Source of the DNA: Terriglobia bacterium
Lineage (GTDB): Bacteria; Acidobacteriota; Terriglobia; 20CM-2-55-15
Length of the DNA: 64,000 nucleotides
Direction: 5' to 3'
NCBI GenBank assembly: GCA_965263045.1
Contig: CBDHGK010000041.1
Coordinates: 4,346,408 to 4,410,407 of the forward strand
In this document: piece by piece, positions 1 to 64,000 of the stretch
Layout: each line of letters starts with the position of its first letter
Position numbering within the stretch: position 1 is the first letter of the stretch
The notes under the pieces: generated by a model
The model's input: only the letters and a program-made list of their open reading frames with translations
The model's database searches: none
What the model was told of the DNA's origin: nothing
Position numbers and translations under genes: made by a program

Positions 1-41
1 CCAAGCACGATCGGTGTCTTCAGTTGCTCTTGAAGTGACAC
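1..41 (-). CDS. GntR-family regulator, N-terminal fragment (gene continues upstream of the window)
   Basis: The reverse complement of 1..41 encodes VSLQEQLKTPIVLG, identical to the N-terminus of the GntR ORF at 36612..37307. Confidence 0.3.
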   Translation of the reverse strand, partial: MSLQEQLKTPIVL

Positions 42-220
42 CTCACTCGTCTTCGAAGCCAGATCCTCTTAAGTGATCGCTCTCAGCGTCGGCCTGTTCC
101 ACCCGACTGTCATTTTCCAGGCGTTCCGGCAGAATCTCGACCCGTTTGTGACAGTTGAAAAACTGCGACAGTCGGGCTTCTGGCCCCGACCGCCAAACCC
201 TAGAGTGCAGGGGTGAGGTG

Positions 221-1924
221 ATGGACATGACGGATCGATCAATTTCCTGGGATCGTGCCATTGGGATCAGCCGGGTTCTCCCTATATATCAACGAAGCCT
301 GCTCTCCATACTGGTTTTCGGAGTATTGCTTTCGGGATGCCTGACAGCGCGAACGAGGCAGAGCGATCCGCCTGCTGCCGCGGTATTCAATTTCGAGCAG
401 TACGAGGTCGCCATCGGCGCCGCGAATCGACAGACCGTTCTAACGGGGTTCCTTTTCGGTGGCGCCGTGGCCGAACTTGCCGTGGTGACCACCGACGAGA
501 GCGAGGACCGCCGCGTGCGCATCTACGCGTTCGGCGACGGCGCCTGGATGCTCAGACTCGAGGGAACGCTCGGTCCCGATGTGCTGTTCGTCGATGTGGC
601 CAACATCGGCGGACGCGACCGGCTGGTCACCTACGAGCCCGGCCGTCTGAACTGGTTCGATCCCGAATCGGCGACGGAACGTGCGCTGGTAGCGGTGACT
701 TCCAACTTCAATCCGCCTCGCAAAGGCGAAATCCCGCATGTAGACATCACTCGGGACGTAAACGACGACGACCGCGACGACCTGGTCGTGCCGGACGTCG
801 ATGGCTTTTGGGTGTTCATCCAGATGAGCGCCGGCGCGTTCGCCGACCCAGTGAAGATCGGCCCCCCCACCGACATGAGTGGGATCTACGGGTCCGACGG
901 ATATCGGTACGACCCCTGGTCTCAGAGCCGTGTCCACGAGCTGGACTACAACCACGATGGTCGCAGCGACCTGGTGTTCTGGAACGAGAACCACTTCGAG
1001 GTGCACACCCAAGACGAGCGTGGGCTGTTTGCCCCGGCGGCCAGGACCTTCACTACCGATGTGGCATTCGACTCTGACGGTCTCTCCTCGCTCGCCACCG
1101 GAGACATGACAGGAAGGGTGCTGCACTCGTTGGCCGACTTGAACGGGGACGGCGTCGGGGATCTCGTAGTTCACTCGCTGGAGGGCAGGAGCATTTCCAG
1201 CAAGCATTCCACCTATGAGGTGCATTTCGGCACACCCACAGCCGATGACGGCACCGTGTTCGCACAGGGCGTCGACATCGCGTTCCAGTCGGACGACAGA
1301 ATTCAGCTCGGGATGGAACCCCACGACTTCGATCGAGACGGCCAGGTGGAGCTGATGATCACAACCATCCACGTCAGGTTCCTCGAAAACAGTCTCTGGA
1401 AGAGAATCAAGGGTTTCATGGGTGATGACATCTGGCTGGATCTCGAGTTCTACCGAATGGAAAAAGGTCGCTACCCCGACACACCCAACACCACCCGCAG
1501 AATCGCGTTAGACGGTGTGCCCAGCCATCGTGAGCCGGGGTGGGTAACCCTGGACCTCGTGCTTCGAGGGGCGACGCACGAGAGCCGGAACACTCAAAAG
1601 AGTTGGCCGCGTGCGTTCAACACGACGTTGCGCATCGGGGATGTGACCGGCGACGGCCGCTCAGACCTGCTCATCGCGGATCACCCTCGGATCATGAACG
1701 CCAGTGTCGGCGTGGGGGGGCCGGGCCTGTTCGCCCCGCGGCATCAGGAGGTGGCCCTCGACATCCCCAACGACGAGGAATACACCTGGCTGGTGGACCT
1801 CAACCAGGACGGCAAACAGGACATCCTCATGCATCGCCCGTTCACTCTAAGAGATGCTCACGGAGCCCGGAGACTGCCGCCCGGAACCGAGCCGCATCGG
1901 GTGACGATGCTGATCGCCCGATGA
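221..1924 (+). CDS. FG-GAP/VCBS-repeat beta-propeller lipoprotein
   Basis: Lipobox LLSGC follows a hydrophobic stretch. At least six D-x-N/D-x-D-G-x-x-D calcium-binding-like repeats are present (DVNDDDRDDLVV, DYNHDGRSDLVF, DLNGDGVGDLVV, DFDRDGQVEL, DVTGDGRSDLLI, DLNQDGKQDIL). The SD motif GGGGTGAGG precedes the ATG at 221. Confidence 0.75.
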   Translation: MDMTDRSISWDRAIGISRVLPIYQRSLLSILVFGVLLSGCLTARTRQSDPPAAAVFNFEQYEVAIGAANRQTVLTGFLFGGAVAELAVVTTDESEDRRVRIYAFGDGAWMLRLEGTLGPDVLFVDVANIGGRDRLVTYEPGRLNWFDPESATERALVAVTSNFNPPRKGEIPHVDITRDVNDDDRDDLVVPDVDGFWVFIQMSAGAFADPVKIGPPTDMSGIYGSDGYRYDPWSQSRVHELDYNHDGRSDLVFWNENHFEVHTQDERGLFAPAARTFTTDVAFDSDGLSSLATGDMTGRVLHSLADLNGDGVGDLVVHSLEGRSISSKHSTYEVHFGTPTADDGTVFAQGVDIAFQSDDRIQLGMEPHDFDRDGQVELMITTIHVRFLENSLWKRIKGFMGDDIWLDLEFYRMEKGRYPDTPNTTRRIALDGVPSHREPGWVTLDLVLRGATHESRNTQKSWPRAFNTTLRIGDVTGDGRSDLLIADHPRIMNASVGVGGPGLFAPRHQEVALDIPNDEEYTWLVDLNQDGKQDILMHRPFTLRDAHGARRLPPGTEPHRVTMLIAR

Positions 1925-1952
1925 GCAAAATCATAGCGGAGGAACAACGCAC

Positions 1953-2579
1953 ATGATCAAGGCACTCGCTGCAATACTGTTCTCGGTCCTGCTCTGCCTC
2001 GGGTCCGTTGTCGACGGCAGCGCTCAGCGGTCCACGACTCAAGGCTGGGTATTCGGTCTGGAACTCGGAGGAACGGCCATCTCCTTCCAGAACGAGCCGA
2101 GTGACAGAGGAGGACTCGTGGGCGCTCGGGCCGGCTATGGCCTCAACGGGATCGTCACACCGTACCTGGGCATATACGAAGCCGACGTCGACGTCCGGAG
2201 GTTTGATGCCTTCGACAAAGTGACATTTGGCCACATCGACCTCGGGGTGAGGCTGCACTTGGCCAATAGCCGCCGCCGGTGGGTCCCTTATGGCGACCTT
2301 GCCGTTACATTCTGGCCTGTGAGCGACGTTAAGAAGCACCAGGAACGGACCACCACCGACTTCGGGGGAAGGGCGACCTCCAGCCTGGGAGGCGGACTCG
2401 CCATCTACCTGTCTGAGGCGTGGGCCCTCGATGTGAACTTCAAGAGGGGCACGGGAGGGTTCAAAGACATCGAGGTTGACAACATCTCGCGTGGCGGGAC
2501 GAGCGAACATCTGCACACATTCCTCGACATCTGGGCCGAATCGGCTCGGTTCACCATCGGGCTTTCGTGGTGGCCGTAG
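1953..2579 (+). CDS. 8-strand outer-membrane beta-barrel protein (OmpW/OmpX-like)
   Basis: Signal peptide MIKALAAILFSVLLCLGSVVDGSAQ, alternating amphipathic strands, aromatic C-terminus GLSWWP. A GGAGG RBS lies upstream. Confidence 0.65.
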   Translation: MIKALAAILFSVLLCLGSVVDGSAQRSTTQGWVFGLELGGTAISFQNEPSDRGGLVGARAGYGLNGIVTPYLGIYEADVDVRRFDAFDKVTFGHIDLGVRLHLANSRRRWVPYGDLAVTFWPVSDVKKHQERTTTDFGGRATSSLGGGLAIYLSEAWALDVNFKRGTGGFKDIEVDNISRGGTSEHLHTFLDIWAESARFTIGLSWWP

Positions 2580-2916
2580 CCCGAGAGCGGAAGTGGGTCG
2601 CACCGCGAGATGCGAGGGCACCGTTTGGGGGACGGATAGAAGATTCAAAACGCCCAGGCGGCCTGCGGAGCAAGGTCGGGTGAGCCTTTCTGCGGTAGCA
2701 GGGATGATTCTGGTCGGCGTCATCGCCAGCCCGCATTTCTCACGGATCTTCGTCGCGAAGCGTCGGAGGCGCCGTCAGGGCAAGGCGCGCGCCGGGCGGG
2801 CGACGGAGGCGTACCTTGAAGTACGTTGAGGAGCCCGACACAGTGGCAACTGGGCTGAATCGATAATCGATGCGTTGTCTTCATGTGCGTCACCGCTTCG
2901 CGTTTCTCAGCCGGCC

Positions 2917-3183
2917 CTAAAGCTTTTCTTCGATGAGGTCCTTCCACGCCCGGTTCGCCAGCGCCAAGTCCGCATACATGCGCTTCAGCTCGCTCATCTC
3001 AACTTCCATTTCTTTCATTCGCTTCAAATTCGACGCGCTCATGCCTCCGTACTTCGACTTCCACGTGTAATAAGTCGCGTCGCTGATCCCGTGCTTCCGG
3101 CAAATTTCCTTCACGGGTCGACCCGCATCGGCTTCTTTCAGAATTGAGACGATCTGTGTCTCGGTAAACCGTGACTTCTTCAT
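2917..3183 (-). CDS. IS3-family transposase OrfA remnant (orfB lost)
   Basis: The 88-aa HTH protein TETQIVSILKEADAGRPVKEICRKHGISDATYYTWKSKY is typical of IS3/IS911 OrfA. A slippery-like AAGAAAAG sits at its 3' end but no orfB follows. The IS1380 IRL lies 8 bp upstream of the start. Confidence 0.7.
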   Translation of the reverse strand: MKKSRFTETQIVSILKEADAGRPVKEICRKHGISDATYYTWKSKYGGMSASNLKRMKEMEVEMSELKRMYADLALANRAWKDLIEEKL

Positions 3184-3191
3184 GGGGAACT

Positions 3192-4937
3192 CCTAGCCCG
3201 CATAAATCACCAGATGGACCAGAAAAGGCCGCCCTGTTTGGCATAAAGCGTTTGTCGAAGACGTTTTAGCAACCAAACAAAGGCGGCCCTTATGACGACA
3301 GAGTGTAACCAAACGACGTTCGAATTTCACGGACTTAATCAACGAAAAGTGAAGGCTCGATTCGACGGAGGGAAGATCACATCCGACGCGGGTGTCCTGC
3401 TGTTGAGGGAAGTCGAAAAACGAACCGGACTGGTCGGGGGACTTGCCGAATGTTTCGCCGATCATCGGGACCCGCGATTGATCGAGCACACGGTGAAGGA
3501 ATTGATTGGGCAACGGGTGTATGGCCTGTGTCTGGGATATGAAGACCTGAACGATCACGACCAACTACGCACCGATCCGATGCTCGCCGTGGCCATCGAT
3601 AAGGCCGATCCGCTGGGAGGCAACCGGCGGCAAGCCAGCGACCGGGGAAAGGCGCTGGCGGGCAAGTGCACGCTGAATCGGCTGGAGTTGACCGGTGCCG
3701 AAGTGGGGGCGGAGGAACGATACAAGAAAATTGCGATGGATGCCGACCAGATTGACCGCTGGATGGTCGATGCATTCATCGCAGCCTATGAATCGGCGCC
3801 TGAAGAAATCATTCTGGACCTCGATGCCACCGACGATCCGATCCACGGGCAACAGGAGGGACGATTCTTTCATGGCTATTACGGCAACTACTGTTATTTG
3901 CCGTTGTATATCTTCTCGGGTGAGCATCTGCTGTGCGCCCGATTGCGACGCTCCAACATCGATGGCGCGGCCGGATCGGTTGAGGAGCTGACCCGCATCA
4001 TCGGACAGATCCGGAAGAGCTGGCCGGATGTGTCGATCATCGTCCGTGGCGACTCGGGTTTTTGCAGAGATGATTTATTGACCTGGTGTGAATCCCATCA
4101 GGTGGATTACGTGGTGGGATTGGCCAAGAACGAGCGACTCCAGGAGGTCATCGCTGAATCCATGGCTCAGGCGAAATCGGAGTTTGAATCCACCGGTAAA
4201 TCGGCACGGATATTTAAGGACTTCCGCTATCGCACACGAGACAGTTGGAGCCAGCAACGGCGCGTCGTGGGCAAGGCCGAGGTTCTGGCCAAGGGCGCCA
4301 ATCCCCGATTCATCGTCACCTCCCTCACACCGCAACGTTGGGAGGCCCGTGCGCTATATGAAGATCTCTACTGTGCGCGCGGCGACATGGAGAACCGGAT
4401 CAAAGAGCAACAACTGGATCTGTTTGCCGACCGCACCAGCGCGGCCACCATGCGCGCCAATCAACTCCGACTGTATCTGTCTTCGGCCGCCTACATGATC
4501 ATGCAGGCCCTGCGTCGACTCGGGCTCCAGGGCACCGAACTGGCGCGCGCTCAATGCGGCACGATCCGGCTGAAGCTGCTCAAGATCGGTGCCCGAATCC
4601 GGTTCACGGTCCGAAACGTCTGGGTGTCGATGGCTGAAGCCTGTCCTTACGCCGAGGTCTATGCCGCCGTTGTCCGCAACCTACAAACAATGCCACTGCG
4701 ATGCTGACACCGACGCTGCGGCTTCGTCCCTGAAATCGATTCGCTTACCCAGTCCGAGCCGAGGTGTGTCTGATCGCGATCGTCAACGCTCTATTGAGCA
4801 CGAAAATCCGCTTCTCACATCGCCAAAAACTCGTCAATTCACCCTGAGACGCTCCCCCCACACCATCTCGCGCCCACCCAGGGTTCTTTTACGCAAAATC
4901 GCAATCACGCGTCGATTGGTGATCTATGCGGGCTAGG
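3192..4937 (+). mobile_element. IS1380-family element (IRL CCTAGCCCGCATAAATCACC / IRR GGTGATCTATGCGGGCTAGG); its last base is displaced to 6484 by a nested IS5-like insertion
   Basis: 20-bp terminal inverted repeats with one mismatch, starting CCTAG as in ISEcp1-type ends. They bracket a 471-aa DDE transposase. Confidence 0.8.
3292..4707 (+). CDS. IS1380-family DDE transposase
   Basis: Carries ITSDAGVLLLREVEK and LDLDATDDPIHGQQEGRFFHGYYGNYCYLPL motifs, which match the IS1380 (ISEcp1-like) signature. Confidence 0.8.
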   Translation: MTTECNQTTFEFHGLNQRKVKARFDGGKITSDAGVLLLREVEKRTGLVGGLAECFADHRDPRLIEHTVKELIGQRVYGLCLGYEDLNDHDQLRTDPMLAVAIDKADPLGGNRRQASDRGKALAGKCTLNRLELTGAEVGAEERYKKIAMDADQIDRWMVDAFIAAYESAPEEIILDLDATDDPIHGQQEGRFFHGYYGNYCYLPLYIFSGEHLLCARLRRSNIDGAAGSVEELTRIIGQIRKSWPDVSIIVRGDSGFCRDDLLTWCESHQVDYVVGLAKNERLQEVIAESMAQAKSEFESTGKSARIFKDFRYRTRDSWSQQRRVVGKAEVLAKGANPRFIVTSLTPQRWEARALYEDLYCARGDMENRIKEQQLDLFADRTSAATMRANQLRLYLSSAAYMIMQALRRLGLQGTELARAQCGTIRLKLLKIGARIRFTVRNVWVSMAEACPYAEVYAAVVRNLQTMPLRC

Positions 4938-6479
4938 AGTCTGCGCGGCAGAGGCTGAATAACTCGGATTTGTGACGATTCGAGAGCGTCTTTGTAGGAG
5001 AGCCGCCCGATTTTCCCAACATGGGCAGCTCCGAGCTGTGGGGACTCGATCCGTTGGTCCTGTGGAGAGCGTTATGGGTCCCGGTGATGCGGATTAAGCC
5101 CATTCGATCTTCCCGTTCATCCGTCGTAAGTTCACTGCCAGAGCCACCAGGCTCCATTCACAGGTGACGTTGTCCAAGCCTCGCAAACTGAACTGTCGGA
5201 ATCCCAGCACCGACTTGATCCACCCGAACGGCGGCTCACCGATGTGCTTTCTGGCCCGGTAGCGATCACGCCCCGTCTGGCTTTTCATCTTTCGGACCAT
5301 GCGGCCCAGGGCCGTGCTTTCGGGTTGGAGTGGGGCCGTGGCGAGATCTTTCTCACGACCCATCGGAACGTACCCATCTATTTGACGTTGTTCCAGCATT
5401 CGCAGATTCGACTCGGATCGGTATCCAGCATCCGCGAGCACCCGGTCTGGACGCTCCGACAGATTCGTGTTCAACTCATCCAGAGTCGGTCCCAACTGCC
5501 CGGTATCTGAAGCATTGTTGCTCACCGTTGTGGCGACGATGATTCGGGCCTCCGCGTCCACGACCGCCTGCGCGTTGTAGCATTGTTGGAACCCGTCGGC
5601 CGAGGTCTTCATGATCCGGCTTTCCGGGTCGGTGAAATTGTCTTGGGCCTTCCCCTTGGGTTCACCCCTCGGGCGTTTGAATGGTTTGCCCTTCTTTCCG
5701 CTTCCCGGTTTGTCGTCTCCAGGCTTCCTTTCCGCTTCCTGGTCTGCCGCCATCTGACGTTCTTCGAGTCGCTTCATCGCCGTCTGGATTGTGGCCAGCC
5801 GCTTCGTGCGGGTCGCCAACCCGTCGGGCAGTTCGTCACCGCGCCGGTCCTTGCCGTAACGTTGGTCTTCTTCCTCATCGGTCGCCGTGGCCCGGTTCAA
5901 CAGATCCCGAATCTGTTCGCCCAATTCGGTCTCCTGCTTTCTCATGCGTTCATAGCTCATCGCTTTGCGTTTGCTCGCATTGGCTCGCATCTTCGTCCCG
6001 TCCACCGCCACCGTTCCCATCTTCACCAGCCCGGCTTCCCGCCCCATCCTCACCACTTGCACAAATAAGTTCCCGAACTCTTCAAGATGCAGTTTTCGAA
6101 AATCCGAGATCGTTCGGTGCGCGGGAAAGTTCTCCGCTCCCAACATCCGGAACGCCACATCTTCGGTCATCTTCGCTGCAATCTTCCGTGACGAAAACAC
6201 TCCCGTCGCGTACCCGTAGATCATCACCTTCACCATCATCCGCGGATCGAAGGCCTGATTGCCCGGCCCGTCCGTTCCATACCTCTGTTCGAACGCGCTC
6301 AAATCCATCGCATCCACGGCGTCCGATATGAAGTACGACAGGTGATCTTCAGCCAGCCAATCTCTCAATGATGGAGGCATCAGCAGGCTCTGTTCTGGAA
6401 TATACGTTCGGTAAGTTCGTGGCATGTCCTATCTTCGATCCTTTTCTGCCCATTTCTGGTCCTTCTGCCGCGCAGACTC
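4937..6479 (-). mobile_element. IS5/IS1182-like element, copy 1 (15-bp IRs GAGTCTGCGCGGCAG; 4-bp CTAG target duplication at 4933-4936 and 6480-6483)
   Basis: Perfect terminal IRs flanked by CTAG on both sides. Identical to copy 2 at 58964..60506 in inverted orientation. Inserted into the CTAG of the IS1380 IRR. Confidence 0.85.
5094..6425 (-). CDS. IS1182/IS5-family DDE transposase
   Basis: 443 aa. The N-terminal motifs PRMMVKVMIYGYATGVFSSRKIAAKMTEDVAFRMLGAENFPAHRTISDFRK and the DAGY-type DDE region match IS1182-family transposases. Identical to 59018..60349. Confidence 0.8.
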   Translation of the reverse strand: MPRTYRTYIPEQSLLMPPSLRDWLAEDHLSYFISDAVDAMDLSAFEQRYGTDGPGNQAFDPRMMVKVMIYGYATGVFSSRKIAAKMTEDVAFRMLGAENFPAHRTISDFRKLHLEEFGNLFVQVVRMGREAGLVKMGTVAVDGTKMRANASKRKAMSYERMRKQETELGEQIRDLLNRATATDEEEDQRYGKDRRGDELPDGLATRTKRLATIQTAMKRLEERQMAADQEAERKPGDDKPGSGKKGKPFKRPRGEPKGKAQDNFTDPESRIMKTSADGFQQCYNAQAVVDAEARIIVATTVSNNASDTGQLGPTLDELNTNLSERPDRVLADAGYRSESNLRMLEQRQIDGYVPMGREKDLATAPLQPESTALGRMVRKMKSQTGRDRYRARKHIGEPPFGWIKSVLGFRQFSLRGLDNVTCEWSLVALAVNLRRMNGKIEWA

Positions 6480-6522
6480 CTAGGTTCATATTGCCAGAAA
6501 GCTCCAATTACGAAATGTCTCT

Positions 6523-6900
6523 GTGATGGGGAAGCTTACGAGATCATCGGCTCACTGGGTATTGGCGGGACGGGTGAGGCCTGCCAGGCCACCGCCACGA
6601 ACCAGAATCGTCAACTTGCAATCAAGGTGCTTTCCGCGGAGTCCACCAGTGACATTGAATGTCTGGTCCGTTTTGAGCGCGAAGCCAAGACCCTGGCATC
6701 GCTCAGCTACCTAACATCGCATCGATACACGGTTTTGAGAAGTCCGCCGACGCTCACACCCTCGTTGTGGAGCGAGTCGCGGGACAGACCCTCGCCGACC
6801 GTAATTCCCAAGAGCCGATTCCCGTTGATGAAGCCCTACCGATAGCCGAACGGATCGCCGATGGGTCGCTTTTGCTTCCGATCGTGCAGAATACCTCGAG
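6523..6900 (+). pseudogene. Ser/Thr protein kinase N-lobe fragment, frameshifted and 3' truncated
   Basis: Translates to YEIIGSLGIGGTGEACQA...LAIKVL...RFEREAKTLASLS, then after a +2 frame shift HPNIASIHGFEKSADAHTLVVERVAGQTLADR...EALPIAERIADG. This covers the Gly-rich loop, VAIK lysine and HPNI motifs of Hanks-type kinases. Only about 120 codons remain. Confidence 0.6.
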
Positions 6901-6945
6901 CTATATGTAGAATTAGATTCGATGAACTGAAGGGTGAACGAAACT

Positions 6946-8565
6946 ATGGCCAGAAAAGAACGCGTTTGTGTTATCGGAGCGGGCCTGTCGGGCCTCATTG
7001 CACTGAAGGAGTTGCTTGAGAAAGGACATGACGTCACTTGCTATGAAAGGGAACTTCGCGAGGGGGGAGTCTTTAACTTTCCAGCGGGTGTGGCTTACGA
7101 CACAATGCGTCTTACCGTCTCGCAGCACTTCATGTGCTTCACTCCGATGCCCGCGCCCCCGCAGGAAAAGCGAGAGCTCTGGACGCGGACACGGTACGCC
7201 CAGTATTTGCAGTCCTTCGCAGAAAAATTTGACCTTTATAGATACATTCAATTTAGTACCGAGGTAGAGGGAATCGAACTCTGTCAGGAAGGCCAGGTCC
7301 GGGTTACTTGTCGTCATAACGCCGAGAGTCGCGACCGGAAGTTTGACGCAGTCGCGATCTGTCAGGGTGCGTTTCGCGCAGACGGTCCGCGAACGCCAAA
7401 CGTCGATGGTCTGGATGACTTTCCTGGAACAGTGGTTCACAGCGGAACTTACAACGACCCGGTGTCCTTTAAGAGTATGCGCGTATTGTGCGTGGGAATG
7501 GGCGAAACGGCCGCAGATATTACCCTGCAGATTTCTGAAGTAGCGGCGAGCTGCACACTAAGTATGCGGTCCTTTCCCGAAATAATAAAAAGATACCGGG
7601 GTCCTGGCCAACGCACCACCGACGTCGACTCTACGCGACTCTTTCACTGGATGTCGCTGGAACAGCGCAGCGATTTCTACGCCTTCAAACGGAAGTTCAG
7701 GGATACGAGGAAGCTTAGCGATCACGATCGGTTGGTTTACGAATGGAATCGAAAATCAGGGGGACGTCGGTCCCTCCAAAAAAACGACGATTTTGTAGAC
7801 AACGTCATCAATGGACGAATTCAGGTGCTTGCTCCGTCCGAGCTCAGATCTATTGAAGGCGATATGGTGATCTTTGATGACCACTCAAGATTGGAAGTGG
7901 ACGCGATCGTATTCTGCACAGGATACGAAGAGAGCTCCATTCCCAACAAGTGGATCAAGGATGTTGAGATCTCTGATGTGCGTCAGTTGTACAAGCATGC
8001 ATTCGATACAGACCTGGGAAGGCAGGTTGCTTTTTTTGGTTGGGCACGACCTCGGCAGGGAGGGTTCCCGGTACTCTCTGAATTGTTAGCCAGGTATTTC
8101 GCACTACTGTGCAGCGGAGAGCGCGAGCTGCCTGCGACAAGCGAAATGAAACGTGTCATTGCTGAAGATTGTGCGCGCGAGGAGGAGTGGTTCGCCAATT
8201 CGAAATCGACGCGTACTCTAGTTCACTACACACGCTATTCAGATGATCTTGCCGAACTGGTTGGATGCCTTCCCAACCTGGAAGAATATCTGAATGATCC
8301 AGAGCTGCTCACACACCTGATTTGTTCGTCAAACATTGGACTGAGCTATCGGTTACAGGGCCCAGACGCCTTCCCGAAGATAGCTAGGGACTCTTGCGTG
8401 TCGGCGCCCATCGCTGATCCGTATGCAGCTATCGATCAGTTCTTGGACTTCTCGCTCAGACAGAGACTGAATCTGGACCTGGCAAAGCGGGTCGCTGAGA
8501 TCATTCGCACATATCTGACCACACACACGACGGACATGCCTTCGACGGAAACCTGGGGAAGCTGA
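6946..8565 (+). CDS. Flavin-containing monooxygenase (class B flavoprotein monooxygenase)
   Basis: VCVIGAGLSGL FAD-binding GxGxxG motif, GTVVHSGTYND FMO motif, and a second dinucleotide fold at VLCVGMGETAADI. GC appears visibly lower than the flanking DNA. Confidence 0.8.
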   Translation: MARKERVCVIGAGLSGLIALKELLEKGHDVTCYERELREGGVFNFPAGVAYDTMRLTVSQHFMCFTPMPAPPQEKRELWTRTRYAQYLQSFAEKFDLYRYIQFSTEVEGIELCQEGQVRVTCRHNAESRDRKFDAVAICQGAFRADGPRTPNVDGLDDFPGTVVHSGTYNDPVSFKSMRVLCVGMGETAADITLQISEVAASCTLSMRSFPEIIKRYRGPGQRTTDVDSTRLFHWMSLEQRSDFYAFKRKFRDTRKLSDHDRLVYEWNRKSGGRRSLQKNDDFVDNVINGRIQVLAPSELRSIEGDMVIFDDHSRLEVDAIVFCTGYEESSIPNKWIKDVEISDVRQLYKHAFDTDLGRQVAFFGWARPRQGGFPVLSELLARYFALLCSGERELPATSEMKRVIAEDCAREEEWFANSKSTRTLVHYTRYSDDLAELVGCLPNLEEYLNDPELLTHLICSSNIGLSYRLQGPDAFPKIARDSCVSAPIADPYAAIDQFLDFSLRQRLNLDLAKRVAEIIRTYLTTHTTDMPSTETWGS

Positions 8566-9140
8566 GACTGGCCGGCCGCATGCCTGCCCGTACCGGATAT
8601 GAGCCTTGCCGCTGCCTATCAGCCGCGCCATCCGGATGAGCGCCGTAGCACCGTTTCCATCTGGGCCCGCACTTCTCACAGGTTGTCTGCTCCAGCGCCG
8701 GATCCATCCGCCAGTGCTCGGTTGCGCTGGGCCAGGCTCCTCGACGTACTGTAGGGTACGCCTCCGTCGCCTGCCCGGCGCGCGCCTTGCCCTGACGGCG
8801 CCTCCGACGCTTCGCGACGAAATCCCGTGAGAAATGCGATTGCGCGACACCGGATAGTCTGACGCGACACAGCTTTCAACACGGGGTGGTGTCGACCCAC
8901 TCTGGTCTCGTGATGGGGAAAGGCTGTCTTACCGGGAAGGCAACCGCTTTCGTGAAGGGTTTGAGTACAGCTGATGTCGCTTGTTTCAGGTCGGGCCGGG
9001 CGAGCAATCGTTTTGGTGGATTCCTTTTCTTTCGAGGTTCTGACATTTGCCGACGGCCTCCTGAACTGTCGCCGGTAACAATGTATCCAGGGTCTCCCCT
9101 TCGGCGTGATTGACGACGCAGACAATCTGGTGTGGCGCTG

Positions 9141-11297
9141 TCAAAAACTCAGGCGGATGCCTCCGTTGATCGCCCGTCCTTCCAGCGGCGCCCAGGCGTC
9201 GACTGTCCAACGTCCGTCAAAGTTGCGCTGTGGTCTTACGAGCGGTTCGTATCGGGTTTGTCGGGTATTCCCGAGGTTCTCGCCATTAACGAACAAGCGG
9301 AATCGACCAATGCGCTGTTCCGCCAGAATGCCAAACACCCAATAAGGCTCGGCCTCCGTCCGGTAAGGGTTATCGTCGAGACGCTGGCTTCCTGTGTAGA
9401 ACATCTCGAAGCCAATACGGGAGCGGCCTTCCCGCTCCCAAACGCCAACGAATCCGGACGCGTGGCGGGGCGTAAGGGCCACTGTTTCCCGGCCGTCGAT
9501 TCCCAGTTCGGTGGAACGCAGGAACGTATGCGTGAGGGTTGCCGCGAAGTCTCCCCGACGCCACCGTGTCAGCAGTTCAACCCCTGCCGTGTGGACGTTT
9601 CCTTCGGAGTTGACGATTTCCAGCCTACCCGAAGAACCTGGCCGTGCCGCGCGCAGTTCGATCGGATTGCTGATCGAAGATCCAAATATCGTGCCGGTCA
9701 GTTCGATCAGAGGTGTGCTCCATCCGATGTCCGCCGAAATGCTCCATGCGCGCTCGGCTTCCAGGTCGGTCAGAGGCGCCAAATCGGAAAGGCCCACAGC
9801 TTCGGTTTCTTCGGTGAAAGGCGTCGGGGCAAAGACCCCTGTGCCCCCCGATAGCCTCGCTGTGAACGCGTTTGGAAGGCGAAATAGCGCAGAGATGCGT
9901 GGGTTGAAGAACGTTCCGTAGTCACTATGAACGTCCAGCCGGGCACTCCCGGACAACGTGGTCCGAGAACCGACCGTGTAGTCATCCTGTACGAAGACCG
10001 CCGGGACAGTGTAGGTGTAGTCAAACCGGTCGATGTCCCGTCCCCGGTAGGAGTCGGTCTGAAGCGCCGTGCCAACGAGCCACGCATGCGCTCCTTGCTC
10101 GCCCATGATCGATGCCTCGCCGAACCATGTCTGATGCCGATCCCGTTCAGTCCGCTGACCGAACTGATGACTGTGCCATTGCGTCACTGTGGATGCCCGA
10201 AGGGACAGAACGCGGGTTCCGATGAGAAATCGCCCTACGAGTCCGGCATCCAGGCGTTCGCTTGTGAGTTCTTCCTGAAACGGCTGACCGTCGGGTAGGG
10301 ATGCGCCTCGAATCGTCCCGCCCTCGCGGTCTTCGGCCATCACACCCAGAGTCGCAAAAACGGAGTTTCCGTCCTGGTCTTCCCACACGAAGCGCGGCCG
10401 AAGAACACCCCTGCGGAAACCCGGCAAATCGGCCCAGCCATCATTGTCCACGTCGGCGGTTTCCTGAAGATGTGCTCCGCCGATAAGGCTGTAGCCCCAC
10501 CGGTTCGTTCCCGGCTCGGCCAGCCAGAAGACAGCATCACTGCCGTTCAGCGAAGTGCGGTTCAGCAGCAGTTCCCGCTCCCGCTCCGCCGGGCGGCGGG
10601 AGACAAGGTTGATCACCCCTCCCAATGCCGAAGATCCGTAAAGTGCGGAACCGACACCTTTGATCACCTCCACTTGACCCAGGTCGAGGGGCGGAATCTG
10701 AAGCAGTCCGATCGCTCCGGTCTGTCCGCCATACAGGGGCAGACCGTCCGCGAGCAGCTGAGTGTATCTTCCCCGGAGTCCTTGGACCCGGACGTTCGCC
10801 GCGCCCAGGGATGGCGATGTTACTTGCACCCGAAGTCCCGCCGTCTCGTTCAGCAGCATCGCGATGTCCCCAGGCGTCATCAGCGCCTTTTCCACGATTT
10901 CTTCTTGCTGGATGACCTCGACACGCATCGGCGTATCTTCGATACGCCGCTCGGTTCGTGTAGCGGTGACCGTGATCTCCTGGTTGAGAATTTCGATCTG
11001 CAATTCCACCTCGATGCGTGTGCTCGAATCCATGCTGATCATTGCCATGACTGTTTGCGGCAGAAATCCAGGGCTCTCGATCGTGACCGTGACAGGTCCG
11101 GTCGGTGGTTCGAGCACGGCTTCGCCGGATTGGTCGGTCAGGGCGCGTCGGTCGCCAGCGACCACTTCGGCAAGAGCAATCGGTTGAGCCTGACTCTGCA
11201 CGTTCACGACCAGCGTGCCTCGATTCTGTTGCGCATCGATTTTGGGAGCGGAAAACAACAAGACAAGAGTCCAGAGGCAAAACCAGAACCGCATGAC
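9141..11297 (-). CDS. TonB-dependent outer-membrane receptor with N-terminal carboxypeptidase-regulatory-like domain
   Basis: Signal peptide MRFWFCLWTLVLLFSAPKIDAQ. Plug-region motifs (DTPMRVEVI, GLRGRYTQLLADGLPLYGG, VEVIKGVGSALYGSSALGGVINLV). C-terminal ...GGIRLSF. GGAGG RBS upstream of the ATG at 11297. Confidence 0.85.
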   Translation of the reverse strand, partial: VMRFWFCLWTLVLLFSAPKIDAQQNRGTLVVNVQSQAQPIALAEVVAGDRRALTDQSGEAVLEPPTGPVTVTIESPGFLPQTVMAMISMDSSTRIEVELQIEILNQEITVTATRTERRIEDTPMRVEVIQQEEIVEKALMTPGDIAMLLNETAGLRVQVTSPSLGAANVRVQGLRGRYTQLLADGLPLYGGQTGAIGLLQIPPLDLGQVEVIKGVGSALYGSSALGGVINLVSRRPAERERELLLNRTSLNGSDAVFWLAEPGTNRWGYSLIGGAHLQETADVDNDGWADLPGFRRGVLRPRFVWEDQDGNSVFATLGVMAEDREGGTIRGASLPDGQPFQEELTSERLDAGLVGRFLIGTRVLSLRASTVTQWHSHQFGQRTERDRHQTWFGEASIMGEQGAHAWLVGTALQTDSYRGRDIDRFDYTYTVPAVFVQDDYTVGSRTTLSGSARLDVHSDYGTFFNPRISALFRLPNAFTARLSGGTGVFAPTPFTEETEAVGLSDLAPLTDLEAERAWSISADIGWSTPLIELTGTIFGSSISNPIELRAARPGSSGRLEIVNSEGNVHTAGVELLTRWRRGDFAATLTHTFLRSTELGIDGRETVALTPRHASGFVGVWEREGRSRIGFEMFYTGSQRLDDNPYRTEAEPYWVFGILAEQRIGRFRLFVNGENLGNTRQTRYEPLVRPQRNFDGRWTVDAWAPLEGRAINGGIRLSF

Positions 11298-11356
11298 ATT
11301 CCTCCGTGGGGAGTACGCGATTAACCAGGCGAACGGGAAGTGAGGAGAGCGGTCTT

Positions 11357-11713
11357 CTAAAGCAGAAGTACCATGGATGGGTCTGCTGGGCCTACCGGGG
11401 GCGGCGGCGCCTCGGTCCAGGGAGCGCGGAGAAAGCGGGTTGCTGGAGGCGCGGTGGCAAGCGGCGGCGGGTGCCCGAAGGATGTTGTGACGTGAGACAG
11501 CGAAGAATCTGTCGGTGCCTTTCCGTCTGCAAGAAAAGCGGTGGAAACGCAGTCGATGCACGCACCGTTTGTCTGTGAACCGTGTTCGATCGGGCGTTCA
11601 GGACAAACGACGGCGCAGGTCACGGCTATTGCGAACACTCCGGCCAGGACGAGCACCGCTGAACGCTGGACGATCATCGCCGCGATTATAACCTGCATGC
11701 GGAGGATGACCAA
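11357..11713 (-). CDS. Hypothetical small membrane-anchored protein upstream of the TonB receptor
   Basis: ORF with a hydrophobic N-terminal segment (AVLVLAGVFAIAVTCAVV). GC-rich region, so it could be spurious. Confidence 0.2.
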   Translation of the reverse strand: MVILRMQVIIAAMIVQRSAVLVLAGVFAIAVTCAVVCPERPIEHGSQTNGACIDCVSTAFLADGKAPTDSSLSHVTTSFGHPPPLATAPPATRFLRAPWTEAPPPPVGPADPSMVLLL

Positions 11714-12252
11714 CGCGAGTGCGAGGCACTCGCGTCGCTTCGGACCTGCATCTCCGCCGCCAAAACCGCGGGTTCGGTTTCACCCGCAGGATGTCGTCGG
11801 TTCAAGCCCGGTCGGTTCGATTTCGGAACAACGACTCGGAGGATAGATGACCGCGTCCCTGAACGCAGGAGATCCATGAGTTGGAGCCTCTTTCGACGGG
11901 TTGGAGCCTCTTTCGACCCATTTAACTCAGCGCGGCAGCGAATCTTCGGGATCGGATTGCCCCACCGTGTCAGTTCTTGCGCGATTTTGGAAGGAGCCTT
12001 CCGGGACTGACACGCACCCGCAACCTGCCGGACGCCCGGGTGGCGCAGAAGTTATTCTTGGTCAGGCGAGTGACTGGTGACTTGTAACGGAGATATCGCC
12101 AGTGGCGTTGGGAGCGCAACGGGGCCGGATTCCAGGAGGCAACAGGTTGACCATCGGAGGTCGCGGGGACGAGGGAATGCGCCTACATTGTGAGGAGCGG
12201 ATGACGACGAAGACAATGCCGTTTCGCCCCAGCCCCCCAGGGCCGATGAGGG

Positions 12253-12480
12253 TTGCCGGTCGCCCCAGCGGCACAGGATGCTAGCGATCCCTCGACTGTT
12301 TCTCCGGGATTTCATCGTCTGACTTTGCCGCGTGCGGATGGACCTGTAATCAACAACGCGATCCTCGTTCCGGATAGCTATTCTCCCTCGACGCCCATCC
12401 CTCTCCTTCTTACATTGCACTTCGGAGGAAACCCGACCGGCGCCCAATGCTCGGGACAGACAGCTGTCCACCGCGGAAAC
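12253..12480 (+). pseudogene. Possible esterase (PHB-depolymerase-type) N-terminal remnant
   Basis: The segment PGFHRLTLPRADGPVINNAILVPDSYSPSTPIPLLLTLHFGGNPTGAQ resembles the N-terminus of esterase_phb family proteins. The frame then runs into the convergent gene. Confidence 0.25.
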
Positions 12481-12486
12481 AGCAGC

Positions 12487-13239
12487 TCACCGCAGGGGCC
12501 TGAACGTCTCGATATACTCCATCGCCTCCGAGGGGATGCACAACTGCTCTTCGAATTCCTGATCCGGATCCCAAGTCAGGATCTCTCTCATCGCTTCGAA
12601 CGGGCTCACGGTATACATCGCGGGATCGTCGACTATCACCGTGATCTCCAAGGTGTCGTGGTCGATCCTGCGATAGCGTTCCTCGATCATCGCGTTTGTG
12701 CTGATGGGATAGCCTCTCTGGTCGGCCCAGATCTTTTCGTCGAAACCTGTGGAGTGGACCACAAACGTGTAGTCGTCCTCCCACCGGCCCACGGAGTAGC
12801 CGAAGTAGCGTGTATCCGCCGCGCCATCCTCATAGGTTCCCACGTTCGTGGGGAGCGGGCGGGCGTCGGTCCAGATTTCGCGCCAGATCCGCATGTACTG
12901 ATTCAGGATCAACATCCGGTTCGTCACCTCGAAATACGCCACCCCGCGCAGCTCGTAAAACACGCTGCGGGGTACACCCAGCGGATCGCAATAGCGGAAG
13001 CCATCGTTCGATTCGGCTACGGGAACCGCTCTATTCCCCTGGAAAGGCATGTGCTCCTCAAACAGCTGCTGTCCCAGAGGCGTCATCTGAGGAAACGGAT
13101 CGAGTCTGAAGGTCGGTGTGCCGCTATCCCATACCCCGTCCAGGCTGCGGACCGGAGCGGGCGCCTGGGCCTGGAGTTTTGGCGACAGGCACAGAAACAG
13201 AGCTACAAGGAGACACGCGCTGCTGGCAAGTCTGGTCAT
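12487..13239 (-). CDS. Secreted hypothetical protein
   Basis: 250-aa ORF with a clear signal peptide MTRLASSACLLVALFLCLSPKLQAQA. Codon usage is consistent with neighbouring genes. Confidence 0.55.
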   Translation of the reverse strand: MTRLASSACLLVALFLCLSPKLQAQAPAPVRSLDGVWDSGTPTFRLDPFPQMTPLGQQLFEEHMPFQGNRAVPVAESNDGFRYCDPLGVPRSVFYELRGVAYFEVTNRMLILNQYMRIWREIWTDARPLPTNVGTYEDGAADTRYFGYSVGRWEDDYTFVVHSTGFDEKIWADQRGYPISTNAMIEERYRRIDHDTLEITVIVDDPAMYTVSPFEAMREILTWDPDQEFEEQLCIPSEAMEYIETFRPLR

Positions 13240-13498
13240 ATTGGATCCTCCCGTTTGAGTTGCCGAAGCCGGTGCGATCGAACACCGTGCCGTCGGCCAG
13301 GGCGACTTTGGCCAAGTGCCCGCGGGGCGTTCCGTCCAACGCCGGATTCACCTCGACCTTAAGGATCTCGCCGGTCTTCACGGCGCTTGGGGTCCCGGCC
13401 CTTCGGGTCAGGGTCGACGGGCTGCCCGTTTCCGTGTTCCATCGGGTCACGTTGCCGTTCGCGTCGGCGACCTCGACCGCGCCAGCGGGCAAATTCAA
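13124..13498 (-). CDS. Hypothetical protein; overlaps the start of the preceding gene, so may be spurious or frameshifted
   Basis: 124-aa ORF (…KTGEILKVEVNPALDGTPRGHLAKVALADGTVFDR…). Its 3' end overlaps 12487..13239 by about 116 nt. Confidence 0.2.
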   Translation of the reverse strand: MNLPAGAVEVADANGNVTRWNTETGSPSTLTRRAGTPSAVKTGEILKVEVNPALDGTPRGHLAKVALADGTVFDRTGFGNSNGRIQYDQTCQQRVSPCSSVSVPVAKTPGPGARSGPQPGRGMG

Positions 13499-13947
13499 CA
13501 GAACCGGACAGCCACGCGCCCTGCGCTTGGAACGGATGCCTGAATTTCTGTTTGCCGGAATACTATTCCGGACGCATTTTCGATGTCAATTTATCAATCT
13601 GAGGGAGGAGGCGGGCTTGCGGCGGGTCCTCCACGAACGTTTCGGACCCGTCGCGCGACCGATCCGCGGCAGCCGGGGCAACAGGATCTTCGCCAGGGCA
13701 GCGGCCCCGGGGGACCGGATCCGCTGGACTTTCAGTTCGTTGTGCGACCGGGCACCCGCTTCTCCATGCACTGCAGCGGTTCCGTCGGCGCGATCAAGGA
13801 GGGCAAGGGCAGCAATTGGCTCGACGGCGTCCCCACCGACGGTCAACACATCCTGGATCTCATTAGAAGCTTCGGGCCACGGACATTGCCTTCTCCATTC
13901 TTTCCTCTGGCAACACAGACGGGAACGGGCGGCCGCAGGCCCTCGCG

Positions 13948-14095
13948 CGAACGGGTGCGGGTGCCCTAGCGCAGCCCCCTCTCTCGCTGAATTGCCAGCC
14001 CAGTCCTCCGAAAAATCCCTCCGAATTGCCCCAAAAAGAACCGCAGCAATTCCACGGGCTTGTACAGTCGCCTATGCTTCCATGTGACTGCATCA
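13948..14095 (+). repeat. Dispersed intergenic repeat family, copy A
   Basis: Contains GAACGGGTGCGGGTGCCCTAG, ...AAAAATCCCTCCGAATTGCCCCAAAAAG... and ...GCTTCCATGTGACTG, shared with copies C, D and E. Confidence 0.55.
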
Positions 14096-14144
14096 GGATC
14101 ACGAAAGCCTTGCATCGATTCCCCTGCTCATTTACCATCGGCCT

Positions 14145-14417
14145 ATGATTCGAGTATTCGTCCGTCACAAAGTGCAAAATTACGCAAGGTGGAGAGCCGC
14201 CTTCGACGACTTCAAAAAGACGCGCAAAGCCGGAGGCGAGAAGTCGTTCAAGATCGGTCACGCCGCGGGCCAGCCGAACAACCTGTGTTTGCTCTTCACT
14301 TGGGATTCGGTGACGAACGCCAAGGCCTTCATACGGTCGAAGGAGTTAAAGGCAAAGATGCAGGAAGGCGGCGTCCGCGAAAAGCCGGAGATCCACATCT
14401 TCGAGGACAAGGACTGA
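14145..14417 (+). CDS. ABM-domain (antibiotic biosynthesis monooxygenase/Dabb-like) small protein
   Basis: 90 aa: MIRVFVRHKV...GQPNNLCLLFTWDSVTNAKAFIRSKELKAKM matches the ferredoxin-like ABM fold pattern. Confidence 0.55.
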   Translation: MIRVFVRHKVQNYARWRAAFDDFKKTRKAGGEKSFKIGHAAGQPNNLCLLFTWDSVTNAKAFIRSKELKAKMQEGGVREKPEIHIFEDKD

Positions 14418-14827
14418 CGCAGATAGGTCGGCGCTTCTGACGCGAACGATTATCGAGCGCGTCACATCAATTTCAGCCCAGGCGGCAACACGGCGGACAA
14501 CTCCAGGCAGTAGGTGATCAGCAGAAGCGAATTCATCATCACGAAGAAGAACGGGATCATCGGCGCGATCGCCCGCACAATGATGGCCCGTCTGAATCCG
14601 GCGCCTGACCGGGAAATCCTGCCTTAAATCCCCCGCGCTACGGTCTGTGGCCGGGCGCTAGGTTTACATATCACCCCTAATCTCACCTTCTGACCGCTGC
14701 CATAGTCATCGCGCACTACCTGGAACGCTTATCCGGCAACGATCGTCCGGCTCTGGGACATCGCTTCCGATGGGACATGATTGGTATTTGTCCGAGCGCA
14801 GCGGGCGTCGAACCCTGGCAGATCGAC

Positions 14828-14936
14828 ATCGTCCTGTTTCGCCCGAATCGCCTGTCCGATTCCTTAAGGAACTCTTGCGAATAGCCTTAAGCAGGGCTGG
14901 ACTAATTTCACTTGCCTGTATGGTCGCCGATACGGA
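14828..14936 (+). repeat. Dispersed intergenic repeat family, copy B (core)
   Basis: TCGTCCTGTTTCGCCCGAATCGCCTGTCCGATTCC...GCCTTAAGCAGGGCTGGACTAATTTCACTTGCCTGTATGGTCGCC aligns with copy C (19319..19415) and copy D. Confidence 0.6.
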
Positions 14937-15160
14937 AAAGTGGGTTTTTCTCCTGACCCCATGAACTCAGGCCAATCAGATGTCAGGATAGGGGGTTATA
15001 CAGGAGAGTGACTCCTTACATTGACGCCAAGTCCCTTCCCTCATATTATTTAGTCAGATCTTCCCAGTTCTGTCAGCGACTCGCCAAAACATGGAATCCG
15101 GCACTAGATTCGGCCACCACACGATCCAGTCCACACTCGGTAAGGGCGGCATGGGTGAAG

Positions 15161-16602
15161 GAGTCAAGCCCATTCTTAGTTGAAACTCTCCACGGCTCAC
15201 GATGGGTCATGCAACTTTCTTCTTCGATCTCGTCGACGTCTTCGCCTCAATTTTCAGCTCTCGCTGGAGGGCTTCGCGGAGCTTTGGAAGATGACGGTAG
15301 CCGATCACCTTCCTCAGGCGCGGTTCGATGTCGATGAGCGCCGTCGCCAACCAGCGTTGCCGCTGACTCGAGTTCTTCCAATGATCGACCTTCGCACACC
15401 TTTCCTCGACAAGGGCATTGACCGATTCCAGGCAATTCGTCGTCTTGAACGAACGGCCCAAGACCCCGTACACGCCGAGCCGATGCAACGTGAGGGTCTC
15501 TTCCAGGCCTTCCTCAAGGCTCGCAGCCCCCGATTGGTTTCGCTCCTCGAGCTCTCCATGGAGCTCTCCGAGCGCCGCCCGAGCTTCGTCGTACTCCGGG
15601 CGCTCGTAGGCCCGCTGCAGCCGGCGTCGCCACACGGCTTGCTCGGTCTTCGATAGGTATCTCACGACGTTCTCGCGTTTGTGCCATTGGCAGCGTTGGA
15701 CCAGGGCTCGATTCCTGAATGCCTTCTTGACCGCCGCCCGCAGACCTTTGCCGCCGTCGACAATCACCAGCACGCCTTCAGAGATGTCCAGGCCCCGCTC
15801 CATCAACGAACGGAGAAACGGAGTCAGCACTTGCTCGTTCTCCGTGTCGGTCTCCACGAAGCCCAAGAAGCGTTTGTCGCCCGAAAGCGTGACGCCCAGG
15901 GCCACTACCATCAGGGCGTCGGCAAACGCCTTCCCGTCCAGGAAGATCGCCACGACGTCCTCGCCACTCAGATCCCGCTCCTGCATCTCCCGAAGTTTCG
16001 CGGCACTCGCCTGGACGAATCCTCGAGACACCGTCGAACTCGACAGTCCGATCGCTCCCGGAATCGCTTCAGCGGCCGATTCATAGTTCCGGCAGGAGAT
16101 CCCATACAGCACACGTCTGAGCAGTAGCTCGTTCACCGCGCCACCCGGACTGAGTTCCTCGTAGGTCCGAAGCGGAATCTCCCCGCCCGCCACGCTGCGC
16201 ACTCGAGGCACCCGAACCGGCACCCGCTGGCCACCCAGCCCCACGGTCCCCGGATTGCTCCCGTGTCGCCGGCCCCGCAACGCCGCCTCCTTTCGTGCGT
16301 ATCGCTCACCCGCCAACGACTTCACTTCCTCGTCGAGCAACTCCTCCACGTGCATCAACCCCAGTGGGATCAACGCCCGAATCATCTCCACCTTCGAGTC
16401 CAATTCCAGTCCCGAGTATTCCTCCCGGCTCAGGACCTCGACCTCACCCAGCACACGCGACTTCTTGCGTTTCTTTACCGAACGTAACAGACTCCTCATC
16501 TCGGCTCCTTTCTCTTACAGGCTTGATGTTGTTTCTTCCAATACCATCAAACCATGGGGTTTGGAGCCGTTTCAATTTCCAACTAAGATTGGCACACATT
16601 CT
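15161..16602 (-). mobile_element. IS256-family element with 8-bp target-site duplication GGGTGAAG (15153-15160 and 16603-16610)
   Basis: Imperfect terminal IRs (…CCCATTCTTAGTTGAAACTCTCCACGGCTC… and …CCAATCTTAGTTGGAAATTGAAACGGCTC…). Flanked by the direct repeat GGGTGAAG. Confidence 0.75.
15207..16499 (-). CDS. IS256-family (mutator-type) transposase
   Basis: 430 aa carrying the CQWHKRENV motif (the CWVHKxRN signature of IS256 transposases) and DDE region. Confidence 0.8.
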   Translation of the reverse strand: MRSLLRSVKKRKKSRVLGEVEVLSREEYSGLELDSKVEMIRALIPLGLMHVEELLDEEVKSLAGERYARKEAALRGRRHGSNPGTVGLGGQRVPVRVPRVRSVAGGEIPLRTYEELSPGGAVNELLLRRVLYGISCRNYESAAEAIPGAIGLSSSTVSRGFVQASAAKLREMQERDLSGEDVVAIFLDGKAFADALMVVALGVTLSGDKRFLGFVETDTENEQVLTPFLRSLMERGLDISEGVLVIVDGGKGLRAAVKKAFRNRALVQRCQWHKRENVVRYLSKTEQAVWRRRLQRAYERPEYDEARAALGELHGELEERNQSGAASLEEGLEETLTLHRLGVYGVLGRSFKTTNCLESVNALVEERCAKVDHWKNSSQRQRWLATALIDIEPRLRKVIGYRHLPKLREALQRELKIEAKTSTRSKKKVA

Positions 16603-18985
16603 GGGTGAAGTATGGAGTGCCTGTGATACGAAGCTCGGGCGTAAAGTCGCCAAAAAGACCTGGCCTTCGGTTCGGCGCAGTCGCAGGTCACGTGGAGCGG
16701 CGACTGTGATTACAGTTTTGGTGGCACTTTCTGCCCCGTCAGATAGTCAGGCTGCAGTTGCTCAAGCAGCAACGTCCACCGAGGCACCGCAGCTGACAGC
16801 GGCTCGAGCCGAACCTGAAACCGAATCAACGGCGTCCGAGTTTGTCATCCCACGTGTGGGTGCACCCCCCCGGCTTGAGGATTACATCTCCCCAGACGGC
16901 TCTCCAGTCGGTGCTCTTGTGACGGGATTTCGTCAGCGACGACCCGGAGACGGAACTCCAATCAGCCAGCCGACGCGAGCGTATCTGACCTACGACAGCC
17001 AGAATCTCTATGTCGCGTTCGTGTGTGAAGACGACGACGCCGGCAACCTCCGGGCCAATTTGGCCAAACGCGAGATCATCGGGGATGATGATCGAGTGAC
17101 GGTCTATCTAGACACTTACGACGACAACCGCCGGGCCTACGTCTTTTCGACAAACGCACTCGGCGTTCAGCAGGATGGATTCTTTACCGAAGGCCAGGGG
17201 CAGGACCGGCAGTTTGACACGGTTTGGTATTCGGAGGGGCAGTTGTTTGAAGGAGGCTATGCAGTCTTGATGCGCATACCGTTCAGGAGTGTCCGTTTTT
17301 CCGATGCCTCCCTCGGCCGTTGGGGAATTGCATTCCGACGAACGATCGAACGGGAGGCTGAGGAGTCATATTGGCCTTTCATCACAACTCGAACCCAGGG
17401 ATTCATCGTACAGTTCGGAAGCATGACCGGCCTCGCAGACGTCTCTGGAAGCCGCAATATCCGACTGATTCCCTATGCCAACCTTGCGCATGCACGTCTG
17501 CTCGATAGAAAACAATCCACATTCGTTACCGAGCAGGACGCTCGCGTGGGACTGGATGCTAAGTTCGTCTTCAGTGACAATGTCACTCTTGATCTCACAG
17601 TTAACCCGGACTTCAGCCAGGTTGAATCCGACGATCCCCAGGTGACGGTCAACCAGAGGTTTGAGGTTTCTTTCCCCGAAAAGCGACCGTTCTTTACCGA
17701 GAACGCCGCGTACTTCCGGACTCCGATCAACCTCTTCTTCTCAAGACGTATCGTTGATCCAGCTTTGGGAGCCCGCTTCACGGGGAGAAGCGGTGGATGG
17801 ACCATCGGTGTTCTGGCGGCGAACGACCGTGCAGCGGATCGAAGTCTACCTGGTTCCCATGAACTCGCGGATGTTGAAGCGAGCACGGGCGTTCTGCGCA
17901 TCCAGCGAGACATTGGAGAGCAGTCCCACGTGGGCGGAATATTCACAGCCAGAGAATTCGGCGACGATTTCAACCGCGTTGCCGGTTTCGACACCTACGT
18001 ACAGTTGTCGCCGAGCTGGTCGTTCATCGGCCAGGCGGTCAGAAGTATGGACCGCGATTTGAACCGTAGAGAGCGTGATGGAACAGCCTTTACAGGCAGT
18101 CTGGACTATTCCAGTCGGAGTTTCGTCTCTTCTACCAGCTACGCCGATCTTGATCCGAACTTCCGTTCCCGCCTGGGCTTTGTCCGTCGCGTGGATGTCC
18201 GGCAGGGGACGCAGTCGGTGGGTTATCGCTGGTGGCCGGAGGGCGGACGGCTGCAGAGCTTTGGACCTTCATTTGCCGCGAGTGCCAATTGGGATCACAG
18301 TGGCCGCCTCCAGGACTGGTCTGGTTCTGCAGAGTTCGCAGTTGAATTGACGGGTCAGACTTTCCTCAACATCTCAAGAACAAACGATTACGAATTCTTT
18401 GGACGCGGGTTTCGGAAGAGCCGATATGACGTCTCCGTCTCTACCGGTTGGTTGACATAGTTGTCGTTGGGTGGAACCTGGGGCCAGGGTGATGTGATCA
18501 ACTTCAGTCCGGCGGAAGGCCAGACCTTCTTTCTAGCCAACGATATGACGGCCTCTTTGTCGATGACCTTGCGGCCCTCTCCACGCCTGCGATTCGATGC
18601 CACCTATATCTATGACAGACTCGGGACCGGGGCCGATCCCGAACCCGGTCTACCCCTTCGAACCTCGATATTCAACAACCATCTTGCCCGGTCCAAGCTT
18701 AACTACCAGTTCACCCGAGAGCTTTCGCTCCGGCTGATTCTCGATTACTCTGCGTTACTACCGAACACGTCTTTGAGTTCTTTAGAGCCCTTCAAAGGAT
18801 TCACCTCCGATGTGCTGCTGGAATACCGGGTCAATCCTTGGACGGCAGTCTTTGCCGGTTACACCGACCAGCGGGAACACTTCGCGATGAATCCGCTTTC
18901 CACGCCAGGGTCGTTCACGGACGACTCATTCGTCCCTGTAGGCCGGCAGTTCTTCATCAAGCTGAGTTATTTGCTGTTTCAATAG
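16603..18985 (+). pseudogene. DUF5916-like outer-membrane protein with N-terminal CBM9-like region. Separated from its original start (ATG at 15149) by the IS256 insertion, and carries an in-frame TAG at 18458..18460.
   Basis: Removing the IS and one TSD copy restores MGEVWSACDTKLGRKVAKK...RRSRRSRGAATVITVLVALSAPS. The VNPDFSQVESDDP motif is present. Both ORFs (…16295..18460 and 18461..18985) are in the same frame, split only by TAG. Confidence 0.6.
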
Positions 18986-19261
18986 CTCGAATTCCAGCAC
19001 GGTCTTTCGAGAATGGCCGAGGCCGGAAGTCCAGTAGAATCGCCTGTTGAGAGTGGCCGTGTGCATGCCTCCTCGCACAGGGTATGGGTCTCGAAGCCAA
19101 CTATCAACCCCACCATTCCAACCAGAGCTTCCGGTCCGCATGCTGGACAGCGGGTGCTGACTGCAGGAAATTTGATCGTCGCCTGCTATCGGGAAACACT
19201 CACCGGACGCCGGTGTCCGAACGCTCCCGGCTTCAACTCTCGCCAACGTTGACGTCCCGGT

Positions 19262-19440
19262 CCAGGACCGTCGAAGACTGAAAAGTGCCCCATCAAATGT
19301 TCGGGTCCCGGTGCCGTAGTTCATCGTCCTGTTTCGCTCAAATCGCCTGTCCGTTTGTCAGAAAACTTCCTCTAAAATGCCCTAAGCCGGAGTGTATTAA
19401 TTTCACTTTCCTGTATGGTCCCCTACACTTCCATGTGACT
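19262..19440 (+). repeat. Dispersed intergenic repeat family, copy C
   Basis: TCATCGTCCTGTTTCGCTCAAATCGCCTGTCCG...AAAACTTCCTCTAAAATGCCCTAAGCC...ATTAATTTCACTTTCCTGTATGGTCCCCTACACTTCCATGTGACTG. Confidence 0.6.
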
Positions 19441-19613
19441 GTTTCATTGACCTGAAACACTACCTGTAGTCTCATTCATCGAGAAGCAGATCGGTCCAGT
19501 GCATTGAATAGACATGCTTCAGAACGACTTGGAGACTCTGGAAGTTGTCGCTTTCGAATCAGTGTGGGTTTGTGCGGCGGTTCTCATGCATCATCAGCCA
19601 TAGGGAGGCAATA

Positions 19614-27977: not shown

Positions 27978-29852
27978 GGAACTAGACCCTGAACAAGCGT
28001 GATTGATGAGGAATTGAAAGTGGAATAACCGCCGAAGTACCCGAAATGCCCCCTCTCCGTGCGAAAAAAACCTTGGACAGATTCTTTGGAGAAGGAGGCA
28101 TTTCAGATGAACGATTATACGCGCAAGAACATGAGGAACCGCAAGCGGCGAATTGAGCGTCGGCTTGGGGATCGGAATTGGAAAGATCAGGCGAAGCCGA
28201 TGCTGTCGGCGCGCAACATCCGGTACGAGATGGGAGACCGGATGAGGGGTCTGTCGGTGGGCGGCATCGGAATGATGCATCAGGTGGCGCGGCGGACCGG
28301 ACTGATCGAAGCCATCGACAAGGACGTGCATGTGCTGAAGCGGCATCTGCCCTACCAGGAATCGGATCACGTGTTGAACATCGCCTACAACGCGTTGAGT
28401 GGGGGCACGTGTATGGAAGATATCGAACTGCGGCGCAATGACGAAGTGTATCTGGACGCGTTGGGAGCACAGCGGATTCCGGATCCGACCACGGCGGGAG
28501 ACTTCTGCCGGCGATTTGAGGAAGACGACGTGGAGTCGCTGATGGACACGTTCAATAAAGTGCGGCTGAAAGTCTGGCGCCAGCAGCCCGATGCGTTTTT
28601 CGAGGAAGCGGTTCTGGAGGCGGACGGGACATTGGCCCCAACCACCGGAGAATGCAAAGACGGGATGGACGTGGCCTACGACGGGACATGGGGTTATCAC
28701 CCACTGTTGATTTCGCTGGCGAACACGGCCGAACCGTTATACCTGGTGAACCGGAGCGGCAACCGGCCCTCGCATGAGGGAGCGGCCAAACGGTTCGATC
28801 AGGCAATCGCGTTGTGCCAGCGTGCGGGGTTCGATCAGATCCTGCTGCGCGGGGACACCGACTTCAGCCAGACCCGGTATTTGGATGGATGGGACGACCA
28901 GGGCGTGGGCTTCATCTTCGGCATCGACGCGATGAAAAACCTGGTGGCCCGGGCCGACCAATTGGAGCCGGACTGCTGGGCGCGCCTGGAACGTCCCGCC
29001 AAGTACGAGGTAGCCAGCCAACCCCGCCAGCGTCCCGACAAGGTCAAGGAACGGATCGTTCGGGAGCGTGACTTTGAGAATATCCGCTTGCGGGGCGAGG
29101 ATGTGGCCGAGTTTGCGTATCGGCCCGGAGCCTGCGATCGGGACTACCGCGTCGTTGTGGTGCGAAAGAATCTGTCGGTGGCCAAAGGGGAGCAGGTGTT
29201 GTTCGACGACATCCGGTACTTCTTCTACATTACCAACCGTGCGGATCCTGCGGACCAGATCGTGATGCGTGCGAATCAACGGTGCAATCAAGAGAATCTT
29301 ATTGAGCAGCTCAAGAACGGCGTACACGCCTTGGGGATGCCGGTCGGGGATCAGACCAGCAACTGGGCCTACATGGTGATGGCCTCACTGGCCTGGACAC
29401 TGAAGGCGTGGTTTGCGTTATTGCTGCCCGAAACCGGACGTTGGGGCCAGAAGTATCAGGCCGAGAAGCAGACCGTGCTACGCATGGAGTTCAAAACGTT
29501 CCTGAACGCCTTCATGCTCGTGCCTTGCCAGCTCGTGCGTACTGGTCGGCGCATCGTCTTCCGGCTGATGGCCTGGAACCCGTGGTTGCCAGTCTTGTTT
29601 CGTGCCGTGGATGTGTTGCGTCAACCTCTGCGATGCTGACCCGATCATGGATCTGAGCCCGGGCGGTCGAGGTCCCGGTTTCTTTCAACCCTTCAAACAG
29701 ACACGGCGAGGCGGCAACTGAAACAGATACAACACGAACCGCATACCTGGAAAAAGCGATCTGGGAACGGGAGCTTATGCCTCCAATTTTACGGCCGTGA
29801 ACCGGCCGTTTGTCCACTGGTTATGCGCTTGTTTTGGGACTAGAATAACGCC
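27978..29852 (+). mobile_element. IS1380-like/IS4-superfamily element (approximate ends)
   Basis: Imperfect IRs CCTAGGAACTAGACCCTGAACAAGCG (left) versus the reverse complement of CGCTTGTTTTGGGACTAGAATAA (right), bracketing a 526-aa DDE transposase. Confidence 0.5.
28059..29639 (+). CDS. DDE transposase, IS1380-like (IS4 superfamily)
   Basis: The segment LEADGTLAPTTGECKDGMDVAYDGTWGYHPLL parallels the DxDxT..G.QEG...Y.G..GY.PL signature seen in 3292..4707. Confidence 0.55.
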   Translation: MRKKPWTDSLEKEAFQMNDYTRKNMRNRKRRIERRLGDRNWKDQAKPMLSARNIRYEMGDRMRGLSVGGIGMMHQVARRTGLIEAIDKDVHVLKRHLPYQESDHVLNIAYNALSGGTCMEDIELRRNDEVYLDALGAQRIPDPTTAGDFCRRFEEDDVESLMDTFNKVRLKVWRQQPDAFFEEAVLEADGTLAPTTGECKDGMDVAYDGTWGYHPLLISLANTAEPLYLVNRSGNRPSHEGAAKRFDQAIALCQRAGFDQILLRGDTDFSQTRYLDGWDDQGVGFIFGIDAMKNLVARADQLEPDCWARLERPAKYEVASQPRQRPDKVKERIVRERDFENIRLRGEDVAEFAYRPGACDRDYRVVVVRKNLSVAKGEQVLFDDIRYFFYITNRADPADQIVMRANQRCNQENLIEQLKNGVHALGMPVGDQTSNWAYMVMASLAWTLKAWFALLLPETGRWGQKYQAEKQTVLRMEFKTFLNAFMLVPCQLVRTGRRIVFRLMAWNPWLPVLFRAVDVLRQPLRC

Positions 29853-30014
29853 GGATCAGTAACGATAACTCGCCCAGAGTTTACCGATCCGGCAGCAACG
29901 GGTGAGCCTACACTTCGGCGTTTGAACGAAGCCGCTGGCGCGGCGGACGCTGCGCGTGGGCTGACCGAGGGGTGATCGTCAGACTGTAGAGTGTGGGCCT
30001 CAAAGGAGGCCCAC

Positions 30015-30911
30015 ATGACTGATTTGCGGAAACGGATGCTGGAAGAACTCCAGCGCCGCAATTTCTCTCCAACAACAATCCGAACCTATCTGCGAGTCGT
30101 TGAAGACTTCGCTCGCTATTTTGGCACGCGCCCCGATCGTCTCAGCCAGCAACACCTGCGGCAGTATCAGTTGCATTTGATCCAGGAGCGAAAGCTCGCG
30201 ATCAAGACTGTAGGTCTGCACATTGCCGCGCTGCGATTCTTCTTTGTGAAGACGCTACGGCGTCCATACCTGAAGCTGGATCTCCCGTATCCCAAGATGC
30301 CGAAGCGACTGCCGACTGTTCTGAGCAAAGAGGAGGTCACCCAACTGATCGGCTCCGCAAACAACCTGCTCGATTACACGATGCTGATGACCTTGTATGC
30401 CACTGGAATGCGTCGGGCCGAGTTGATCGGGTTGAAGGTCCAGGACATCGATAGCCAGCGCATGATCATCCACATCCGTCAGGGCAAGCGCAACCGGGAT
30501 CGCGATGTGCCATTGCCGCCAAAGCTGCTGAATACACTACGGGAGTACTGGCTCTGGATGAAGCCTGGGACCTATTTGTTTCCCGGCATGGTCGACAACT
30601 GGCGTGCCGACAAACCCCTCACGTCCAAGTGCGTGTGGTTGGCGGTACAAAATGCGGCGAAACGTGCCGGAATCAAGAAGCGTGTATCGCCGCACACGCT
30701 GCGTCACAGCTGGGCCACCCACCTACTGGAGAATGGCACCGATCTGCGCACCATTCAGATGTTGATGGGTCACTCGGACCTGCGAGCCACCAGCGTCTAT
30801 CTGCACTTGTCTCGCCGTCATTTGCAGACGGTCGCCAATCCCGTAGAGACCCTGCCGGTTTCCAGGCTCGATACGGTGAAGCGCTCCAGAAAAAGGAAGC
30901 AGAAACAATGA
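30015..30911 (+). CDS. Tyrosine recombinase (XerD/phage-integrase family) associated with IS91-family element
   Basis: Core-binding N-terminus (TIRTYLRVVEDFARYFG) and catalytic R...HxxR...Y motifs (HTLRHSWATHLLENGTDLRTIQMLMGHSDLRATSVY). AGGAGG RBS. The stop overlaps the transposase start (ATGA). Confidence 0.8.
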   Translation: MTDLRKRMLEELQRRNFSPTTIRTYLRVVEDFARYFGTRPDRLSQQHLRQYQLHLIQERKLAIKTVGLHIAALRFFFVKTLRRPYLKLDLPYPKMPKRLPTVLSKEEVTQLIGSANNLLDYTMLMTLYATGMRRAELIGLKVQDIDSQRMIIHIRQGKRNRDRDVPLPPKLLNTLREYWLWMKPGTYLFPGMVDNWRADKPLTSKCVWLAVQNAAKRAGIKKRVSPHTLRHSWATHLLENGTDLRTIQMLMGHSDLRATSVYLHLSRRHLQTVANPVETLPVSRLDTVKRSRKRKQKQ

Positions 30912-32089
30912 CGCGGTCCGCCGTGGAGGTGGCCGACATCCTGCGCGCGCGGGGCAACGACTTCATCGACCGTCATCGAAACAGAATCGATTTCCAGCAG
31001 CTGAAGGTGATGCATGCCATCGTGCGTTGCCGAACAGCCGCTCTTGGCGGTCATATCGATGCCTGCCCGCGATGTGGGGGCGAGGGGACCATCTCCTACA
31101 ACTCATGCCGTAATCGCCATTGTCCGAAATGCCAGACTCAGGCGCGTCAGCGCTGGATCGCAGCCAGAGAACGTGAACTTCTCGCGACACGATACTTCCA
31201 TGTCGTGTTCACGCTGCCAAAGGAACTACATGCGCTTGTCCTGCAGAATCCGGTTGAACTCTATAACCTGCTGTTCCGCACCGTGGCCGAGACGCTGCGG
31301 GAGGTCGCGAGAAATCCCAAACACCTTGGCGCCGAGATCGGCTTCTTCCTCATCCTGCACACATGGGGACAAAACGTGCTGTTTCATCCTCACCTCCACT
31401 GCGTCGTTCCCGCCGGTGGAATCGCACCGGACCGTTCGCGATGGATTCGGCCGCGCTACCCTTTCTTCCTGCCTGTAAAGGTTCTGGGGAAAATATTCCG
31501 GGGAAAGTTCGTTGACGGATTGCGGAAGGCGTTTCGCAGAGAGTGCCTGACCTTCGCGGGACAGATCCAGCAGTTATCCGAACCGAAGAGCTTCGCGGCT
31601 TTCCTGCGACCGTTATTTCGCCAACCTTGGGTCGTCTATGCGAAGCCGGCATTCGGTGGGCCCGAACAGGTATTACGCTATCTCGGACGCTATACCCACC
31701 GTGTTGCCATCTCCAATCATCGATTGTTGTCCTTCGACGGCGGCCAGGTCACGTTCCGTTGGCGGGATTACGCGCGTGGCAACAAATCAAGAACGATGAC
31801 GGTTTCCGCCGCCGAGTTCATCCGCCGCTTCCTCCTCCACGTGCTGCCGAAAGGTTTTGTCCGCATCCGACATTTCGGTTTCATGGCGAACGCACAACGT
31901 TCCGCATCCATGGAACTTTGTCATCGTTTGTTAGGAATGGCGTCGACCGATCCTCACGAGGAAGCCCCTGCGAGCGACTCGGCCGGGTTATGTCCCGTCT
32001 GTCAGACCCCGATGAAGGTCATCGAGAGGCTGACCGCTGCGCAGATCGCATGGAGCTTCACTTCCATATGCTTTGCAGATACGTCGTAG
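30908..32089 (+). CDS. IS91-family transposase (Zn-binding N-terminus plus HUH-Y2 domain)
   Basis: CPRCGG...CRNRHCPKCQ zinc-binding domain, and HTWGQNVLFHPHLHCVVPAGG, the hallmark of IS91/ISCR transposases. Confidence 0.85.
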   Translation: MTRSAVEVADILRARGNDFIDRHRNRIDFQQLKVMHAIVRCRTAALGGHIDACPRCGGEGTISYNSCRNRHCPKCQTQARQRWIAARERELLATRYFHVVFTLPKELHALVLQNPVELYNLLFRTVAETLREVARNPKHLGAEIGFFLILHTWGQNVLFHPHLHCVVPAGGIAPDRSRWIRPRYPFFLPVKVLGKIFRGKFVDGLRKAFRRECLTFAGQIQQLSEPKSFAAFLRPLFRQPWVVYAKPAFGGPEQVLRYLGRYTHRVAISNHRLLSFDGGQVTFRWRDYARGNKSRTMTVSAAEFIRRFLLHVLPKGFVRIRHFGFMANAQRSASMELCHRLLGMASTDPHEEAPASDSAGLCPVCQTPMKVIERLTAAQIAWSFTSICFADTS

Positions 32090-32520
32090 CAGAGATTCCA
32101 GTTACACACTTTCCAGACGTGCTCGCGCACGCCGCCGCCCACGTGTGTCTTGATCTCAAAAATGCTTCCAAATCGAGCCTCGACCCGCACCGCAGACTCT
32201 CTAAAACTGCTGCTCCGGAACCCACACTCCTCGTCGCCACCCCGCCACTCGCCCTTGTCGAGTCCCGTCCCGTGACAATTTCAACCCGCATTCCCGTACT
32301 TTCTCCATAGCCCACCGCGTCCGCCGCAAACGCCACCGGCTTCCTTCAAACGTCGTTATCGAAAGTGCCCGAAAATCTCGTCCCCACGACGCTTTCTCGC
32401 TCGGCACTTCCGATGAACGCTAAATGTTTGAACGAAGCCGCTGGCGCGGCGGACGCTGCGCGTGGGCTGACCGAGGGGTGATCGTCAGACTGTAGAGTGT
32501 GGGCCTCAAAGGAGGCCCAC

Positions 32521-33417
32521 ATGACTGATTTGCGGAAACGGATGCTGGAAGAACTCCAGCGCCGCAATTTCTCTCCAACAACAATCCGAACCTATCTGCG
32601 AGTCGTTGAAGACTTCGCTCGCTATTTTGGCACGCGCCCCGATCGTCTCAGCCAGCAACACCTGCGGCAGTATCAGTTGCATTTGATCCAGGAGCGAAAG
32701 CTCGCGATCAAGACTGTAGGTCTGCACATTGCCGCGCTGCGATTCTTCTTTGTGAAGACGCTACGGCGTCCATACCTGAAGCTGGATCTCCCGTATCCCA
32801 AGATGCCGAAGCGACTGCCGACTGTTCTGAGCAAAGAGGAGGTCACCCAACTGATCGGCTCCGCAAACAACCTGCTCGATTACACGATGCTGATGACCTT
32901 GTATGCCACTGGAATGCGTCGGGCCGAGTTGATCGGGTTGAAGGTCCAGGACATCGATAGCCAGCGCATGATCATCCACATCCGTCAGGGCAAGCGCAAC
33001 CGGGATCGCGATGTGCCATTGCCGCCAAAGCTGCTGAATACACTACGGGAGTACTGGCTCTGGATGAAGCCTGGGACCTATTTGTTTCCCGGCATGGTCG
33101 ACAACTGGCGTGCCGACAAACCCCTCACGTCCAAGTGCGTGTGGTTGGCGGTACAAAATGCGGCGAAACGTGCCGGAATCAAGAAGCGTGTATCGCCGCA
33201 CACGCTGCGTCACAGCTGGGCCACCCACCTACTGGAGAATGGCACCGATCTGCGCACCATTCAGATGTTGATGGGTCACTCGGACCTGCGAGCCACCAGC
33301 GTCTATCTGCACTTGTCTCGCCGTCATTTGCAGACGGTCGCCAATCCCGTAGAGACCCTGCCGGTTTCCAGGCTCGATACGGTGAAGCGCTCCAGAAAAA
33401 GGAAGCAGAAACAATGA
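32521..33417 (+). CDS. Tyrosine recombinase, copy 2
   Basis: Identical translation to 30015..30911. Confidence 0.8.
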   Translation: MTDLRKRMLEELQRRNFSPTTIRTYLRVVEDFARYFGTRPDRLSQQHLRQYQLHLIQERKLAIKTVGLHIAALRFFFVKTLRRPYLKLDLPYPKMPKRLPTVLSKEEVTQLIGSANNLLDYTMLMTLYATGMRRAELIGLKVQDIDSQRMIIHIRQGKRNRDRDVPLPPKLLNTLREYWLWMKPGTYLFPGMVDNWRADKPLTSKCVWLAVQNAAKRAGIKKRVSPHTLRHSWATHLLENGTDLRTIQMLMGHSDLRATSVYLHLSRRHLQTVANPVETLPVSRLDTVKRSRKRKQKQ

Positions 33418-34595
33418 CGCGGTCCGCCGTGGAGGTGGCCGACATCCTGCGCGCGCGGGGCAACGACTTCATCGACCGTCATCGAAACAGAATCGATTTC
33501 CAGCAGCTGAAGGTGATGCATGCCATCGTGCGTTGCCGAACAGCCGCTCTTGGCGGTCATATCGATGCCTGCCCGCGATGTGGGGGCGAGGGGACCATCT
33601 CCTACAACTCATGCCGTAATCGCCATTGTCCGAAATGCCAGACTCAGGCGCGTCAGCGCTGGATCGCAGCCAGAGAACGTGAACTTCTCGCGACACGATA
33701 CTTCCATGTCGTGTTCACGCTGCCAAAGGAACTACATGCGCTTGTCCTGCAGAATCCGGTTGAACTCTATAACCTGCTGTTCCGCACCGTGGCCGAGACG
33801 CTGCGGGAGGTCGCGAGAAATCCCAAACACCTTGGCGCCGAGATCGGCTTCTTCCTCATCCTGCACACATGGGGACAAAACGTGCTGTTTCATCCTCACC
33901 TCCACTGCGTCGTTCCCGCCGGTGGAATCGCACCGGACCGTTCGCGATGGATTCGGCCGCGCTACCCTTTCTTCCTGCCTGTAAAGGTTCTGGGGAAAAT
34001 ATTCCGGGGAAAGTTCGTTGACGGATTGCGGAAGGCGTTTCGCAGAGAGTGCCTGACCTTCGCGGGACAGATCCAGCAGTTATCCGAACCGAAGAGCTTC
34101 GCGGCTTTCCTGCGACCGTTATTTCGCCAACCTTGGGTCGTCTATGCGAAGCCGGCATTCGGTGGGCCCGAACAGGTATTACGCTATCTCGGACGCTATA
34201 CCCACCGTGTTGCCATCTCCAATCATCGATTGTTGTCCTTCGACGGCGGCTAGGTCACGTTCCGTTGGCGGGATTACGCGCGTGGCAACAAATCAAGAAC
34301 GATGACGGTTTCCGCCGCCGAGTTCATCCGCCGCTTCCTCCTCCACGTGCTGCCGAAAGGTTTTGTCCGCATCCGACATTTCGGTTTCATGGCGAACGCA
34401 CAACGTTCCGCATCCATGGAACTTTGTCATCGTTTGTTAGGAATGGCGTCGACCGATCCTCACGAGGAAGCCCCTGCGAGCGACTCGGCCGGGTTATGTC
34501 CCGTCTGTCAGACCCCGATGAAGGTCATCGAGAGGCTGACCGCTGCGCAGATCGCATGGAGCTTCACTTCCATATGCTTTGCAGATACGTCGTAG
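33414..34595 (+). pseudogene. IS91-family transposase, copy 2, with in-frame TAG nonsense at 34251..34253
   Basis: Comparison with copy 1 shows a single CAG-to-TAG change. The downstream ORF 34302..34595 is the same-frame remainder. Confidence 0.8.
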
Positions 34596-35233
34596 CAGAG
34601 ATTCCAGTTACACACTTTCCAGACGTGCTCGCGCACGCCGCCGCCCACGTGTGTCTTGATCTCAAAAATGCTTCCAAATCGAGCCTCGACCCGCACCGCA
34701 GACTCTCTAAAACTGCTGCTCCGGAACCCACACTCCTCGTCGCCACCCCGCCACTCGCCCTTGTCGAGTCCCGTCCCGTGACAATTTCAACCCGCATTCC
34801 CGTACTTTCTCCATAGCCCACCGCGTCCGCCGCAAACGCCACCGGCTTCCTTCAAACGTCGTTATCGAAAGTGCCCGAAAATCTCGTCCCCACGACGCTT
34901 TCTCGCTCGGCACTTCCGATGAACGCTAAATGTTTGTCGAGAGTTTACCTTCTGATTGCGTCTAACCCCCTCCTCTAGTATCTTTTGTCGAGTTTCTCAC
35001 GGTTCTTTCAGCGACACATTTTCAACATGAATCCGGCACCAAACTCGGCCACTACGAGATTCTGTCTATGCGCGATAACGGCAATGGGTCCAGTGTGGCC
35101 GTAAAAGGTTTGAATGAGGATGGGTCTCCCAAAATCGTACAGGGCTTATCTGCCAATATACGGAGTCCAGGGAGAATGCAATTACGTGGGAGGATTTGGC
35201 ATTCGTGATGAAAAATGGTGACGGTTCCGCGTC

Positions 35234-36685
35234 ATGAATAAAAGCGTCTTGAACAGGTCGAGAATTCGCTGGGATTTTATCATTGGCGGCAGCATGTGTC
35301 TGGGGTATGCGGCGTTGATGCTCTGCCAGACGACCGTCGGCGTTGCGGGACCGGCGATGCTTCTTGATACCGACATCGAACTGACGATAACGGCATTCGG
35401 TGCGATTCTGGGCTGGGGCATGGCGGGTAACCTTTTGGGCAAACTCACGAATGGAGTCCTTGCCGATAAATTCGGAGGGCGCAAGATATTTGTTCTGGCT
35501 ATCTGCGTTGCCGCCATCGCCATCTGCTCGTTTGGGATGGTTTCAGAAAGGAGCAGCTTTTTTCTGTTTTATTTCCTCACCCTTTTTGCCAAATCTGCTG
35601 GTTGGCCGGCCATGGCCAATCTCATCAAGGTGTGGTTCGCGAAGCAGAAGCACGGGCGAATGTGGGGAATTATTTCCACGAGTTCCCGCGCGAGCGCCGT
35701 GGGAGCTACGCTTCTTCTCAGCAGTCTGTTGCTCATCGTGTCGTGGAGAGGGCTATTTTTTGTGGCTGCTGCTATCACGGCTATCGTTGTCGCAGTGCTT
35801 GCTAAGCTGCTTAAGGGCGCCCCGTCAGAGCTTATCTTGTCGCTTCCCGACAACTCGAAGACCGGGAGACCAATGTCAGGTCGGACACAGGTTCATCCTT
35901 TGGACGAACTGAAAACCTTCGAAGCATTGGCTGTCTTTTTTAAGAGTCCGCGCTTTTGGTTGATCAGCATCAGTCTGATGGGCTTGGCAGTTTTGTTTGA
36001 ATTTCAAGTCTTTATTCCCATCTATCTCAGTGAGTCATTCGGTTTATCGCCCGCTCAGGCCGGCACAGCATCGTCCATTTTCCCACTAGGTTGTCTGATC
36101 GGAGTTTTCGCTGGAGGATTTGTCTATGACAAGCTCTCGAAAAAGGCGTTGACTGCTACTTTGGGCGGCATGTCGGGTTTGGGTTTGCTGTGTCTTACGT
36201 TCCTATTGATGCTTTCCAATATCGACTTGAATACGCGATTGGAACTTATGCTCACCATTGGCACGATTTTCGTATTCGGCTGTGCAATCTCACCGGCCTA
36301 TTATTTGCCAATGAGCGTGTTTTCAATAAACTTTGGCGGCAGGCATTGCGGCCTATTAATCGGACTCATCGATGCAATCGGATATACCGGCGCGATGGTG
36401 TTTGATTTTGTGGGAGGTTCGGTCGCTGACCAGCAGGGGGGATGGCAGATTTTCCTGACTATTCTCGTCCTTGTCTCCTTGACGGTGACGGTTACCATGA
36501 CGCTATTTCTGTATCTAGGAGTCTGTCGGGAATTGGCTCCCTCGAACCAAGAATCAACAACTTACGAGGCATCCTTGGTCTGTAAGTTATTGATTCTTGG
36601 TTGCAGAATTCTTATTCCCGACAGGCTCCTAGATTTTCGCCATTCGTTACCACTACGGAAATACAATTTGGAATTTCAAGTATGA
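35234..36685 (+). CDS. MFS transporter
   Basis: 483 aa with 12 predicted TM segments and an MFS-like loop (GKLTNGVLADKFGGRK). AT-richer than the flanks. The 3' tail overlaps the convergent GntR gene and may be read-through. Confidence 0.65.
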   Translation: MNKSVLNRSRIRWDFIIGGSMCLGYAALMLCQTTVGVAGPAMLLDTDIELTITAFGAILGWGMAGNLLGKLTNGVLADKFGGRKIFVLAICVAAIAICSFGMVSERSSFFLFYFLTLFAKSAGWPAMANLIKVWFAKQKHGRMWGIISTSSRASAVGATLLLSSLLLIVSWRGLFFVAAAITAIVVAVLAKLLKGAPSELILSLPDNSKTGRPMSGRTQVHPLDELKTFEALAVFFKSPRFWLISISLMGLAVLFEFQVFIPIYLSESFGLSPAQAGTASSIFPLGCLIGVFAGGFVYDKLSKKALTATLGGMSGLGLLCLTFLLMLSNIDLNTRLELMLTIGTIFVFGCAISPAYYLPMSVFSINFGGRHCGLLIGLIDAIGYTGAMVFDFVGGSVADQQGGWQIFLTILVLVSLTVTVTMTLFLYLGVCRELAPSNQESTTYEASLVCKLLILGCRILIPDRLLDFRHSLPLRKYNLEFQV

Positions 36686-37307
36686 GCACTCGAAAAAGTA
36701 CTGAAGGAACGCGGGTCCCGTGAAGCAGGCCGGACACGGAGCTCGCATGCAACAGGACGACGTGCGGCACGTCCGGCGTGAGGGCGGCACGCACCTCTTC
36801 TGCGTGATCGTAAAGCGCCACGGGTAGTGCCCCGGTGAGGAGGTTCCGCCGTCGGCAATCCCCGACCCCAAAGCCGACCACCGGCATGGAGATCGCGATC
36901 CGGATTTCGTCGATCAGGATCGCGCGCAGGTCGACATCGGGTTCGATCACAGCGGCCCGGTCCGGGGGCTGAACCGAAAGCCAGTGGCCGATGCGGGCCT
37001 CGATTTCGTCGAGCGGATTGCCGCGGTCCCGCGCCACCAGGAGAAGCGTTGAGATGAGGTGGTCGAGTTCCAACTTGGGACAGGAGATGACGTCGGGATC
37101 CCGATTCCGGACATGGAACCCGGAGCCCTGGCGCCGTTCGACCCAGCCCGCGTCGGCCAGCCCGCGGTAGGCTGCCCGCACGGTGTTCGGGTGTATCCCG
37201 AAACGCCGCCCGATCTCAAACGTAGTGGGCAGTCGTTCGCCGGGAGGAAGATCCGCACTCACGATCCCAAGCACGATCGGTGTCTTCAGTTGCTCTTGAA
37301 GTGACAC
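36612..37307 (-). CDS. GntR-family transcriptional regulator (GTG start)
   Basis: N-terminal winged HTH (LPTTFEIGRRFGIHPNTVRAAYRGLADAGWVERRQGSGFHV) with a ~150-aa C-terminal effector domain. Divergent from the FG-GAP gene. Its first 41 nt lie inside the duplicated segment. Confidence 0.7.
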   Translation of the reverse strand: MSLQEQLKTPIVLGIVSADLPPGERLPTTFEIGRRFGIHPNTVRAAYRGLADAGWVERRQGSGFHVRNRDPDVISCPKLELDHLISTLLLVARDRGNPLDEIEARIGHWLSVQPPDRAAVIEPDVDLRAILIDEIRIAISMPVVGFGVGDCRRRNLLTGALPVALYDHAEEVRAALTPDVPHVVLLHASSVSGLLHGTRVPSVLFRVLILEIPNCISVVVTNGENLGACRE

Positions 37308-37486
37308 CTCACTCGTCTTCGAAGCCAGATCCTCTTAAGTGATCGCTCTCAGCGTCGGCCTGTTCCACCCGACTGTCATTTTCCAGGCGTTCCGGCAGAA
37401 TCTCGACCCGTTTGTGACAGTTGAAAAACTGCGACAGTCGGGCTTCTGGCCCCGACCGCCAAACCCTAGAGTGCAGGGGTGAGGTG
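37308..37486. promoter_or_regulatory. Divergent GntR / FG-GAP intergenic region with candidate operator palindromes
   Basis: GTCGGGcttctggcCCCGAC (6-bp inverted repeat, 8-nt spacer) and CAGTTgaaaAACTG, plus direct repeats TGTGACAG / TGCGACAG. The same sequence is present in copy 1 at 42..220. Confidence 0.3.
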
Positions 37487-39190
37487 ATGGACATGACGGA
37501 TCGATCAATTTCCTGGGATCGTGCCATTGGGATCAGCCGGGTTCTCCCTATATATCAACGAAGCCTGCTCTCCATACTGGTTTTCGGAGTATTGCTTTCG
37601 GGATGCCTGACAGCGCGAACGAGGCAGAGCGATCCGCCTGCTGCCGCGGTATTCAATTTCGAGCAGTACGAGGTCGCCATCGGCGCCGCGAATCGACAGA
37701 CCGTTCTAACGGGGTTCCTTTTCGGTGGCGCCGTGGCCGAACTTGCCGTGGTGACCACCGACGAGAGCGAGGACCGCCGCGTGCGCATCTACGCGTTCGG
37801 CGACGGCGCCTGGATGCTCAGACTCGAGGGAACGCTCGGTCCCGATGTGCTGTTCGTCGATGTGGCCAACATCGGCGGACGCGACCGGCTGGTCACCTAC
37901 GAGCCCGGCCGTCTGAACTGGTTCGATCCCGAATCGGCGACGGAACGTGCGCTGGTAGCGGTGACTTCCAACTTCAATCCGCCTCGCAAAGGCGAAATCC
38001 CGCATGTAGACATCACTCGGGACGTAAACGACGACGACCGCGACGACCTGGTCGTGCCGGACGTCGATGGCTTTTGGGTGTTCATCCAGATGAGCGCCGG
38101 CGCGTTCGCCGACCCAGTGAAGATCGGCCCCCCCACCGACATGAGTGGGATCTACGGGTCCGACGGATATCGGTACGACCCCTGGTCTCAGAGCCGTGTC
38201 CACGAGCTGGACTACAACCACGATGGTCGCAGCGACCTGGTGTTCTGGAACGAGAACCACTTCGAGGTGCACACCCAAGACGAGCGTGGGCTGTTTGCCC
38301 CGGCGGCCAGGACCTTCACTACCGATGTGGCATTCGACTCTGACGGTCTCTCCTCGCTCGCCACCGGAGACATGACAGGAAGGGTGCTGCACTCGTTGGC
38401 CGACTTGAACGGGGACGGCGTCGGGGATCTCGTAGTTCACTCGCTGGAGGGCAGGAGCATTTCCAGCAAGCATTCCACCTATGAGGTGCATTTCGGCACA
38501 CCCACAGCCGATGACGGCACCGTGTTCGCACAGGGCGTCGACATCGCGTTCCAGTCGGACGACAGAATTCAGCTCGGGATGGAACCCCACGACTTCGATC
38601 GAGACGGCCAGGTGGAGCTGATGATCACAACCATCCACGTCAGGTTCCTCGAAAACAGTCTCTGGAAGAGAATCAAGGGTTTCATGGGTGATGACATCTG
38701 GCTGGATCTCGAGTTCTACCGAATGGAAAAAGGTCGCTACCCCGACACACCCAACACCACCCGCAGAATCGCGTTAGACGGTGTGCCCAGCCATCGTGAG
38801 CCGGGGTGGGTAACCCTGGACCTCGTGCTTCGAGGGGCGACGCACGAGAGCCGGAACACTCAAAAGAGTTGGCCGCGTGCGTTCAACACGACGTTGCGCA
38901 TCGGGGATGTGACCGGCGACGGCCGCTCAGACCTGCTCATCGCGGATCACCCTCGGATCATGAACGCCAGTGTCGGCGTGGGGGGGCCGGGCCTGTTCGC
39001 CCCGCGGCATCAGGAGGTGGCCCTCGACATCCCCAACGACGAGGAATACACCTGGCTGGTGGACCTCAACCAGGACGGCAAACAGGACATCCTCATGCAT
39101 CGCCCGTTCACTCTAAGAGATGCTCACGGAGCCCGGAGACTGCCGCCCGGAACCGAGCCGCATCGGGTGACGATGCTGATCGCCCGATGA
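37487..39190 (+). CDS. FG-GAP/VCBS-repeat beta-propeller lipoprotein (copy 2, identical protein)
   Basis: Identical translation to 221..1924. Confidence 0.75.
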   Translation: MDMTDRSISWDRAIGISRVLPIYQRSLLSILVFGVLLSGCLTARTRQSDPPAAAVFNFEQYEVAIGAANRQTVLTGFLFGGAVAELAVVTTDESEDRRVRIYAFGDGAWMLRLEGTLGPDVLFVDVANIGGRDRLVTYEPGRLNWFDPESATERALVAVTSNFNPPRKGEIPHVDITRDVNDDDRDDLVVPDVDGFWVFIQMSAGAFADPVKIGPPTDMSGIYGSDGYRYDPWSQSRVHELDYNHDGRSDLVFWNENHFEVHTQDERGLFAPAARTFTTDVAFDSDGLSSLATGDMTGRVLHSLADLNGDGVGDLVVHSLEGRSISSKHSTYEVHFGTPTADDGTVFAQGVDIAFQSDDRIQLGMEPHDFDRDGQVELMITTIHVRFLENSLWKRIKGFMGDDIWLDLEFYRMEKGRYPDTPNTTRRIALDGVPSHREPGWVTLDLVLRGATHESRNTQKSWPRAFNTTLRIGDVTGDGRSDLLIADHPRIMNASVGVGGPGLFAPRHQEVALDIPNDEEYTWLVDLNQDGKQDILMHRPFTLRDAHGARRLPPGTEPHRVTMLIAR

Positions 39191-39218
39191 GCAAAATCAT
39201 AGCGGAGGAACAACGCAC

Positions 39219-39845
39219 ATGATCAAGGCACTCGCTGCAATACTGTTCTCGGTCCTGCTCTGCCTCGGGTCCGTTGTCGACGGCAGCGCTCAGCGGTCCA
39301 CGACTCAAGGCTGGGTATTCGGTCTGGAACTCGGAGGAACGGCCATCTCCTTCCAGAACGAGCCGAGTGACAGAGGAGGACTCGTGGGCGCTCGGGCCGG
39401 CTATGGCCTCAACGGGATCGTCACACCGTACCTGGGCATATACGAAGCCGACGTCGACGTCCGGGGGTTTGATGCCTTCGACAAAGTGACATTTGGCCAC
39501 ATCGACCTCGGGGTGAGGCTGCACTTGGCCAATAGCCGCCGCCGGTGGGTCCCTTATGGCGACCTTGCTGTTACATTCTGGCCTGTGAGCGACGTTAAGA
39601 AGCACCAGGAACGGACCACCACCGACTTCGGGGGAAGGGCGACCTCCAGCCTGGGAGGCGGACTCGCCATCTACCTGTCTGAGGCGTGGGCCCTCGATGT
39701 GAACTTCAAGAGAGGCACGGGAGGGTTCAGAGACATCGAGCTTGACAACATCTCGTGTGGCGGGACGAGCGAACATTTGCACACATTCCTCGACATCTGG
39801 GCCGAATCGGCTCGGTTCACCATCGGGCTTTCGTGGTGGCCGTAG
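39219..39845 (+). CDS. 8-strand outer-membrane beta-barrel protein (copy 2; 3 aa substitutions versus copy 1)
   Basis: RRF/RGF, FKDIEVDNISRGG / FRDIELDNISCGG differences, plus synonymous and 3'-UTR SNPs. Confidence 0.65.
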   Translation: MIKALAAILFSVLLCLGSVVDGSAQRSTTQGWVFGLELGGTAISFQNEPSDRGGLVGARAGYGLNGIVTPYLGIYEADVDVRGFDAFDKVTFGHIDLGVRLHLANSRRRWVPYGDLAVTFWPVSDVKKHQERTTTDFGGRATSSLGGGLAIYLSEAWALDVNFKRGTGGFRDIELDNISCGGTSEHLHTFLDIWAESARFTIGLSWWP

Positions 39846-40332
39846 CCCGAGAGCGGAAGTGGGTTGCGCCGCGAGATGCGAGGGCACCGTTTGGGGGACG
39901 GATAGGAGATTCAAAACGCCCAGGCGGCCTGCGGAGCAAGGTCGGGTGAGCCTTTCTGCGGTAGCAGGGATGATTCTGGTCGGCGTCATCGCTAGAATCG
40001 CCTTGTTCTGGTAGTTCCCGTACTTGAGGCACTTGCCTGCACGATCATTCGTCCCGGGCTGAACAAATCACCCTGAGAAACAATACCGTCAAATCGTGCG
40101 AAATGACCTGAAAGCAAAGCCCATATGAATCCCCGTGTACTGGTCAGTTACTCCCTCGTATTGGCGCTGGTGATCGCGTCCCGGACCGCATGTGCGCAGC
40201 CCAGCGCGGGAACTCCGAACGTCAACGAGGCAGGTTCCGATAGTCGGGCGACGACACCATAAAGGAGCTTTTCTTCCTGATTCGGAGGCCGGTAGTCGTC
40301 GATAGCCACAAAGGAACTCTGGAAGCTCCGCT

Positions 40333-40734
40333 CTAGAACTGTCCACTTGACGGGGAGCTTACGGACTGACTGCCTTTGGCACCCGCGCCGGCTGCATGGA
40401 TCGCCTTGGTCTCTTCGTCATGCGTCTGGAGCACCGTCGATAGCTTTGTGATTTCGATCAGATTCCGAACGCGCTCCGTCGGATTCAACAGCGTGACCGT
40501 GCCCGCGAAATCCCTAAGTGTGAGATGGATGAGAATGATCTCTTCGAGTCCGGCGCTGTCGATATAGGAAACCTCACTGAGGTTTAGAACGAGATTGACC
40601 CCTTTTTCTCCGACGAGCAGGCTCATGGCCTCGCGAAACTGCAATGTGGATTCGCCTGCACACAATCGACCGGCCACATCGATAATCTGCACGCCACGGT
40701 CGGTCCGCGTATTCAAGGAGAGTGTCATAACCAC
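40333..40734 (-). CDS. STAS-domain anti-sigma-factor antagonist (SpoIIAA/RsbV-like)
   Basis: GVQIIDVAGRL...NLVLNLSEVSYIDSAGLEEIILIHL matches the STAS fold pattern. Confidence 0.65.
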   Translation of the reverse strand: MVMTLSLNTRTDRGVQIIDVAGRLCAGESTLQFREAMSLLVGEKGVNLVLNLSEVSYIDSAGLEEIILIHLTLRDFAGTVTLLNPTERVRNLIEITKLSTVLQTHDEETKAIHAAGAGAKGSQSVSSPSSGQF

Positions 40735-40822
40735 CTTCTGTTTATTTGCTGAGTGAGCGACATGGAACGTTTCCAGTGATCACTGGAAACGTTCCCGGTA
40801 GTGCCAGTTGACGTCCCATCGT

Positions 40823-41367
40823 TTAGGAGGTCAACTCCGTTTCCGTGATTTCCACACGCAGATTGTTGGTCACTGAGAAGACCCCAGAAACGCCGTTTGC
40901 GACAAGGTAGGCTATGTCACTGTGTGTCTTGGACAGGACAACGCCCTCAAGAGTCACATTTCCGTTATTGACGATGATGTGGATATCGGATCGATAAGGG
41001 AGGAGACCGAAAGAAACCCCCGTCCGCACGTACTTGTTCAGTACCAGATTAGAGGAGATGGCCCTCGCCATATCCAGGCGGATGCGGTCGTCGTGGAAAG
41101 AGGTCGGTAAGACCTCGATCTGGTTTTCGACGCTTGTGATGCCCTCTATCTCGCCCACCGCCCGCTCGGCGGACCTCTTCAGTGCCGGCCACCAGACCTC
41201 CCCGGAAAGGGTCACCTTAGAACCATCGGTCCGGAAAGACAGATTGTCAAACATGCTGTAGTACGACAGAGTTACCAATTCCCGCCTAATCTTGGGCACG
41301 AGTGAAGAAGCCAGGTCCATCGACGCAAATGCGACCGGAGAGAATAGGACCCAACTGAAGACGAAAC
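40823..41367 (-). pseudogene. BON-domain (OsmY-like) protein, 5' end severed by IS66 insertion (original first 13 codons at 43878..43916)
   Basis: Two BON-like segments (…VTLSGEVWWPALKRSAERAVGEIEGITSVENQIEV; …IHIIVNNGNVTLEGVVLSKTHSDIAYLVANGVSGVFSVTNNLRV). Excising the IS and one TSD restores MRSNIQKSILSFVFSWVLFSPVAFA|SMDLASS, preceded by a GAGGAG RBS. Confidence 0.7.
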
Positions 41368-41456
41368 GTAAGCGTCCGAAGAAGACCGTATGGCTGAGTA
41401 GGTGATGACGGGTCATCCTTGTAGAGAGCCGCGAGCGCGGCCGAAAGCGAGGAAAG

Positions 41457-41825
41457 ATGGAGACAAATGGATCGACAGGCAGGGTGCGGCGGATGCGGTC
41501 GAAAGCCGAGCGACGGCAGATCGTCGAAGAGAGTTTGCGGCCCGGTGCTTCAGTGGCCCGAGTGGCTCTGGCGCATGGGGTGAATGCCAATCAGGTATTT
41601 AACTGGCGCAAGCTGTTCCGGGAAGGGCGGCTCGAAGTGGAGGGGCCTTCGGCCAGTCTGCTTCCTGTAAAGATCACCGAACAGGTTGGACGAGGGTCGA
41701 GGCGCAGGTCCGGGACGACGACTCCTGGAGCGATCGACATCGACCTGGGCCATGCCCGGGTGCGAATCGAAGGGAAGGCGGATCCGGATTGTGTGCGCGC
41801 AGCTCTGGAAGGACTGGCCCGATGA
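41457..41825 (+). CDS. IS66 TnpA (orf1, HTH)
   Basis: RRMRSKAERRQIVEESLRPGASVARVALAHGVNANQVFNWRK. Confidence 0.8.
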   Translation: METNGSTGRVRRMRSKAERRQIVEESLRPGASVARVALAHGVNANQVFNWRKLFREGRLEVEGPSASLLPVKITEQVGRGSRRRSGTTTPGAIDIDLGHARVRIEGKADPDCVRAALEGLAR

Positions 41826-42190
41826 TCGCGCTGCCGACGGGCACACGGATCTGGATTGCGGCCGGTGTGACCGACATGCGGAAAGGGTTCACTGGATTGA
41901 GCGCGACAGCGCAGACGGTGTTGGACGCGAATCCGTATTCCGGGCATGTCTTTGTGTTCCGGGGACGGCGTGGGGATTTGATCAAGCTGCTGTGGTGGGA
42001 TGGGGATGGATTGTGTTTATTTGCGAAGCGACTGGAGCGGGGTCGATTCGTCTGGCCGCAGGCTGAAAGCGGGAGCGTGTCGCTGAGTCGGGCCCAGTTG
42101 TCGATGTTGATGGAAGGAATCGACTGGCGACGCCCGATACGGACACACACACCGATGGCTGAAGTATATAGAAGGCTGAAACACGATTAA
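41822..42190 (+). CDS. IS66 TnpB (orf2)
   Basis: MIALPTGTRIWIAAGVTDMRKGFTGLSA...VFVFRGRRGDLIKLLWWDGDGLCLFAKRLERGRF. ATGA overlap with tnpA. Confidence 0.85.
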   Translation: MIALPTGTRIWIAAGVTDMRKGFTGLSATAQTVLDANPYSGHVFVFRGRRGDLIKLLWWDGDGLCLFAKRLERGRFVWPQAESGSVSLSRAQLSMLMEGIDWRRPIRTHTPMAEVYRRLKHD

Positions 42191-42223
42191 CAGTGACCCG
42201 ATTCGTCCGGTAGTTGTGGCACA

Positions 42224-43786
42224 GTGATGATCGTGGCGCCGACGCTTGCAGTCCTACCGAATCTCAACGCTCTCGATGCCGATGCCTTGAAGGCACTGGT
42301 CATTGAGCAGCACTCCGAACTGATCTCGAACAAGTCCGAAATCGACAATCTGAAGTTGCTCATCCTGAAGTTGAAGCGGATGCAGTTTGGACGCCGCTCC
42401 GAGAAACTGGACCGCCAGATCGAACAACTGGAACTGCGACTGGAAGATCTGGAAACGGTACCGGATGCCAAACCAGTAATGGCGGCGGATGCGCCATCGG
42501 TGGTTTCAAACCGGCCGACAAGGGGCCCGCTGCCGGCAGAACTGCCACGGGAAACCCAGACACTGCAGCCCGATGAAGACGCCTGTCCTGATTGTGGCGG
42601 CACGCTGGGCACGCTGGGCGCAGATGTATCGGAAACTCTGGAATACGTCCCGATGCGCTTCAAGGTGATCCGCACGGTGCGGCCCAAACTGAGCTGCAGG
42701 CGGTGTGACCGCATTGTGCAGCAGCCGGCCCCCCATCGGCCGATCCCTCGGGGCCTGGCCGGACCCGGTCTGCTGGCTCACGTCATGGTGGCCAAGTATG
42801 CGGACCATCTTCCACTCTATCGGCAGTCGGAGATCTACGCTCGCGTCGGGGTGGAACTGGAGCGATCGACGTTGGCCGGATGGGTCGGAGGCACGAGTCG
42901 GACTCTGGAACCTCTGGTCGATGCCATCCAGCAATACGTGCTCGAAGCCGACAAGCTGCACGGCGATGACACTCCGGTTCCGGTCCTGGCACCGGGCAAC
43001 GGCAAGACGAAGACAGGGCGTCTGTGGACGTATGTTCGGGACGACCGGCCCGCCGGCAGTGGGGAAGCACCGGCCGTTTGGTTCGCCTACTCACCCGACC
43101 GCAAGGGCGCGCATCCGGGGAAACACCTCCAACGCTTCAATGGAACGCTGCAGGCCGATGGATTCGCTGGATTCAACAGGGTGTACGAAACCGGTACCGT
43201 TCGAGAAGCCGCTTGCTGGGCGCATGTTCGGCGGAAGTTCTATGACCTGTATGAAGCGCACCGATCACCGGTCGCGGAAGAAGCGCTTCAGCGCATCGCG
43301 GCGCTTTACGGAATCGAGCAAGAGATTCGCGGCCGACCTCCCGACGAGCGGCAACAGATCCGCCAGGCGCGAGCGCGACCATTACTGGAATCCTTTGAGG
43401 CGTGGCTTCAAAGATCCCTAACGAAGCTATCCAAAAAATCGGACACATCCAAGGCGGTGCACTACGCGCTCGGCCGATGGCCTGCATAACTGCGCTATTG
43501 CGGTGATGGTCAGATCGAGATCGACAACAATGCGGCCGAACGCGCGCTTCGAGCGGTGGCGATTGGACGCAAGAACTACCTGTTCGCGGGCTCGGACTCC
43601 GGCGGAGAGCGCACTGCAGCTATGTACAGCCTGATCGGCTCGGCCAAACTCAACGGCATCGATCCTGAAGCCTATCTATCTTACGTCCTGGCCCGGATCG
43701 CGGATCACCCGATCCGTCGCATCGAGGAACTGTTGCCCTGGAACGTCGCTCCTATCCTCGCCGAACAGTCCGTCACGACTGACTGA
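42224..43786 (+). pseudogene. IS66 TnpC transposase with in-frame TAA at 43487..43489
   Basis: Zn-finger CPDCGG...CRRCDR, then ...HYALGRWPA*LRYCGDGQIEIDNNAAERALRAVAIGRKNYLFAGSD continues in the same frame after the stop. Confidence 0.8.
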
Positions 43787-44124
43787 CCCCCTCAATCTGG
43801 ATGTGTCCACAACTCGAAGTTGTGGACACGACCGATCGCCTACCTCATCCTCGCTGCTGTCAACACGTGCTACTTCGGACGCTTACGACGAAACTTAATA
43901 TCGATTTCTGAATGTTGCTCCTCATTTGATTTCTCCTCTTTTTCTTGGTTCGTCGCTAGTGAGTGCAACAAGTAGCCGACTTCTTACACTTTCGATTGAC
44001 AGTGTTGCCCCGACATCGGTGACCTGCCCCAATAAACCAATCCACAGAGAAAGATAGAGTCAGTTCCGGATGCTTCTTTCGGAATATCCTTCAATGATTC
44101 GTAGTGTTGGCAACCGGGGGCTGA

Positions 44125-44490
44125 ATGGACTTCATAATCGCCGGCGCAGTCCGGTTACCGTTAGGAAATCGTGGTGGAGCACCGAAGGAGGTTCATTTGG
44201 CCGATCTGGGTGCCGAGGTGCTGAGGCAGACGCTGATCAGTTGCGGTGTTGAAGCCTCGTCGGTTCAGGAAGTCATACTCGGGAACGTGATCGAAGCCGG
44301 AATCGGTATGAATCCCAGCGCGCCAGCCTGCGATCAAGGAAGGCATCGGCCAGAACGTTCCTTCCCATACCATCAATCAGGTCTGCGGTTGCGGTCTGAA
44401 AGCCGTGACACTGACCCCGCACGCCATCCGTGCAGGCGATGGGGATGTTGTCCTGGCGGGTGAGATCGAGTCGATCAGTACCGCGTCAGG
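44125..44490 (+). pseudogene. Thiolase (acetyl-CoA acetyltransferase) N-terminal fragment, frameshifted and truncated
   Basis: MDFIIAGAVRLPLGNRGG...VILGNVIEAGIGMNPS, then out of frame VCGCGLKAVTLTPHAIRAGDGDVVLAGEIESIS. Only about 120 of ~390 codons remain, ending at the convergent htrA. Confidence 0.6.
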
Positions 44491-44558
44491 CTCGTACTGG
44501 CGATTGGGACTGCAGCTTGGAACTCGGCGGATGGCGTCAGATCGACGCCAACCTGAGG

Positions 44559-45941
44559 CTAGTCCAGCTGAACCTCCACATAAGACAGACTGCCGCGACG
44601 CTCTATCTGAAGGACGATCGAATCCCCGGATTGATATTCCTCGAGGACCGACGCCAGTCCATCGATCGTGGTAAGCGGTCTGTTGTTGATGCTGTAGATA
44701 ATGTCGCCGGGCCGGAAAAGCCCGGTCGGTGCGCGGGCTGCCGCAGCCAGGCTCGTCACAAGAATCCCCTCGGGCTGTCGCGCTCGGGTCAGCATCCGGC
44801 GGACGTCTTCATCGACAGCGACGGCCAGAATCCCGAGTCGGGATACAAGCTCCTGCTGCTGGTCGAACTTGGCAATGCATCTGGAGTCGTCGGGCCGAAC
44901 GCGGACCACGACCCATCGGGTTAATTCTTGGGCCCCACGGAGGATACTCAGGACCACTGCCTCGTTCGCCCCGTGCCAATAGAGGTTGACGTAAAACTGT
45001 CGCGCATTTTCCATCGGCTTGCCGTTCAGGGAACGGATGACGTCTCCAACACGAAGACCTCCCAGGTAGGCGGGCCCACCGAGATAGACATCCGCCAAGA
45101 CCACACCATGGTCACGCCCAAGTCCCAGTCCAGTCGCCAGCGCGGGAGTGATGGTCTGTACGGCAACACCGATCTCGCCTCGCATGAAGACTCCGTTTTC
45201 GCGTAACTGCTCGACGACAGAACGGACGATGTTACTGGGAACCGCGAAGCCAAGGCCGTCCCGACCGCCGAAGATCATCGTGTTGATCCCGACCACGTTG
45301 CCTCCCACGTCGACAAGCGGTCCACCACTGTTACCGGGATTGATTGGCGCATCTGTCTGGAGATAAATCATCCGGCTGTCTGGCTCCAACTGCCTGGCCG
45401 CCGAGCTGATGACGCCCATACTGACCGAATTATCCAACCCTAGAGGGCTACCGAAAGCGAGCACGATTTGACCCTGCCGCACTTCCTCGGAATCCGCCAG
45501 CTCCAAAACCGGGAGGCCCGTGGCCTCAACCTTGAGCAAGGCCAGGTCCGTTTCCGGATCGATTCCAATAACCTTGGCCGGGAGCCGTTTGCCTCGGGGC
45601 TGCACCACACTCCGCCCGGCGGAGCCGTCTCGGAAGGCCAACTGGATCTGGACCCGTGTTGCTCCGGCAACGACGTGGGCATTCGTCACGATTAGCCCAT
45701 TCGAACTCACTATGATTCCCGAACCCGTGCTGGCCCGCAGTGCAACGGCCCCGGTACCCCGGGTCCCAACGGCCGGCTCATAGGAGTTGCTCTGAACCTG
45801 AACAACGCTCGGAATGATCGTTTCTGTCAGACGGGCTATCGATCCGTTCAGGGCTTCGAGCACATCCGGGCCATTCGATTGGGCGGCGAGAGGGATCGCG
45901 GCAAGGCCGCCGAACAACAAGAACAAAATTAGTGATCTCAT
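44559..45941 (-). CDS. htrA: HtrA/DegP/DegQ-family periplasmic serine protease (trypsin-like domain plus two PDZ)
   Basis: Signal peptide, His in TNAHVV, the Asp, GNSGGPL catalytic serine motif, and two PDZ-like C-terminal regions. Confidence 0.85.
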   Translation of the reverse strand: MRSLILFLLFGGLAAIPLAAQSNGPDVLEALNGSIARLTETIIPSVVQVQSNSYEPAVGTRGTGAVALRASTGSGIIVSSNGLIVTNAHVVAGATRVQIQLAFRDGSAGRSVVQPRGKRLPAKVIGIDPETDLALLKVEATGLPVLELADSEEVRQGQIVLAFGSPLGLDNSVSMGVISSAARQLEPDSRMIYLQTDAPINPGNSGGPLVDVGGNVVGINTMIFGGRDGLGFAVPSNIVRSVVEQLRENGVFMRGEIGVAVQTITPALATGLGLGRDHGVVLADVYLGGPAYLGGLRVGDVIRSLNGKPMENARQFYVNLYWHGANEAVVLSILRGAQELTRWVVVRVRPDDSRCIAKFDQQQELVSRLGILAVAVDEDVRRMLTRARQPEGILVTSLAAAARAPTGLFRPGDIIYSINNRPLTTIDGLASVLEEYQSGDSIVLQIERRGSLSYVEVQLD

Positions 45942-46049
45942 AGGGTTCCTCTCATTTCTCTTCGGTGTTCTAGATGGCGCATTTCCACGGGTCGCACAAC
46001 CACCGGACGCGCCGAGCTGGCACGTTCATCCAATGGAGCGCCATCGGAA

Positions 46050-46358
46050 TTACCTTTCATCAGGCGACCCCGCGTCCCGCTCCTGCCGTTCGGCACCGTC
46101 GTTCGAGCGTGGAGTTGCACCCTTCAGAATCTGATCCTCGAGCCGCTCGAGAACCGCGGCCTCCTCAGGCTGCGTTCTCCACATCTGGCGTGCGGCCGCT
46201 CCAATCTTGCGTATCTGCTCCTGGTAGCGTCGGCACTTTCGACACATGAGGAGATGCATCCGCACTGCGAGCCGATGCCACGATCCGGTATTCAGGAGCT
46301 GATCGCTGGATAAGCTCTCGGTGACTTCCTTACACTTCAGCATGACTTCCCCTGACAC
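46050..46358 (-). CDS. Anti-sigma factor, zf-HC2 type (start may be at 46343)
   Basis: The MHLLMCRKCRRY HxxxCxxC zinc motif lies immediately downstream of, and overlaps, the ECF sigma gene. Confidence 0.6.
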   Translation of the reverse strand: MSGEVMLKCKEVTESLSSDQLLNTGSWHRLAVRMHLLMCRKCRRYQEQIRKIGAAARQMWRTQPEEAAVLERLEDQILKGATPRSNDGAERQERDAGSPDER

Positions 46359-46932
46359 CTCTGTTTTCGAGGCACTCCCGGAGCCGGCTTCGTCCGCGGT
46401 ACAGGAGCACTCCTAAGTTGGTGTTCGTTACGTCGAGAATCTTACAGATTTCCTCCGTCGAGAGCTCCTGCACTTCACGCAGGACGAACGCCATCCTCTG
46501 TGCGATGGGCAAATTCTCCAGGCAGGCCTCGATGAATTCCCTCACCTCGTCGCCGTAAAGCTTCATCGGTTGAGGCGGATGCGCCCACGTCCCATCCGGC
46601 TTGAAACGACGCTCAAGGACGTCTTCGATGTCATCGGCCTTTTGCTCGCGCTGAAGCCCTCGCCTCGCCTCAGCGATTTTCCGGTAGAGGATACCGAACA
46701 GCCAGGTGCGCACATGCGACCGGCCTTCGAACTGCGACGCCTTCTCGATGAACGTGGCAAATGTAGCCTGGGTGACGTCTTCGGCACGGTCTGGATCGAG
46801 ACCCGCCCCGCGTGCCGCCCGGAGGATCTGCTGCAAGTAAGCCTGGACGACGGCCTGGATTACTTCAGCATCGCCCGCTCGGATTCTTGCCGCAAGCCCC
46901 GGATCGTCAATATTCACTTCAGTAGTCGCCAT
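46330..46932 (-). CDS. ECF (sigma-70 family group IV) sigma factor
   Basis: Region 2 (AEDVTQATFATFIEKASQFEG...RTWLFGILYRKI) and region 4 (AFVLREVQELSTEEICKILDVTNTNLGVLLYRGRSRLRE). Confidence 0.8.
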   Translation of the reverse strand: MATTEVNIDDPGLAARIRAGDAEVIQAVVQAYLQQILRAARGAGLDPDRAEDVTQATFATFIEKASQFEGRSHVRTWLFGILYRKIAEARRGLQREQKADDIEDVLERRFKPDGTWAHPPQPMKLYGDEVREFIEACLENLPIAQRMAFVLREVQELSTEEICKILDVTNTNLGVLLYRGRSRLRECLENRGVRGSHAEV

Positions 46933-47087
46933 CGAGCGTTCCCTGTTGAAGTTCCGAGGTGTAAGAATTTGCCGGCATGGTGCACTCACTAACAGGACAG
47001 AACACGGGTTGGCGTCGGAAGGCAACCCGATCTTAGGACTAAAACAAACAGTCTGCAACACAGACTTTAAATGAGGAGAAAGACTAG

Positions 47088-47534
47088 ATGAACGTTAAGA
47101 ACATTCAGAACGGAGCATACGCCGGTGTGGTCGGTGGCGTGGTTTTCGGAGCAATGATGGGAATGATGGGCATGCTGCCTATGATCGGGCAGATGGTGGG
47201 TTCCCCCTCCGCTACCGCCGGTTTCATCGTGCATATCTTTATCAGCGCATCTATCGGAGGCTCGTTTGCGGTACTTTTCCACCCCGTCTTGAAGGGCACC
47301 GTAAGCGGGCTCGGATACGGGGCGGCCTACGGCGCGGCCTGGTGGTTTCTCGGTCCGCTGACACTGATGCCACTGATGATGGGCATGGGACTGGGCGCTA
47401 ATTGGAATGCCAGTGCAGCGGGACAGATGCTTCCCAGCCTCGTAGGCCATCTGATCTACGGACTCATCCTTGGCTTCACCTACGCCCGGTTGCAAAGCCA
47501 TCCGATATCGTCCTCGTGCACAACATGCGCCTGA
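47088..47534 (+). CDS. Small integral membrane protein (GxxxG-rich, 4 predicted TM)
   Basis: 148 aa, strongly hydrophobic with Gly/Met-rich helices. Divergent from the ECF sigma gene. Confidence 0.45.
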   Translation: MNVKNIQNGAYAGVVGGVVFGAMMGMMGMLPMIGQMVGSPSATAGFIVHIFISASIGGSFAVLFHPVLKGTVSGLGYGAAYGAAWWFLGPLTLMPLMMGMGLGANWNASAAGQMLPSLVGHLIYGLILGFTYARLQSHPISSSCTTCA

Positions 47535-47842
47535 CGATTTGGTGAGCTGGTTGCCGGCGGAGCTGTGGCGCGCTATCGCCGAAATCGGTTGTCAGGGCCT
47601 TGAATGTCGTGGAAGTAGTGAAGTGGGGGTGCCGTGCCTTCGGTCGAAGAGTTAGAGCGTAATCAATGGTCAGGTCCTATTGCGCGACGGCCTGCAGACA
47701 GAGTCTTTGACTCGGAGGTGGTCTGTTTTTTGGGTGCACGTAAAACAGCGTAAAACTCTGAACATCGTGTTGCGTCTAATAATGCGAGGCCGATTGCTCC
47801 CGGATCCGAAATTCGAAAGTAGTCCCCACATGAGGAGGTGCC

Positions 47843-48937
47843 ATGCATATTGGTATTCCAAAGGAAATAAAGGCGAAAGAGGGTCGTGTGGCATTGATCC
47901 CGCCCGCCGCCGCCGAGCTGGTTCGGCATGGCCACGAAGTCTCTTTGCAGTCCGGTGCAGGTCTCGGTAGCGGGTATTCGGATCAGGATTATCGTAGGGT
48001 CGGCGTCCATATTATTAAGGACGCCGCTGGCCTCTATGGCGGCGCCGAGATGATACTCAAAGTGAAAGAACCCATCGAGCCGGAGTACGACCTGTTGCGT
48101 GACGACCACCTGTTGTTCGGTTTCCTGCATCTGGCGGCCATTCCGGAACTGGCTCAGGTGCTGCGGAAGAAAGGCCTAACCGCGGTTGCTTTTGAAACTG
48201 TCGCAGTGAACGGAAAACTTCCCGTATTAGCTCCGATGAGCGAAATCGCCGGCCGGTTGGCTGTCCATACAGGAACCACGCTCTTGCATGGGTACGATGG
48301 AGGCCGCGGTCTGATGCTCGGCGGCCTAGGGTCGGCCGAGCGCGGCCATGTGGTCGTTCTGGGTGCCGGCAAAGTCGGCGGGGGCGCGGCCATCGTGGCC
48401 GCCCAGCTTGGAGCGCGCGTGACAGTGTTCGACCGCAGCCGCGAAAGCCTGACGCGGATGCACGCGCTCGGACCCAACGTCACGGGGCTGCCCGCATATC
48501 CGTCCTTGATCGCTGAGGCCGTCTACGACGCGGATTTACTGGTCGGCGCCGTGCTGATCCCGGGCGCACGAGCACCCAGGACGGTTACTGCCGACATGGT
48601 CGCCGGAATAAAGCCAGGCAGCGTGATCGTTGATGTATCAGTGGATCAGGGCGGCTGCGTCGAGACGATCCGTCCGACGAACTATGAGAATCCCACCTAT
48701 GTCCACGACGATGTAATCCACTTTGGGGTCACCAACATGCCGGGTGCGGTGCCGCGAACAAGCTCGCAGGCTCTTTCCAGCGCCTTGCTCCCTTATGCCA
48801 TTCGCCTGGCTTCAGAGCAGGGTTTGTCGGATCCTGTGATCCGCGACGCGGTCAATGTCGCGAATGGACAGATTGTTCATCCTGCTGTCGCGGCCGCGTT
48901 GGAAGATCAGGAAATACAAGAGCTCGTCCCGCTGTAA
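47843..48937 (+). CDS. ald: Alanine dehydrogenase
   Basis: [23 protein letters not shown]-binding [14 protein letters not shown]. Overall colinearity with AlaDH. Confidence 0.85.
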
Positions 48938-49135
48938 ACGATGCAATAAGTACCTCCTTGCATGAAACCTGTGGGGCACTTCCTGAAGCACAAACCAGAA
49001 ATCTTCACAATCCAACCTCCGGCTCGAATAGGTTCGATCCCAAGACTCAGTTGGCTTTGCCCATGCAACTTACTTTCGGTCGGCCACTATCTTTCCACGC
49101 GGGCGGATTCTGGGGATCCGACACCTTAATGAAGA

Positions 49136-49420
49136 TTACCGTTGTCCCCAGGTAAAAGTCATACCACCGATTGCTTCCACCCACTTGTTGTTCGGACGCG
49201 ACAAATTCGGCGCTGTCCGTCCGCGCAGGACGAATCCAAAACCGACAGTACCCCATAGACGCTTCGCCTGGATCCCTCCGCCGTACTTGAAGTTGAACAA
49301 TGTATCGCCAGTCTCGGGATTGAATATTCGGTCGTATGGAGCCAATGTCCCGGGTGCCAGCCGCCTTTTCAGTCTAGTGTCCTCGAATTCGATACGCTTG
49401 GCTCGCTCGTGGTGTTCGAT
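49136..49420 (-). pseudogene. C-terminal part of a small secreted protein gene split by IS630 copy A
   Basis: …YGGGIQAKRLWGTVGFGFVLRGRTAPNLSRPNNKWVEAIGGMTFTWGQR*. In frame with 50579..50755 once the IS and one 2-bp (or TA-bounded) duplication are removed. Confidence 0.5.
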
Positions 49421-49422
49421 CA

Positions 49423-50578
49423 CTAGTGGTCCCCGTCAAACAGACTGTAACTTATCGAGCTTCTTTCGGGCACGTTGAACTTTTTCAAGAATATCGGAAG
49501 CCGTTGCGGTCCAAATGAAGGGCTTCGGGTTCTGATTGTGACCCCCGACATATTCCTCCACGGCCTGGATTAGCTCAGGAACCGAATGGAAAACCCCGCG
49601 CCGAAGCCGTTGTTCGGAAAGATCCCGGAAGAAGCGTTCGACCATGTTCAGCCAGGATGCACTGGTCGGTGTGAAGTGCACATGAAAGCGCGTGTTGCGC
49701 TTCAACCAGTTGACGACTTTCTGATGTTTGTGCGTGGCGTAGTTGTCGCAAATGATATGGATCTGTTTGTCTTTCGGCACGGAACGTTTGATCTGATTGA
49801 GAAACCGGATCCATTCCTGATGACGATGCTTCGGCATACAGGTCCCGATAATCGAGCCGTCCAGCGTATTGAGCGCGGCGAACATCGTGGTCGTCCCGTT
49901 GCGTTTGTAGTCGTGGGTGAGGGTGCCGCACCGCCCCTTCTTCAGAGGTACCCGGGTTGCGTGCGGTCCAGGGCCTGCATCTGGCTCTTCTCATCGCAGG
50001 ACAAAACAATGGCGTTTTCCGGAGGGTTCAGATACAAACCGACCACATCCTCCAACTTCTCGACAAATTGTTTGTCGTTGGAAAGTTTGAAGGTGCGTGC
50101 CAGATGAGGCTTCAAGCCATGAGCCCGCCAGATTCTCCCTACCGTGGACTCGCTGACGCCGGTTGCCCTGGCCATCAAGGACCGGCTCCAGTGCGTGGCG
50201 TTCGGAGGCTTCCCTTCGACCGTCTTCTTCACGATCCGGGCCCGCTTCCGGCGGCCGATCGAGGGAATCCGTCCACTGCGGGAAGCGTCCTTTTCGATTC
50301 CCCCGAGGCCATCTTCAACGAAACGATCGCGCCAACGTCCGGCCTTTTGACGAGTGATGTCCAACTTGGCAGCGATCTCCTGATTGTCCAGACCCCCGGC
50401 GGCCAGCAAGACAATTCGAGATCGTTCCGCCAACCGGACCGCCACACTGCGGCTTCGGCTCAGTCGCTCCAGTTCCTTCCGCACAGGAATGTCCAATTTA
50501 ATCGTCGGTGCTCTCCTCATATATACTCAGACGTAGGAAAGCTGAATAAGTTACATTAACTGTGACGGACTACACTAG
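49423..50578 (-). mobile_element. IS630-family element, copy A (transposase frameshifted)
   Basis: Ends CTAGTGGTCCCCGTCAAACAGACTGTAACTTAT... and ...CTGTGACGGACTACACTAG. 1156 bp versus 1157 bp for intact copy B. Confidence 0.8.
49436..50520 (-). pseudogene. IS630-family transposase with frameshift (two ORF pieces 49436..49885 and 49942..50520)
   Basis: Near-identical to the intact 361-aa ORF 57865..58950 but split between frames around 49885-49942. Confidence 0.8.
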
Positions 50579-50755
50579 CAGCTGGCCGTGAACGCCGTAA
50601 GTATCCGTATCCTTGAAAGCGGCGCTATCGGTAAACTGGGTTGGCAATAGATCCCCGTTTCCAGAGTTGATTTCAACCTCTTGAGCGAAAAGTGAATTGG
50701 GCTGGGCCAACAGCAAAACGAACAACCCTACACCTGCGAGAACGCCTCTTCTCAT
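50579..50755 (-). pseudogene. N-terminal part (signal peptide) of the secreted-protein gene split by IS630 copy A
   Basis: MRRGVLAGVGLFVLLLAQPNSLFAQEVEINSGNGDLLPTQF...VHGQL, then runs into the IS terminus. Confidence 0.5.
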
Positions 50756-51277
50756 TGGGTCATCTCCTTTGATTACGGTACCCGGTCAGAGAAGTAGTCT
50801 CCGGCCCTACTGGTGAGTGCAATCAGGTACGGAATTCTTACATCCGCAAGGAGTGAGGGTAGGAGTCAGTTACCTTTGGATGGCAAAACGACGGAATCTT
50901 TCTGCCGAAATCAGAAGCAAAGTTGGCGCCGGCAGCATTGGGTGGTGACGGGACGATGGTGGGTTGAGTCGCTCGCTACAGCCCTCTGTTTGGAATACGG
51001 TCCGGTCTGGCCGTCCCTCTAAAAAAACACCCCCGTCCAGCCGAGCCCCATCGTCGCTTTGAAACCTCCCCCGAATCAGGACCGTTCAATCGACTCTCAG
51101 GTACGACCCGCTTGATCGCCACAAGACCCCAAGAATTCGTGGGAGTGTAAGAATTCCGGGATTGCCCGCACTCACTAATGACATTTGGAATCTCAGGATC
51201 GGTTCTGGAGTTGGCGAACAACCACAGAACCTCCTGAATTCCCGTAGATAACTAACCGAATAAGAGGAGAGTTTACA

Positions 51278-51799
51278 ATGACACGATTGATTACAGTTCT
51301 TGGAAGCCTGAGCCTGGTGTTCTTTCTGGCCACCGGCTCTCTCTACGGAGACGTCCCGTCTTCGTTCTTTGCATCCGCCGAGGGACTGAGGGTTAACGTT
51401 CCGTTCGAATTCTATGTCGGACATCAAACGTTTCCGGCAGGGGAATACCGGTTGGTACCCGCTCTCGATGGGACCGGCTTGTACCGAATCTACAGTAGAA
51501 AGGGAAATCACTCTGCGTACCTTGCGACGACCTTCGCTCAGGCCGTCAACGACTCGGAATCAGGTGCCGTTTTCAAGAAGATCGGTCGGCATAACGTCTT
51601 GTCTCAGTTCCCAGTGGTTGGTGGTGTGAGGATCGTGTCCGCTGCCAACGCTGACGAGTTTGTACAGACGGTTGAGAGCATTGCTTTTGAAAGAATGGAA
51701 GCCTCCATGCAGCATATTTCCATGCAGCATGTGAGGTTTGTCCTCGAAAGAATCGCGGCGGAGCGGGCTGAAACCGCAGCCGCGGCCGACAGGCGGTAA
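51278..51799 (+). CDS. Secreted hypothetical protein
   Basis: Signal peptide MTRLITVLGSLSLVFFLATGSLYG. GAGGAG RBS. Confidence 0.55.
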   Translation: MTRLITVLGSLSLVFFLATGSLYGDVPSSFFASAEGLRVNVPFEFYVGHQTFPAGEYRLVPALDGTGLYRIYSRKGNHSAYLATTFAQAVNDSESGAVFKKIGRHNVLSQFPVVGGVRIVSAANADEFVQTVESIAFERMEASMQHISMQHVRFVLERIAAERAETAAAADRR

Positions 51800-52047
51800 G
51801 AGCAAGGGAGAGCCTACGGCGCGATCGCTCGCGAATCCGGTCCTGTTCCGGATTCCAGCCCGGGAGCAGTCGCATATCGTGGTTCAGGGAGACATACGGC
51901 TTTAGAGAACGTTGAAGATGCACCCGCACTTGTCGAGAGTATTAACAACCACGTCAGGCACGAAGGCGGCGTTCTGACAACCCGAGTTTATTGTCAACTT
52001 AACGTCCAAAACCGGTCGAAAACTAATCGAACAAGAGGAGAGTTTAC

Positions 52048-52590
52048 ATGACACGATTGATTTCGGCTTCAGGTAGTTTGATCTTGGCCGCGTCCCGATC
52101 GTTTCTGTGGCAAGGCAGGCGTGCAAGGGTACCGGTAGGCCGATCCAGAGGCAGCACAAACCTACTGCGAATCGCCGGAGTACCGGCCATTTCCGTCGCG
52201 TCGTCCGCCACAGTGAGCGAAGCCTTCGAGAGGATGGCGACGGAGGGTGTAGGAGCCGTTTTGGTTATCGATGGCGATGAGCTCAAGGGGATCTTCACCG
52301 AGCGCGACGTGATGTTGCGCGTCGCGCTACCGAAGAGGGACCCTGAGACGACCTCCATGCGCGACGTCATGACCTCATACGTGACGGTCGTAAGAAACAG
52401 CACAACCCGGGCTGACGCGCTCAAGATCATGGTGGAACGCCACATCCGGCATTTGCCGGTCGTGGGCGCATCCGGCAAGATCGATGGAGTATTGTCGATC
52501 TGCCACCTCCTTTCAGACCAGCTAGACGACCTCGAAAGAGAACTGGACTCTCTGACGGCCTATATTTCCGCGGATGGCATCGGTGGCTGA
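52048..52590 (+). CDS. CBS-domain pair protein (true start uncertain, possibly TTG near 52160)
   Basis: Two CBS motifs (VSEAFERMATEGVGAVLVIDGDELKGIFTERDV; ADALKIMVERHIRHLPVVGASGKIDGVLSI). The first 5 codons and RBS duplicate those of 51278. Confidence 0.6.
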   Translation: MTRLISASGSLILAASRSFLWQGRRARVPVGRSRGSTNLLRIAGVPAISVASSATVSEAFERMATEGVGAVLVIDGDELKGIFTERDVMLRVALPKRDPETTSMRDVMTSYVTVVRNSTTRADALKIMVERHIRHLPVVGASGKIDGVLSICHLLSDQLDDLERELDSLTAYISADGIGG

Positions 52591-52605
52591 GGAATCGGAA
52601 GATCA

Positions 52606-52953
52606 ATGCCGTCGATCCCCATGACCACGAAGGAAGGTGTGTATCTGTGCTCTAACTGCGGACTGGAAGCCATAGTAGAAGCACACGAATATGAATTCAA
52701 GGAGAGCGGATTTAACGTCATCCTGCTCGGTCTTAGGGTCGCGTACTGTCCGGAGTGTGGGAATCAGGATCCGATCATCCCGCAAATGGACGATCTTATG
52801 AAAACACTCGGGCTGGATGTGGCGGCTAAGCCGACCCGGCTCAACGGCCCAGAGATACAGGTTCCTTCTAAAGGAGTTGACAAAATGATCGCACAGCAAA
52901 TGTTCTTGCTCGTCCTGGTATATGTGATGGCTAGTGTAGTCCGTCACAATTAA
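52606..52953 (+). CDS. YgiT/MqsA-type zinc-ribbon protein; 3' end now provided by the IS630-derived MITE
   Basis: YLCSNCG...YCPECG paired CxxC. The C-terminal hydrophobic tail ...VMASVVRHN* is encoded by the MITE terminus. Confidence 0.5.
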   Translation: MPSIPMTTKEGVYLCSNCGLEAIVEAHEYEFKESGFNVILLGLRVAYCPECGNQDPIIPQMDDLMKTLGLDVAAKPTRLNGPEIQVPSKGVDKMIAQQMFLLVLVYVMASVVRHN

Positions 52954-53125
52954 CGTAACGGCTCTAGCTGTCCCATTTCTGATCATATATGCGGAAAATA
53001 ATGCCCATTAGATCGGAAATCCCTGTGCGGAAGGAACTCGAACGGCTTGGCCGAAGCCGCAGTGTGTCGGTCTGGCTCGGGGAACGATCTGAATAAGGTA
53101 CAGTCTGTTAGACGGGGACCACTAG
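52931..53125 (+). mobile_element. IS630-derived MITE (internally deleted, 195 bp)
   Basis: The left ~110 bp (CTAGTGTAGTCCGTCACAATTAACGTAAC...CCTGTGCGGAAGGAACTCGAACGGCTTGGCCGAAGCCGCAGTGTG...) and right end (CAGTCTGTTAGACGGGGACCACTAG) match both ends of IS630 copy B, with the transposase gene deleted. Confidence 0.8.
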
Positions 53126-53187
53126 TTGCGTCTCGTTGACAAAGCACAACCCAAAATCGAACATCTGGGCTTGAGAGGTAGGCCACG

Positions 53188-54596
53188 GAAGATTATTGGA
53201 GTTATAACCGAATCTGGTGTTTGAGGGATTGAAGAAAAGCGGCGTATCTGGTTGATTTGTTGTTTACGAGACTTCAAAGCAACCAAAGGAGATACGCCAC
53301 TATGAGTAAGAGTATCGTTATTGAACGGGAAGATCGAGAAGCGATCGCAGACGCGGTGACCGATTTGCTACGAGCCGGAGCTCAAGAGCTGATCCAACGC
53401 GCAGTCGAAGCCGAATTGTCAGAACTGCTATCCCAGCACAACGATCGGCGCACCGAGAAGGGGAACGCCGGGGTGGTGCGCAATGGCTATCTGCCTGAAC
53501 GCGAACTGCAGACCGGTTTGGGACCGGTAACGGTGCAAATCCCGAAGGTCCGTGCCAAGACCGGCGAAGCGGTGACGTTCCGATCGGCGCTGGTACCTCC
53601 GTACATTCGAAAGACGAAGTCGCTGGAAGCCGCGGTGCCGTGGTTGTATTTGAAAGGCGTCTCGAGCGGCGAAATGGGTGAAGCCCTAAAAGTTCTTGTC
53701 GGTCCCCAGGCGCAAGGTCTGTCGGCGAGCACGGTATCGCGCCTGAAGCAGGTCTGGGGCGAGGAGTACCGCCAAAGCTGCGAGGAGCGGCTGGATGCAA
53801 ACCGCTGGGTGTATGTCTGGGCCGACGGCATTTACAGCGGACTTCGTGCGGAACAAACCAAGTTGTGTGCATTGGTCGTGATCGGCGTGAATGAACGCGG
53901 AGAGAAGCGTTTTCTGGCGATCGAAGACGGTGTCCGGGAATCGACACAGAGTTGGCGCGAGGTCTTGTTGAAGCTGAAGTCCCGTGGGATGAATATCCCG
54001 GAGTTGGCCATCGGTGACGGTGCGATGGGGTTCTGGGCCGCACTGGAGGAAATCTATCCCGGGACACGCCAACAACGCTGCTGGATGCACAAGACCATGA
54101 ACGTGTTGAACTGCCTACCCAAGTCGGCTCAGGCGAAAGCGAAAGAGGCCTTGCACGCGATCTGGAAGGCCGAGACAAAGGCAGACGCCGAGAAGGCATT
54201 CGACCTGTTCATTGAAACCTATGAACCGAAATATCCGAAAGCCACTCTCTGCCTCCAGAAAGACAGCGAAGCACTGCTGGCCTTTTACGACTTCCCGGCC
54301 AAGCACTGGCAGAGCCTCAGAACGACCAATCCCATTGAGTCGACCTTCGCGACCATCCGCCACCGGACCAAGCGATCCAGGGGGTGCCTGACGCGCGACG
54401 GCATGCTGCACATGATGTTCAAACTGGGACAGTGCGCTCAGAAGAACTGGCGACGATTACGAGGATTCGATGATCTGGCCAAGGTGATTACTGGAGTGAA
54501 ATTCAACGATGGTATCGAGGTGACAAACGTCGATCAGGCCGCCGCTTGATTCAGTCGCCTAAACACCACTTTTGACAATAACTCAGATTATTGCTC
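53188..54596 (+). mobile_element. IS256-family element #2 (approximate ends)
   Basis: Imperfect IRs GATTATTGGAGTTATAACCGAATCTGGTGTTTGAGG versus the reverse complement of CCTAAACACCACTTTTGACAATAACTCAGATTATTGCTCC. Confidence 0.6.
53302..54549 (+). CDS. IS256-family (mutator-type) transposase
   Basis: CWMHKTMNV motif and DDE region. Different sequence from 15207..16499. Confidence 0.8.
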   Translation: MSKSIVIEREDREAIADAVTDLLRAGAQELIQRAVEAELSELLSQHNDRRTEKGNAGVVRNGYLPERELQTGLGPVTVQIPKVRAKTGEAVTFRSALVPPYIRKTKSLEAAVPWLYLKGVSSGEMGEALKVLVGPQAQGLSASTVSRLKQVWGEEYRQSCEERLDANRWVYVWADGIYSGLRAEQTKLCALVVIGVNERGEKRFLAIEDGVRESTQSWREVLLKLKSRGMNIPELAIGDGAMGFWAALEEIYPGTRQQRCWMHKTMNVLNCLPKSAQAKAKEALHAIWKAETKADAEKAFDLFIETYEPKYPKATLCLQKDSEALLAFYDFPAKHWQSLRTTNPIESTFATIRHRTKRSRGCLTRDGMLHMMFKLGQCAQKNWRRLRGFDDLAKVITGVKFNDGIEVTNVDQAAA

Positions 54597-55065
54597 CTGC
54601 GGATCCCAACATGCTGATCAACCTTCGCTGTACGGAGGATTCATCGTCTGCCCAGACTGCGAAAGGCCCATCTGCTGTGACGCCGCTGGGTTCGGTCTGA
54701 CCAAGGAGCCGCAGGACCCACCGGAAATTGGGAACGGCGCATACTTCGTCTGCGTGGGACACTGGAACGTTCTTGCGCACCCTGTGCAACATTCGGCTTG
54801 ATTCCATCTCAAATGGGCGGAGGTCATTTTGAGCCACCTTTTGCCGCGATCATCGAAGACTCCTGATTTCTCTATACCGAATGCTTATTAGCCCTCCGGA
54901 TTTCTCTTTCAGTGTGTTAAATCGAAAGCCAGTCTTTAACCCTCCTTGGTGCAGCCGCCAGGGTTCCCTTCCCGGACCATTCAATGGCTTGCGAAAGAAG
55001 CGTTCGGCCACGGCGGCGTGCCTCCTTCATCTGGTAGGCCGCCGCTAATTGAGTGTGTTTCTAAC

Positions 55066-55497
55066 TTAAGCCAGTGGTTCCATCTGTCCGCGAATGTGGA
55101 TGGTCTTGCCGAGACTGACGAAAATGCTCATCTGCATGGTCTCATATCCTTCAAGTCTAAGCTCGACATCGTGCTGTCCTTGAGAAAGATAAAGCCTTTG
55201 AAAGACCCCGTCGAAGTCATTGACGACACCGGCTTGCCCCTCGTCCACATAAACTCGAATTTCCTCACGCGAATCCTTCGGGTTTACCTCGATCCGTACG
55301 GCTCCGTCATTGGAATACCCATAAGCATAAGGCCCGTAACCACTATAACCATACGGCCCGTAGCCATACCCGTAACCACCATAACCATAGCCATGCCCGT
55401 AACCATACTGCGCAGGGGCCTCGGTCGGGAGTGCTAAGGATATCCCAGCGGTCATTACTGTAACTAAGACCAGAGTTCCTATTTTGTTTTTCATCAC
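55066..55497 (-). CDS. Secreted YG-repeat protein with PEGA-like C-terminal domain
   Basis: Signal peptide. Low-complexity QYGYGHGYGYGGYGYGYGPYGYSGYGPYAYGYS. C-terminal ...IEVNPKDSREEIRVYVDEGQAGVV... Confidence 0.55.
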   Translation of the reverse strand: MMKNKIGTLVLVTVMTAGISLALPTEAPAQYGYGHGYGYGGYGYGYGPYGYSGYGPYAYGYSNDGAVRIEVNPKDSREEIRVYVDEGQAGVVNDFDGVFQRLYLSQGQHDVELRLEGYETMQMSIFVSLGKTIHIRGQMEPLA

Positions 55498-55959
55498 TGA
55501 GTTCTCCTCTTGAGGAATGCGCCCTATTGCGCCCTCGTTTAGTAAGTGCGGCTGAGGCGTGAATTATTACGCTCGTGTTGTTGAGCTTGTTCTTGGATGT
55601 AGCCCTGTGAGAACAACCTTTACAGATTTCACAGCCAAGGCAGGCCGAAAAATCGGATGCGTCAGCATCCAACGTAATCTTGCCGCAATCGAATGGCATC
55701 TTCGCTTTCTGCAGGAAAAATGCGTGAAATTTGAATGTCGCCCGGATACACTCTGTTGTCATCAAGACTGCCCCGGTTTCGCTGGCTGAAACGCTCTTCG
55801 CAAGATGTTTTACGCCGATCAGGGCAGCCTTTCCTTGTCCTTTTGGTGATCTGTACGGATTCGGCCTATCGTGTCTGCGGCAGGCCCCGACGCTAGGTGG
55901 AATATGGGAACGAGCCGGGGACGGATACGCGGCGACGGTGGCCTCGAGGACTGGGCTCG

Positions 55960-56355
55960 ATGAAACACGCCAGCTTCCTTGTTCTTGCCGCACTCCTGGT
56001 ATTAATCGCGACTGATCGGATTCGAAATACCGAAACGGTCCTCGTGGAGGTGACCGCTGAAGCCTCCGCACCCGCGGTTCCTCCTCTAGTAGAATTTGCC
56101 CCACCCCGCTTCGAACATTCAGCTTATGACTATGTCCGGACTCGCCTGGAGCGGGATCTAATGGCAATCGAGGCGTTCCGGCCGTCTTATCCATTCTGGC
56201 AGCATGTCTTCACGATCCCAGACGGCAATGTCGCATTCGGAAGCGCAACGGACGGAAGGTTGCTGGTGTCGTTTCCCACCCGGGGTAACTGGGTTCGGGA
56301 CGGCCGTTGGGAAGAACCTGCGCTAGCAGCCCGTGGCAGAAGTGGGGTTTTCTGA
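55960..56355 (+). CDS. Secreted/membrane-anchored hypothetical protein
   Basis: MKHASFLVLAALLVLIATD N-terminal hydrophobic segment. Confidence 0.35.
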   Translation: MKHASFLVLAALLVLIATDRIRNTETVLVEVTAEASAPAVPPLVEFAPPRFEHSAYDYVRTRLERDLMAIEAFRPSYPFWQHVFTIPDGNVAFGSATDGRLLVSFPTRGNWVRDGRWEEPALAARGRSGVF

Positions 56356-57738
56356 GTTGAGAGTTTCAGGTCTTCGCCCGGACGGAACGGCGTCTAAATC
56401 GATTCTGGAGCGCTGAGGATGGAACGAGAGCGATTCACAGTGGCTCCAGAGCAGTATTAAGGTGAATAAGGCCATGACATGTTGGCCCTGAAGGCCTCGT
56501 GGTGTGCCGTTTCCGAAATTGTTCCGAAGGATCAGGCTCAGATTCAAAGCGGCATATTGAATCAGGACGCGCTTGAGAATGTTGTCCCGATGTCGGAGGT
56601 GAACCCGACGCATTGCGCCGGTTTCCAGCGTGTGTGCGAACGGTCGTTCCAACATCAGTCCGCGCTGTCGGAGTAATTGCTTGCCCCGGTTGCCTCGGAT
56701 TCGTCGCCGGTTGGCATAGACGGCCTGTTTTTCTTCGGACTTATCTTTCCAGTTGCGTCGGCCCCGGTCCGGTTCCGAGATGTAGCTGCGAATGTTGAGG
56801 TCTTTGAATCCGGTCAACGTATCGTTACTGTGATAGCCCTTATCCGCCACCAGTTCGGAGAGCACATCGTTCCGAAGTTTCGATCCAGGATCGGCGGCCA
56901 AGGTCTCCATCTGATGCGCGGCTTGGATCATCGTTTCTTTGATCGTCGTCGTGTCGCCCTGATCGGCACCCTGCACCGTGACCGCCAGGATGGCTCCGGT
57001 CTTCATGTCGGCGGCATGCTCCACCTTATGGGCCAGATGCGTTCGTCCGTCCTTCATCTTCGTGATTCGCGCATCCGGGTCGTGGGGATGCTCCCACTCT
57101 TTGTTCGATCCTTTCTTCGACCGCTTGCGGTCGAGTCGCCCCAGCTCGGTTTGCGTCGGTGTCTCGATCCCAGACGCCTTGGCCAGCCGTGTCAGGAATT
57201 GGTTGTAGGCTTCTCCGGTGTCCCGGCGTACGATCGACCGCATCGCCGCGTTGGCTTCCAGTGTCGATGCATCCACGCCCACCGTCTTCCCATCGATCAG
57301 GCCCTCACCGGCCAACACGCCCAACATCCACGAAAAGACCTTTCCATGTGTTTCCAGATCGATCAACCGTCGCGTCCGCGAGACTGTCGAATGATCCGGC
57401 ACCCCTTCGCTCAGCCCGACTCCAAGGAATCCTCGCAAACTCAGAGAATCGGCACACCGCCACGCTATGCCACGCTCCGAATCGATTCCTTCGAAATAGC
57501 CCACCAGCAACATCCTAAAATACTTGCCCGGCGCCACGCTCGGCCGACCCATCACCTCAGCGTAGAACTGCTCACAGGCATCTTCGACGAACCGGTCGAA
57601 CTTGGCTTGGTCCAAGATTCGGTTAACCCGTTCGTAGAACACGTGGCCCGCTGTCCGCGGCAACTCTGCTGTCGCAACCCATAACGTGGCTTGTCGGTCC
57701 TTTTTCCGTCCCATTCCCATATCGCGTTCTCCTTCCAC
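56323..57738 (-). CDS. IS5-family DDE transposase (471 aa)
   Basis: N-terminal YFRMLLVGYFEGIDSERGIAWRCADSLSLRGFLG, DDE region with ADKGY. Confidence 0.7.
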   Translation of the reverse strand: MEGERDMGMGRKKDRQATLWVATAELPRTAGHVFYERVNRILDQAKFDRFVEDACEQFYAEVMGRPSVAPGKYFRMLLVGYFEGIDSERGIAWRCADSLSLRGFLGVGLSEGVPDHSTVSRTRRLIDLETHGKVFSWMLGVLAGEGLIDGKTVGVDASTLEANAAMRSIVRRDTGEAYNQFLTRLAKASGIETPTQTELGRLDRKRSKKGSNKEWEHPHDPDARITKMKDGRTHLAHKVEHAADMKTGAILAVTVQGADQGDTTTIKETMIQAAHQMETLAADPGSKLRNDVLSELVADKGYHSNDTLTGFKDLNIRSYISEPDRGRRNWKDKSEEKQAVYANRRRIRGNRGKQLLRQRGLMLERPFAHTLETGAMRRVHLRHRDNILKRVLIQYAALNLSLILRNNFGNGTPRGLQGQHVMALFTLILLWSHCESLSFHPQRSRIDLDAVPSGRRPETLNSENPTSATGC

Positions 57739-57806
57739 TATCTTCCTCGCGATACGGTCGCATGGGGTCCGTTGTTAACTATGAAGTTGACTTGCACCAC
57801 GGGCTG

Positions 57807-58963
57807 CTAGTGTAGTCCGTCACAGTTAATGTAACTTATTCAGCTTTCCTACGTCTGAGTATATATGAGGAGAGCACCGACGATTAAATTGGACATTCCT
57901 GTGCGGAAGGAACTGGAGCGACTGAGCCGAAGCCGCAGTGTGGCGGTCCGGTTGGCGGAACGATCTCGAATTGTCTTGCTGGCCGCCGGGGGTCTGGACA
58001 ATCAGGAGATCGCTGCCAAGTTGGACATCACTCGTCAAAAGGCCGGACGTTGGCGCGATCGTTTCGTTGAAGATGGCCTCGGGGGAATCGAAAAGGACGC
58101 TTCCCGCAGTGGACGGATTCCCTCGATCGGCCGCCGGAAGCGGGCCCGGATCGTGAAGAAGACGGTCGAAGGGAAGCCTCCGAACGCCACGCACTGGAGC
58201 CGGTCCTTGATGGCCAGGGCAACCGGCGTCAGCGAGTCCACGGTAGGGAGAATCTGGCGGGCTCATGGCTTGAAGCCTCATCTGGCACGCACCTTCAAAC
58301 TTTCCAACGACAAACAATTTGTCGAGAAGTTGGAGGATGTGGTCGGTTTGTATCTGAACCCTCCGGAAAACGCCATTGTTTTGTCCTGCGATGAGAAGAG
58401 CCAGATGCAGGCCCTGGACCGCACGCAACCCGGGTTACCTCTGAAGAAGGGGCGGTGCGGCACCCTCACCCACGACTACAAACGCAACGGGACGACCACG
58501 ATGTTCGCCGCGCTCAATACGCTGGACGGCTCGATTATCGGGACCTGTATGCCGAAGCATCGTCATCAGGAATGGATCCGGTTTCTCAATCAGATCAAAC
58601 GTTCCGTGCCGAAAGACAAACAGATCCATATCATTTGCGACAACTACGTCACGCACAAACATCAGAAAGTCGTCAACTGGTTGAAGCGCAACACGCGCTT
58701 TCATGTGCACTTCACACCGACCAGTGCATCCTGGCTGAACATGGTCGAACGCTTCTTCCGGGATCTTTCCGAACAACGGCTTCGGCGCGGGGTTTTCCAT
58801 TCTGTTCCTGAGCTAATCCAGGCCGTGGAGGAATATGTCGGGGGTCACAATCAGAACCCGAAGCCCTTCATTTGGACCGCAACGGCTTCCGATATTCTTG
58901 AAAAAGTTCAACGTGCCCGAAAGAAGCTCGATAAGTTACAGTCTGTTTGACGGGGACCACTAG
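57807..58963 (+). mobile_element. IS630-family element, copy B (intact)
   Basis: Imperfect ~33-bp IRs CTAGTGTAGTCCGTCACAGTTAATGTAACTTAT / ATAAGTTACAGTCTGTTTGACGGGGACCACTAG. Confidence 0.8.
57865..58950 (+). CDS. IS630-family (Tc1/mariner-like) transposase
   Basis: 361 aa with HTH N-terminus and DDE region containing HFTPTSASWLNMVERFF. Confidence 0.85.
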   Translation: MRRAPTIKLDIPVRKELERLSRSRSVAVRLAERSRIVLLAAGGLDNQEIAAKLDITRQKAGRWRDRFVEDGLGGIEKDASRSGRIPSIGRRKRARIVKKTVEGKPPNATHWSRSLMARATGVSESTVGRIWRAHGLKPHLARTFKLSNDKQFVEKLEDVVGLYLNPPENAIVLSCDEKSQMQALDRTQPGLPLKKGRCGTLTHDYKRNGTTTMFAALNTLDGSIIGTCMPKHRHQEWIRFLNQIKRSVPKDKQIHIICDNYVTHKHQKVVNWLKRNTRFHVHFTPTSASWLNMVERFFRDLSEQRLRRGVFHSVPELIQAVEEYVGGHNQNPKPFIWTATASDILEKVQRARKKLDKLQSV

Positions 58964-60506
58964 GAGTCTGCGCGGCAGAAGGACCAGAAATGGGCAGAAA
59001 AGGATCGAAGATAGGACATGCCACGAACTTACCGAACGTATATTCCAGAACAGAGCCTGCTGATGCCTCCATCATTGAGAGATTGGCTGGCTGAAGATCA
59101 CCTGTCGTACTTCATATCGGACGCCGTGGATGCGATGGATTTGAGCGCGTTCGAACAGAGGTATGGAACGGACGGGCCGGGCAATCAGGCCTTCGATCCG
59201 CGGATGATGGTGAAGGTGATGATCTACGGGTACGCGACGGGAGTGTTTTCGTCACGGAAGATTGCAGCGAAGATGACCGAAGATGTGGCGTTCCGGATGT
59301 TGGGAGCGGAGAACTTTCCCGCGCACCGAACGATCTCGGATTTTCGAAAACTGCATCTTGAAGAGTTCGGGAACTTATTTGTGCAAGTGGTGAGGATGGG
59401 GCGGGAAGCCGGGCTGGTGAAGATGGGAACGGTGGCGGTGGACGGGACGAAGATGCGAGCCAATGCGAGCAAACGCAAAGCGATGAGCTATGAACGCATG
59501 AGAAAGCAGGAGACCGAATTGGGCGAACAGATTCGGGATCTGTTGAACCGGGCCACGGCGACCGATGAGGAAGAAGACCAACGTTACGGCAAGGACCGGC
59601 GCGGTGACGAACTGCCCGACGGGTTGGCGACCCGCACGAAGCGGCTGGCCACAATCCAGACGGCGATGAAGCGACTCGAAGAACGTCAGATGGCGGCAGA
59701 CCAGGAAGCGGAAAGGAAGCCTGGAGACGACAAACCGGGAAGCGGAAAGAAGGGCAAACCATTCAAACGCCCGAGGGGTGAACCCAAGGGGAAGGCCCAA
59801 GACAATTTCACCGACCCGGAAAGCCGGATCATGAAGACCTCGGCCGACGGGTTCCAACAATGCTACAACGCGCAGGCGGTCGTGGACGCGGAGGCCCGAA
59901 TCATCGTCGCCACAACGGTGAGCAACAATGCTTCAGATACCGGGCAGTTGGGACCGACTCTGGATGAGTTGAACACGAATCTGTCGGAGCGTCCAGACCG
60001 GGTGCTCGCGGATGCTGGATACCGATCCGAGTCGAATCTGCGAATGCTGGAACAACGTCAAATAGATGGGTACGTTCCGATGGGTCGTGAGAAAGATCTC
60101 GCCACGGCCCCACTCCAACCCGAAAGCACGGCCCTGGGCCGCATGGTCCGAAAGATGAAAAGCCAGACGGGGCGTGATCGCTACCGGGCCAGAAAGCACA
60201 TCGGTGAGCCGCCGTTCGGGTGGATCAAGTCGGTGCTGGGATTCCGACAGTTCAGTTTGCGAGGCTTGGACAACGTCACCTGTGAATGGAGCCTGGTGGC
60301 TCTGGCAGTGAACTTACGACGGATGAACGGGAAGATCGAATGGGCTTAATCCGCATCACCGGGACCCATAACGCTCTCCACAGGACCAACGGATCGAGTC
60401 CCCACAGCTCGGAGCTGCCCATGTTGGGAAAATCGGGCGGCTCTCCTACAAAGACGCTCTCGAATCGTCACAAATCCGAGTTATTCAGCCTCTGCCGCGC
60501 AGACTC
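58964..60506 (+). mobile_element. IS5/IS1182-like element, copy 2 (CTAG duplications at 58960-58963 and 60507-60510)
   Basis: Identical to 4937..6479 but inverted. Inserted into the CTAG at the end of IS630 copy B. Confidence 0.85.
59018..60349 (+). CDS. IS1182/IS5-family transposase (copy 2)
   Basis: Identical translation to 5094..6425. Confidence 0.8.
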   Translation: MPRTYRTYIPEQSLLMPPSLRDWLAEDHLSYFISDAVDAMDLSAFEQRYGTDGPGNQAFDPRMMVKVMIYGYATGVFSSRKIAAKMTEDVAFRMLGAENFPAHRTISDFRKLHLEEFGNLFVQVVRMGREAGLVKMGTVAVDGTKMRANASKRKAMSYERMRKQETELGEQIRDLLNRATATDEEEDQRYGKDRRGDELPDGLATRTKRLATIQTAMKRLEERQMAADQEAERKPGDDKPGSGKKGKPFKRPRGEPKGKAQDNFTDPESRIMKTSADGFQQCYNAQAVVDAEARIIVATTVSNNASDTGQLGPTLDELNTNLSERPDRVLADAGYRSESNLRMLEQRQIDGYVPMGREKDLATAPLQPESTALGRMVRKMKSQTGRDRYRARKHIGEPPFGWIKSVLGFRQFSLRGLDNVTCEWSLVALAVNLRRMNGKIEWA

Positions 60507-60510
60507 CTAG

Positions 60511-61664
60511 CGTCACTGCTCGAGGGCCAGTCCCTGCCGTCTCGGCAGAGCCAGCGACGGGATCGGGTTGCATCCCTGCTCGAGCCCCGCATCGGGCCGG
60601 TCGTCCAAAACTCGACACGGGGAAGTTTCCTGCTCCCCAACGCCGGGCGATATGGTGCTTTTCTAGACGAGTGGAGTGCAATCTACGAACGCTTTGCCGT
60701 ACCTGCCGAGATCGGTCTGGCCCAGGCCGCCCTGGAATCGGGCCTGAACGGTAAGGTCCGCTCCGAGGCACGGGCCCTGGGATTCTGCCAGTGGCTCGAG
60801 CGAAACTGGAATCGAATGAAGCGGCATGCATCGCACGTGATCGAGGGGTACAACCAGACGACGCAGGCGCCTTACTGTGCCGCCTACCTGGTGACGCTGG
60901 CAACCAAGTACGGATCGTTCATTCCCGCGCTCTCGGAGCATCATGCGGGGGCTGCGAATGTCGGACGGACGATAATCAACGGCTCGCGGTTGGGTGGGGA
61001 GGACATCCGGGAGCAGTATTTCCTCGGGGGGGCTTTCGCCGTCGAGCTACGGAGTGTTTCGCTGCGCCGCTATCGCGATATCTTCCGCAGCTATGGTCCC
61101 CGCTCCTCGCTGTATACCGAGATGGTGTTTGGCAACACCTTCAACGTGACGAACCTGAGGGCAGAGATTCCACAGGTACCCGTATACGCCATGCGTGTCC
61201 CGCGCGCGATCGGGCTCGAAGAAGTCACCCGGCGCACGGGGCTCTCCGTGGACGAAGTGCGTCGGTTCAATCCCGCACTGATCCGTCGGGTTCCCGCGAA
61301 CGCCAACCTCTATTTGCCGGTCTATGTCGAAGAATTCGGTCCTGATGTCTCGTTCTGGCAACAACCGCCCAGTGCCGGCTACGTTGCCGTGCTCGAGGAG
61401 TTCGTCAGCATCGACCGCACACTCGAGCAGTGGGAGGATCCTCTGTTCGAGGACGTCCTGCGGGATTTCCAGAGGCGCTTCGATGCGACCGGAACCGAGG
61501 AAGGCTCGGTGATGGCGACAGTCCTGGCTTACGTGATCGACGAAACCTACCGGGGACGGCAGGCCCAGATCCTCAGCGAGTTTCGAACCAGCGCCCGCAT
61601 CCAGACCCTGTTCGATCGTGGCGTGTCTGAACTCCAGGACGTCCGCGCCCGTCGCTCAAATTAA
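60511..61664 (+). pseudogene. Lytic transglycosylase (SLT domain) / LysM protein, 5' truncated by nested IS insertions
   Basis: IGLAQAALESGLNGKVRSEARALGFCQW (SLT catalytic ES motif) and a LysM-like segment (VYAMRVPRAIGLEEVTRRTGLSVDEVRRFNPAL). The open frame runs straight out of the IS end with no start codon. Confidence 0.55.
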
Positions 61665-61853
61665 CGGTTTTGCGCAGTCCGTCGGCGCAACTCATTTCGT
61701 TTGAGCAACTGGACTCTGACCTCATACTCTACGGCAACCATTGATCCGCCGGATCCACAGACGCGTTCCGATTGTTGTCAGCTGCGTCCTTCCTACCGCA
61801 AGTCGACACCTAAACAAAGGGAGTTATTTGAATTAGTCAGTCCCGAGGCCTCA

Positions 61854-63236
61854 TTAGAGCAATCCAAACAACACGTAACAGACCACCGCGCCCACCACAC
61901 TCATCGACAGGCCCCAGGCCAACATCTTGTTGAACAACGCGGTGCGCTCCTCGCTCAAGGGTGCGCTGGCGATGCACAAGGCGCCAAGGGTCGACAACGG
62001 CGAGACATCCACAAGATGAGCGCCAACGTTGATCGAGGCGGCGATGGCGATCGAATCTCCACCTCCCAGCTGCTCGATCAATCCGGGGATAGTCGGAATA
62101 AACGCCGGCAACACCACACCCGACGAACTGCTGTAGACCGAGATGAGTCCCGTCACGAAGGCGATGACACCCGTCACCGTCGTTTCGTTTGAAAGGCTGG
62201 CGAGAATCCGGGTGAACAGGTCCATGCCACCGGTCTGTTCCAGAATTGCGATCAGAACAGTAACGCCGCTCACCATGATAATCGCGTTCCAGGGCATGGC
62301 TTTGAGGGCCGCATTCTCATCCGCCGAACGTGTCAGGGTCAGGACGGCCGCTGCCAGGAATGCACCCATACCGACGTTGATACCCACAAACACAACCGCG
62401 GCAACTAGAAGGGCAATGACCCCGACCGTTATCTTCTGCTCGACTGGCATTGCCGCAACTTCGCTTTCATCGTCAACGGCCAAGGCCTTCCCCCCGCGCA
62501 GCAACCGATAGCCTCCAAAAAGCAGATAACCCGTGGTACCGATGAAAACCTGAGCGACAAGGCTGTTGAAGAAAGTCGAAAACTCCTGGCCCTCGATGCC
62601 GATCCGTGCAAGCAACCCGTTGGCGATGATGCCGGTAGGTGCAAGCGGCGAAAAACCTCCAGCGTTCGCACCCGTGCAAACGACGATGGCCATCAGGAAC
62701 GCGCTCACACCCGCCCGATGTCCGGCCGCCATCGCCATCGGGGCCAACAGCGCGGTGGCGGCGATACTACCGGCGCCGATTGCAGACAGGCAGACCGCCA
62801 ATGCCATAAATATGATCGGAACTAAACCTGCATTCCCATGGGCGAGTCTGACGCTACGCCTGGCAAGCGTCTCCAGAGTTCCATTAGCCTGCGCCTGACT
62901 GAACAACAGCGTCACTCCGACGAGGATCAGAAACAGATTCGAAGGAAAGCCGGCCGCAACCTCACCCACCGTCATTCCGCCGAATGACACACCCACGACA
63001 AAGGCGAATGCAATCGAAACAAGACCGACATTGATCGATGTGACACAGCTCAGCAGAATACAGATGCCGAAAGCGATGAGCGACAGTAGGGGGAGCGACA
63101 TCTTCAGCCGATCATAGGCGTTTTGTGTTGCGCCGTAAACCTCAAGAAGGCCGTCCGCAGCAGGCGATCCGCTCGCCGATTCGGCTCCGCCCAACAGGTC
63201 TCTTGCAGCGGAGAGGGGGTAGAACAGTGCTCTCAA
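61854..63236 (-). CDS. Ion-transporter superfamily permease (ArsB/NhaD/CitMHS-like), about 12 TM
   Basis: Highly hydrophobic 460-aa ORF with internal repeat architecture. The start may be the internal Met at 63099 (MSLPLLSLIAFG). Confidence 0.55.
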   Translation of the reverse strand: MRALFYPLSAARDLLGGAESASGSPAADGLLEVYGATQNAYDRLKMSLPLLSLIAFGICILLSCVTSINVGLVSIAFAFVVGVSFGGMTVGEVAAGFPSNLFLILVGVTLLFSQAQANGTLETLARRSVRLAHGNAGLVPIIFMALAVCLSAIGAGSIAATALLAPMAMAAGHRAGVSAFLMAIVVCTGANAGGFSPLAPTGIIANGLLARIGIEGQEFSTFFNSLVAQVFIGTTGYLLFGGYRLLRGGKALAVDDESEVAAMPVEQKITVGVIALLVAAVVFVGINVGMGAFLAAAVLTLTRSADENAALKAMPWNAIIMVSGVTVLIAILEQTGGMDLFTRILASLSNETTVTGVIAFVTGLISVYSSSSGVVLPAFIPTIPGLIEQLGGGDSIAIAASINVGAHLVDVSPLSTLGALCIASAPLSEERTALFNKMLAWGLSMSVVGAVVCYVLFGLL

Positions 63237-63364
63237 CTGACGGTGCGAAGGTCAAAATTTTGGAGCTTGAGCGCAGTGCAGTGGGCTGGGGTGATCGGGG
63301 GTCCAGTCGCAACAGACCAGACCCGCTGCATCCCGTCCGGCAGCGCCGAGGCTTGACTATTCCT

Positions 63365-64000
63365 TCAGGTCCCCAGGGCCGCACGCGTCCGTTCGACCAG
63401 GGAATTGTCCGGGGCGCCACTGCCTTTGAGATAGAAAGCGCTGGTCGCCAGAAACTGGTCACGCCAGGGGGGGCTGACCTTGAAGTAATCCTCCAGGACC
63501 GCAGCGCTGAACTTGTAATCGTGGGCGTTCCGCCCCTTCAAAAAGATCAGACGCCGGGCGGCGTGCATCAGTTCCCGCACGTCACCGCCGTCGCCCAGGT
63601 ACCGGCGAATTTTTCTCGCTGCATTCATCCGGTTGGCACTCATGTCGCTGAAGATTTCTTCAATCGCCCCGGACGGTTCCGTGATCGCCAGGGGCCGGAC
63701 GTCATCAATTCCAATATCCGGAATTGTCCCCCTCAGCGTCTCCCGGAACATCGGAAGGAAGGCGCAGTTCTGAAGCAGGACACGCTTTCTGGTGTCTTCA
63801 TCGCCACAGGCCTGGAAGGCATATCGGAGAGCGTTCGTGGAAGTGACCGCGTGTAACGCGACGATTCCCGGCTGTCGCATCAGAAGTTCCCCTGCCCCGA
63901 CAAAGAGCGCGTCCCAGACCGACTGCGGCGAACTGCCTCGCCCGATCAGGTCCGCCGCCATGTCGCACGCATCGTCATTGGATCCCTCACGGAGTACGGC
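63365..64000 (-). CDS. Hypothetical protein, 5' end beyond the window
   Basis: The open frame continues to the window edge (no stop upstream of 63961). Confidence 0.35.
   Translation of the reverse strand, partial: AVLREGSNDDACDMAADLIGRGSSPQSVWDALFVGAGELLMRQPGIVALHAVTSTNALRYAFQACGDEDTRKRVLLQNCAFLPMFRETLRGTIPDIGIDDVRPLAITEPSGAIEEIFSDMSANRMNAARKIRRYLGDGGDVRELMHAARRLIFLKGRNAHDYKFSAAVLEDYFKVSPPWRDQFLATSAFYLKGSGAPDNSLVERTRAALGT

Follow-up and report, generated by a model that had tools for sequence, protein, structure and literature searches.

A direct repeat of an FG-GAP/outer-membrane protein module with one diverged margin in a transposon-dense region of an Acidobacteriota-like chromosome

Dispersed duplicates in bacterial chromosomes, such as tufA and tufB in Salmonella or the rRNA operons, are kept similar by RecA-dependent gene conversion. 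Duplication and deletion between direct repeats, including cycles of amplification and deletion, have been described in Salmonella and E. coli. The locus analyzed here resembles the tufA/tufB type in several respects: two direct copies lie on one chromosome, a long identical tract stands beside a diverged margin, derived changes are found in both copies, and the pair forms a substrate for unequal crossover. Unlike in tufA/tufB, the genes concerned encode non-essential surface proteins and lie among many ISs, a MITE has cut one margin, and we infer conversion from the pattern alone. As in the direct-repeat systems, a direct repeat of at least 2.7 kb flanks 34.5 kb of sequence, and the structure of a contig from another strain (L001) fits the expected recombinant; in contrast to them, no tandem-amplified form was observed, and the link between L001 and copy 1 runs through a flank that was not seen. 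ISEcp1-type units and IS91/ISCR one-ended transposition offer a further comparison. Both families are present near the copies, but neither an IS end plus passenger with target duplication nor a passenger on the terIS side was found.

We consider it probable, at about 0.68, that the repeat is a genuine dispersed direct duplication which diverged by ~2%, whose core was later homogenized by gene conversion and whose copy 1 end was reshaped by a MITE and a deletion.

The window, i.e., the whole stretch of 64,000 nucleotides that was analyzed, contains a three-gene module twice in direct orientation, as the original prediction had stated. Positions 1-2726 and 37267-39992 align with exactly 10 substitutions and no gaps, and the gene content was confirmed by Pfam. 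In copy-1 numbering, the substitutions fall at 2199, 2303, 2447, 2464, 2475, 2490, 2511, 2599, 2602 and 2640. Homology extends for another 3 nt to 2729/39995, with one more mismatch, the 11th, at 2727 (C versus T), and beyond these positions the right flanks are wholly dissimilar. The copies are 37 kb apart, with 34.5 kb of unique genes in between. Since copy 1 starts at window base 1, its left end and its length are set by the window edge. The repeat length of 2.7 kb is therefore a lower bound, and the statement that the two copies have different flanks refers to the right side only, the left flank of copy 1 lying outside the window. The features of the two copies are as follows.

1..2729, forward strand: module copy 1 (putative derived context), equal to 37267-39995 except at 11 sites; spans the 5' part of GntR, the intergenic region between the divergent genes, the FG-GAP and OMP genes and the 150 nt that follow
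227..1924, forward strand: FG-GAP repeat protein gene, copy 1 (Pfam FG-GAP_3 and FG-GAP; 565 aa)
1953..2579, forward strand: OMP beta-barrel gene, copy-1 allele R83, K171, V175, R180 (Pfam OMP_b-brl)
2199..2727 (partner 39465-39993), forward strand: divergent tail of copy 1, 11 substitutions, about 2.1%
36612..37307, reverse strand: full-length GntR-family regulator (Pfam GntR, 49.8 bits versus a cutoff of 27)
37163..37266, forward strand: GntR stretch common to L001 and copy 2, past the equivalent of the window edge (sequence match)
37267..39995, forward strand: module copy 2 (putative native context), span comparable with copy 1 (sequence match to copy 1)
37421/37493-39190, forward strand: FG-GAP repeat protein gene, copy 2 (Pfam; 37493-39190 identical to copy 1)
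39219..39845, forward strand: OMP beta-barrel gene, copy-2 allele G83, R171, L175, C180 (Pfam OMP_b-brl)

The FG-GAP protein scores 47.8 for FG-GAP_3 against a Pfam gathering cutoff of 26.9 and, judged by an LSGC lipobox, is probably a lipoprotein; the exact 565-aa product is recorded on the 6.47-Mb source contig. The OMP protein (208 aa) scores 35.1 for OMP_b-brl against a cutoff of 28.7, and a sequence search of the PDB returned no relative. Its copy-1 allele corresponds to product P0123 on the source contig. Both OMP alleles are recorded on this one 6.47-Mb contig, and the exact copy-2 product is also encoded on L001. The GntR gene is oriented divergently to the FG-GAP gene; copy 1 shows only its first ~13 codons (window 1-41). 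The form on record for the source contig has 220 aa and starts at 37274 (exact match in the protein collection). To the left of copy 2, the full GntR gene is followed by an MFS gene, and STAS/BON genes lie to the right. Because a GntR gene also stands divergently beside the FG-GAP gene at the related loci L041, L042, L062 and L065, this adjacency looks ancestral, and copy 2 would represent the native context and copy 1 the derived one.

The two copies are 100% identical over their first 2198 nt, in agreement with the earlier observation of about 2 kb of identity and about 10 differences at one end. All 11 substitutions lie within the last 531 nt (P about 1.5e-8). The best-fitting change-point for this clustering is 2198 (likelihood-ratio statistic 36), and at the tail's rate the probability of finding 0 differences in 2198 nt is about 1e-20. 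The tail substitutions comprise 10 transitions and 1 transversion, without indels. Seven lie in the OMP gene, and codon analysis gives four nonsynonymous (R83G, K171R, V175L, R180C) and three synonymous changes, where three nonsynonymous changes had been counted before. The dN/dS of the OMP tail is roughly 0.4, 4:3 changes being too few for reading selection. The copies differ from each other by about 2% in the tail and from the sister-lineage loci L002, L083 and L084 by 6.0-7.4%, so that the nearest relative of each copy is the other copy. With these three loci as outgroups, the derived state lies in copy 1 at 3 sites and in copy 2 at 5, while 2 are ambiguous; the outgroup proteins are consistent with this polarity. 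Derived changes in both copies, together with the 10 transitions among 11 substitutions, argue that the tail divergence is real and arose as each copy evolved on its own, not through an error in one. The original prediction had proposed partial gene conversion, or older divergence left at one end, and the contrast of 0/2198 with 11/531 differences, with derived states in both copies, supports this. Conversion as the mechanism and the order of events are what this pattern would suggest.

The right edge of copy 1 is occupied by mobile elements. The features needed to read it are given below.

2730..2843, forward strand: truncated IS1380-type MITE (112-nt, 90% match to 8727-8838)
2918..3183, reverse strand: IS3-family OrfA remnant, 88 aa (Pfam HTH_Tnp_1, 88 bits)
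3197..4932, forward strand: intact IS1380-family element with CTAG on both sides (NCBIfam transpos_IS1380, 404 bits; transposase ORF 3292-4707)
4933..6483, reverse strand: IS1182-family element with 20-nt perfect IRs (369 bits versus a cutoff of 270)
8666..8840, reverse strand: full-length MITE (175 nt) of this family, in the opposite orientation to the truncated one (sequence comparison)
39992..39995, forward strand: unoccupied CTAG target site in copy 2, aligned with CCAG and then the MITE in copy 1

The truncated MITE begins with the TIR CCCGCATTTCTCACGG directly after copy 1, and the junctions read GC/TAG/AATC in copy 2 and GC/CAG/CCCGCATTTCTCACGG in copy 1. The MITE is about 170-175 nt long, has no ORF and was found in three copies over two genomes, the complete copies having both TIRs. 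As in IS1380-family ISs and their MITE derivatives, the TIRs begin with CCCGC and closely match the IRs of the co-resident IS1380 element (CCCGCATTTCTCAC versus CCCGCATAAATCAC), and a 4-bp CTAG target duplication is seen at the complete MITE of L003, with CTAG on both sides, and at the intact IS. Two features depart from this type: next to the module, a single end of the MITE is left, with CCAG beside it, the other end having been cut off against the IS3 remnant, and no clear target-site duplication was found at the flanks of the complete copy at 8666-8840. A general literature search returned no description of this MITE family. The right end of copy 1 is best read as the place where a MITE inserted and a deletion followed, and would not be the original duplication breakpoint. 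The original prediction had missed this, as well as the fact that the left boundary is set by the window edge alone. Two other readings of the 112-nt inverted arms were rejected. As ends of a 6.1-kb composite transposon they have no target duplication, the arms being MITE copies; as structured RNA they give fold z-scores of +0.2 to -1.9, and no Rfam match was found in the window.

The IS3 remnant has neither orfB nor IS ends, and the intact IS1380 element lies 470 nt from the end of copy 1. Copy 1 had been described as abutting the IS3 remnant and IS1380; both are indeed its neighbors, but the truncated MITE lies in between. The supposed IS5-like element nested in IS1380 belongs to the IS1182 family and adjoins IS1380, with a CTAG common to both; an identical inverted copy is found at 58960-60511. 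Nor is the whole IS-rich region enclosed by the repeats, as ISs run on to the right of copy 2 up to 60.5 kb (IS66, two IS630-like copies, a Mutator-type IS, a DUF772/DDE IS and the second IS1182-family copy).

Contig L001 (2x coverage, with indel errors) matches window 37163-45706 with only 2 substitutions in 8.5 kb, at 37168 and 37195, both far left; the former, 5 nt off the breakpoint, could stem from the edge of the alignment. L001 has one module with all 10 copy-2 alleles and the copy-2 right flank, without substitutions to the right of 37195. On its left, a 5'-truncated MacB gene adjoins an IS256 end, and the same truncated MacB product is also recorded on the 6.47-Mb source chromosome. 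Since L001 departs from the window at 45706 (IS1595), it is a separate strain rather than a chimera made within one assembly. The GntR stretch at 37163-37266 is predicted to be the left extension of the repeat that lies beyond the window edge. Most simply, L001 would be a recombinant between the copies, or a mirror-image precursor, with MacB lying beside copy 1. This single-module contig, in which a different left flank is joined to the copy-2 right flank, lends circumstantial support to the earlier claim that such repeats favor deletion or amplification.

In the preferred reading of duplication followed by conversion, the duplicated unit would be an operon of the FG-GAP lipoprotein and the small OMP beta-barrel, together with the divergent promoter region and the first GntR codons, in a transposon-dense stretch of the 6.47-Mb chromosome of an uncultured Acidobacteriota-like bacterium. 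After duplication, the two copies would have diverged by about 2%. Non-crossover homologous recombination (gene conversion) would later have homogenized a core of at least 2.2 kb, the tail alone staying diverged. An IS1380-family MITE would have inserted into the CTAG that lies 147 nt past the OMP stop codon, and a later IS-associated deletion would have taken the distal third of the MITE and what followed, joining it to the IS3 remnant. The copies would then serve as substrates for unequal homologous recombination, with L001 as product or mirror-image precursor. If L001 is such a product, the full repeat would be about 100 nt longer and would end in GntR codon ~47 beside the truncated MacB permease gene. 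For the founding event of copy 1, neither a target-site duplication nor an IS end marking a clean insertion was found.

The module-interval-module arrangement has the A-B-A architecture that would also result from a Campbell-type integration, in which a 37.3-kb circle with the module and the full GntR gene (an excised chromosomal circle, a translocatable unit or a plasmid-like element) enters a resident MacB-dGntR-module-STAS locus, L001 being the empty ancestral site. L001 has exactly the empty-site structure predicted, the truncated MacB recurs in the source genome, and a tyrosine recombinase and rolling-circle IS91 copies lie within the interval. We nevertheless regard this as unlikely. The interval has no replication, partition, conjugation or relaxase genes (Pfam, ORFs of at least 90 aa), no tRNA and no att-like site; it encodes ordinary chromosomal functions and shows no similarity to known plasmids, and its identification as a plasmid or ICE was rejected for lack of hallmark genes and plasmid similarity. 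One reciprocal crossover alone cannot explain why the core is identical but the ends have diverged; conversion would still be needed, and the ancestral look of the GntR/FG-GAP adjacency would make the truncated site of the L001 type the derived one.

The sister lineage has the GntR-fragment/FG-GAP/OMP unit in a wholly different context with nearly the same boundaries (37250-39961). In a GTDB scan without the source species, relatives of the FG-GAP gene with 75-86% nucleotide identity, limited to the ORF, were found in many phyla (Acidobacteriota, Latescibacterota, Poribacteria, Gemmatimonadota and others), frequently in tandem arrays. In many other genomes the cassette has moved to a different location and is shared by horizontal transfer, a point that the original prediction missed. 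On this evidence, the module could be a discrete unit that was repeatedly copied to new sites and across phyla of marine-invertebrate symbionts by an unrecognized mechanism, the duplication in the window being a recent copy event; this, too, we hold to be unlikely. The GntR gene is truncated after ~16 codons in L002 and L083, ~37 in L084 and ~47 in L001. The idea that the left break of L002 marks a constant edge of the cassette where the window starts was rejected, as the break lies 10-17 nt off and L084 and L001 are truncated elsewhere. A scan of JGI metagenomes returned one irrelevant 78% fragment. Searches of the literature on FG-GAP proteins in sponge symbionts or Poribacteria found nothing relevant, and no description of the high cross-phylum nucleotide identity of the FG-GAP gene was found in the searchable literature.

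The same relatives and the relocated unit of the sister lineage also speak for two independent acquisitions, whereby an additional allele, ~2% diverged and taken up from a close relative, landed by MacB and was then partly converted by the resident copy. This is quite improbable: the copies are 2.0% apart but 6% or more from any other sequence found, and no donor allele was found in the collections searched. Conversion would still be required, and only the origin of copy 1 would differ from the preferred duplication.

An assembly collapse or expansion had been offered as an alternative by the original prediction. The chromosome was assembled from a metagenome, strain variants such as L001 exist, and a tail divergence of 2% is within the between-strain range, so two strain haplotypes could have been chained into one contig or a repeat mis-joined. 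This is very unlikely and not supported by the data, as the right flanks are entirely different, 34.5 kb of unique genes lie in between, and the substitutions are transition-biased, free of indels and derived in both copies. One 6.47-Mb contig records both OMP alleles, and the three junction combinations seen are most simply accounted for by a two-copy genome and one recombinant.

Mobilization of the module by a transposon, through IS1380/ISEcp1-like read-through or IS91 one-ended rolling-circle transposition, was rejected as most improbable on geometry and missing target duplications: although an IS1380-type terminus lies exactly at the copy 1 end with the intact IS1380 nearby, and IS91 copies in tandem are found 2.3 kb to the left of copy 2, the copy 2 CTAG is intact and unoccupied with no IS end beside it, no target-site duplication surrounds 2730-8840 or 3197-8840, the truncated MITE fits insertion and then deletion, and the module lies past the 3' end of the IS91 transposase, which we take to be the wrong side for one-ended transposition.

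The duplication itself represents routine remodeling of an IS-dense genome, in which duplication and conversion are joined by MITE insertion, deletion associated with ISs and recombination between repeats. The pair is a clean natural case of a conversion tract whose diverged margin can be dated, and the 37-kb segment may vary in copy number between strains. In such genomes, the place where a repeat ends can be of secondary origin and is not to be equated with a duplication breakpoint. Of greater interest is the cassette, whose lipoprotein gene (FG-GAP, an integrin-like propeller) occurs with unusually high nucleotide identity in several phyla of marine bacteria that appear to be host-associated.

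The original prediction of a 2.7-kb direct segmental duplication, with its substitutions gathered at one end, holds on both counts. Window positions 1-2726 and 37267-39992 are direct copies without indels, and their 10 substitutions all fall at copy-1 positions 2199-2640; both the feature and the coordinates given for it are confirmed. Reading base by base, the match extends by three further bases (CAG in copy 1, TAG in copy 2) to 2729 and 39995, which adds an 11th mismatch at 2727. Beyond this point the flanks of the two copies are wholly different. Copy 1 opens with the first base of the window, so its left boundary is set by the window edge and the repeat is at least 2.7 kb long. The predicted three-gene content was recovered by Pfam.

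1-2729 and 37267-39995, direct orientation: copies 1 and 2 of the module
Left end of the module, minus strand: GntR regulator, of which the visible repeat takes in just the first ~13 codons
227-1924 (copy 1) and 37493-39190 (copy 2): FG-GAP repeat protein, with an LSGC motif after a hydrophobic stretch, compatible with a lipoprotein
Right part of the module: outer-membrane beta-barrel protein (OMP_b-brl), 208 aa

The OMP gene holds seven of the 11 substitutions, and the other four lie 3' of its stop codon. Four of the seven, rather than the three first reported, are nonsynonymous (R83G, K171R, V175L and R180C), and three are synonymous. The probability that all 11 differences fall within the last 531 of 2729 positions is P = 1.5e-8, and a two-rate model with a change-point at 2198 outperforms a one-rate model (likelihood-ratio statistic 36). 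Transitions make up 10 of the 11 changes.

As outgroups we used L002, L083 and L084, sister-lineage loci that carry the module at ~90% nucleotide identity. In the tail, the two copies differ from each other by 2.0% and from the outgroups by 6.0-7.4% each; in the core they are identical to each other and ~10% from the outgroups. At the 10 variable sites covered by the outgroups, the derived base is in copy 1 at three and in copy 2 at five, with two ambiguous, and the four variable OMP residues, compared with the outgroup proteins, agree with this. Judged from these sequences, the tail divergence is real and two-sided, not an error in one copy. The SNP pattern rejects a uniform recent duplication, and a patch acquired from the sister lineage is likewise rejected. 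The best-supported reading places gene conversion after an older duplication: two paralogues would have diverged by ~2% before a conversion event homogenised at least 2.2 kb.

The right boundary of the repeat appears to have a separate history. Copy 1 had been described as abutting an IS3 remnant and IS1380; both elements are present, but its direct neighbour is a different element. The sequence from 2730 begins CCCGCATTTCTCACGG and matches 8727-8838 in inverted orientation over 112 nt at 90%. The latter belongs to a complete element of 175 nt (8666-8840) that carries this terminus at each end, and a Bryobacterales MAG (L003) contains a complete copy of ~170 nt (15970-~16139) with CTAG on both sides. 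The intact IS1380 at 3197-4932 has inverted repeats CCCGCATAAATCACC… and is likewise flanked by CTAG. The sequence at 2730 is thus an IS1380-type MITE, and this ~170-175-nt family, with IS1380-type terminal repeats and a probable CTAG target duplication (present around the L003 copy, absent around 8666-8840), occurs in two different Acidobacteriota genomes (window copies 8666-8840 and 2730-2843). The 112-nt arms were also considered as a structured RNA, but matched no known RNA and did not fold unusually strongly.

In copy 2 the junction reads …ATCGC|TAG|AATC…, with CTAG intact at 39992-39995, whereas copy 1 reads …ATCGC|CAG|CCCGC… and runs into the MITE terminus; homology therefore stops exactly at the MITE insertion site. 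The MITE at 2730 is cut after ~114 nt and fused to an IS3 OrfA remnant that has neither orfB nor ends, which makes the repeat's right end a secondary one. MITE insertion followed by an IS-associated deletion would give the present boundary, and the original duplicated segment probably ran further right.

An exact copy-2 OMP is encoded on L001, a 13.7-kb contig with 2x coverage from another assembly (ERZ25069191). L001 matches window 37163-45706 with two substitutions (37168 and 37195) and two indel errors, and carries all 10 copy-2 alleles. To the right of 45706 it continues into an IS1595 that is not in the window, and thus comes from another strain rather than from a chimeric join within the same assembly. 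To the left of 37163 lie a terminator-like hairpin and a MacB/FtsX permease gene (L001 1-2316), also not in the window and 5'-truncated by ~260 codons where an IS256-type end adjoins; over 315 nt this end is 100% identical to window 16288-16602. A 593-aa exact sub-sequence of the truncated MacB is evidently recorded for the source chromosome, together with both OMP alleles, the 565-aa FG-GAP protein and the 220-aa GntR. L001 has the structure expected if MacB flanks copy 1 on the left and the copies recombined, through a 37.3-kb deletion or, as its mirror image, an integration. On this reading the two substitutions, both in the leftmost 33 nt, would represent copy-1 alleles from a left margin that had diverged like the right one (2%), and the repeat is predicted to be ~100 nt longer than is visible here. 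The prediction is tentative, as one of the two substitutions lies just 5 nt from the breakpoint and L001 has 2x coverage.

Campbell-type integration of a 37.3-kb circle fits the module-interval-module architecture and agrees with L001. However, replication, transfer and att/tRNA features are absent from the interval, which shows no similarity to plasmids, and an identical core would still need conversion. Independent acquisition of a second module allele is conceivable since the cassette clearly moves, yet the two copies are each other's closest relatives and a donor allele was not found in the collections searched. An assembly artefact, also raised originally, is less likely: each copy has its own right flank, 34.5 kb of unique genes separates the two, the SNPs show an evolutionary pattern, and L001 is an independent contig. 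Mobilisation of the module by IS1380 or IS91 finds no support in the geometry; no target duplication was found around 2730-8840 or 3197-8840, which also leaves a composite-transposon or ISEcp1-like unit unsupported.

Within the duplication, copy 2 represents the ancestral arrangement: only here is GntR full-length, and GntR divergently adjoins FG-GAP in other Acidobacteriota loci (L041, L042, L062 and L065). Elsewhere GntR is truncated, to ~16 codons in L002 and L083, ~37 in L084 and ~47 in L001. Given these varying truncation points, the L002 break, 10-17 nt from the window-edge equivalent, was dismissed as a shared cassette edge and attributed to coincidence. An OMP gene follows FG-GAP in L002, L019, L020 and L073. 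In L002, the closest reference MAG, it is split into 122-aa and 86-aa ORFs (11751-12373; P0125 and P0126), and is a frameshifted pseudogene unless the assembly is in error here.

Contrary to what was first suggested, the IS-rich region reaches beyond the repeats, with IS elements continuing right of copy 2 to 60.5 kb. The interval contains the IS3 OrfA remnant, IS1380, an IS1182-family element, a Mutator/IS256-type IS, IS110 and a second IS1380-like transposase. It also holds two tandem 2506-nt units (29920-34936; one mismatch), each encoding a 306-aa XerA/integron-integrase-like tyrosine recombinase followed by an IS91-family rolling-circle transposase. Long ORFs at 12253-14087 and 18461-18985 (369, 323 and 174 aa) have no Pfam or NCBIfam match and are putative genes. 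Right of copy 2 are IS66, two IS630-like copies, another Mutator-type IS, a DUF772/DDE IS and a second, identical IS1182-family copy. The element initially read as a nested IS5-like one scores as IS1182 family (369 bits, cutoff 270) and adjoins IS1380 at a shared CTAG instead of lying inside it. Its inverted pair (4933-6483 and 58960-60511; 100% identity) and that of the IS630-like element (49423-50582 and 57803-58963; 99.7%) are nested, their right-hand copies adjoining with a 4-nt overlap. These pairs could mediate inversion of 52-kb and 7-kb segments, the larger taking in copy 2. The IS630-like copy at 49423-50582 is 99.9% identical to L002 2680-3837, from a Terriglobia MAG in which the module matches at just 90%, suggesting that these separate lineages exchanged the IS recently.

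The FG-GAP gene itself has more than 100 relatives (66-84% amino acid and 75-86% nucleotide identity), with homology limited to the ORF and often with 2-4 tandem paralogues (loci L002-L081). Their hosts are chromosome-scale MAGs from at least six phyla, labelled Acidobacteriota, Latescibacterota, Poribacteria, Gemmatimonadota, Calditrichota, Nitrosomonas and 'Ca. Multivorans', and many of the isolate names resemble what we take to be sponge or coral symbiont bins. Among solved structures, the sole relative is an integrin-like propeller lectin, matched weakly. The sister lineage carries the GntR-fragment/FG-GAP/OMP unit as a whole in an unrelated, stable context, with nearly the same outer limits (~37250 to 39961). 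Transposases are reported to be abundant in sponge symbionts, with IS66 and IS1380 among those at recombination regions (PMC11410982); we found no literature tying FG-GAP proteins to sponge or coral symbionts. The distribution of the homologues suggests cross-phylum horizontal transfer of the FG-GAP gene among co-resident bacteria, probably sponge or coral associated. Since duplication, conversion, MITE insertion and IS-associated deletion are all events of known kinds, the duplication itself is of low to moderate interest, and the cassette shared across phyla is the better lead to follow.

Follow-up and report, generated by a model that had tools for sequence, protein, structure and literature searches.

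Members of the IS1182 family of insertion sequences (ISs) are about 1.3 to 2 kb long and carry short terminal inverted repeats. IS5 inserts into YTAR targets with a 4-bp duplication, IS630 elements prefer CTAG, and some ISs home to repeated or mobile DNA, such as IS1397 and ISKpn1 in REP/BIME sequences or IS231 in the ends of Tn4430. The IS1182-family element ISPsy36 is reported to have the palindrome GGCC as its target (PMC8027508), "some members target palindromic sequences" has been stated for the family as a whole (PMC5678879), and the IS630 target has been given as NTAN (cited in PMC5678879). Our search of a literature library returned nothing specific on a CTAG-targeting IS1182 member or on CTAG-driven IS stacking. 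Here, we describe a 64,000-nt stretch of DNA (the window) from a Terriglobia bacterium (CBDHGK010000041.1, positions 4,346,408 to 4,410,407 of the forward strand) in which an IS1182-family element occurs twice, both times next to another IS.

An IS1182-family element in two inverted copies

Copy 1 (4937-6479, minus strand) and copy 2 (58964-60506, plus strand) are 1,543 bp each, 100% identical, and mutually inverted, just as a preliminary description had reported for two inverted copies 52 kb apart. When the window is compared with itself by BLAST, 4932-6483 is the reverse complement of 58960-60511 over 1,552 bp at 100% identity, a match made up of the element (1,543 bp), the CTAG on either side of it, and a single base that agrees by chance. 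Both copies read CTAG-GAGTCTGCGCGGCAGA...TCTGCCGCGCAGACTC-CTAG, the element ends forming a perfect 16-bp terminal inverted repeat, GAGTCTGCGCGGCAGA, and the 443-aa transposase open reading frame (ORF) is intact in both (5094-6425, minus strand, in copy 1 and 59018-60349 in copy 2).

The transposase scores 369.1 bits against the NCBIfam model NF033551, "IS1182 family transposase" (cut-off, 270), which bears out the IS1182-type assignment made earlier, and the next-best model is an IS5 model with 55 bits. All IS5 sensu stricto models stay below their cut-offs, namely, NF033581 with 55 bits (cut-off, 140), NF033578 with 40 (275), NF033580 with 37 (110), and NF033579 with 27 (140). The single ORF also has the domain layout of the family, with an N-terminal DUF772 (PF05598, residues 55-124) and a C-terminal DDE_Tnp_1 (PF01609, 273-433) and DDE_Tnp_1_6 (PF13751, 366-436), and the 1,543-bp length with a perfect 16-bp inverted repeat lies within the family's size range. 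The element shares with IS5-type elements the 4-bp duplication of a YTAR target.

The exact element is known from four sites, since 100% identical copies are present on two other contigs (L001 and L002), both CTAG flanked and one again at an IS1380-like tip; its exact 40-nt end had no match in JGI metagenomes. The intact ORF and the occurrence of 100% identical copies at four different sites lend indirect support to transposition competence, and judged by its sequence the element is most probably an active, otherwise ordinary IS1182-family IS with one DDE transposase.

Neighboring elements and an interrupted transglycosylase gene

On its left, copy 1 adjoins an IS1380-family element (3197-4932, plus strand, 1,736 bp; inverted repeats CCCGCATAAATCACC and GGTGATCTATGCGGG), whose 471-aa transposase (3292-4707) scores 404 bits against NCBIfam NF033539 and contains Pfam DDE_Tnp_1_4. 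Its ends were set with 99.94% identical copies in L204 and L205, which are flanked by CTAG/CTAG and TTAG/TTAG, respectively, and this matched variant in L205 identifies the tetranucleotide as the target duplication of IS1380. All IS1380-like elements of the related loci are CTAG bounded, with the exception of the TTAG on both sides in L205. The left duplication lies at 3193-3196, as placed by the sequence and the related loci, and the right one, at 4933-4936, is the insertion site of copy 1, as seen from the sequence and the empty tip in L204; the duplicated target on the right of copy 1 follows at 6480-6483. The preliminary description had put this CTAG within the right inverted repeat of IS1380 and its last base, displaced, at 6484. 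These boundaries need correction, as the CTAG is a duplication outside the inverted repeat, and the base past the tetranucleotide varies among near-identical copies. That IS1380 might lack a target duplication, a possible sign of rearrangement, was considered and rejected once the CTAGs were recognized as that duplication. A search for the empty site found no second copy, in the DNA sampled, of the IS3-like sequence that IS1380 interrupts.

Copy 2 adjoins, also on its left, copy B of an IS630 element (57807-58963 with both junction CTAGs, plus strand; element proper 57810-58960, 1,151 bp, with a TA duplication), whose 361-aa transposase (57865-58950) is intact and scores 267 bits against NF033545. 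IS630 copy A (49423-50578 with both junction CTAGs, minus strand) likewise has G...C ends and a TA duplication, but both of its tips are unoccupied and a 1-bp deletion has shifted the frame of its transposase. The two form an inverted pair (49423-50582 and 57803-58963) that is 99.74% identical in the self-BLAST, and identical IS630 copies in L206 to L208 are each bounded by CTAG. At the other tip of copy B, the CTAG is occupied by a second, different IS1182/IS5-like element, here called ISx2 (56327-57806, minus strand, 1,480 bp; inverted repeats CAGCCCGTGG...), which is CTAG flanked and unrelated to the 1,543-bp element. Its 471-aa transposase (56323-57738, minus strand) carries Pfam DUF772 and DDE_Tnp_1 and falls below the NCBIfam cut-offs of the IS1182 and IS5 models alike. 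A relative of ISx2 in L040 is flanked by CTAA/CTAA, a matched variant that identifies the ISx2 flanks as a target duplication. The motif cagc, seen in both IS630 copies just past the right end, was dropped as a 4-bp coincidence, being the start of the ISx2 inverted repeat in copy B.

The three elements interrupt a transglycosylase (SLT-domain) gene, whose 5' part (55960-56326, plus strand) ends in the original CTAG and whose 3' part, with the duplicated CTAG, occupies 60507-61664 (plus strand; placed by the sequence and the restored gene), in the order gene'-CTAG-ISx2-CTAG-IS630-CTAG-IS1182-CTAG-'gene. The lengths of the three insertions, 1,153, 1,484, and 1,547 bp, add up to the 4,184 bp of the stack. 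When it is deleted (56327-60510), one CTAG is left and a conserved 506-aa protein is restored that aligns with P0001 at 82% identity without a gap at the junction; full-length homologues of this protein number more than 2,000. On the contig of a relative, the gene is uninterrupted and colinear with the two halves. Copy 2 represents a simple insertion, and a composite transposon with the 52-kb segment as its unit was rejected because removal of 56327-60510 alone restores the gene.

The preliminary description further proposed that the inverted pairs are substrates for large inversions, which might have scrambled the flanks of IS630 copy B. Inverted repeats of 1.2 to 1.5 kb that are identical or 99.7% identical are in general good recombination substrates, and the same CTAG duplication stands at all copies, so that mismatched duplications could not betray an exchange. 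That recombination between the IS1182 copies (52 kb) or the IS630 copies (7 kb) already inverted the DNA and made these flanks is nevertheless very unlikely, as one gene continues from one flank of the stack to the other with orientation and frame unchanged, and an inversion via copy 2 or IS630 copy B would separate its halves; the restoration of the gene without a gap means that there is no net inversion. Excision of IS630 copy A in silico likewise joins a 165-codon ORF that spans its site, and the supposedly scrambled flank of copy B is plainly an additional IS, ISx2. GC skew in 2-kb windows is flat and noisy with no step at the copy positions, at a resolution too coarse to inform. What remains of the proposal is the potential: the identical inverted IS1182 copies are plausible substrates for a 52-kb inversion, and in this assembly, the DNA between both the 52-kb and the 7-kb pairs is uninverted.

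The CTAG target and its duplication

CTAG is rare in the window, with 49 occurrences against 239 expected from base composition (an about five-fold depletion) and 72 expected from a trinucleotide Markov model, so that four perfect CTAG flanks are not due to chance. We assembled a sample of 84 insertions, which comprises the window copies, L001, L002, and 80 relatives that are 84 to 85% identical at the DNA level. These relatives, from Terriglobia metagenome-assembled genomes (MAGs) and with 88 to 91% amino acid identity, have CTAG at 80 of 81 left ends and 78 of 81 right ends. About 98% of the 84 copies have CTAG to the left and right, rare ones have TTAG or CTAA, and in one copy (L041) the duplicated flank is CTGTTAG. 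The 18-nt inverted repeat of the element is found on at least 120 metagenome contigs, where 93 of 128 ends are CTAG flanked. G or C stands at positions -1/+1 of the CTAG at 83% of insertion sites, compared with 55% in the background.

Empty sites are available for both host elements. At the IS630 tip where copy B reads CTAG-IS-CTAG, copy A shows just one CTAG, and the IS1380 copy in L204 (...GCGGG-CTAG-flank) carries a single CTAG at the position filled by copy 1 in the window. Together with the flanks of the 84 copies, this upholds the earlier claim that CTAG is a duplicated target. It is true that CTAG beside virtually every copy is also what a fixed terminus of the element would give and that identical repeats are classic places for misassembly. 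Still, a CTAG that belongs to the element's own terminus without target duplication, or an arrangement that arises as an assembly artifact, is hardly credible: exactly one CTAG is kept at empty sites, the tetranucleotide varies in the rare TTAG, CTAA, and CTGTTAG copies, and independent assemblies show junctions of the same types (L003 with IS630 tip-CTAG-ISx2-CTAG-IS1182-like and L028 with an IS1380 occupied at both tips), while the restored transglycosylase gene argues for real joins.

The IS1182 element duplicates CTAG and mildly favors sites with G or C next to it, probably by way of a 4-bp staggered cut, which we infer from general knowledge of DDE transposases. As CTAG is palindromic, a 4-bp duplication is formally equivalent to a TA duplication of 2 bp by an element whose own ends include the G...C. 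These observations provide a target rule, S-CTAG-S, for a widespread IS1182-type group that shares the inverted repeat GAGTCTGCGCGGCAGA.

Stacking at element borders and its place among known systems

Flanks were classified by inverted-repeat motifs and by tblastn against a Pfam-verified transposase panel; a classification by the largest adjacent ORF was dropped as too noisy, with many spurious ORFs in this high-GC DNA. Between 29 and 31 of the 84 insertions (about 35%) lie directly against the tip of a different CTAG-bounded element, compared with 63 of 349 unoccupied CTAGs (18%; odds ratio of 2.7, P = 3.5e-4), and this 2.7-fold excess exceeds simple availability in a background that is itself biased, since it consists of DNA surrounding known insertions. 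The tips belong to IS1380-like and IS630-like elements, two other IS1182-like elements, and a miniature element (MITE). In the window alone, all three IS1182-like insertions are at IS-border CTAGs (P of about 0.02, assuming that CTAGs are equally likely, with 12 of 46 preinsertion sites at IS borders). The preliminary description's notion of repeated insertion at IS tips therefore extends from the window to L001, L002, and the 80 relatives, and the catalogue of further copies that it called for yielded CTAG flanks in essentially all 84 and a tip location in about a third.

These numbers might be taken to mean that the transposase recognizes the ends of other ISs, through their inverted-repeat structure or a bound transposase, with CTAG as part of the target. 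Besides the 2.7-fold excess, this would be in line with the high occupancy of IS1380-like tips, the most often occupied in the sample (16 of 32), and with reports of IS1272, also of the IS1182 family, on inverted-repeat or stem-loop targets and of some members on palindromes (PMC5678879). We regard it as improbable, because the inverted repeats at the targeted tips are of at least five unrelated sequences, with only CTAG and, mostly, a following C in common, and because about 60% of the insertions are in unique DNA, many within long ORFs. Moreover, tip insertions have no orientation bias and use both IS1380 ends, which speaks against IS-end recognition and fits a palindromic target; of the 128 ends in the broad metagenome sample, only about 5 adjoin a recognizable tip. 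The tip excess can be explained by the preference for G or C at -1/+1 together with selection against gene disruption.

Stacking is thus very probably the outcome of a shared CTAG specificity combined with harmless border insertions, not of IS-end recognition. The coresident mobile elements of this Terriglobia-like genome are themselves CTAG bounded: the IS1380-like and two other IS1182/IS5-like elements make 4-bp YTAG (or CTAR) duplications, and IS630 enters CTAG, duplicates TA, and rebuilds CTAG at both junctions with its G...C ends. A 267-bp MITE is likewise bounded by CTAG. Each insertion adds one CTAG, exactly at an IS border, and as host CTAGs are scarce, borders come to hold a large share of the targets (15 of 49 CTAGs in the window and 227 of 513 across all sampled DNA). 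Because CTAG is duplicated, an IS that is hit at its border would keep a complete end and host genes would stay unbroken, so that such insertions, being harmless, would persist and build end-to-end stacks. The relative weight of target supply and selection in the enrichment is one that we infer, and the tip excess may reflect either selection or a real mechanistic preference.

It is conceivable, though rather doubtful, that a guild of unrelated CTAG transposons (IS1182-like, IS1380-like, and IS630-like elements and their MITEs) has converged on this target in these Terriglobia genomes, with borders serving as self-propagating safe harbors that are used beyond their numbers. If so, the CTAG supply would grow with the IS load, concentrated in harmless places, and these borders would shape the chromosomal buildup of IS nests and of large rearrangement substrates. 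The locus offers a clean example of how nested IS stacks could form from shared target specificity alone, without an "IS-seeking" mechanism, and should be useful for the annotation of IS-rich MAGs, where such stacks resemble scrambled or chimeric DNA.

Among known systems, the element is closest to the IS1182 family (ISPsy36 and IS1272), with which it shares one DDE transposase with DUF772 and DDE_Tnp_1/DDE_Tnp_1_6, a size near 1.5 kb, and inverted repeats of 16 bp. Its CTAG target and clean 4-bp duplication set it apart from IS1272, which is described as replacing an inverted repeat without duplication (PMC5678879). The CTAG/CTAA target, 4-bp duplication, and related DDE_Tnp_1 fold recall IS5, but the transposase reaches at most 55 bits against IS5 cut-offs of 110 to 275, contains DUF772, and is longer than the IS5 type. 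IS630/Tc1-mariner elements use the same tetranucleotide and rebuild CTAG at their own ends, which gives them targets in common with the IS1182 element, yet they belong to an unrelated transposase family (DDE_3) and make a 2-bp instead of a 4-bp duplication. As with IS1397, ISKpn1, and IS231, insertions gather in repeated, selectively neutral DNA and give rise to nested elements; whereas those ISs recognize a repeat sequence or structure, here the sites share only a CTAG that the resident element has made or duplicated.

Identical IS1182 copies and a nested stack in a transglycosylase gene

The two inverted copies of the element first described as IS5/IS1182-like are indeed identical and perfectly flanked. 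In a self-comparison of the window, 4932-6483 is the reverse complement of 58960-60511 (100% identity, 1,552 bp), and direct reading of the sequence gives CTAG-GAGTCTGCGCGGCAGA ... TCTGCCGCGCAGACTC-CTAG for both copy 1 (4937-6479, minus strand) and copy 2 (58964-60506, plus strand). The 1,543-bp element has a perfect 16-bp terminal inverted repeat, a CTAG at each side and, in each copy, a single intact 443-aa ORF whose product scores 369 bits against the NCBIfam model "IS1182 family transposase" (cutoff, 270), falls below the cutoff of every NCBIfam IS5 model, and shows the Pfam layout DUF772, DDE_Tnp_1, DDE_Tnp_1_6. The neighbors named in the preliminary description were also recovered, namely, an IS1380-family element beside copy 1 (transposase, 3292-4707), IS630-family copy B beside copy 2 (57807-58963; transposase, 57865-58950), and IS630 copy A (49423-50578), which is inverted relative to copy B and 99.74% identical to it.

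Not mentioned in the preliminary description is a further insertion, at the opposite tip of IS630 copy B: ISx2, a different IS1182/IS5-like element (56327-57806, 1,480 bp) with inverted repeats CAGCCCGTGG..., CTAG at 56323 and 57807, and a 471-aa minus-strand transposase that scores below the cutoff in both the IS1182 and the IS5 NCBIfam models; a 100% identical transposase is encoded in the Terriglobia chromosome OZ253536.1 (L003). The region is ordered gene'-CTAG-ISx2-CTAG-IS630 B-CTAG-IS1182 copy 2-CTAG-'gene. Deleting 56327-60510 (4,184 bp) in silico, with one CTAG kept, leaves a junction spanned by an open frame of 527 codons. The restored product, 506 aa from the first Met, matches more than 2,000 homologues over their full length (about 500 aa each), a number of which carry an SLT transglycosylase domain annotation, and is 82% identical to P0001, gap-free at the junction; the uninterrupted gene on P0001's contig is colinear with window positions 55871-56322 and 60512-61655. 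Since the excised lengths (IS630, 1,151 plus 2 for TA; ISx2, 1,480 plus 4; IS1182, 1,543 plus 4) total 4,184, the flanks of IS630 copy B, previously regarded as scrambled, perhaps by inversion, result from three simple insertions nested in a single original CTAG. IS630 came first, since ISx2 and IS1182 were inserted at the two CTAGs that it rebuilt.

Because the two halves of the gene remain in facing positions on either side of the stack, the assembled sequence carries no net inversion through IS1182 copy 2 or IS630 copy B of the kind that had been proposed; minority inversion isomers are possible. Excision of IS630 copy A likewise joins an ORF, of 165 codons. Two substitutions and a 1-bp deletion distinguish copy A from copy B; the deletion splits the transposase of copy A into ORFs of 149 aa and 192 aa, so that this copy is probably inactive. 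Neither of its CTAG tips carries an insertion.

Target duplications at CTAG borders

The exact IS1182 element is documented at four sites, the two further ones being L001 and L002, which encode the exact transposase within a 100% identical, CTAG-flanked element; the L002 copy lies at the tip of a different IS1380-like element. The large sample consists of relatives, from a protein-guided scan of GTDB genomes that yielded 80 loci in five or six Terriglobia metagenome-assembled genomes (MAGs); identity is 88-91% at the amino-acid level and 84-85% at the DNA level. CTAG flanking holds in these copies as well, at 80/81 left ends (TTAG at the other) and 78/81 right ends, the exceptions being a truncated copy, a contig end, and a 7-bp duplication, CTGTTAG. 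Locus L041 (2947-4483) is an atypical case, inserted at a TTAG site with an ISx2-like tip on one side and an IS1380-like tip on the other, and CTGTTAG is its flanking direct repeat. Taken alone, the 18-nt inverted repeat recurs on at least 120 metagenome contigs, whose internal sequences are very diverse, and the bases preceding its ends (n = 128) are CTAG in 93 cases, CCAG in 11, TTAG in 3, and CTAA in 2; the CCAG-flanked ends suggest a subgroup that uses another target. Many otherwise dissimilar elements from soil, sludge, freshwater, and marine metagenomes (L084-L203) have the inverted repeat GAGTCTGCGCGGCAGARG in common.

Full IS1380-like elements at related loci measure 1,736-1,753 bp, have inverted repeats CCCGCAT.../...ATGCGGG, and without exception carry a CTAG at either border, with a variable next outward base. 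Two copies are 99.94% identical to the window IS1380: L204 reads CTAG-IS-CTAG, with neither tip occupied, and L205 reads TTAG-IS-TTAG. Because the same variant tetranucleotide stands on both sides, the CTAG at IS1380 is a target duplication and not part of the inverted repeat, which overturns the earlier placement of CTAG within the right inverted repeat with its last base displaced to 6484. IS1380 therefore spans 3197-4932, and the IS1182 copy sits in its duplicated target, exactly at the border. A relative of ISx2 in L040 (CTAA-IS-CTAA) matches this pattern. IS5 uses a YTAR target with a 4-bp duplication, and IS630 a CTAG target with a TA duplication. Identical IS630 copies (L206-L208) are all CTAG-bounded, and the G...C ends of IS630 with flanking TA rebuild CTAG at both junctions. 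In the palindromic CTAG, a 4-bp duplication is formally inseparable from a TA duplication plus G...C termini.

CTAG supply in an IS-dense region

CTAG is scarce in the window, where it occurs 49 times; base composition predicts 239 occurrences and a Markov model 72. Mobile-element borders account for 15 of these 49 and, over all sampled DNA, for 227 of 513 distinct CTAGs. Further CTAG-bounded elements in the window are a second, divergent IS1380-like element (27986-29839, CTAG at 27982 and 29840) that encodes a 526-aa DDE_Tnp_1_4 protein and shares 84% DNA identity with a copy in a relative's contig, L083; a 110-bp MITE (36519-36628) with inverted repeat GAGTCTGTCGGGAAT, the first 7 bases of which match the IS1182 inverted repeat; and a 187-bp MITE (52935-53121) derived from the IS630 element, with both of its inverted repeats retained.

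The window is IS-dense overall, with additional transposase genes of the IS66 family (42224-43489) and the IS256/Mutator family (53257-54549) and an IS3-type orfA remnant (2886-3185). A 2.7-kb direct repeat (1-2726 and 37267-39992, 99.6% identical) contains an FG-GAP-repeat protein gene; its second copy stops at CTAG (39992) and its first at CCAG, beyond which lies an IS1380-like tip, CCCGCATTTCTCAC, and the duplication boundary therefore coincides with a mobile-element border. The same motif marks the outer tips of a 105-bp inverted repeat pair (2732-2835 and 8735-8838, 93% identical) that brackets 6.1 kb comprising the orfA remnant, IS1380::IS1182, and a flavin monooxygenase gene (6934-8565); this arrangement could represent a larger mobile unit or a trace left by rearrangement. 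In a 2.5-kb perfect tandem duplication (29920-32430 and 32426-34936, 99.96% identical), each unit carries a tyrosine recombinase (Phage_integrase) and then an IS91-type Y2 transposase, whose ORF is shorter in the second unit (372 aa versus 486 aa).

Insertions at IS tips

When outward flanks were classified from recurrent inverted-repeat motifs together with tblastn searches against a panel of Pfam-verified transposases, 29-31 of 84 insertions (35-38%) abutted the tip of another element. The neighbor was IS1380-like in 16 cases, ISx2-type in 4, a 1,601-bp IS1182-like element (inverted repeat CAGCCTGTCGGACTT) in 3, a 267-bp MITE (TGRCCTGTAAC) in 4-5, IS630-like in 2-3, and another copy of the IS1182 element itself in 1. 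Tip insertions among the 84 showed no orientation bias, and both IS1380 ends were used. In the Terriglobia MAGs, one IS1380 is flanked on each side by IS1182-like copies that lie in direct orientation (L028, 1055-2801), two such copies lie head to head with one CTAG common to both (L011, 2940-2945), and a 158-bp mini-element consists of two IS1182-type inverted repeats (L007, 2676-2833). The other insertions (about 60%) lie in unique DNA, many of them breaking long ORFs.

Among unoccupied CTAGs in the same DNA, 63/349 (18%) abut tips (odds ratio, 2.7; P = 3.5e-4), a background that is the neighborhood of known insertions and not an unbiased one. At sites outside IS tips, G or C on either side of CTAG is found in 83% versus 55% of the background (P = 0.003), and the borders of IS1380, ISx2, the 1,601-bp element, and the IS1182 element fit this rule because all of them start with C or G.

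We propose that a CTAG-specific DDE transposase makes a 4-bp staggered cut and duplicates its target. Co-resident elements use CTAG too or rebuild it, and each insertion adds a CTAG at an IS border, where further insertions would persist since no gene is broken and the resident IS keeps an intact end. Less probably, the transposase actively recognizes IS ends, as IS1272, a family member, was reported to target inverted-repeat structures (PMC5678879); however, the targeted tips share only CTAG in sequence, and the majority of insertions are not at tips. Passive accumulation at CTAG borders is the best-supported mechanism for the tip insertions, and target supply combined with flanking-base preference and purifying selection suffices to explain the moderate tip excess. 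The earlier inference that the element targets CTAG at IS tips holds in part: tip insertions do recur, and shared CTAG specificity explains them better than recognition of the ends as such.

The observation is sound and its explanation ordinary. No description of this IS1182 element or of CTAG-driven stacking was found in the literature searched. Short palindromic targets, as here with CTAG, are already documented within the IS1182 family: ISPsy36 has the target GGCC (PMC8027508), and PMC5678879 states that "some members targeted palindromic sequences."

Follow-up and report, generated by a model that had tools for sequence, protein, structure and literature searches.

A stretch of 64,000 nucleotides from a Terriglobia bacterium, hereafter the window, carries two abutting head-to-tail copies of an IS91-family insertion sequence, each of which couples a tyrosine recombinase gene to a transposase gene. 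We consider it slightly better than an even chance that this dimer was made by re-insertion or circle integration of a same-lineage copy beside a resident copy. Exact dimers recur in this element family and are no isolated accident. The dimer itself is ordinary: it captures an active insertion sequence at one moment, in an Acidobacteriota chromosome rich in IS elements.

Self-comparison of the window resolved positions 29920-34936 into GTTT, 2502 bp, GTTT, 2502 bp and GTTT, with a period of 2506 bp and a repeated span of 2 x 2506 + 5. Every base from 29920 to 32430 equals the base 2506 positions further on, and the sole mismatch is C at 31745 versus T at 34251. The exact head-to-tail 2506-bp repeat of the original prediction is thereby confirmed, although the span given for it, 29924-34935, is a few bases off the measured bounds. 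Chance origin of a 2.5-kb exact repeat is impossible. The pentanucleotide GTTTG stands at 29920, 32426 and 34932. All parts of the array lie on the + strand: the left flanking core GTTT (29920-29923); the body of copy 1 (29924-32425, 2502 bp), which starts with GAACGAAGCC, ends with GAACGCTAAAT and is bounded by the points at which the flanks diverge; the internal junction core GTTT (32426-32429), which is at once the right-hand core of copy 1 and the left-hand core of copy 2; the body of copy 2 (32430-34931, 2502 bp), equal to copy 1 except at 34251; and the right flanking core GTTT (34932-34935). Beyond the left core the flanks diverge, and the same 4 nt lie beside every copy examined; this left GTTT may be either a target tetranucleotide or a terIS-type cleavage tetranucleotide. 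The junction sequence GTTT/GAAC had been predicted throughout; it is present at the left boundary and the internal junction, but at the right boundary GTTTG is followed by TCGAG. GAAC does not qualify as an IS91-type target tetranucleotide, for it belongs to the left end; the tetranucleotide that matters is GTTT. A neighbouring IS1380-family transposase gene with profile matches (28059-29639, +) lies outside the element.

The tyrosine recombinase gene of copy 1 (30015-30911, +, 298 aa; Pfam and NCBIfam matches) is situated inside the element, directly upstream of tnpA and on the same strand, as in all relatives retrieved and in annotated plasmid examples; its counterpart in copy 2 (32521-33417, +) is intact and identical. 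Its stop overlaps the start of the IS91-family transposase gene (30908-32089, +, 393 aa) in the motif ATGA at 30908-30911, an overlap present in 46 of the 62 distinct relatives. The recombinase has Phage_integrase and Phage_int_SAM_4 domains (Pfam) and a complete catalytic set (R133, K158, H227, R230, H253, Y262); its best solved relatives are XerA (4a8e, E = 2.5e-40), IntI4 (1e-33) and XerD, and it scores under the NCBIfam cut-offs for XerA, XerC, XerD and IntI. The transposase combines the Pfam domains Zn_Tnp_IS91 (PF14319, E = 2.9e-30) and Y2_Tnp (PF04986, E = 1.7e-63), reaches 439 bits against the NCBIfam IS91 family transposase model NF033538 (cut-off 125), and contains a Zn finger (C53/C56/C72/C75), the HUH motif HPHLH at 160-164 and YLGRY at 258-262 with Y258 and Y262; no solved structure related to it by sequence was found. 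Gene coordinates and profile matches agree with the predicted ATGA-coupled pair of a 298-aa XerD-like recombinase and a 393-aa Zn-finger/HUH-Y2 transposase, and domains, overlap and repeat support an IS91-family unit with a translationally coupled recombinase in a head-to-tail array. The element is an Acidobacteriota addition to the known integrase-carrying IS91 subgroup. A promoter created by the dimer junction was considered and dropped, since a scan of 29700-35200 gave no sigma-70-like site.

The single mismatch between the copies changes the Gln280 codon of the second transposase from CAG to TAG. The gene of copy 2 (33414-34253, +) ends after 279 aa at TAG 34251-34253, with a residual frame to 34595, and the 279-aa product is present among the gene calls of a 6.47-Mb NCBI/ENA contig. 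Because copy 1, a plasmid-like copy and a 92% relative all have Q at this codon, T at 34251 is the derived base, and the predicted C-to-T change to a premature TAG is indeed a derived nonsense codon. The transposase had also been called killed; the premature stop is real, but it follows the HUH motif and Y258/Y262 and removes the C-terminal 114 aa, so that the truncated protein is probably, rather than certainly, inactive.

Copy 1 is 100% identical to a single copy on a plasmid-like metagenome contig (L001, 5013-7523) with GTTTG on both sides, and single copies with the same ends, which the original prediction had proposed to look for, thus exist elsewhere. At least 4 transposase variants of the element are present in the source genome, which we count as support for an active lineage; look-ups of further source-genome copies (P0122, P0124 and the 279-aa product) gave no match. 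Among 79 distinct full copies of relatives, 5 abutting head-to-tail dimers were found; they come from three lineages and share one junction geometry. A further 9 metagenome contigs bear the dimer junction, one of which (L087) was assembled as a circular or tandem 2504-bp unit. A search for free circles among metagenome contigs of ~2.5 kb gave an ordinary, flank-bearing contig (L081). In OZ252023.1, the best-sampled relative, with 26 copies, the partners of three tandem pairs differ by 3, 7 and 7 nt (genome mean 3.7), and all three pairs consist of non-sister copies. Two of its variants, X and Y, are arranged as X-Y at one locus and as Y-X at another, with 0 differences between the loci; this permuted heterodimer therefore points to a circular intermediate. 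The bodies of a Bryobacterales dimer (L030) are identical. Three other loci (L032, L043, L059), considered as heterologous abutting tandems, were really neighbouring insertions 38-70 nt apart.

This recurrence of exact dimers in relatives and metagenomes makes an assembly artefact unlikely. Together with a duplication unrelated to transposition, through replication slippage or unequal exchange, we rate it as highly improbable: such origins would suit two almost identical copies, but one base distinguishes them, and the deposited gene calls include the truncated product. The window moreover resolves other repeats of 1.5-2.7 kb and 99.6-100% identity separately, pointing to long-read assembly, independent assemblies show this junction geometry again, also in heterodimers that collapse or expansion errors would not produce, and unequal exchange would have had homology of only 4-5 nt available.

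A specific tetranucleotide, GTTT for this element, serves as the insertion site; it is found once at each boundary, and no target duplication is made. Insertion is conservative: in a relative, the empty site GGTATGG-CGACT-ATACGG has one core and the occupied site has one per side. Two independent contexts, the window and the plasmid-like contig, have GTTT on either side of the element, and the same core flanks the 26 copies in OZ252023.1. Left and right cores often differ among copies, and the flanking core is therefore not a TSD; GTTTG as a 5-bp target duplication was rejected on the same ground, and also because its fifth base is element-derived on the left and target-derived on the right. 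Position -1 (right) and position +5 (left) are always element-type, and the common core is 4 nt. We did not expect the hypervariability of this tetranucleotide on both sides, at ~8% per position versus 0.09% in the body; an unchanged ter tetranucleotide with variation on the target side only was not found. Left-side core variants are not lineage-linked, nine clean insertions with a variant core each depart from GTTT on one side only, and at L018/L019 the core varies on both sides. Palindromic dif- or REP-like targets were also considered and rejected: a few sites are near-perfect, but complementarity over 62 sites did not exceed that of mismatched or shuffled controls.

An insertion at GTTT would leave the recognised site intact, and a second unit or circular intermediate could land exactly at the end of the resident copy, giving a perfect tandem with one common GTTT. 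The non-sister partners in OZ252023.1 indicate that dimers also form when a second copy, or a circle, lands beside one already resident. For the window we infer an order of events in which copy 1, equal to the plasmid-borne copy, would be the newer unit and copy 2, with its TAG, the older resident. Dimers would then move as units via circles, and copy 2 would still be mobilisable in trans, because its ends and recombinase gene are intact. Termination failure during copying of a circular form could give the same product in a single step: rolling-circle replication would start at ori, miss the first ter and copy the unit twice, and the inserted dimer would later acquire the nonsense mutation. 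One-ended IS91 transposition reportedly yields tandem multimers. This one-step route appears rather unlikely to us for the window, although several observations speak for it. The two units of the window differ at just 1 position in 2506 and so form a near-homodimer, the Bryobacterales dimer has identical bodies, and one metagenome contig is the circular or tandem unit described above. Read-through is plausible because IS91 TnpA alone passes the inefficient terIS in ~50% of events, and the insertion intermediate of IS91 is a circle with an ori-ter junction (PMC13181058). A single step cannot, however, yield heterodimers, which were seen three times in OZ252023.1, and read-through from a single chromosomal copy would enter flanking DNA, so that a circular template must be assumed. 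The one base difference fits read-through on a circle equally well, but near-identity carries no information here, given that the known copies of the lineage are all nearly identical, and the window is hence compatible with both routes. The tetranucleotide hypervariability on both sides also speaks against re-insertion, as the canonical one-strand IS91 model does not predict it. Of the originally predicted duplication followed by inactivation of one copy, the derived nonsense codon is supported, whereas a single local rolling-circle duplication is not established, given the non-sister pairs of OZ252023.1. Weighing these points, we keep to re-insertion or circle integration beside a resident copy.

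The left end reads GTTT-GAACGAA-GCCGC-TGGC-GCGGC, and the right end has two palindromic regions followed by GTTT. The left terminal repeat AAGCCGCTGGCGCGGCGGACGC (29929-29950, +) is kept in all subfamilies, includes the palindrome GCCGC-TGGC-GCGGC at 29931-44, and is matched by the right subterminal inverted repeat GCGTCCGCCGCAAACGCCACCGGCTT (32317-32342, +). A right-end hairpin (32354-32419, +) consists of the extension CGTT/AACG and a 15-bp stem, ATCGAAAGTGCC.../...GGCACTTCCGAT. Across relatives, 93% of its cells are paired, with compensatory change in 4 pairs, and its extension helix is 98.9% paired; fold stability reached z = -3.75 on the + strand and -4.93 on the - strand. GAAC/CAAG near the right end were rejected as classical IS91 tetranucleotides, since they covary with CGTT/CCTT as the extended hairpin stem, and a covariation of the target left flank with the 3' arm of the hairpin was dropped because it was, by eye, inconsistent between subfamilies. 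An unexpected feature beside this conserved hairpin is an 8-9-nt junction-complementary sequence: the candidate internal guide TTCAAACGT (32345-32353, +) is complementary to the junction ATGTTTGAA at 32424-32432. Guide-junction pairing is also predicted in the fold, in which the junction forms a long hairpin. Across subfamilies, the guide covaries with both the core and the beginning of the left end. The helix that joins columns 1-9 to 36-44 has 9 pairs, 6 of which have changed on both sides, and 0 of 500 shuffles scored as high as the observed alignment; guide position 2 agrees with its left-end base in 71 concordant and 0 discordant cases. Both results represent few independent events.

From these sequence patterns we propose, tentatively and with low confidence, that the cut-and-join tetranucleotide in this clade may be specified by pairing with the internal guide and not by protein alone, that strand exchange may be possible at either edge of the tetranucleotide, and that the enzymes may divide their labour, in which case the coupled recombinase would deal with the folded junction or with the second strand. 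If this is true, a changed guide would retarget the element, guide AAAC going with GTTT and guide AGTC with GACT, and tandem junctions would be reactive, circle-like substrates. A larger role for the recombinase can also be imagined, in which it, and not the HUH transposase, uses site-specific recombination to integrate circles, either double-stranded or single-stranded and folded, at the junction or core, and arrays reflect an integration/excision equilibrium. The intact catalytic set, the conserved and coupled gene across the clade and the folding of the junction into a long hairpin are consistent with this role; integron integrases, and XerCD on CTX phage, use folded hairpin substrates. The core variation on both sides and the one-sided departures of the nine variant-core insertions resemble the resolution of a short-overlap heteroduplex, and the permuted heterodimer needs a circle that is reopened at another junction. 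We nevertheless think such integration improbable: tyrosine recombinases use 6-8-bp overlaps, whereas the common core here is only 4 nt; the junction arms are direct repeats and not the inverted arms of Xer/dif- or integron-type sites; target dyad symmetry is no higher than in the control (8.53 versus 8.44, of 16); and the tetranucleotide logic fits IS91 transposases, which work without a recombinase.

IS91 and ISCR elements act as vehicles for resistance and virulence genes, and the integrase-carrying subgroup includes the XerD and IS91 pairs near tet(X). Among the relatives collected here are natural sets of empty and occupied target sites, several dimers, one of them a permuted heterodimer, and covarying guide/junction pairs. 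The guide reading predicts that a guide swap would change the target tetranucleotide, and catalytic mutants of recombinase and transposase would be predicted to separate the roles of the two enzymes.

IS91 makes no TSD, its target tetranucleotide adjoins oriIS downstream of tnpA, and its terIS has a similar tetranucleotide of its own; both ends have palindromes, and the stop of an upstream ORF overlaps the tnpA start (PMC13181058). The window element resembles the HUH-Y2 rolling-circle insertion sequences IS91, IS801 and IS1294 in its Zn-finger and Y2_Tnp transposase, the absence of target duplication, tetranucleotides at both termini and subterminal palindromes, and IS91 in the overlapping upstream ORF. 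Its end architecture fits the IS91 description, with a tetranucleotide and palindrome at the upstream end and palindromes plus GTTT at the downstream end. The transposase is, however, only 26-28% identical to those of IS91, IS801 and IS1294, the upstream ORF encodes a full tyrosine recombinase where IS91 has Orf121, GTTT (in sister subfamilies CGAC/GACN) takes the place of the tetranucleotides CTTG/GTTC, and some subfamilies also conserve the target left flank. An extra right-end module of ~110 nt, with hairpin and junction-complementary sequence, further distinguishes the element. In the canonical one-strand model, the ter tetranucleotide is carried faithfully, and CTCG was constant in 111/111 IS91 events (PMC13181058), unlike the window family's, which varies on both sides.

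Pairs with the same gene order and strand, and transposases 53-56% identical to that of the window, occur in other phyla. RefSeq annotates them as 'site-specific integrase' and 'IS91 family transposase' on Paraburkholderia and Sinorhizobium plasmids, and in Bacteroidota XerD and IS91 (ISWz1) stand beside tet(X), where the literature treats the pair as two separate elements. IS91 members that carry an integrase ORF are also listed in ISfinder; on this subgroup we found no paper dealing with mechanism, tandem arrays or target rules. In the Paraburkholderia and Sinorhizobium pairs the genes lie 7-8 nt apart by annotated coordinates, whereas those of the window overlap, and the right end, by its putative boundaries, seems to reach no further than the inverted repeat and to lack the hairpin/guide module.

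Reactive tandem dimers are known from DDE insertion sequences, namely (IS30)2, (IS21)2 and IS911 junctions. The window's dimer is likewise head-to-tail, with an internal junction that equals a circle junction, but its transposase has no DDE domain, its units have a 4-nt core in common with no spacer, and its junction yielded no sigma-70-like promoter. For IS608 of the HUH-Y1 IS200/IS605 family, Guynet, Barabas and Ton-Hoang reportedly described cleavage sites recognised via an internal guide beside a subterminal hairpin. Similarly, the 8-9-nt sequence at the foot of the window's terminal hairpin complements the cut-and-join tetranucleotide and covaries with it among subfamilies. The window transposase is a 393-aa Y2 protein of IS91 type, in contrast to the small Y1 TnpA of the IS200/IS605 family, and the putative guide pairing, unlike that of IS608, extends to the opening bases at the opposite end. 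Because of this extension, the pairing would be complete only in circles and tandem junctions.

We found that the two copies of the IS91-type element in the window form a genuine tandem dimer, which belongs to a new lineage of a known insertion-sequence type. A 2506-bp period runs throughout window 29920-34936 with a lone mismatch (31745 C versus 34251 T), bearing out the exact head-to-tail duplication of the original prediction. The array reads GTTT-[2502 bp]-GTTT-[2502 bp]-GTTT, with copy 1 at 29924-32425 and copy 2 at 32430-34931, and the G that follows matches by coincidence. The region had been described correctly, although its coordinates were off by a few bases, and the GTTT|GAAC expected at every junction is present at the left and middle boundaries, whereas the right boundary lacks GAAC. 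That the array is an assembly artefact appears very improbable: the truncated 279-aa transposase of copy 2 stands among the deposited gene calls of the 6.47-Mb NCBI/ENA contig, which also encodes two or more additional variants of the element's transposase; other window repeats of 1.2-2.7 kb with 99.6-100% identity are resolved separately, a behaviour typical of long-read assemblies; and exactly the same head-to-tail arrangement is seen again in independent assemblies.

The element encodes a tyrosine recombinase of 298 aa (30015-30911; copy 2: 32521-33417) with Phage_int_SAM_4 and Phage_integrase domains, and a transposase of 393 aa (30908-32089) with Zn_Tnp_IS91 and Y2_Tnp domains, which matches the NCBIfam IS91 model with 439 bits. 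These domains, together with the ATGA overlap of both open reading frames, agree with the predicted translational coupling of a recombinase to an IS91-family transposase. The catalytic set of the recombinase is complete (R133, K158, H227, R230, H253, Y262); its nearest solved structures are archaeal XerA, IntI4 and XerD, and it scores under the NCBIfam cut-offs of every named Xer and IntI family. The transposase contains the zinc finger, the HUH motif at 160-164 and the tyrosines Y258/Y262. As predicted, a single CAG-to-TAG change in the second transposase, a C>T at codon 280, is the only difference between the copies. Gln is shared by copy 1, a 92% relative and an identical copy elsewhere, which marks the T as derived. 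The stop, which falls 3' of the HUH and tyrosine motifs, deletes the last 114 residues, comprising about one third of the Y2_Tnp domain and a C-terminal CxxC motif. Of the predicted inactivation, the truncation stands and loss of function is likely. Both ends and the recombinase gene of copy 2 are intact, and since the IS91 transposase acts in trans (PMC13181058), this copy should remain mobilisable. Broken open reading frames occur in about 15% of the distinct relatives.

With each species represented by one genome, scanning yielded 76 loci with relatives, exclusively in Acidobacteriota metagenome-assembled genomes (MAGs). One lone copy matches copy 1 at 100% identity; bounded by GTTTG on either side, it lies on a 60.7-kb contig (L001) together with numerous insertion sequences, ParA and toxin-antitoxin genes. 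The transposase shares 26-28% identity with IS91/IS1294-type transposases and 46-56% with plasmid transposases of Paraburkholderia, Sinorhizobium, Rhizobium and Mesorhizobium, and in both plasmid relatives whose annotation was inspected (Paraburkholderia and Sinorhizobium) RefSeq annotates a site-specific integrase directly upstream. Pairs of XerD and IS91 (ISWz1) have also been reported beside tet(X) in Bacteroidota, where the literature handles them as two separate elements. Such pairs of integrase and IS91 transposase indicate that the two-gene subgroup is already known, and the window element is a new lineage within it. The Paraburkholderia and Sinorhizobium plasmid elements (L079, L080) have left- and right-end inverted repeats similar to those of the Acidobacteriota clade, but seemingly lack its hairpin/guide module of about 110 nt (boundaries provisional). 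On a further contig (L086, Ga0137409_10008837, 1-600), adjacent gene-less units of about 330 nt, each with the left end and the right-end module, look like MITE-like non-autonomous forms of this family.

The anatomy of the element agrees with the published description of the IS91 family, in which target duplication is absent, the target tetranucleotide lies beside the end downstream of tnpA, where the palindromes are situated, and the other terminus has a similar tetranucleotide and a single palindrome; in IS91 itself, the stop of an upstream ORF overlaps the tnpA start, and this ORF reduces read-through of the termination end (PMC13181058). The left end of the window element is GTTT-GAACGAA-GCCGC-TGGC-GCGGC. 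The left 22-nt repeat recurs in inverted orientation roughly 100 nt inward from the right terminus, followed by a long hairpin and then by GAACGCTAAAT-GTTT. In this hairpin, 93% of cells are paired versus 30-46% with slid partners, four pairs display compensatory change, and where the + strand has a conserved A.C mismatch, the - strand forms a G.T wobble. A GAAC/CAAG alternation near the right end was accounted for by covariation with CGTT/CCTT in the hairpin extension.

Insertion of the element is conservative: comparison of the empty site GGTATGG-CGACT-ATACGG with its occupied version in two closely related MAGs shows the core, the tetranucleotide at each boundary, once per side when occupied. 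In sister subfamilies this core is CGAC/GACN instead of GTTT. The complete MAG OZ252023.1 holds 26 copies of an 85% relative, in which the left core is frequently unlike the right one, so that no duplication is involved; on the left, the fifth base is G throughout, as it derives from the element, and on the right, where it derives from the target, it varies. The left flank of the target is partly conserved, weakly in the GTTT group and strongly in one CGAC subfamily (AACTTCCGGNTTGC|CGAC). Palindromic targets were dropped as a candidate feature (8.53 of 16 complementary positions versus 8.44 in the control).

The cores of OZ252023.1 deviate from GTTT at 17 of 208 positions, a 98-fold excess over the body (59 of 65,026 positions; Fisher p = 6e-27). 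In nine clean variant-core cases the deviation is one-sided, on the left about as often as on the right. The terminal tetranucleotide of IS91, in contrast, remained unchanged in 111 of 111 experimental events (PMC13181058), and such faithful carriage would lead us to expect variation on the target side only. Variation on both sides would follow if strands were exchanged at one or the other edge of a 4-nt overlap, and the recombinase might be involved, but typical tyrosine recombinases need a longer overlap and the arms of the junction are repeated in direct, not inverted, orientation. Cores are aberrant on both sides where a copy has inserted into the end of an IS1380-family element (L018/L019, OZ252023.1, ~9000-11530): the core is a non-canonical GCCTCC, with junctions GCTT or GCTTA on the left and GCTC on the right, the site is unoccupied in five other copies, and the composite occurs twice in full. 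In the Bryobacterales MAG MFD01231 (L028-L031), the bodies of five copies are 100% identical and differences are confined to the first element base (T or C) and the first base of the left core, a boundary-restricted variation resembling that of OZ252023.1.

Abutting head-to-tail dimers occur five times among 79 distinct full-length copies (three in OZ252023.1, one in a Bryobacterales MAG and one in the window), all with a single junction geometry of right end, 4-nt core and left end. A junction pattern search of JGI metagenomes added nine contigs, one of which, 2631 bp long with a 127-bp terminal overlap, represents a 2504-bp circle or array. Copies in OZ252023.1 differ from one another at 0-9 nt (mean 3.7) and the partners of its three tandem pairs at 3, 7 and 7 nt, which indicates that these partners are not sister copies. 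Two variants stand in the order [X][Y] at one locus and [Y][X] at a second locus whose flanks are different, and neither X nor Y shows any difference between the loci. The simplest reading is that a heterodimer moved as a unit via a circle that reopened at the other junction; less parsimonious, though possible, would be two separate re-insertions of these variants. Heterodimers must first have formed when a second copy or circle arrived at a resident copy, a landing to be expected because insertion preserves the recognised tetranucleotide together with the sequence upstream of it. The homodimers (one difference in the window pair, identical bodies in the Bryobacterales pair) fit re-insertion and a failure to terminate while the circular form is copied equally well, and when the transposase acts alone, about 50% of IS91 events run past the termination end (PMC13181058). 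For the window pair we lean slightly towards re-insertion, because copy 1 equals the plasmid-borne copy and copy 2 has a derived mutation. We conclude that the window dimer arose through the conservative, tetranucleotide-specific transposition of the element and not through an unrelated duplication.

The window region is dense in insertion sequences. The dimer lies within the 34.5 kb that separate two copies of a 2.7-kb direct repeat (1-2729 and 37267-39995, 99.6% identity) with an FG-GAP-repeat ORF (155-1924, 37421-39190); this repeat reaches the window start and may run beyond. Two inverted-repeat pairs, 4932-6483 versus 58960-60511 (100% identity) and 49423-50582 versus 57803-58963 (99.7%), are other insertion sequences, one with a DDE_Tnp_1 + DUF772 transposase and one IS630-like with DDE_3. 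Two unlike IS1380-family elements are located at 3194-4938 and 28059-29639, and the former is 99.9% identical to L001 10201-11945, on the plasmid-like contig with the single copy, which suggests exchange between the two replicons. A 53-nt inverted repeat (36513-36634, 81% complementary, 16-nt spacer) lies at the overlapping 3' ends of an MFS transporter ORF and a GntR-family ORF.

Just 5' of the right-end hairpin, an 8-9 nt putative guide (32345-32353, TTCAAACGT) is complementary to the junction at 32424-32432 (ATGTTTGAA), which combines the core with the first left-end bases. Guide and junction covary between subfamilies, pairing TTCAAAC with GTTTGAA, TTCAAGTC with GACTTGAA, TTCTAGTC with GACTAGAA, and TCCTAGTC with GAC-N-AGGA. 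Guide position 2 and the matching left-end base are concordant in 71 copies and discordant in 0. Both sides change in 6 of 9 pairs of the helix (constructed ungapped alignment, 23 types), and the covariation score was matched by 0 of 500 shuffles, a result that draws on few independent events, on a structure inferred from the tested sequences themselves and, for single copies, on junctions pieced together from both ends of the respective element. The computed fold of the window junction agrees with the predicted pairing, at -18.7 kcal/mol (z = -3.75) on the + strand and -21.5 kcal/mol (z = -4.93) on the - strand. Pairing between a guide and a cleavage site is not known for IS91-type elements. 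In IS608, a guide pairs with the cleavage site, and the putative guide-junction pairing of the window element resembles this arrangement.
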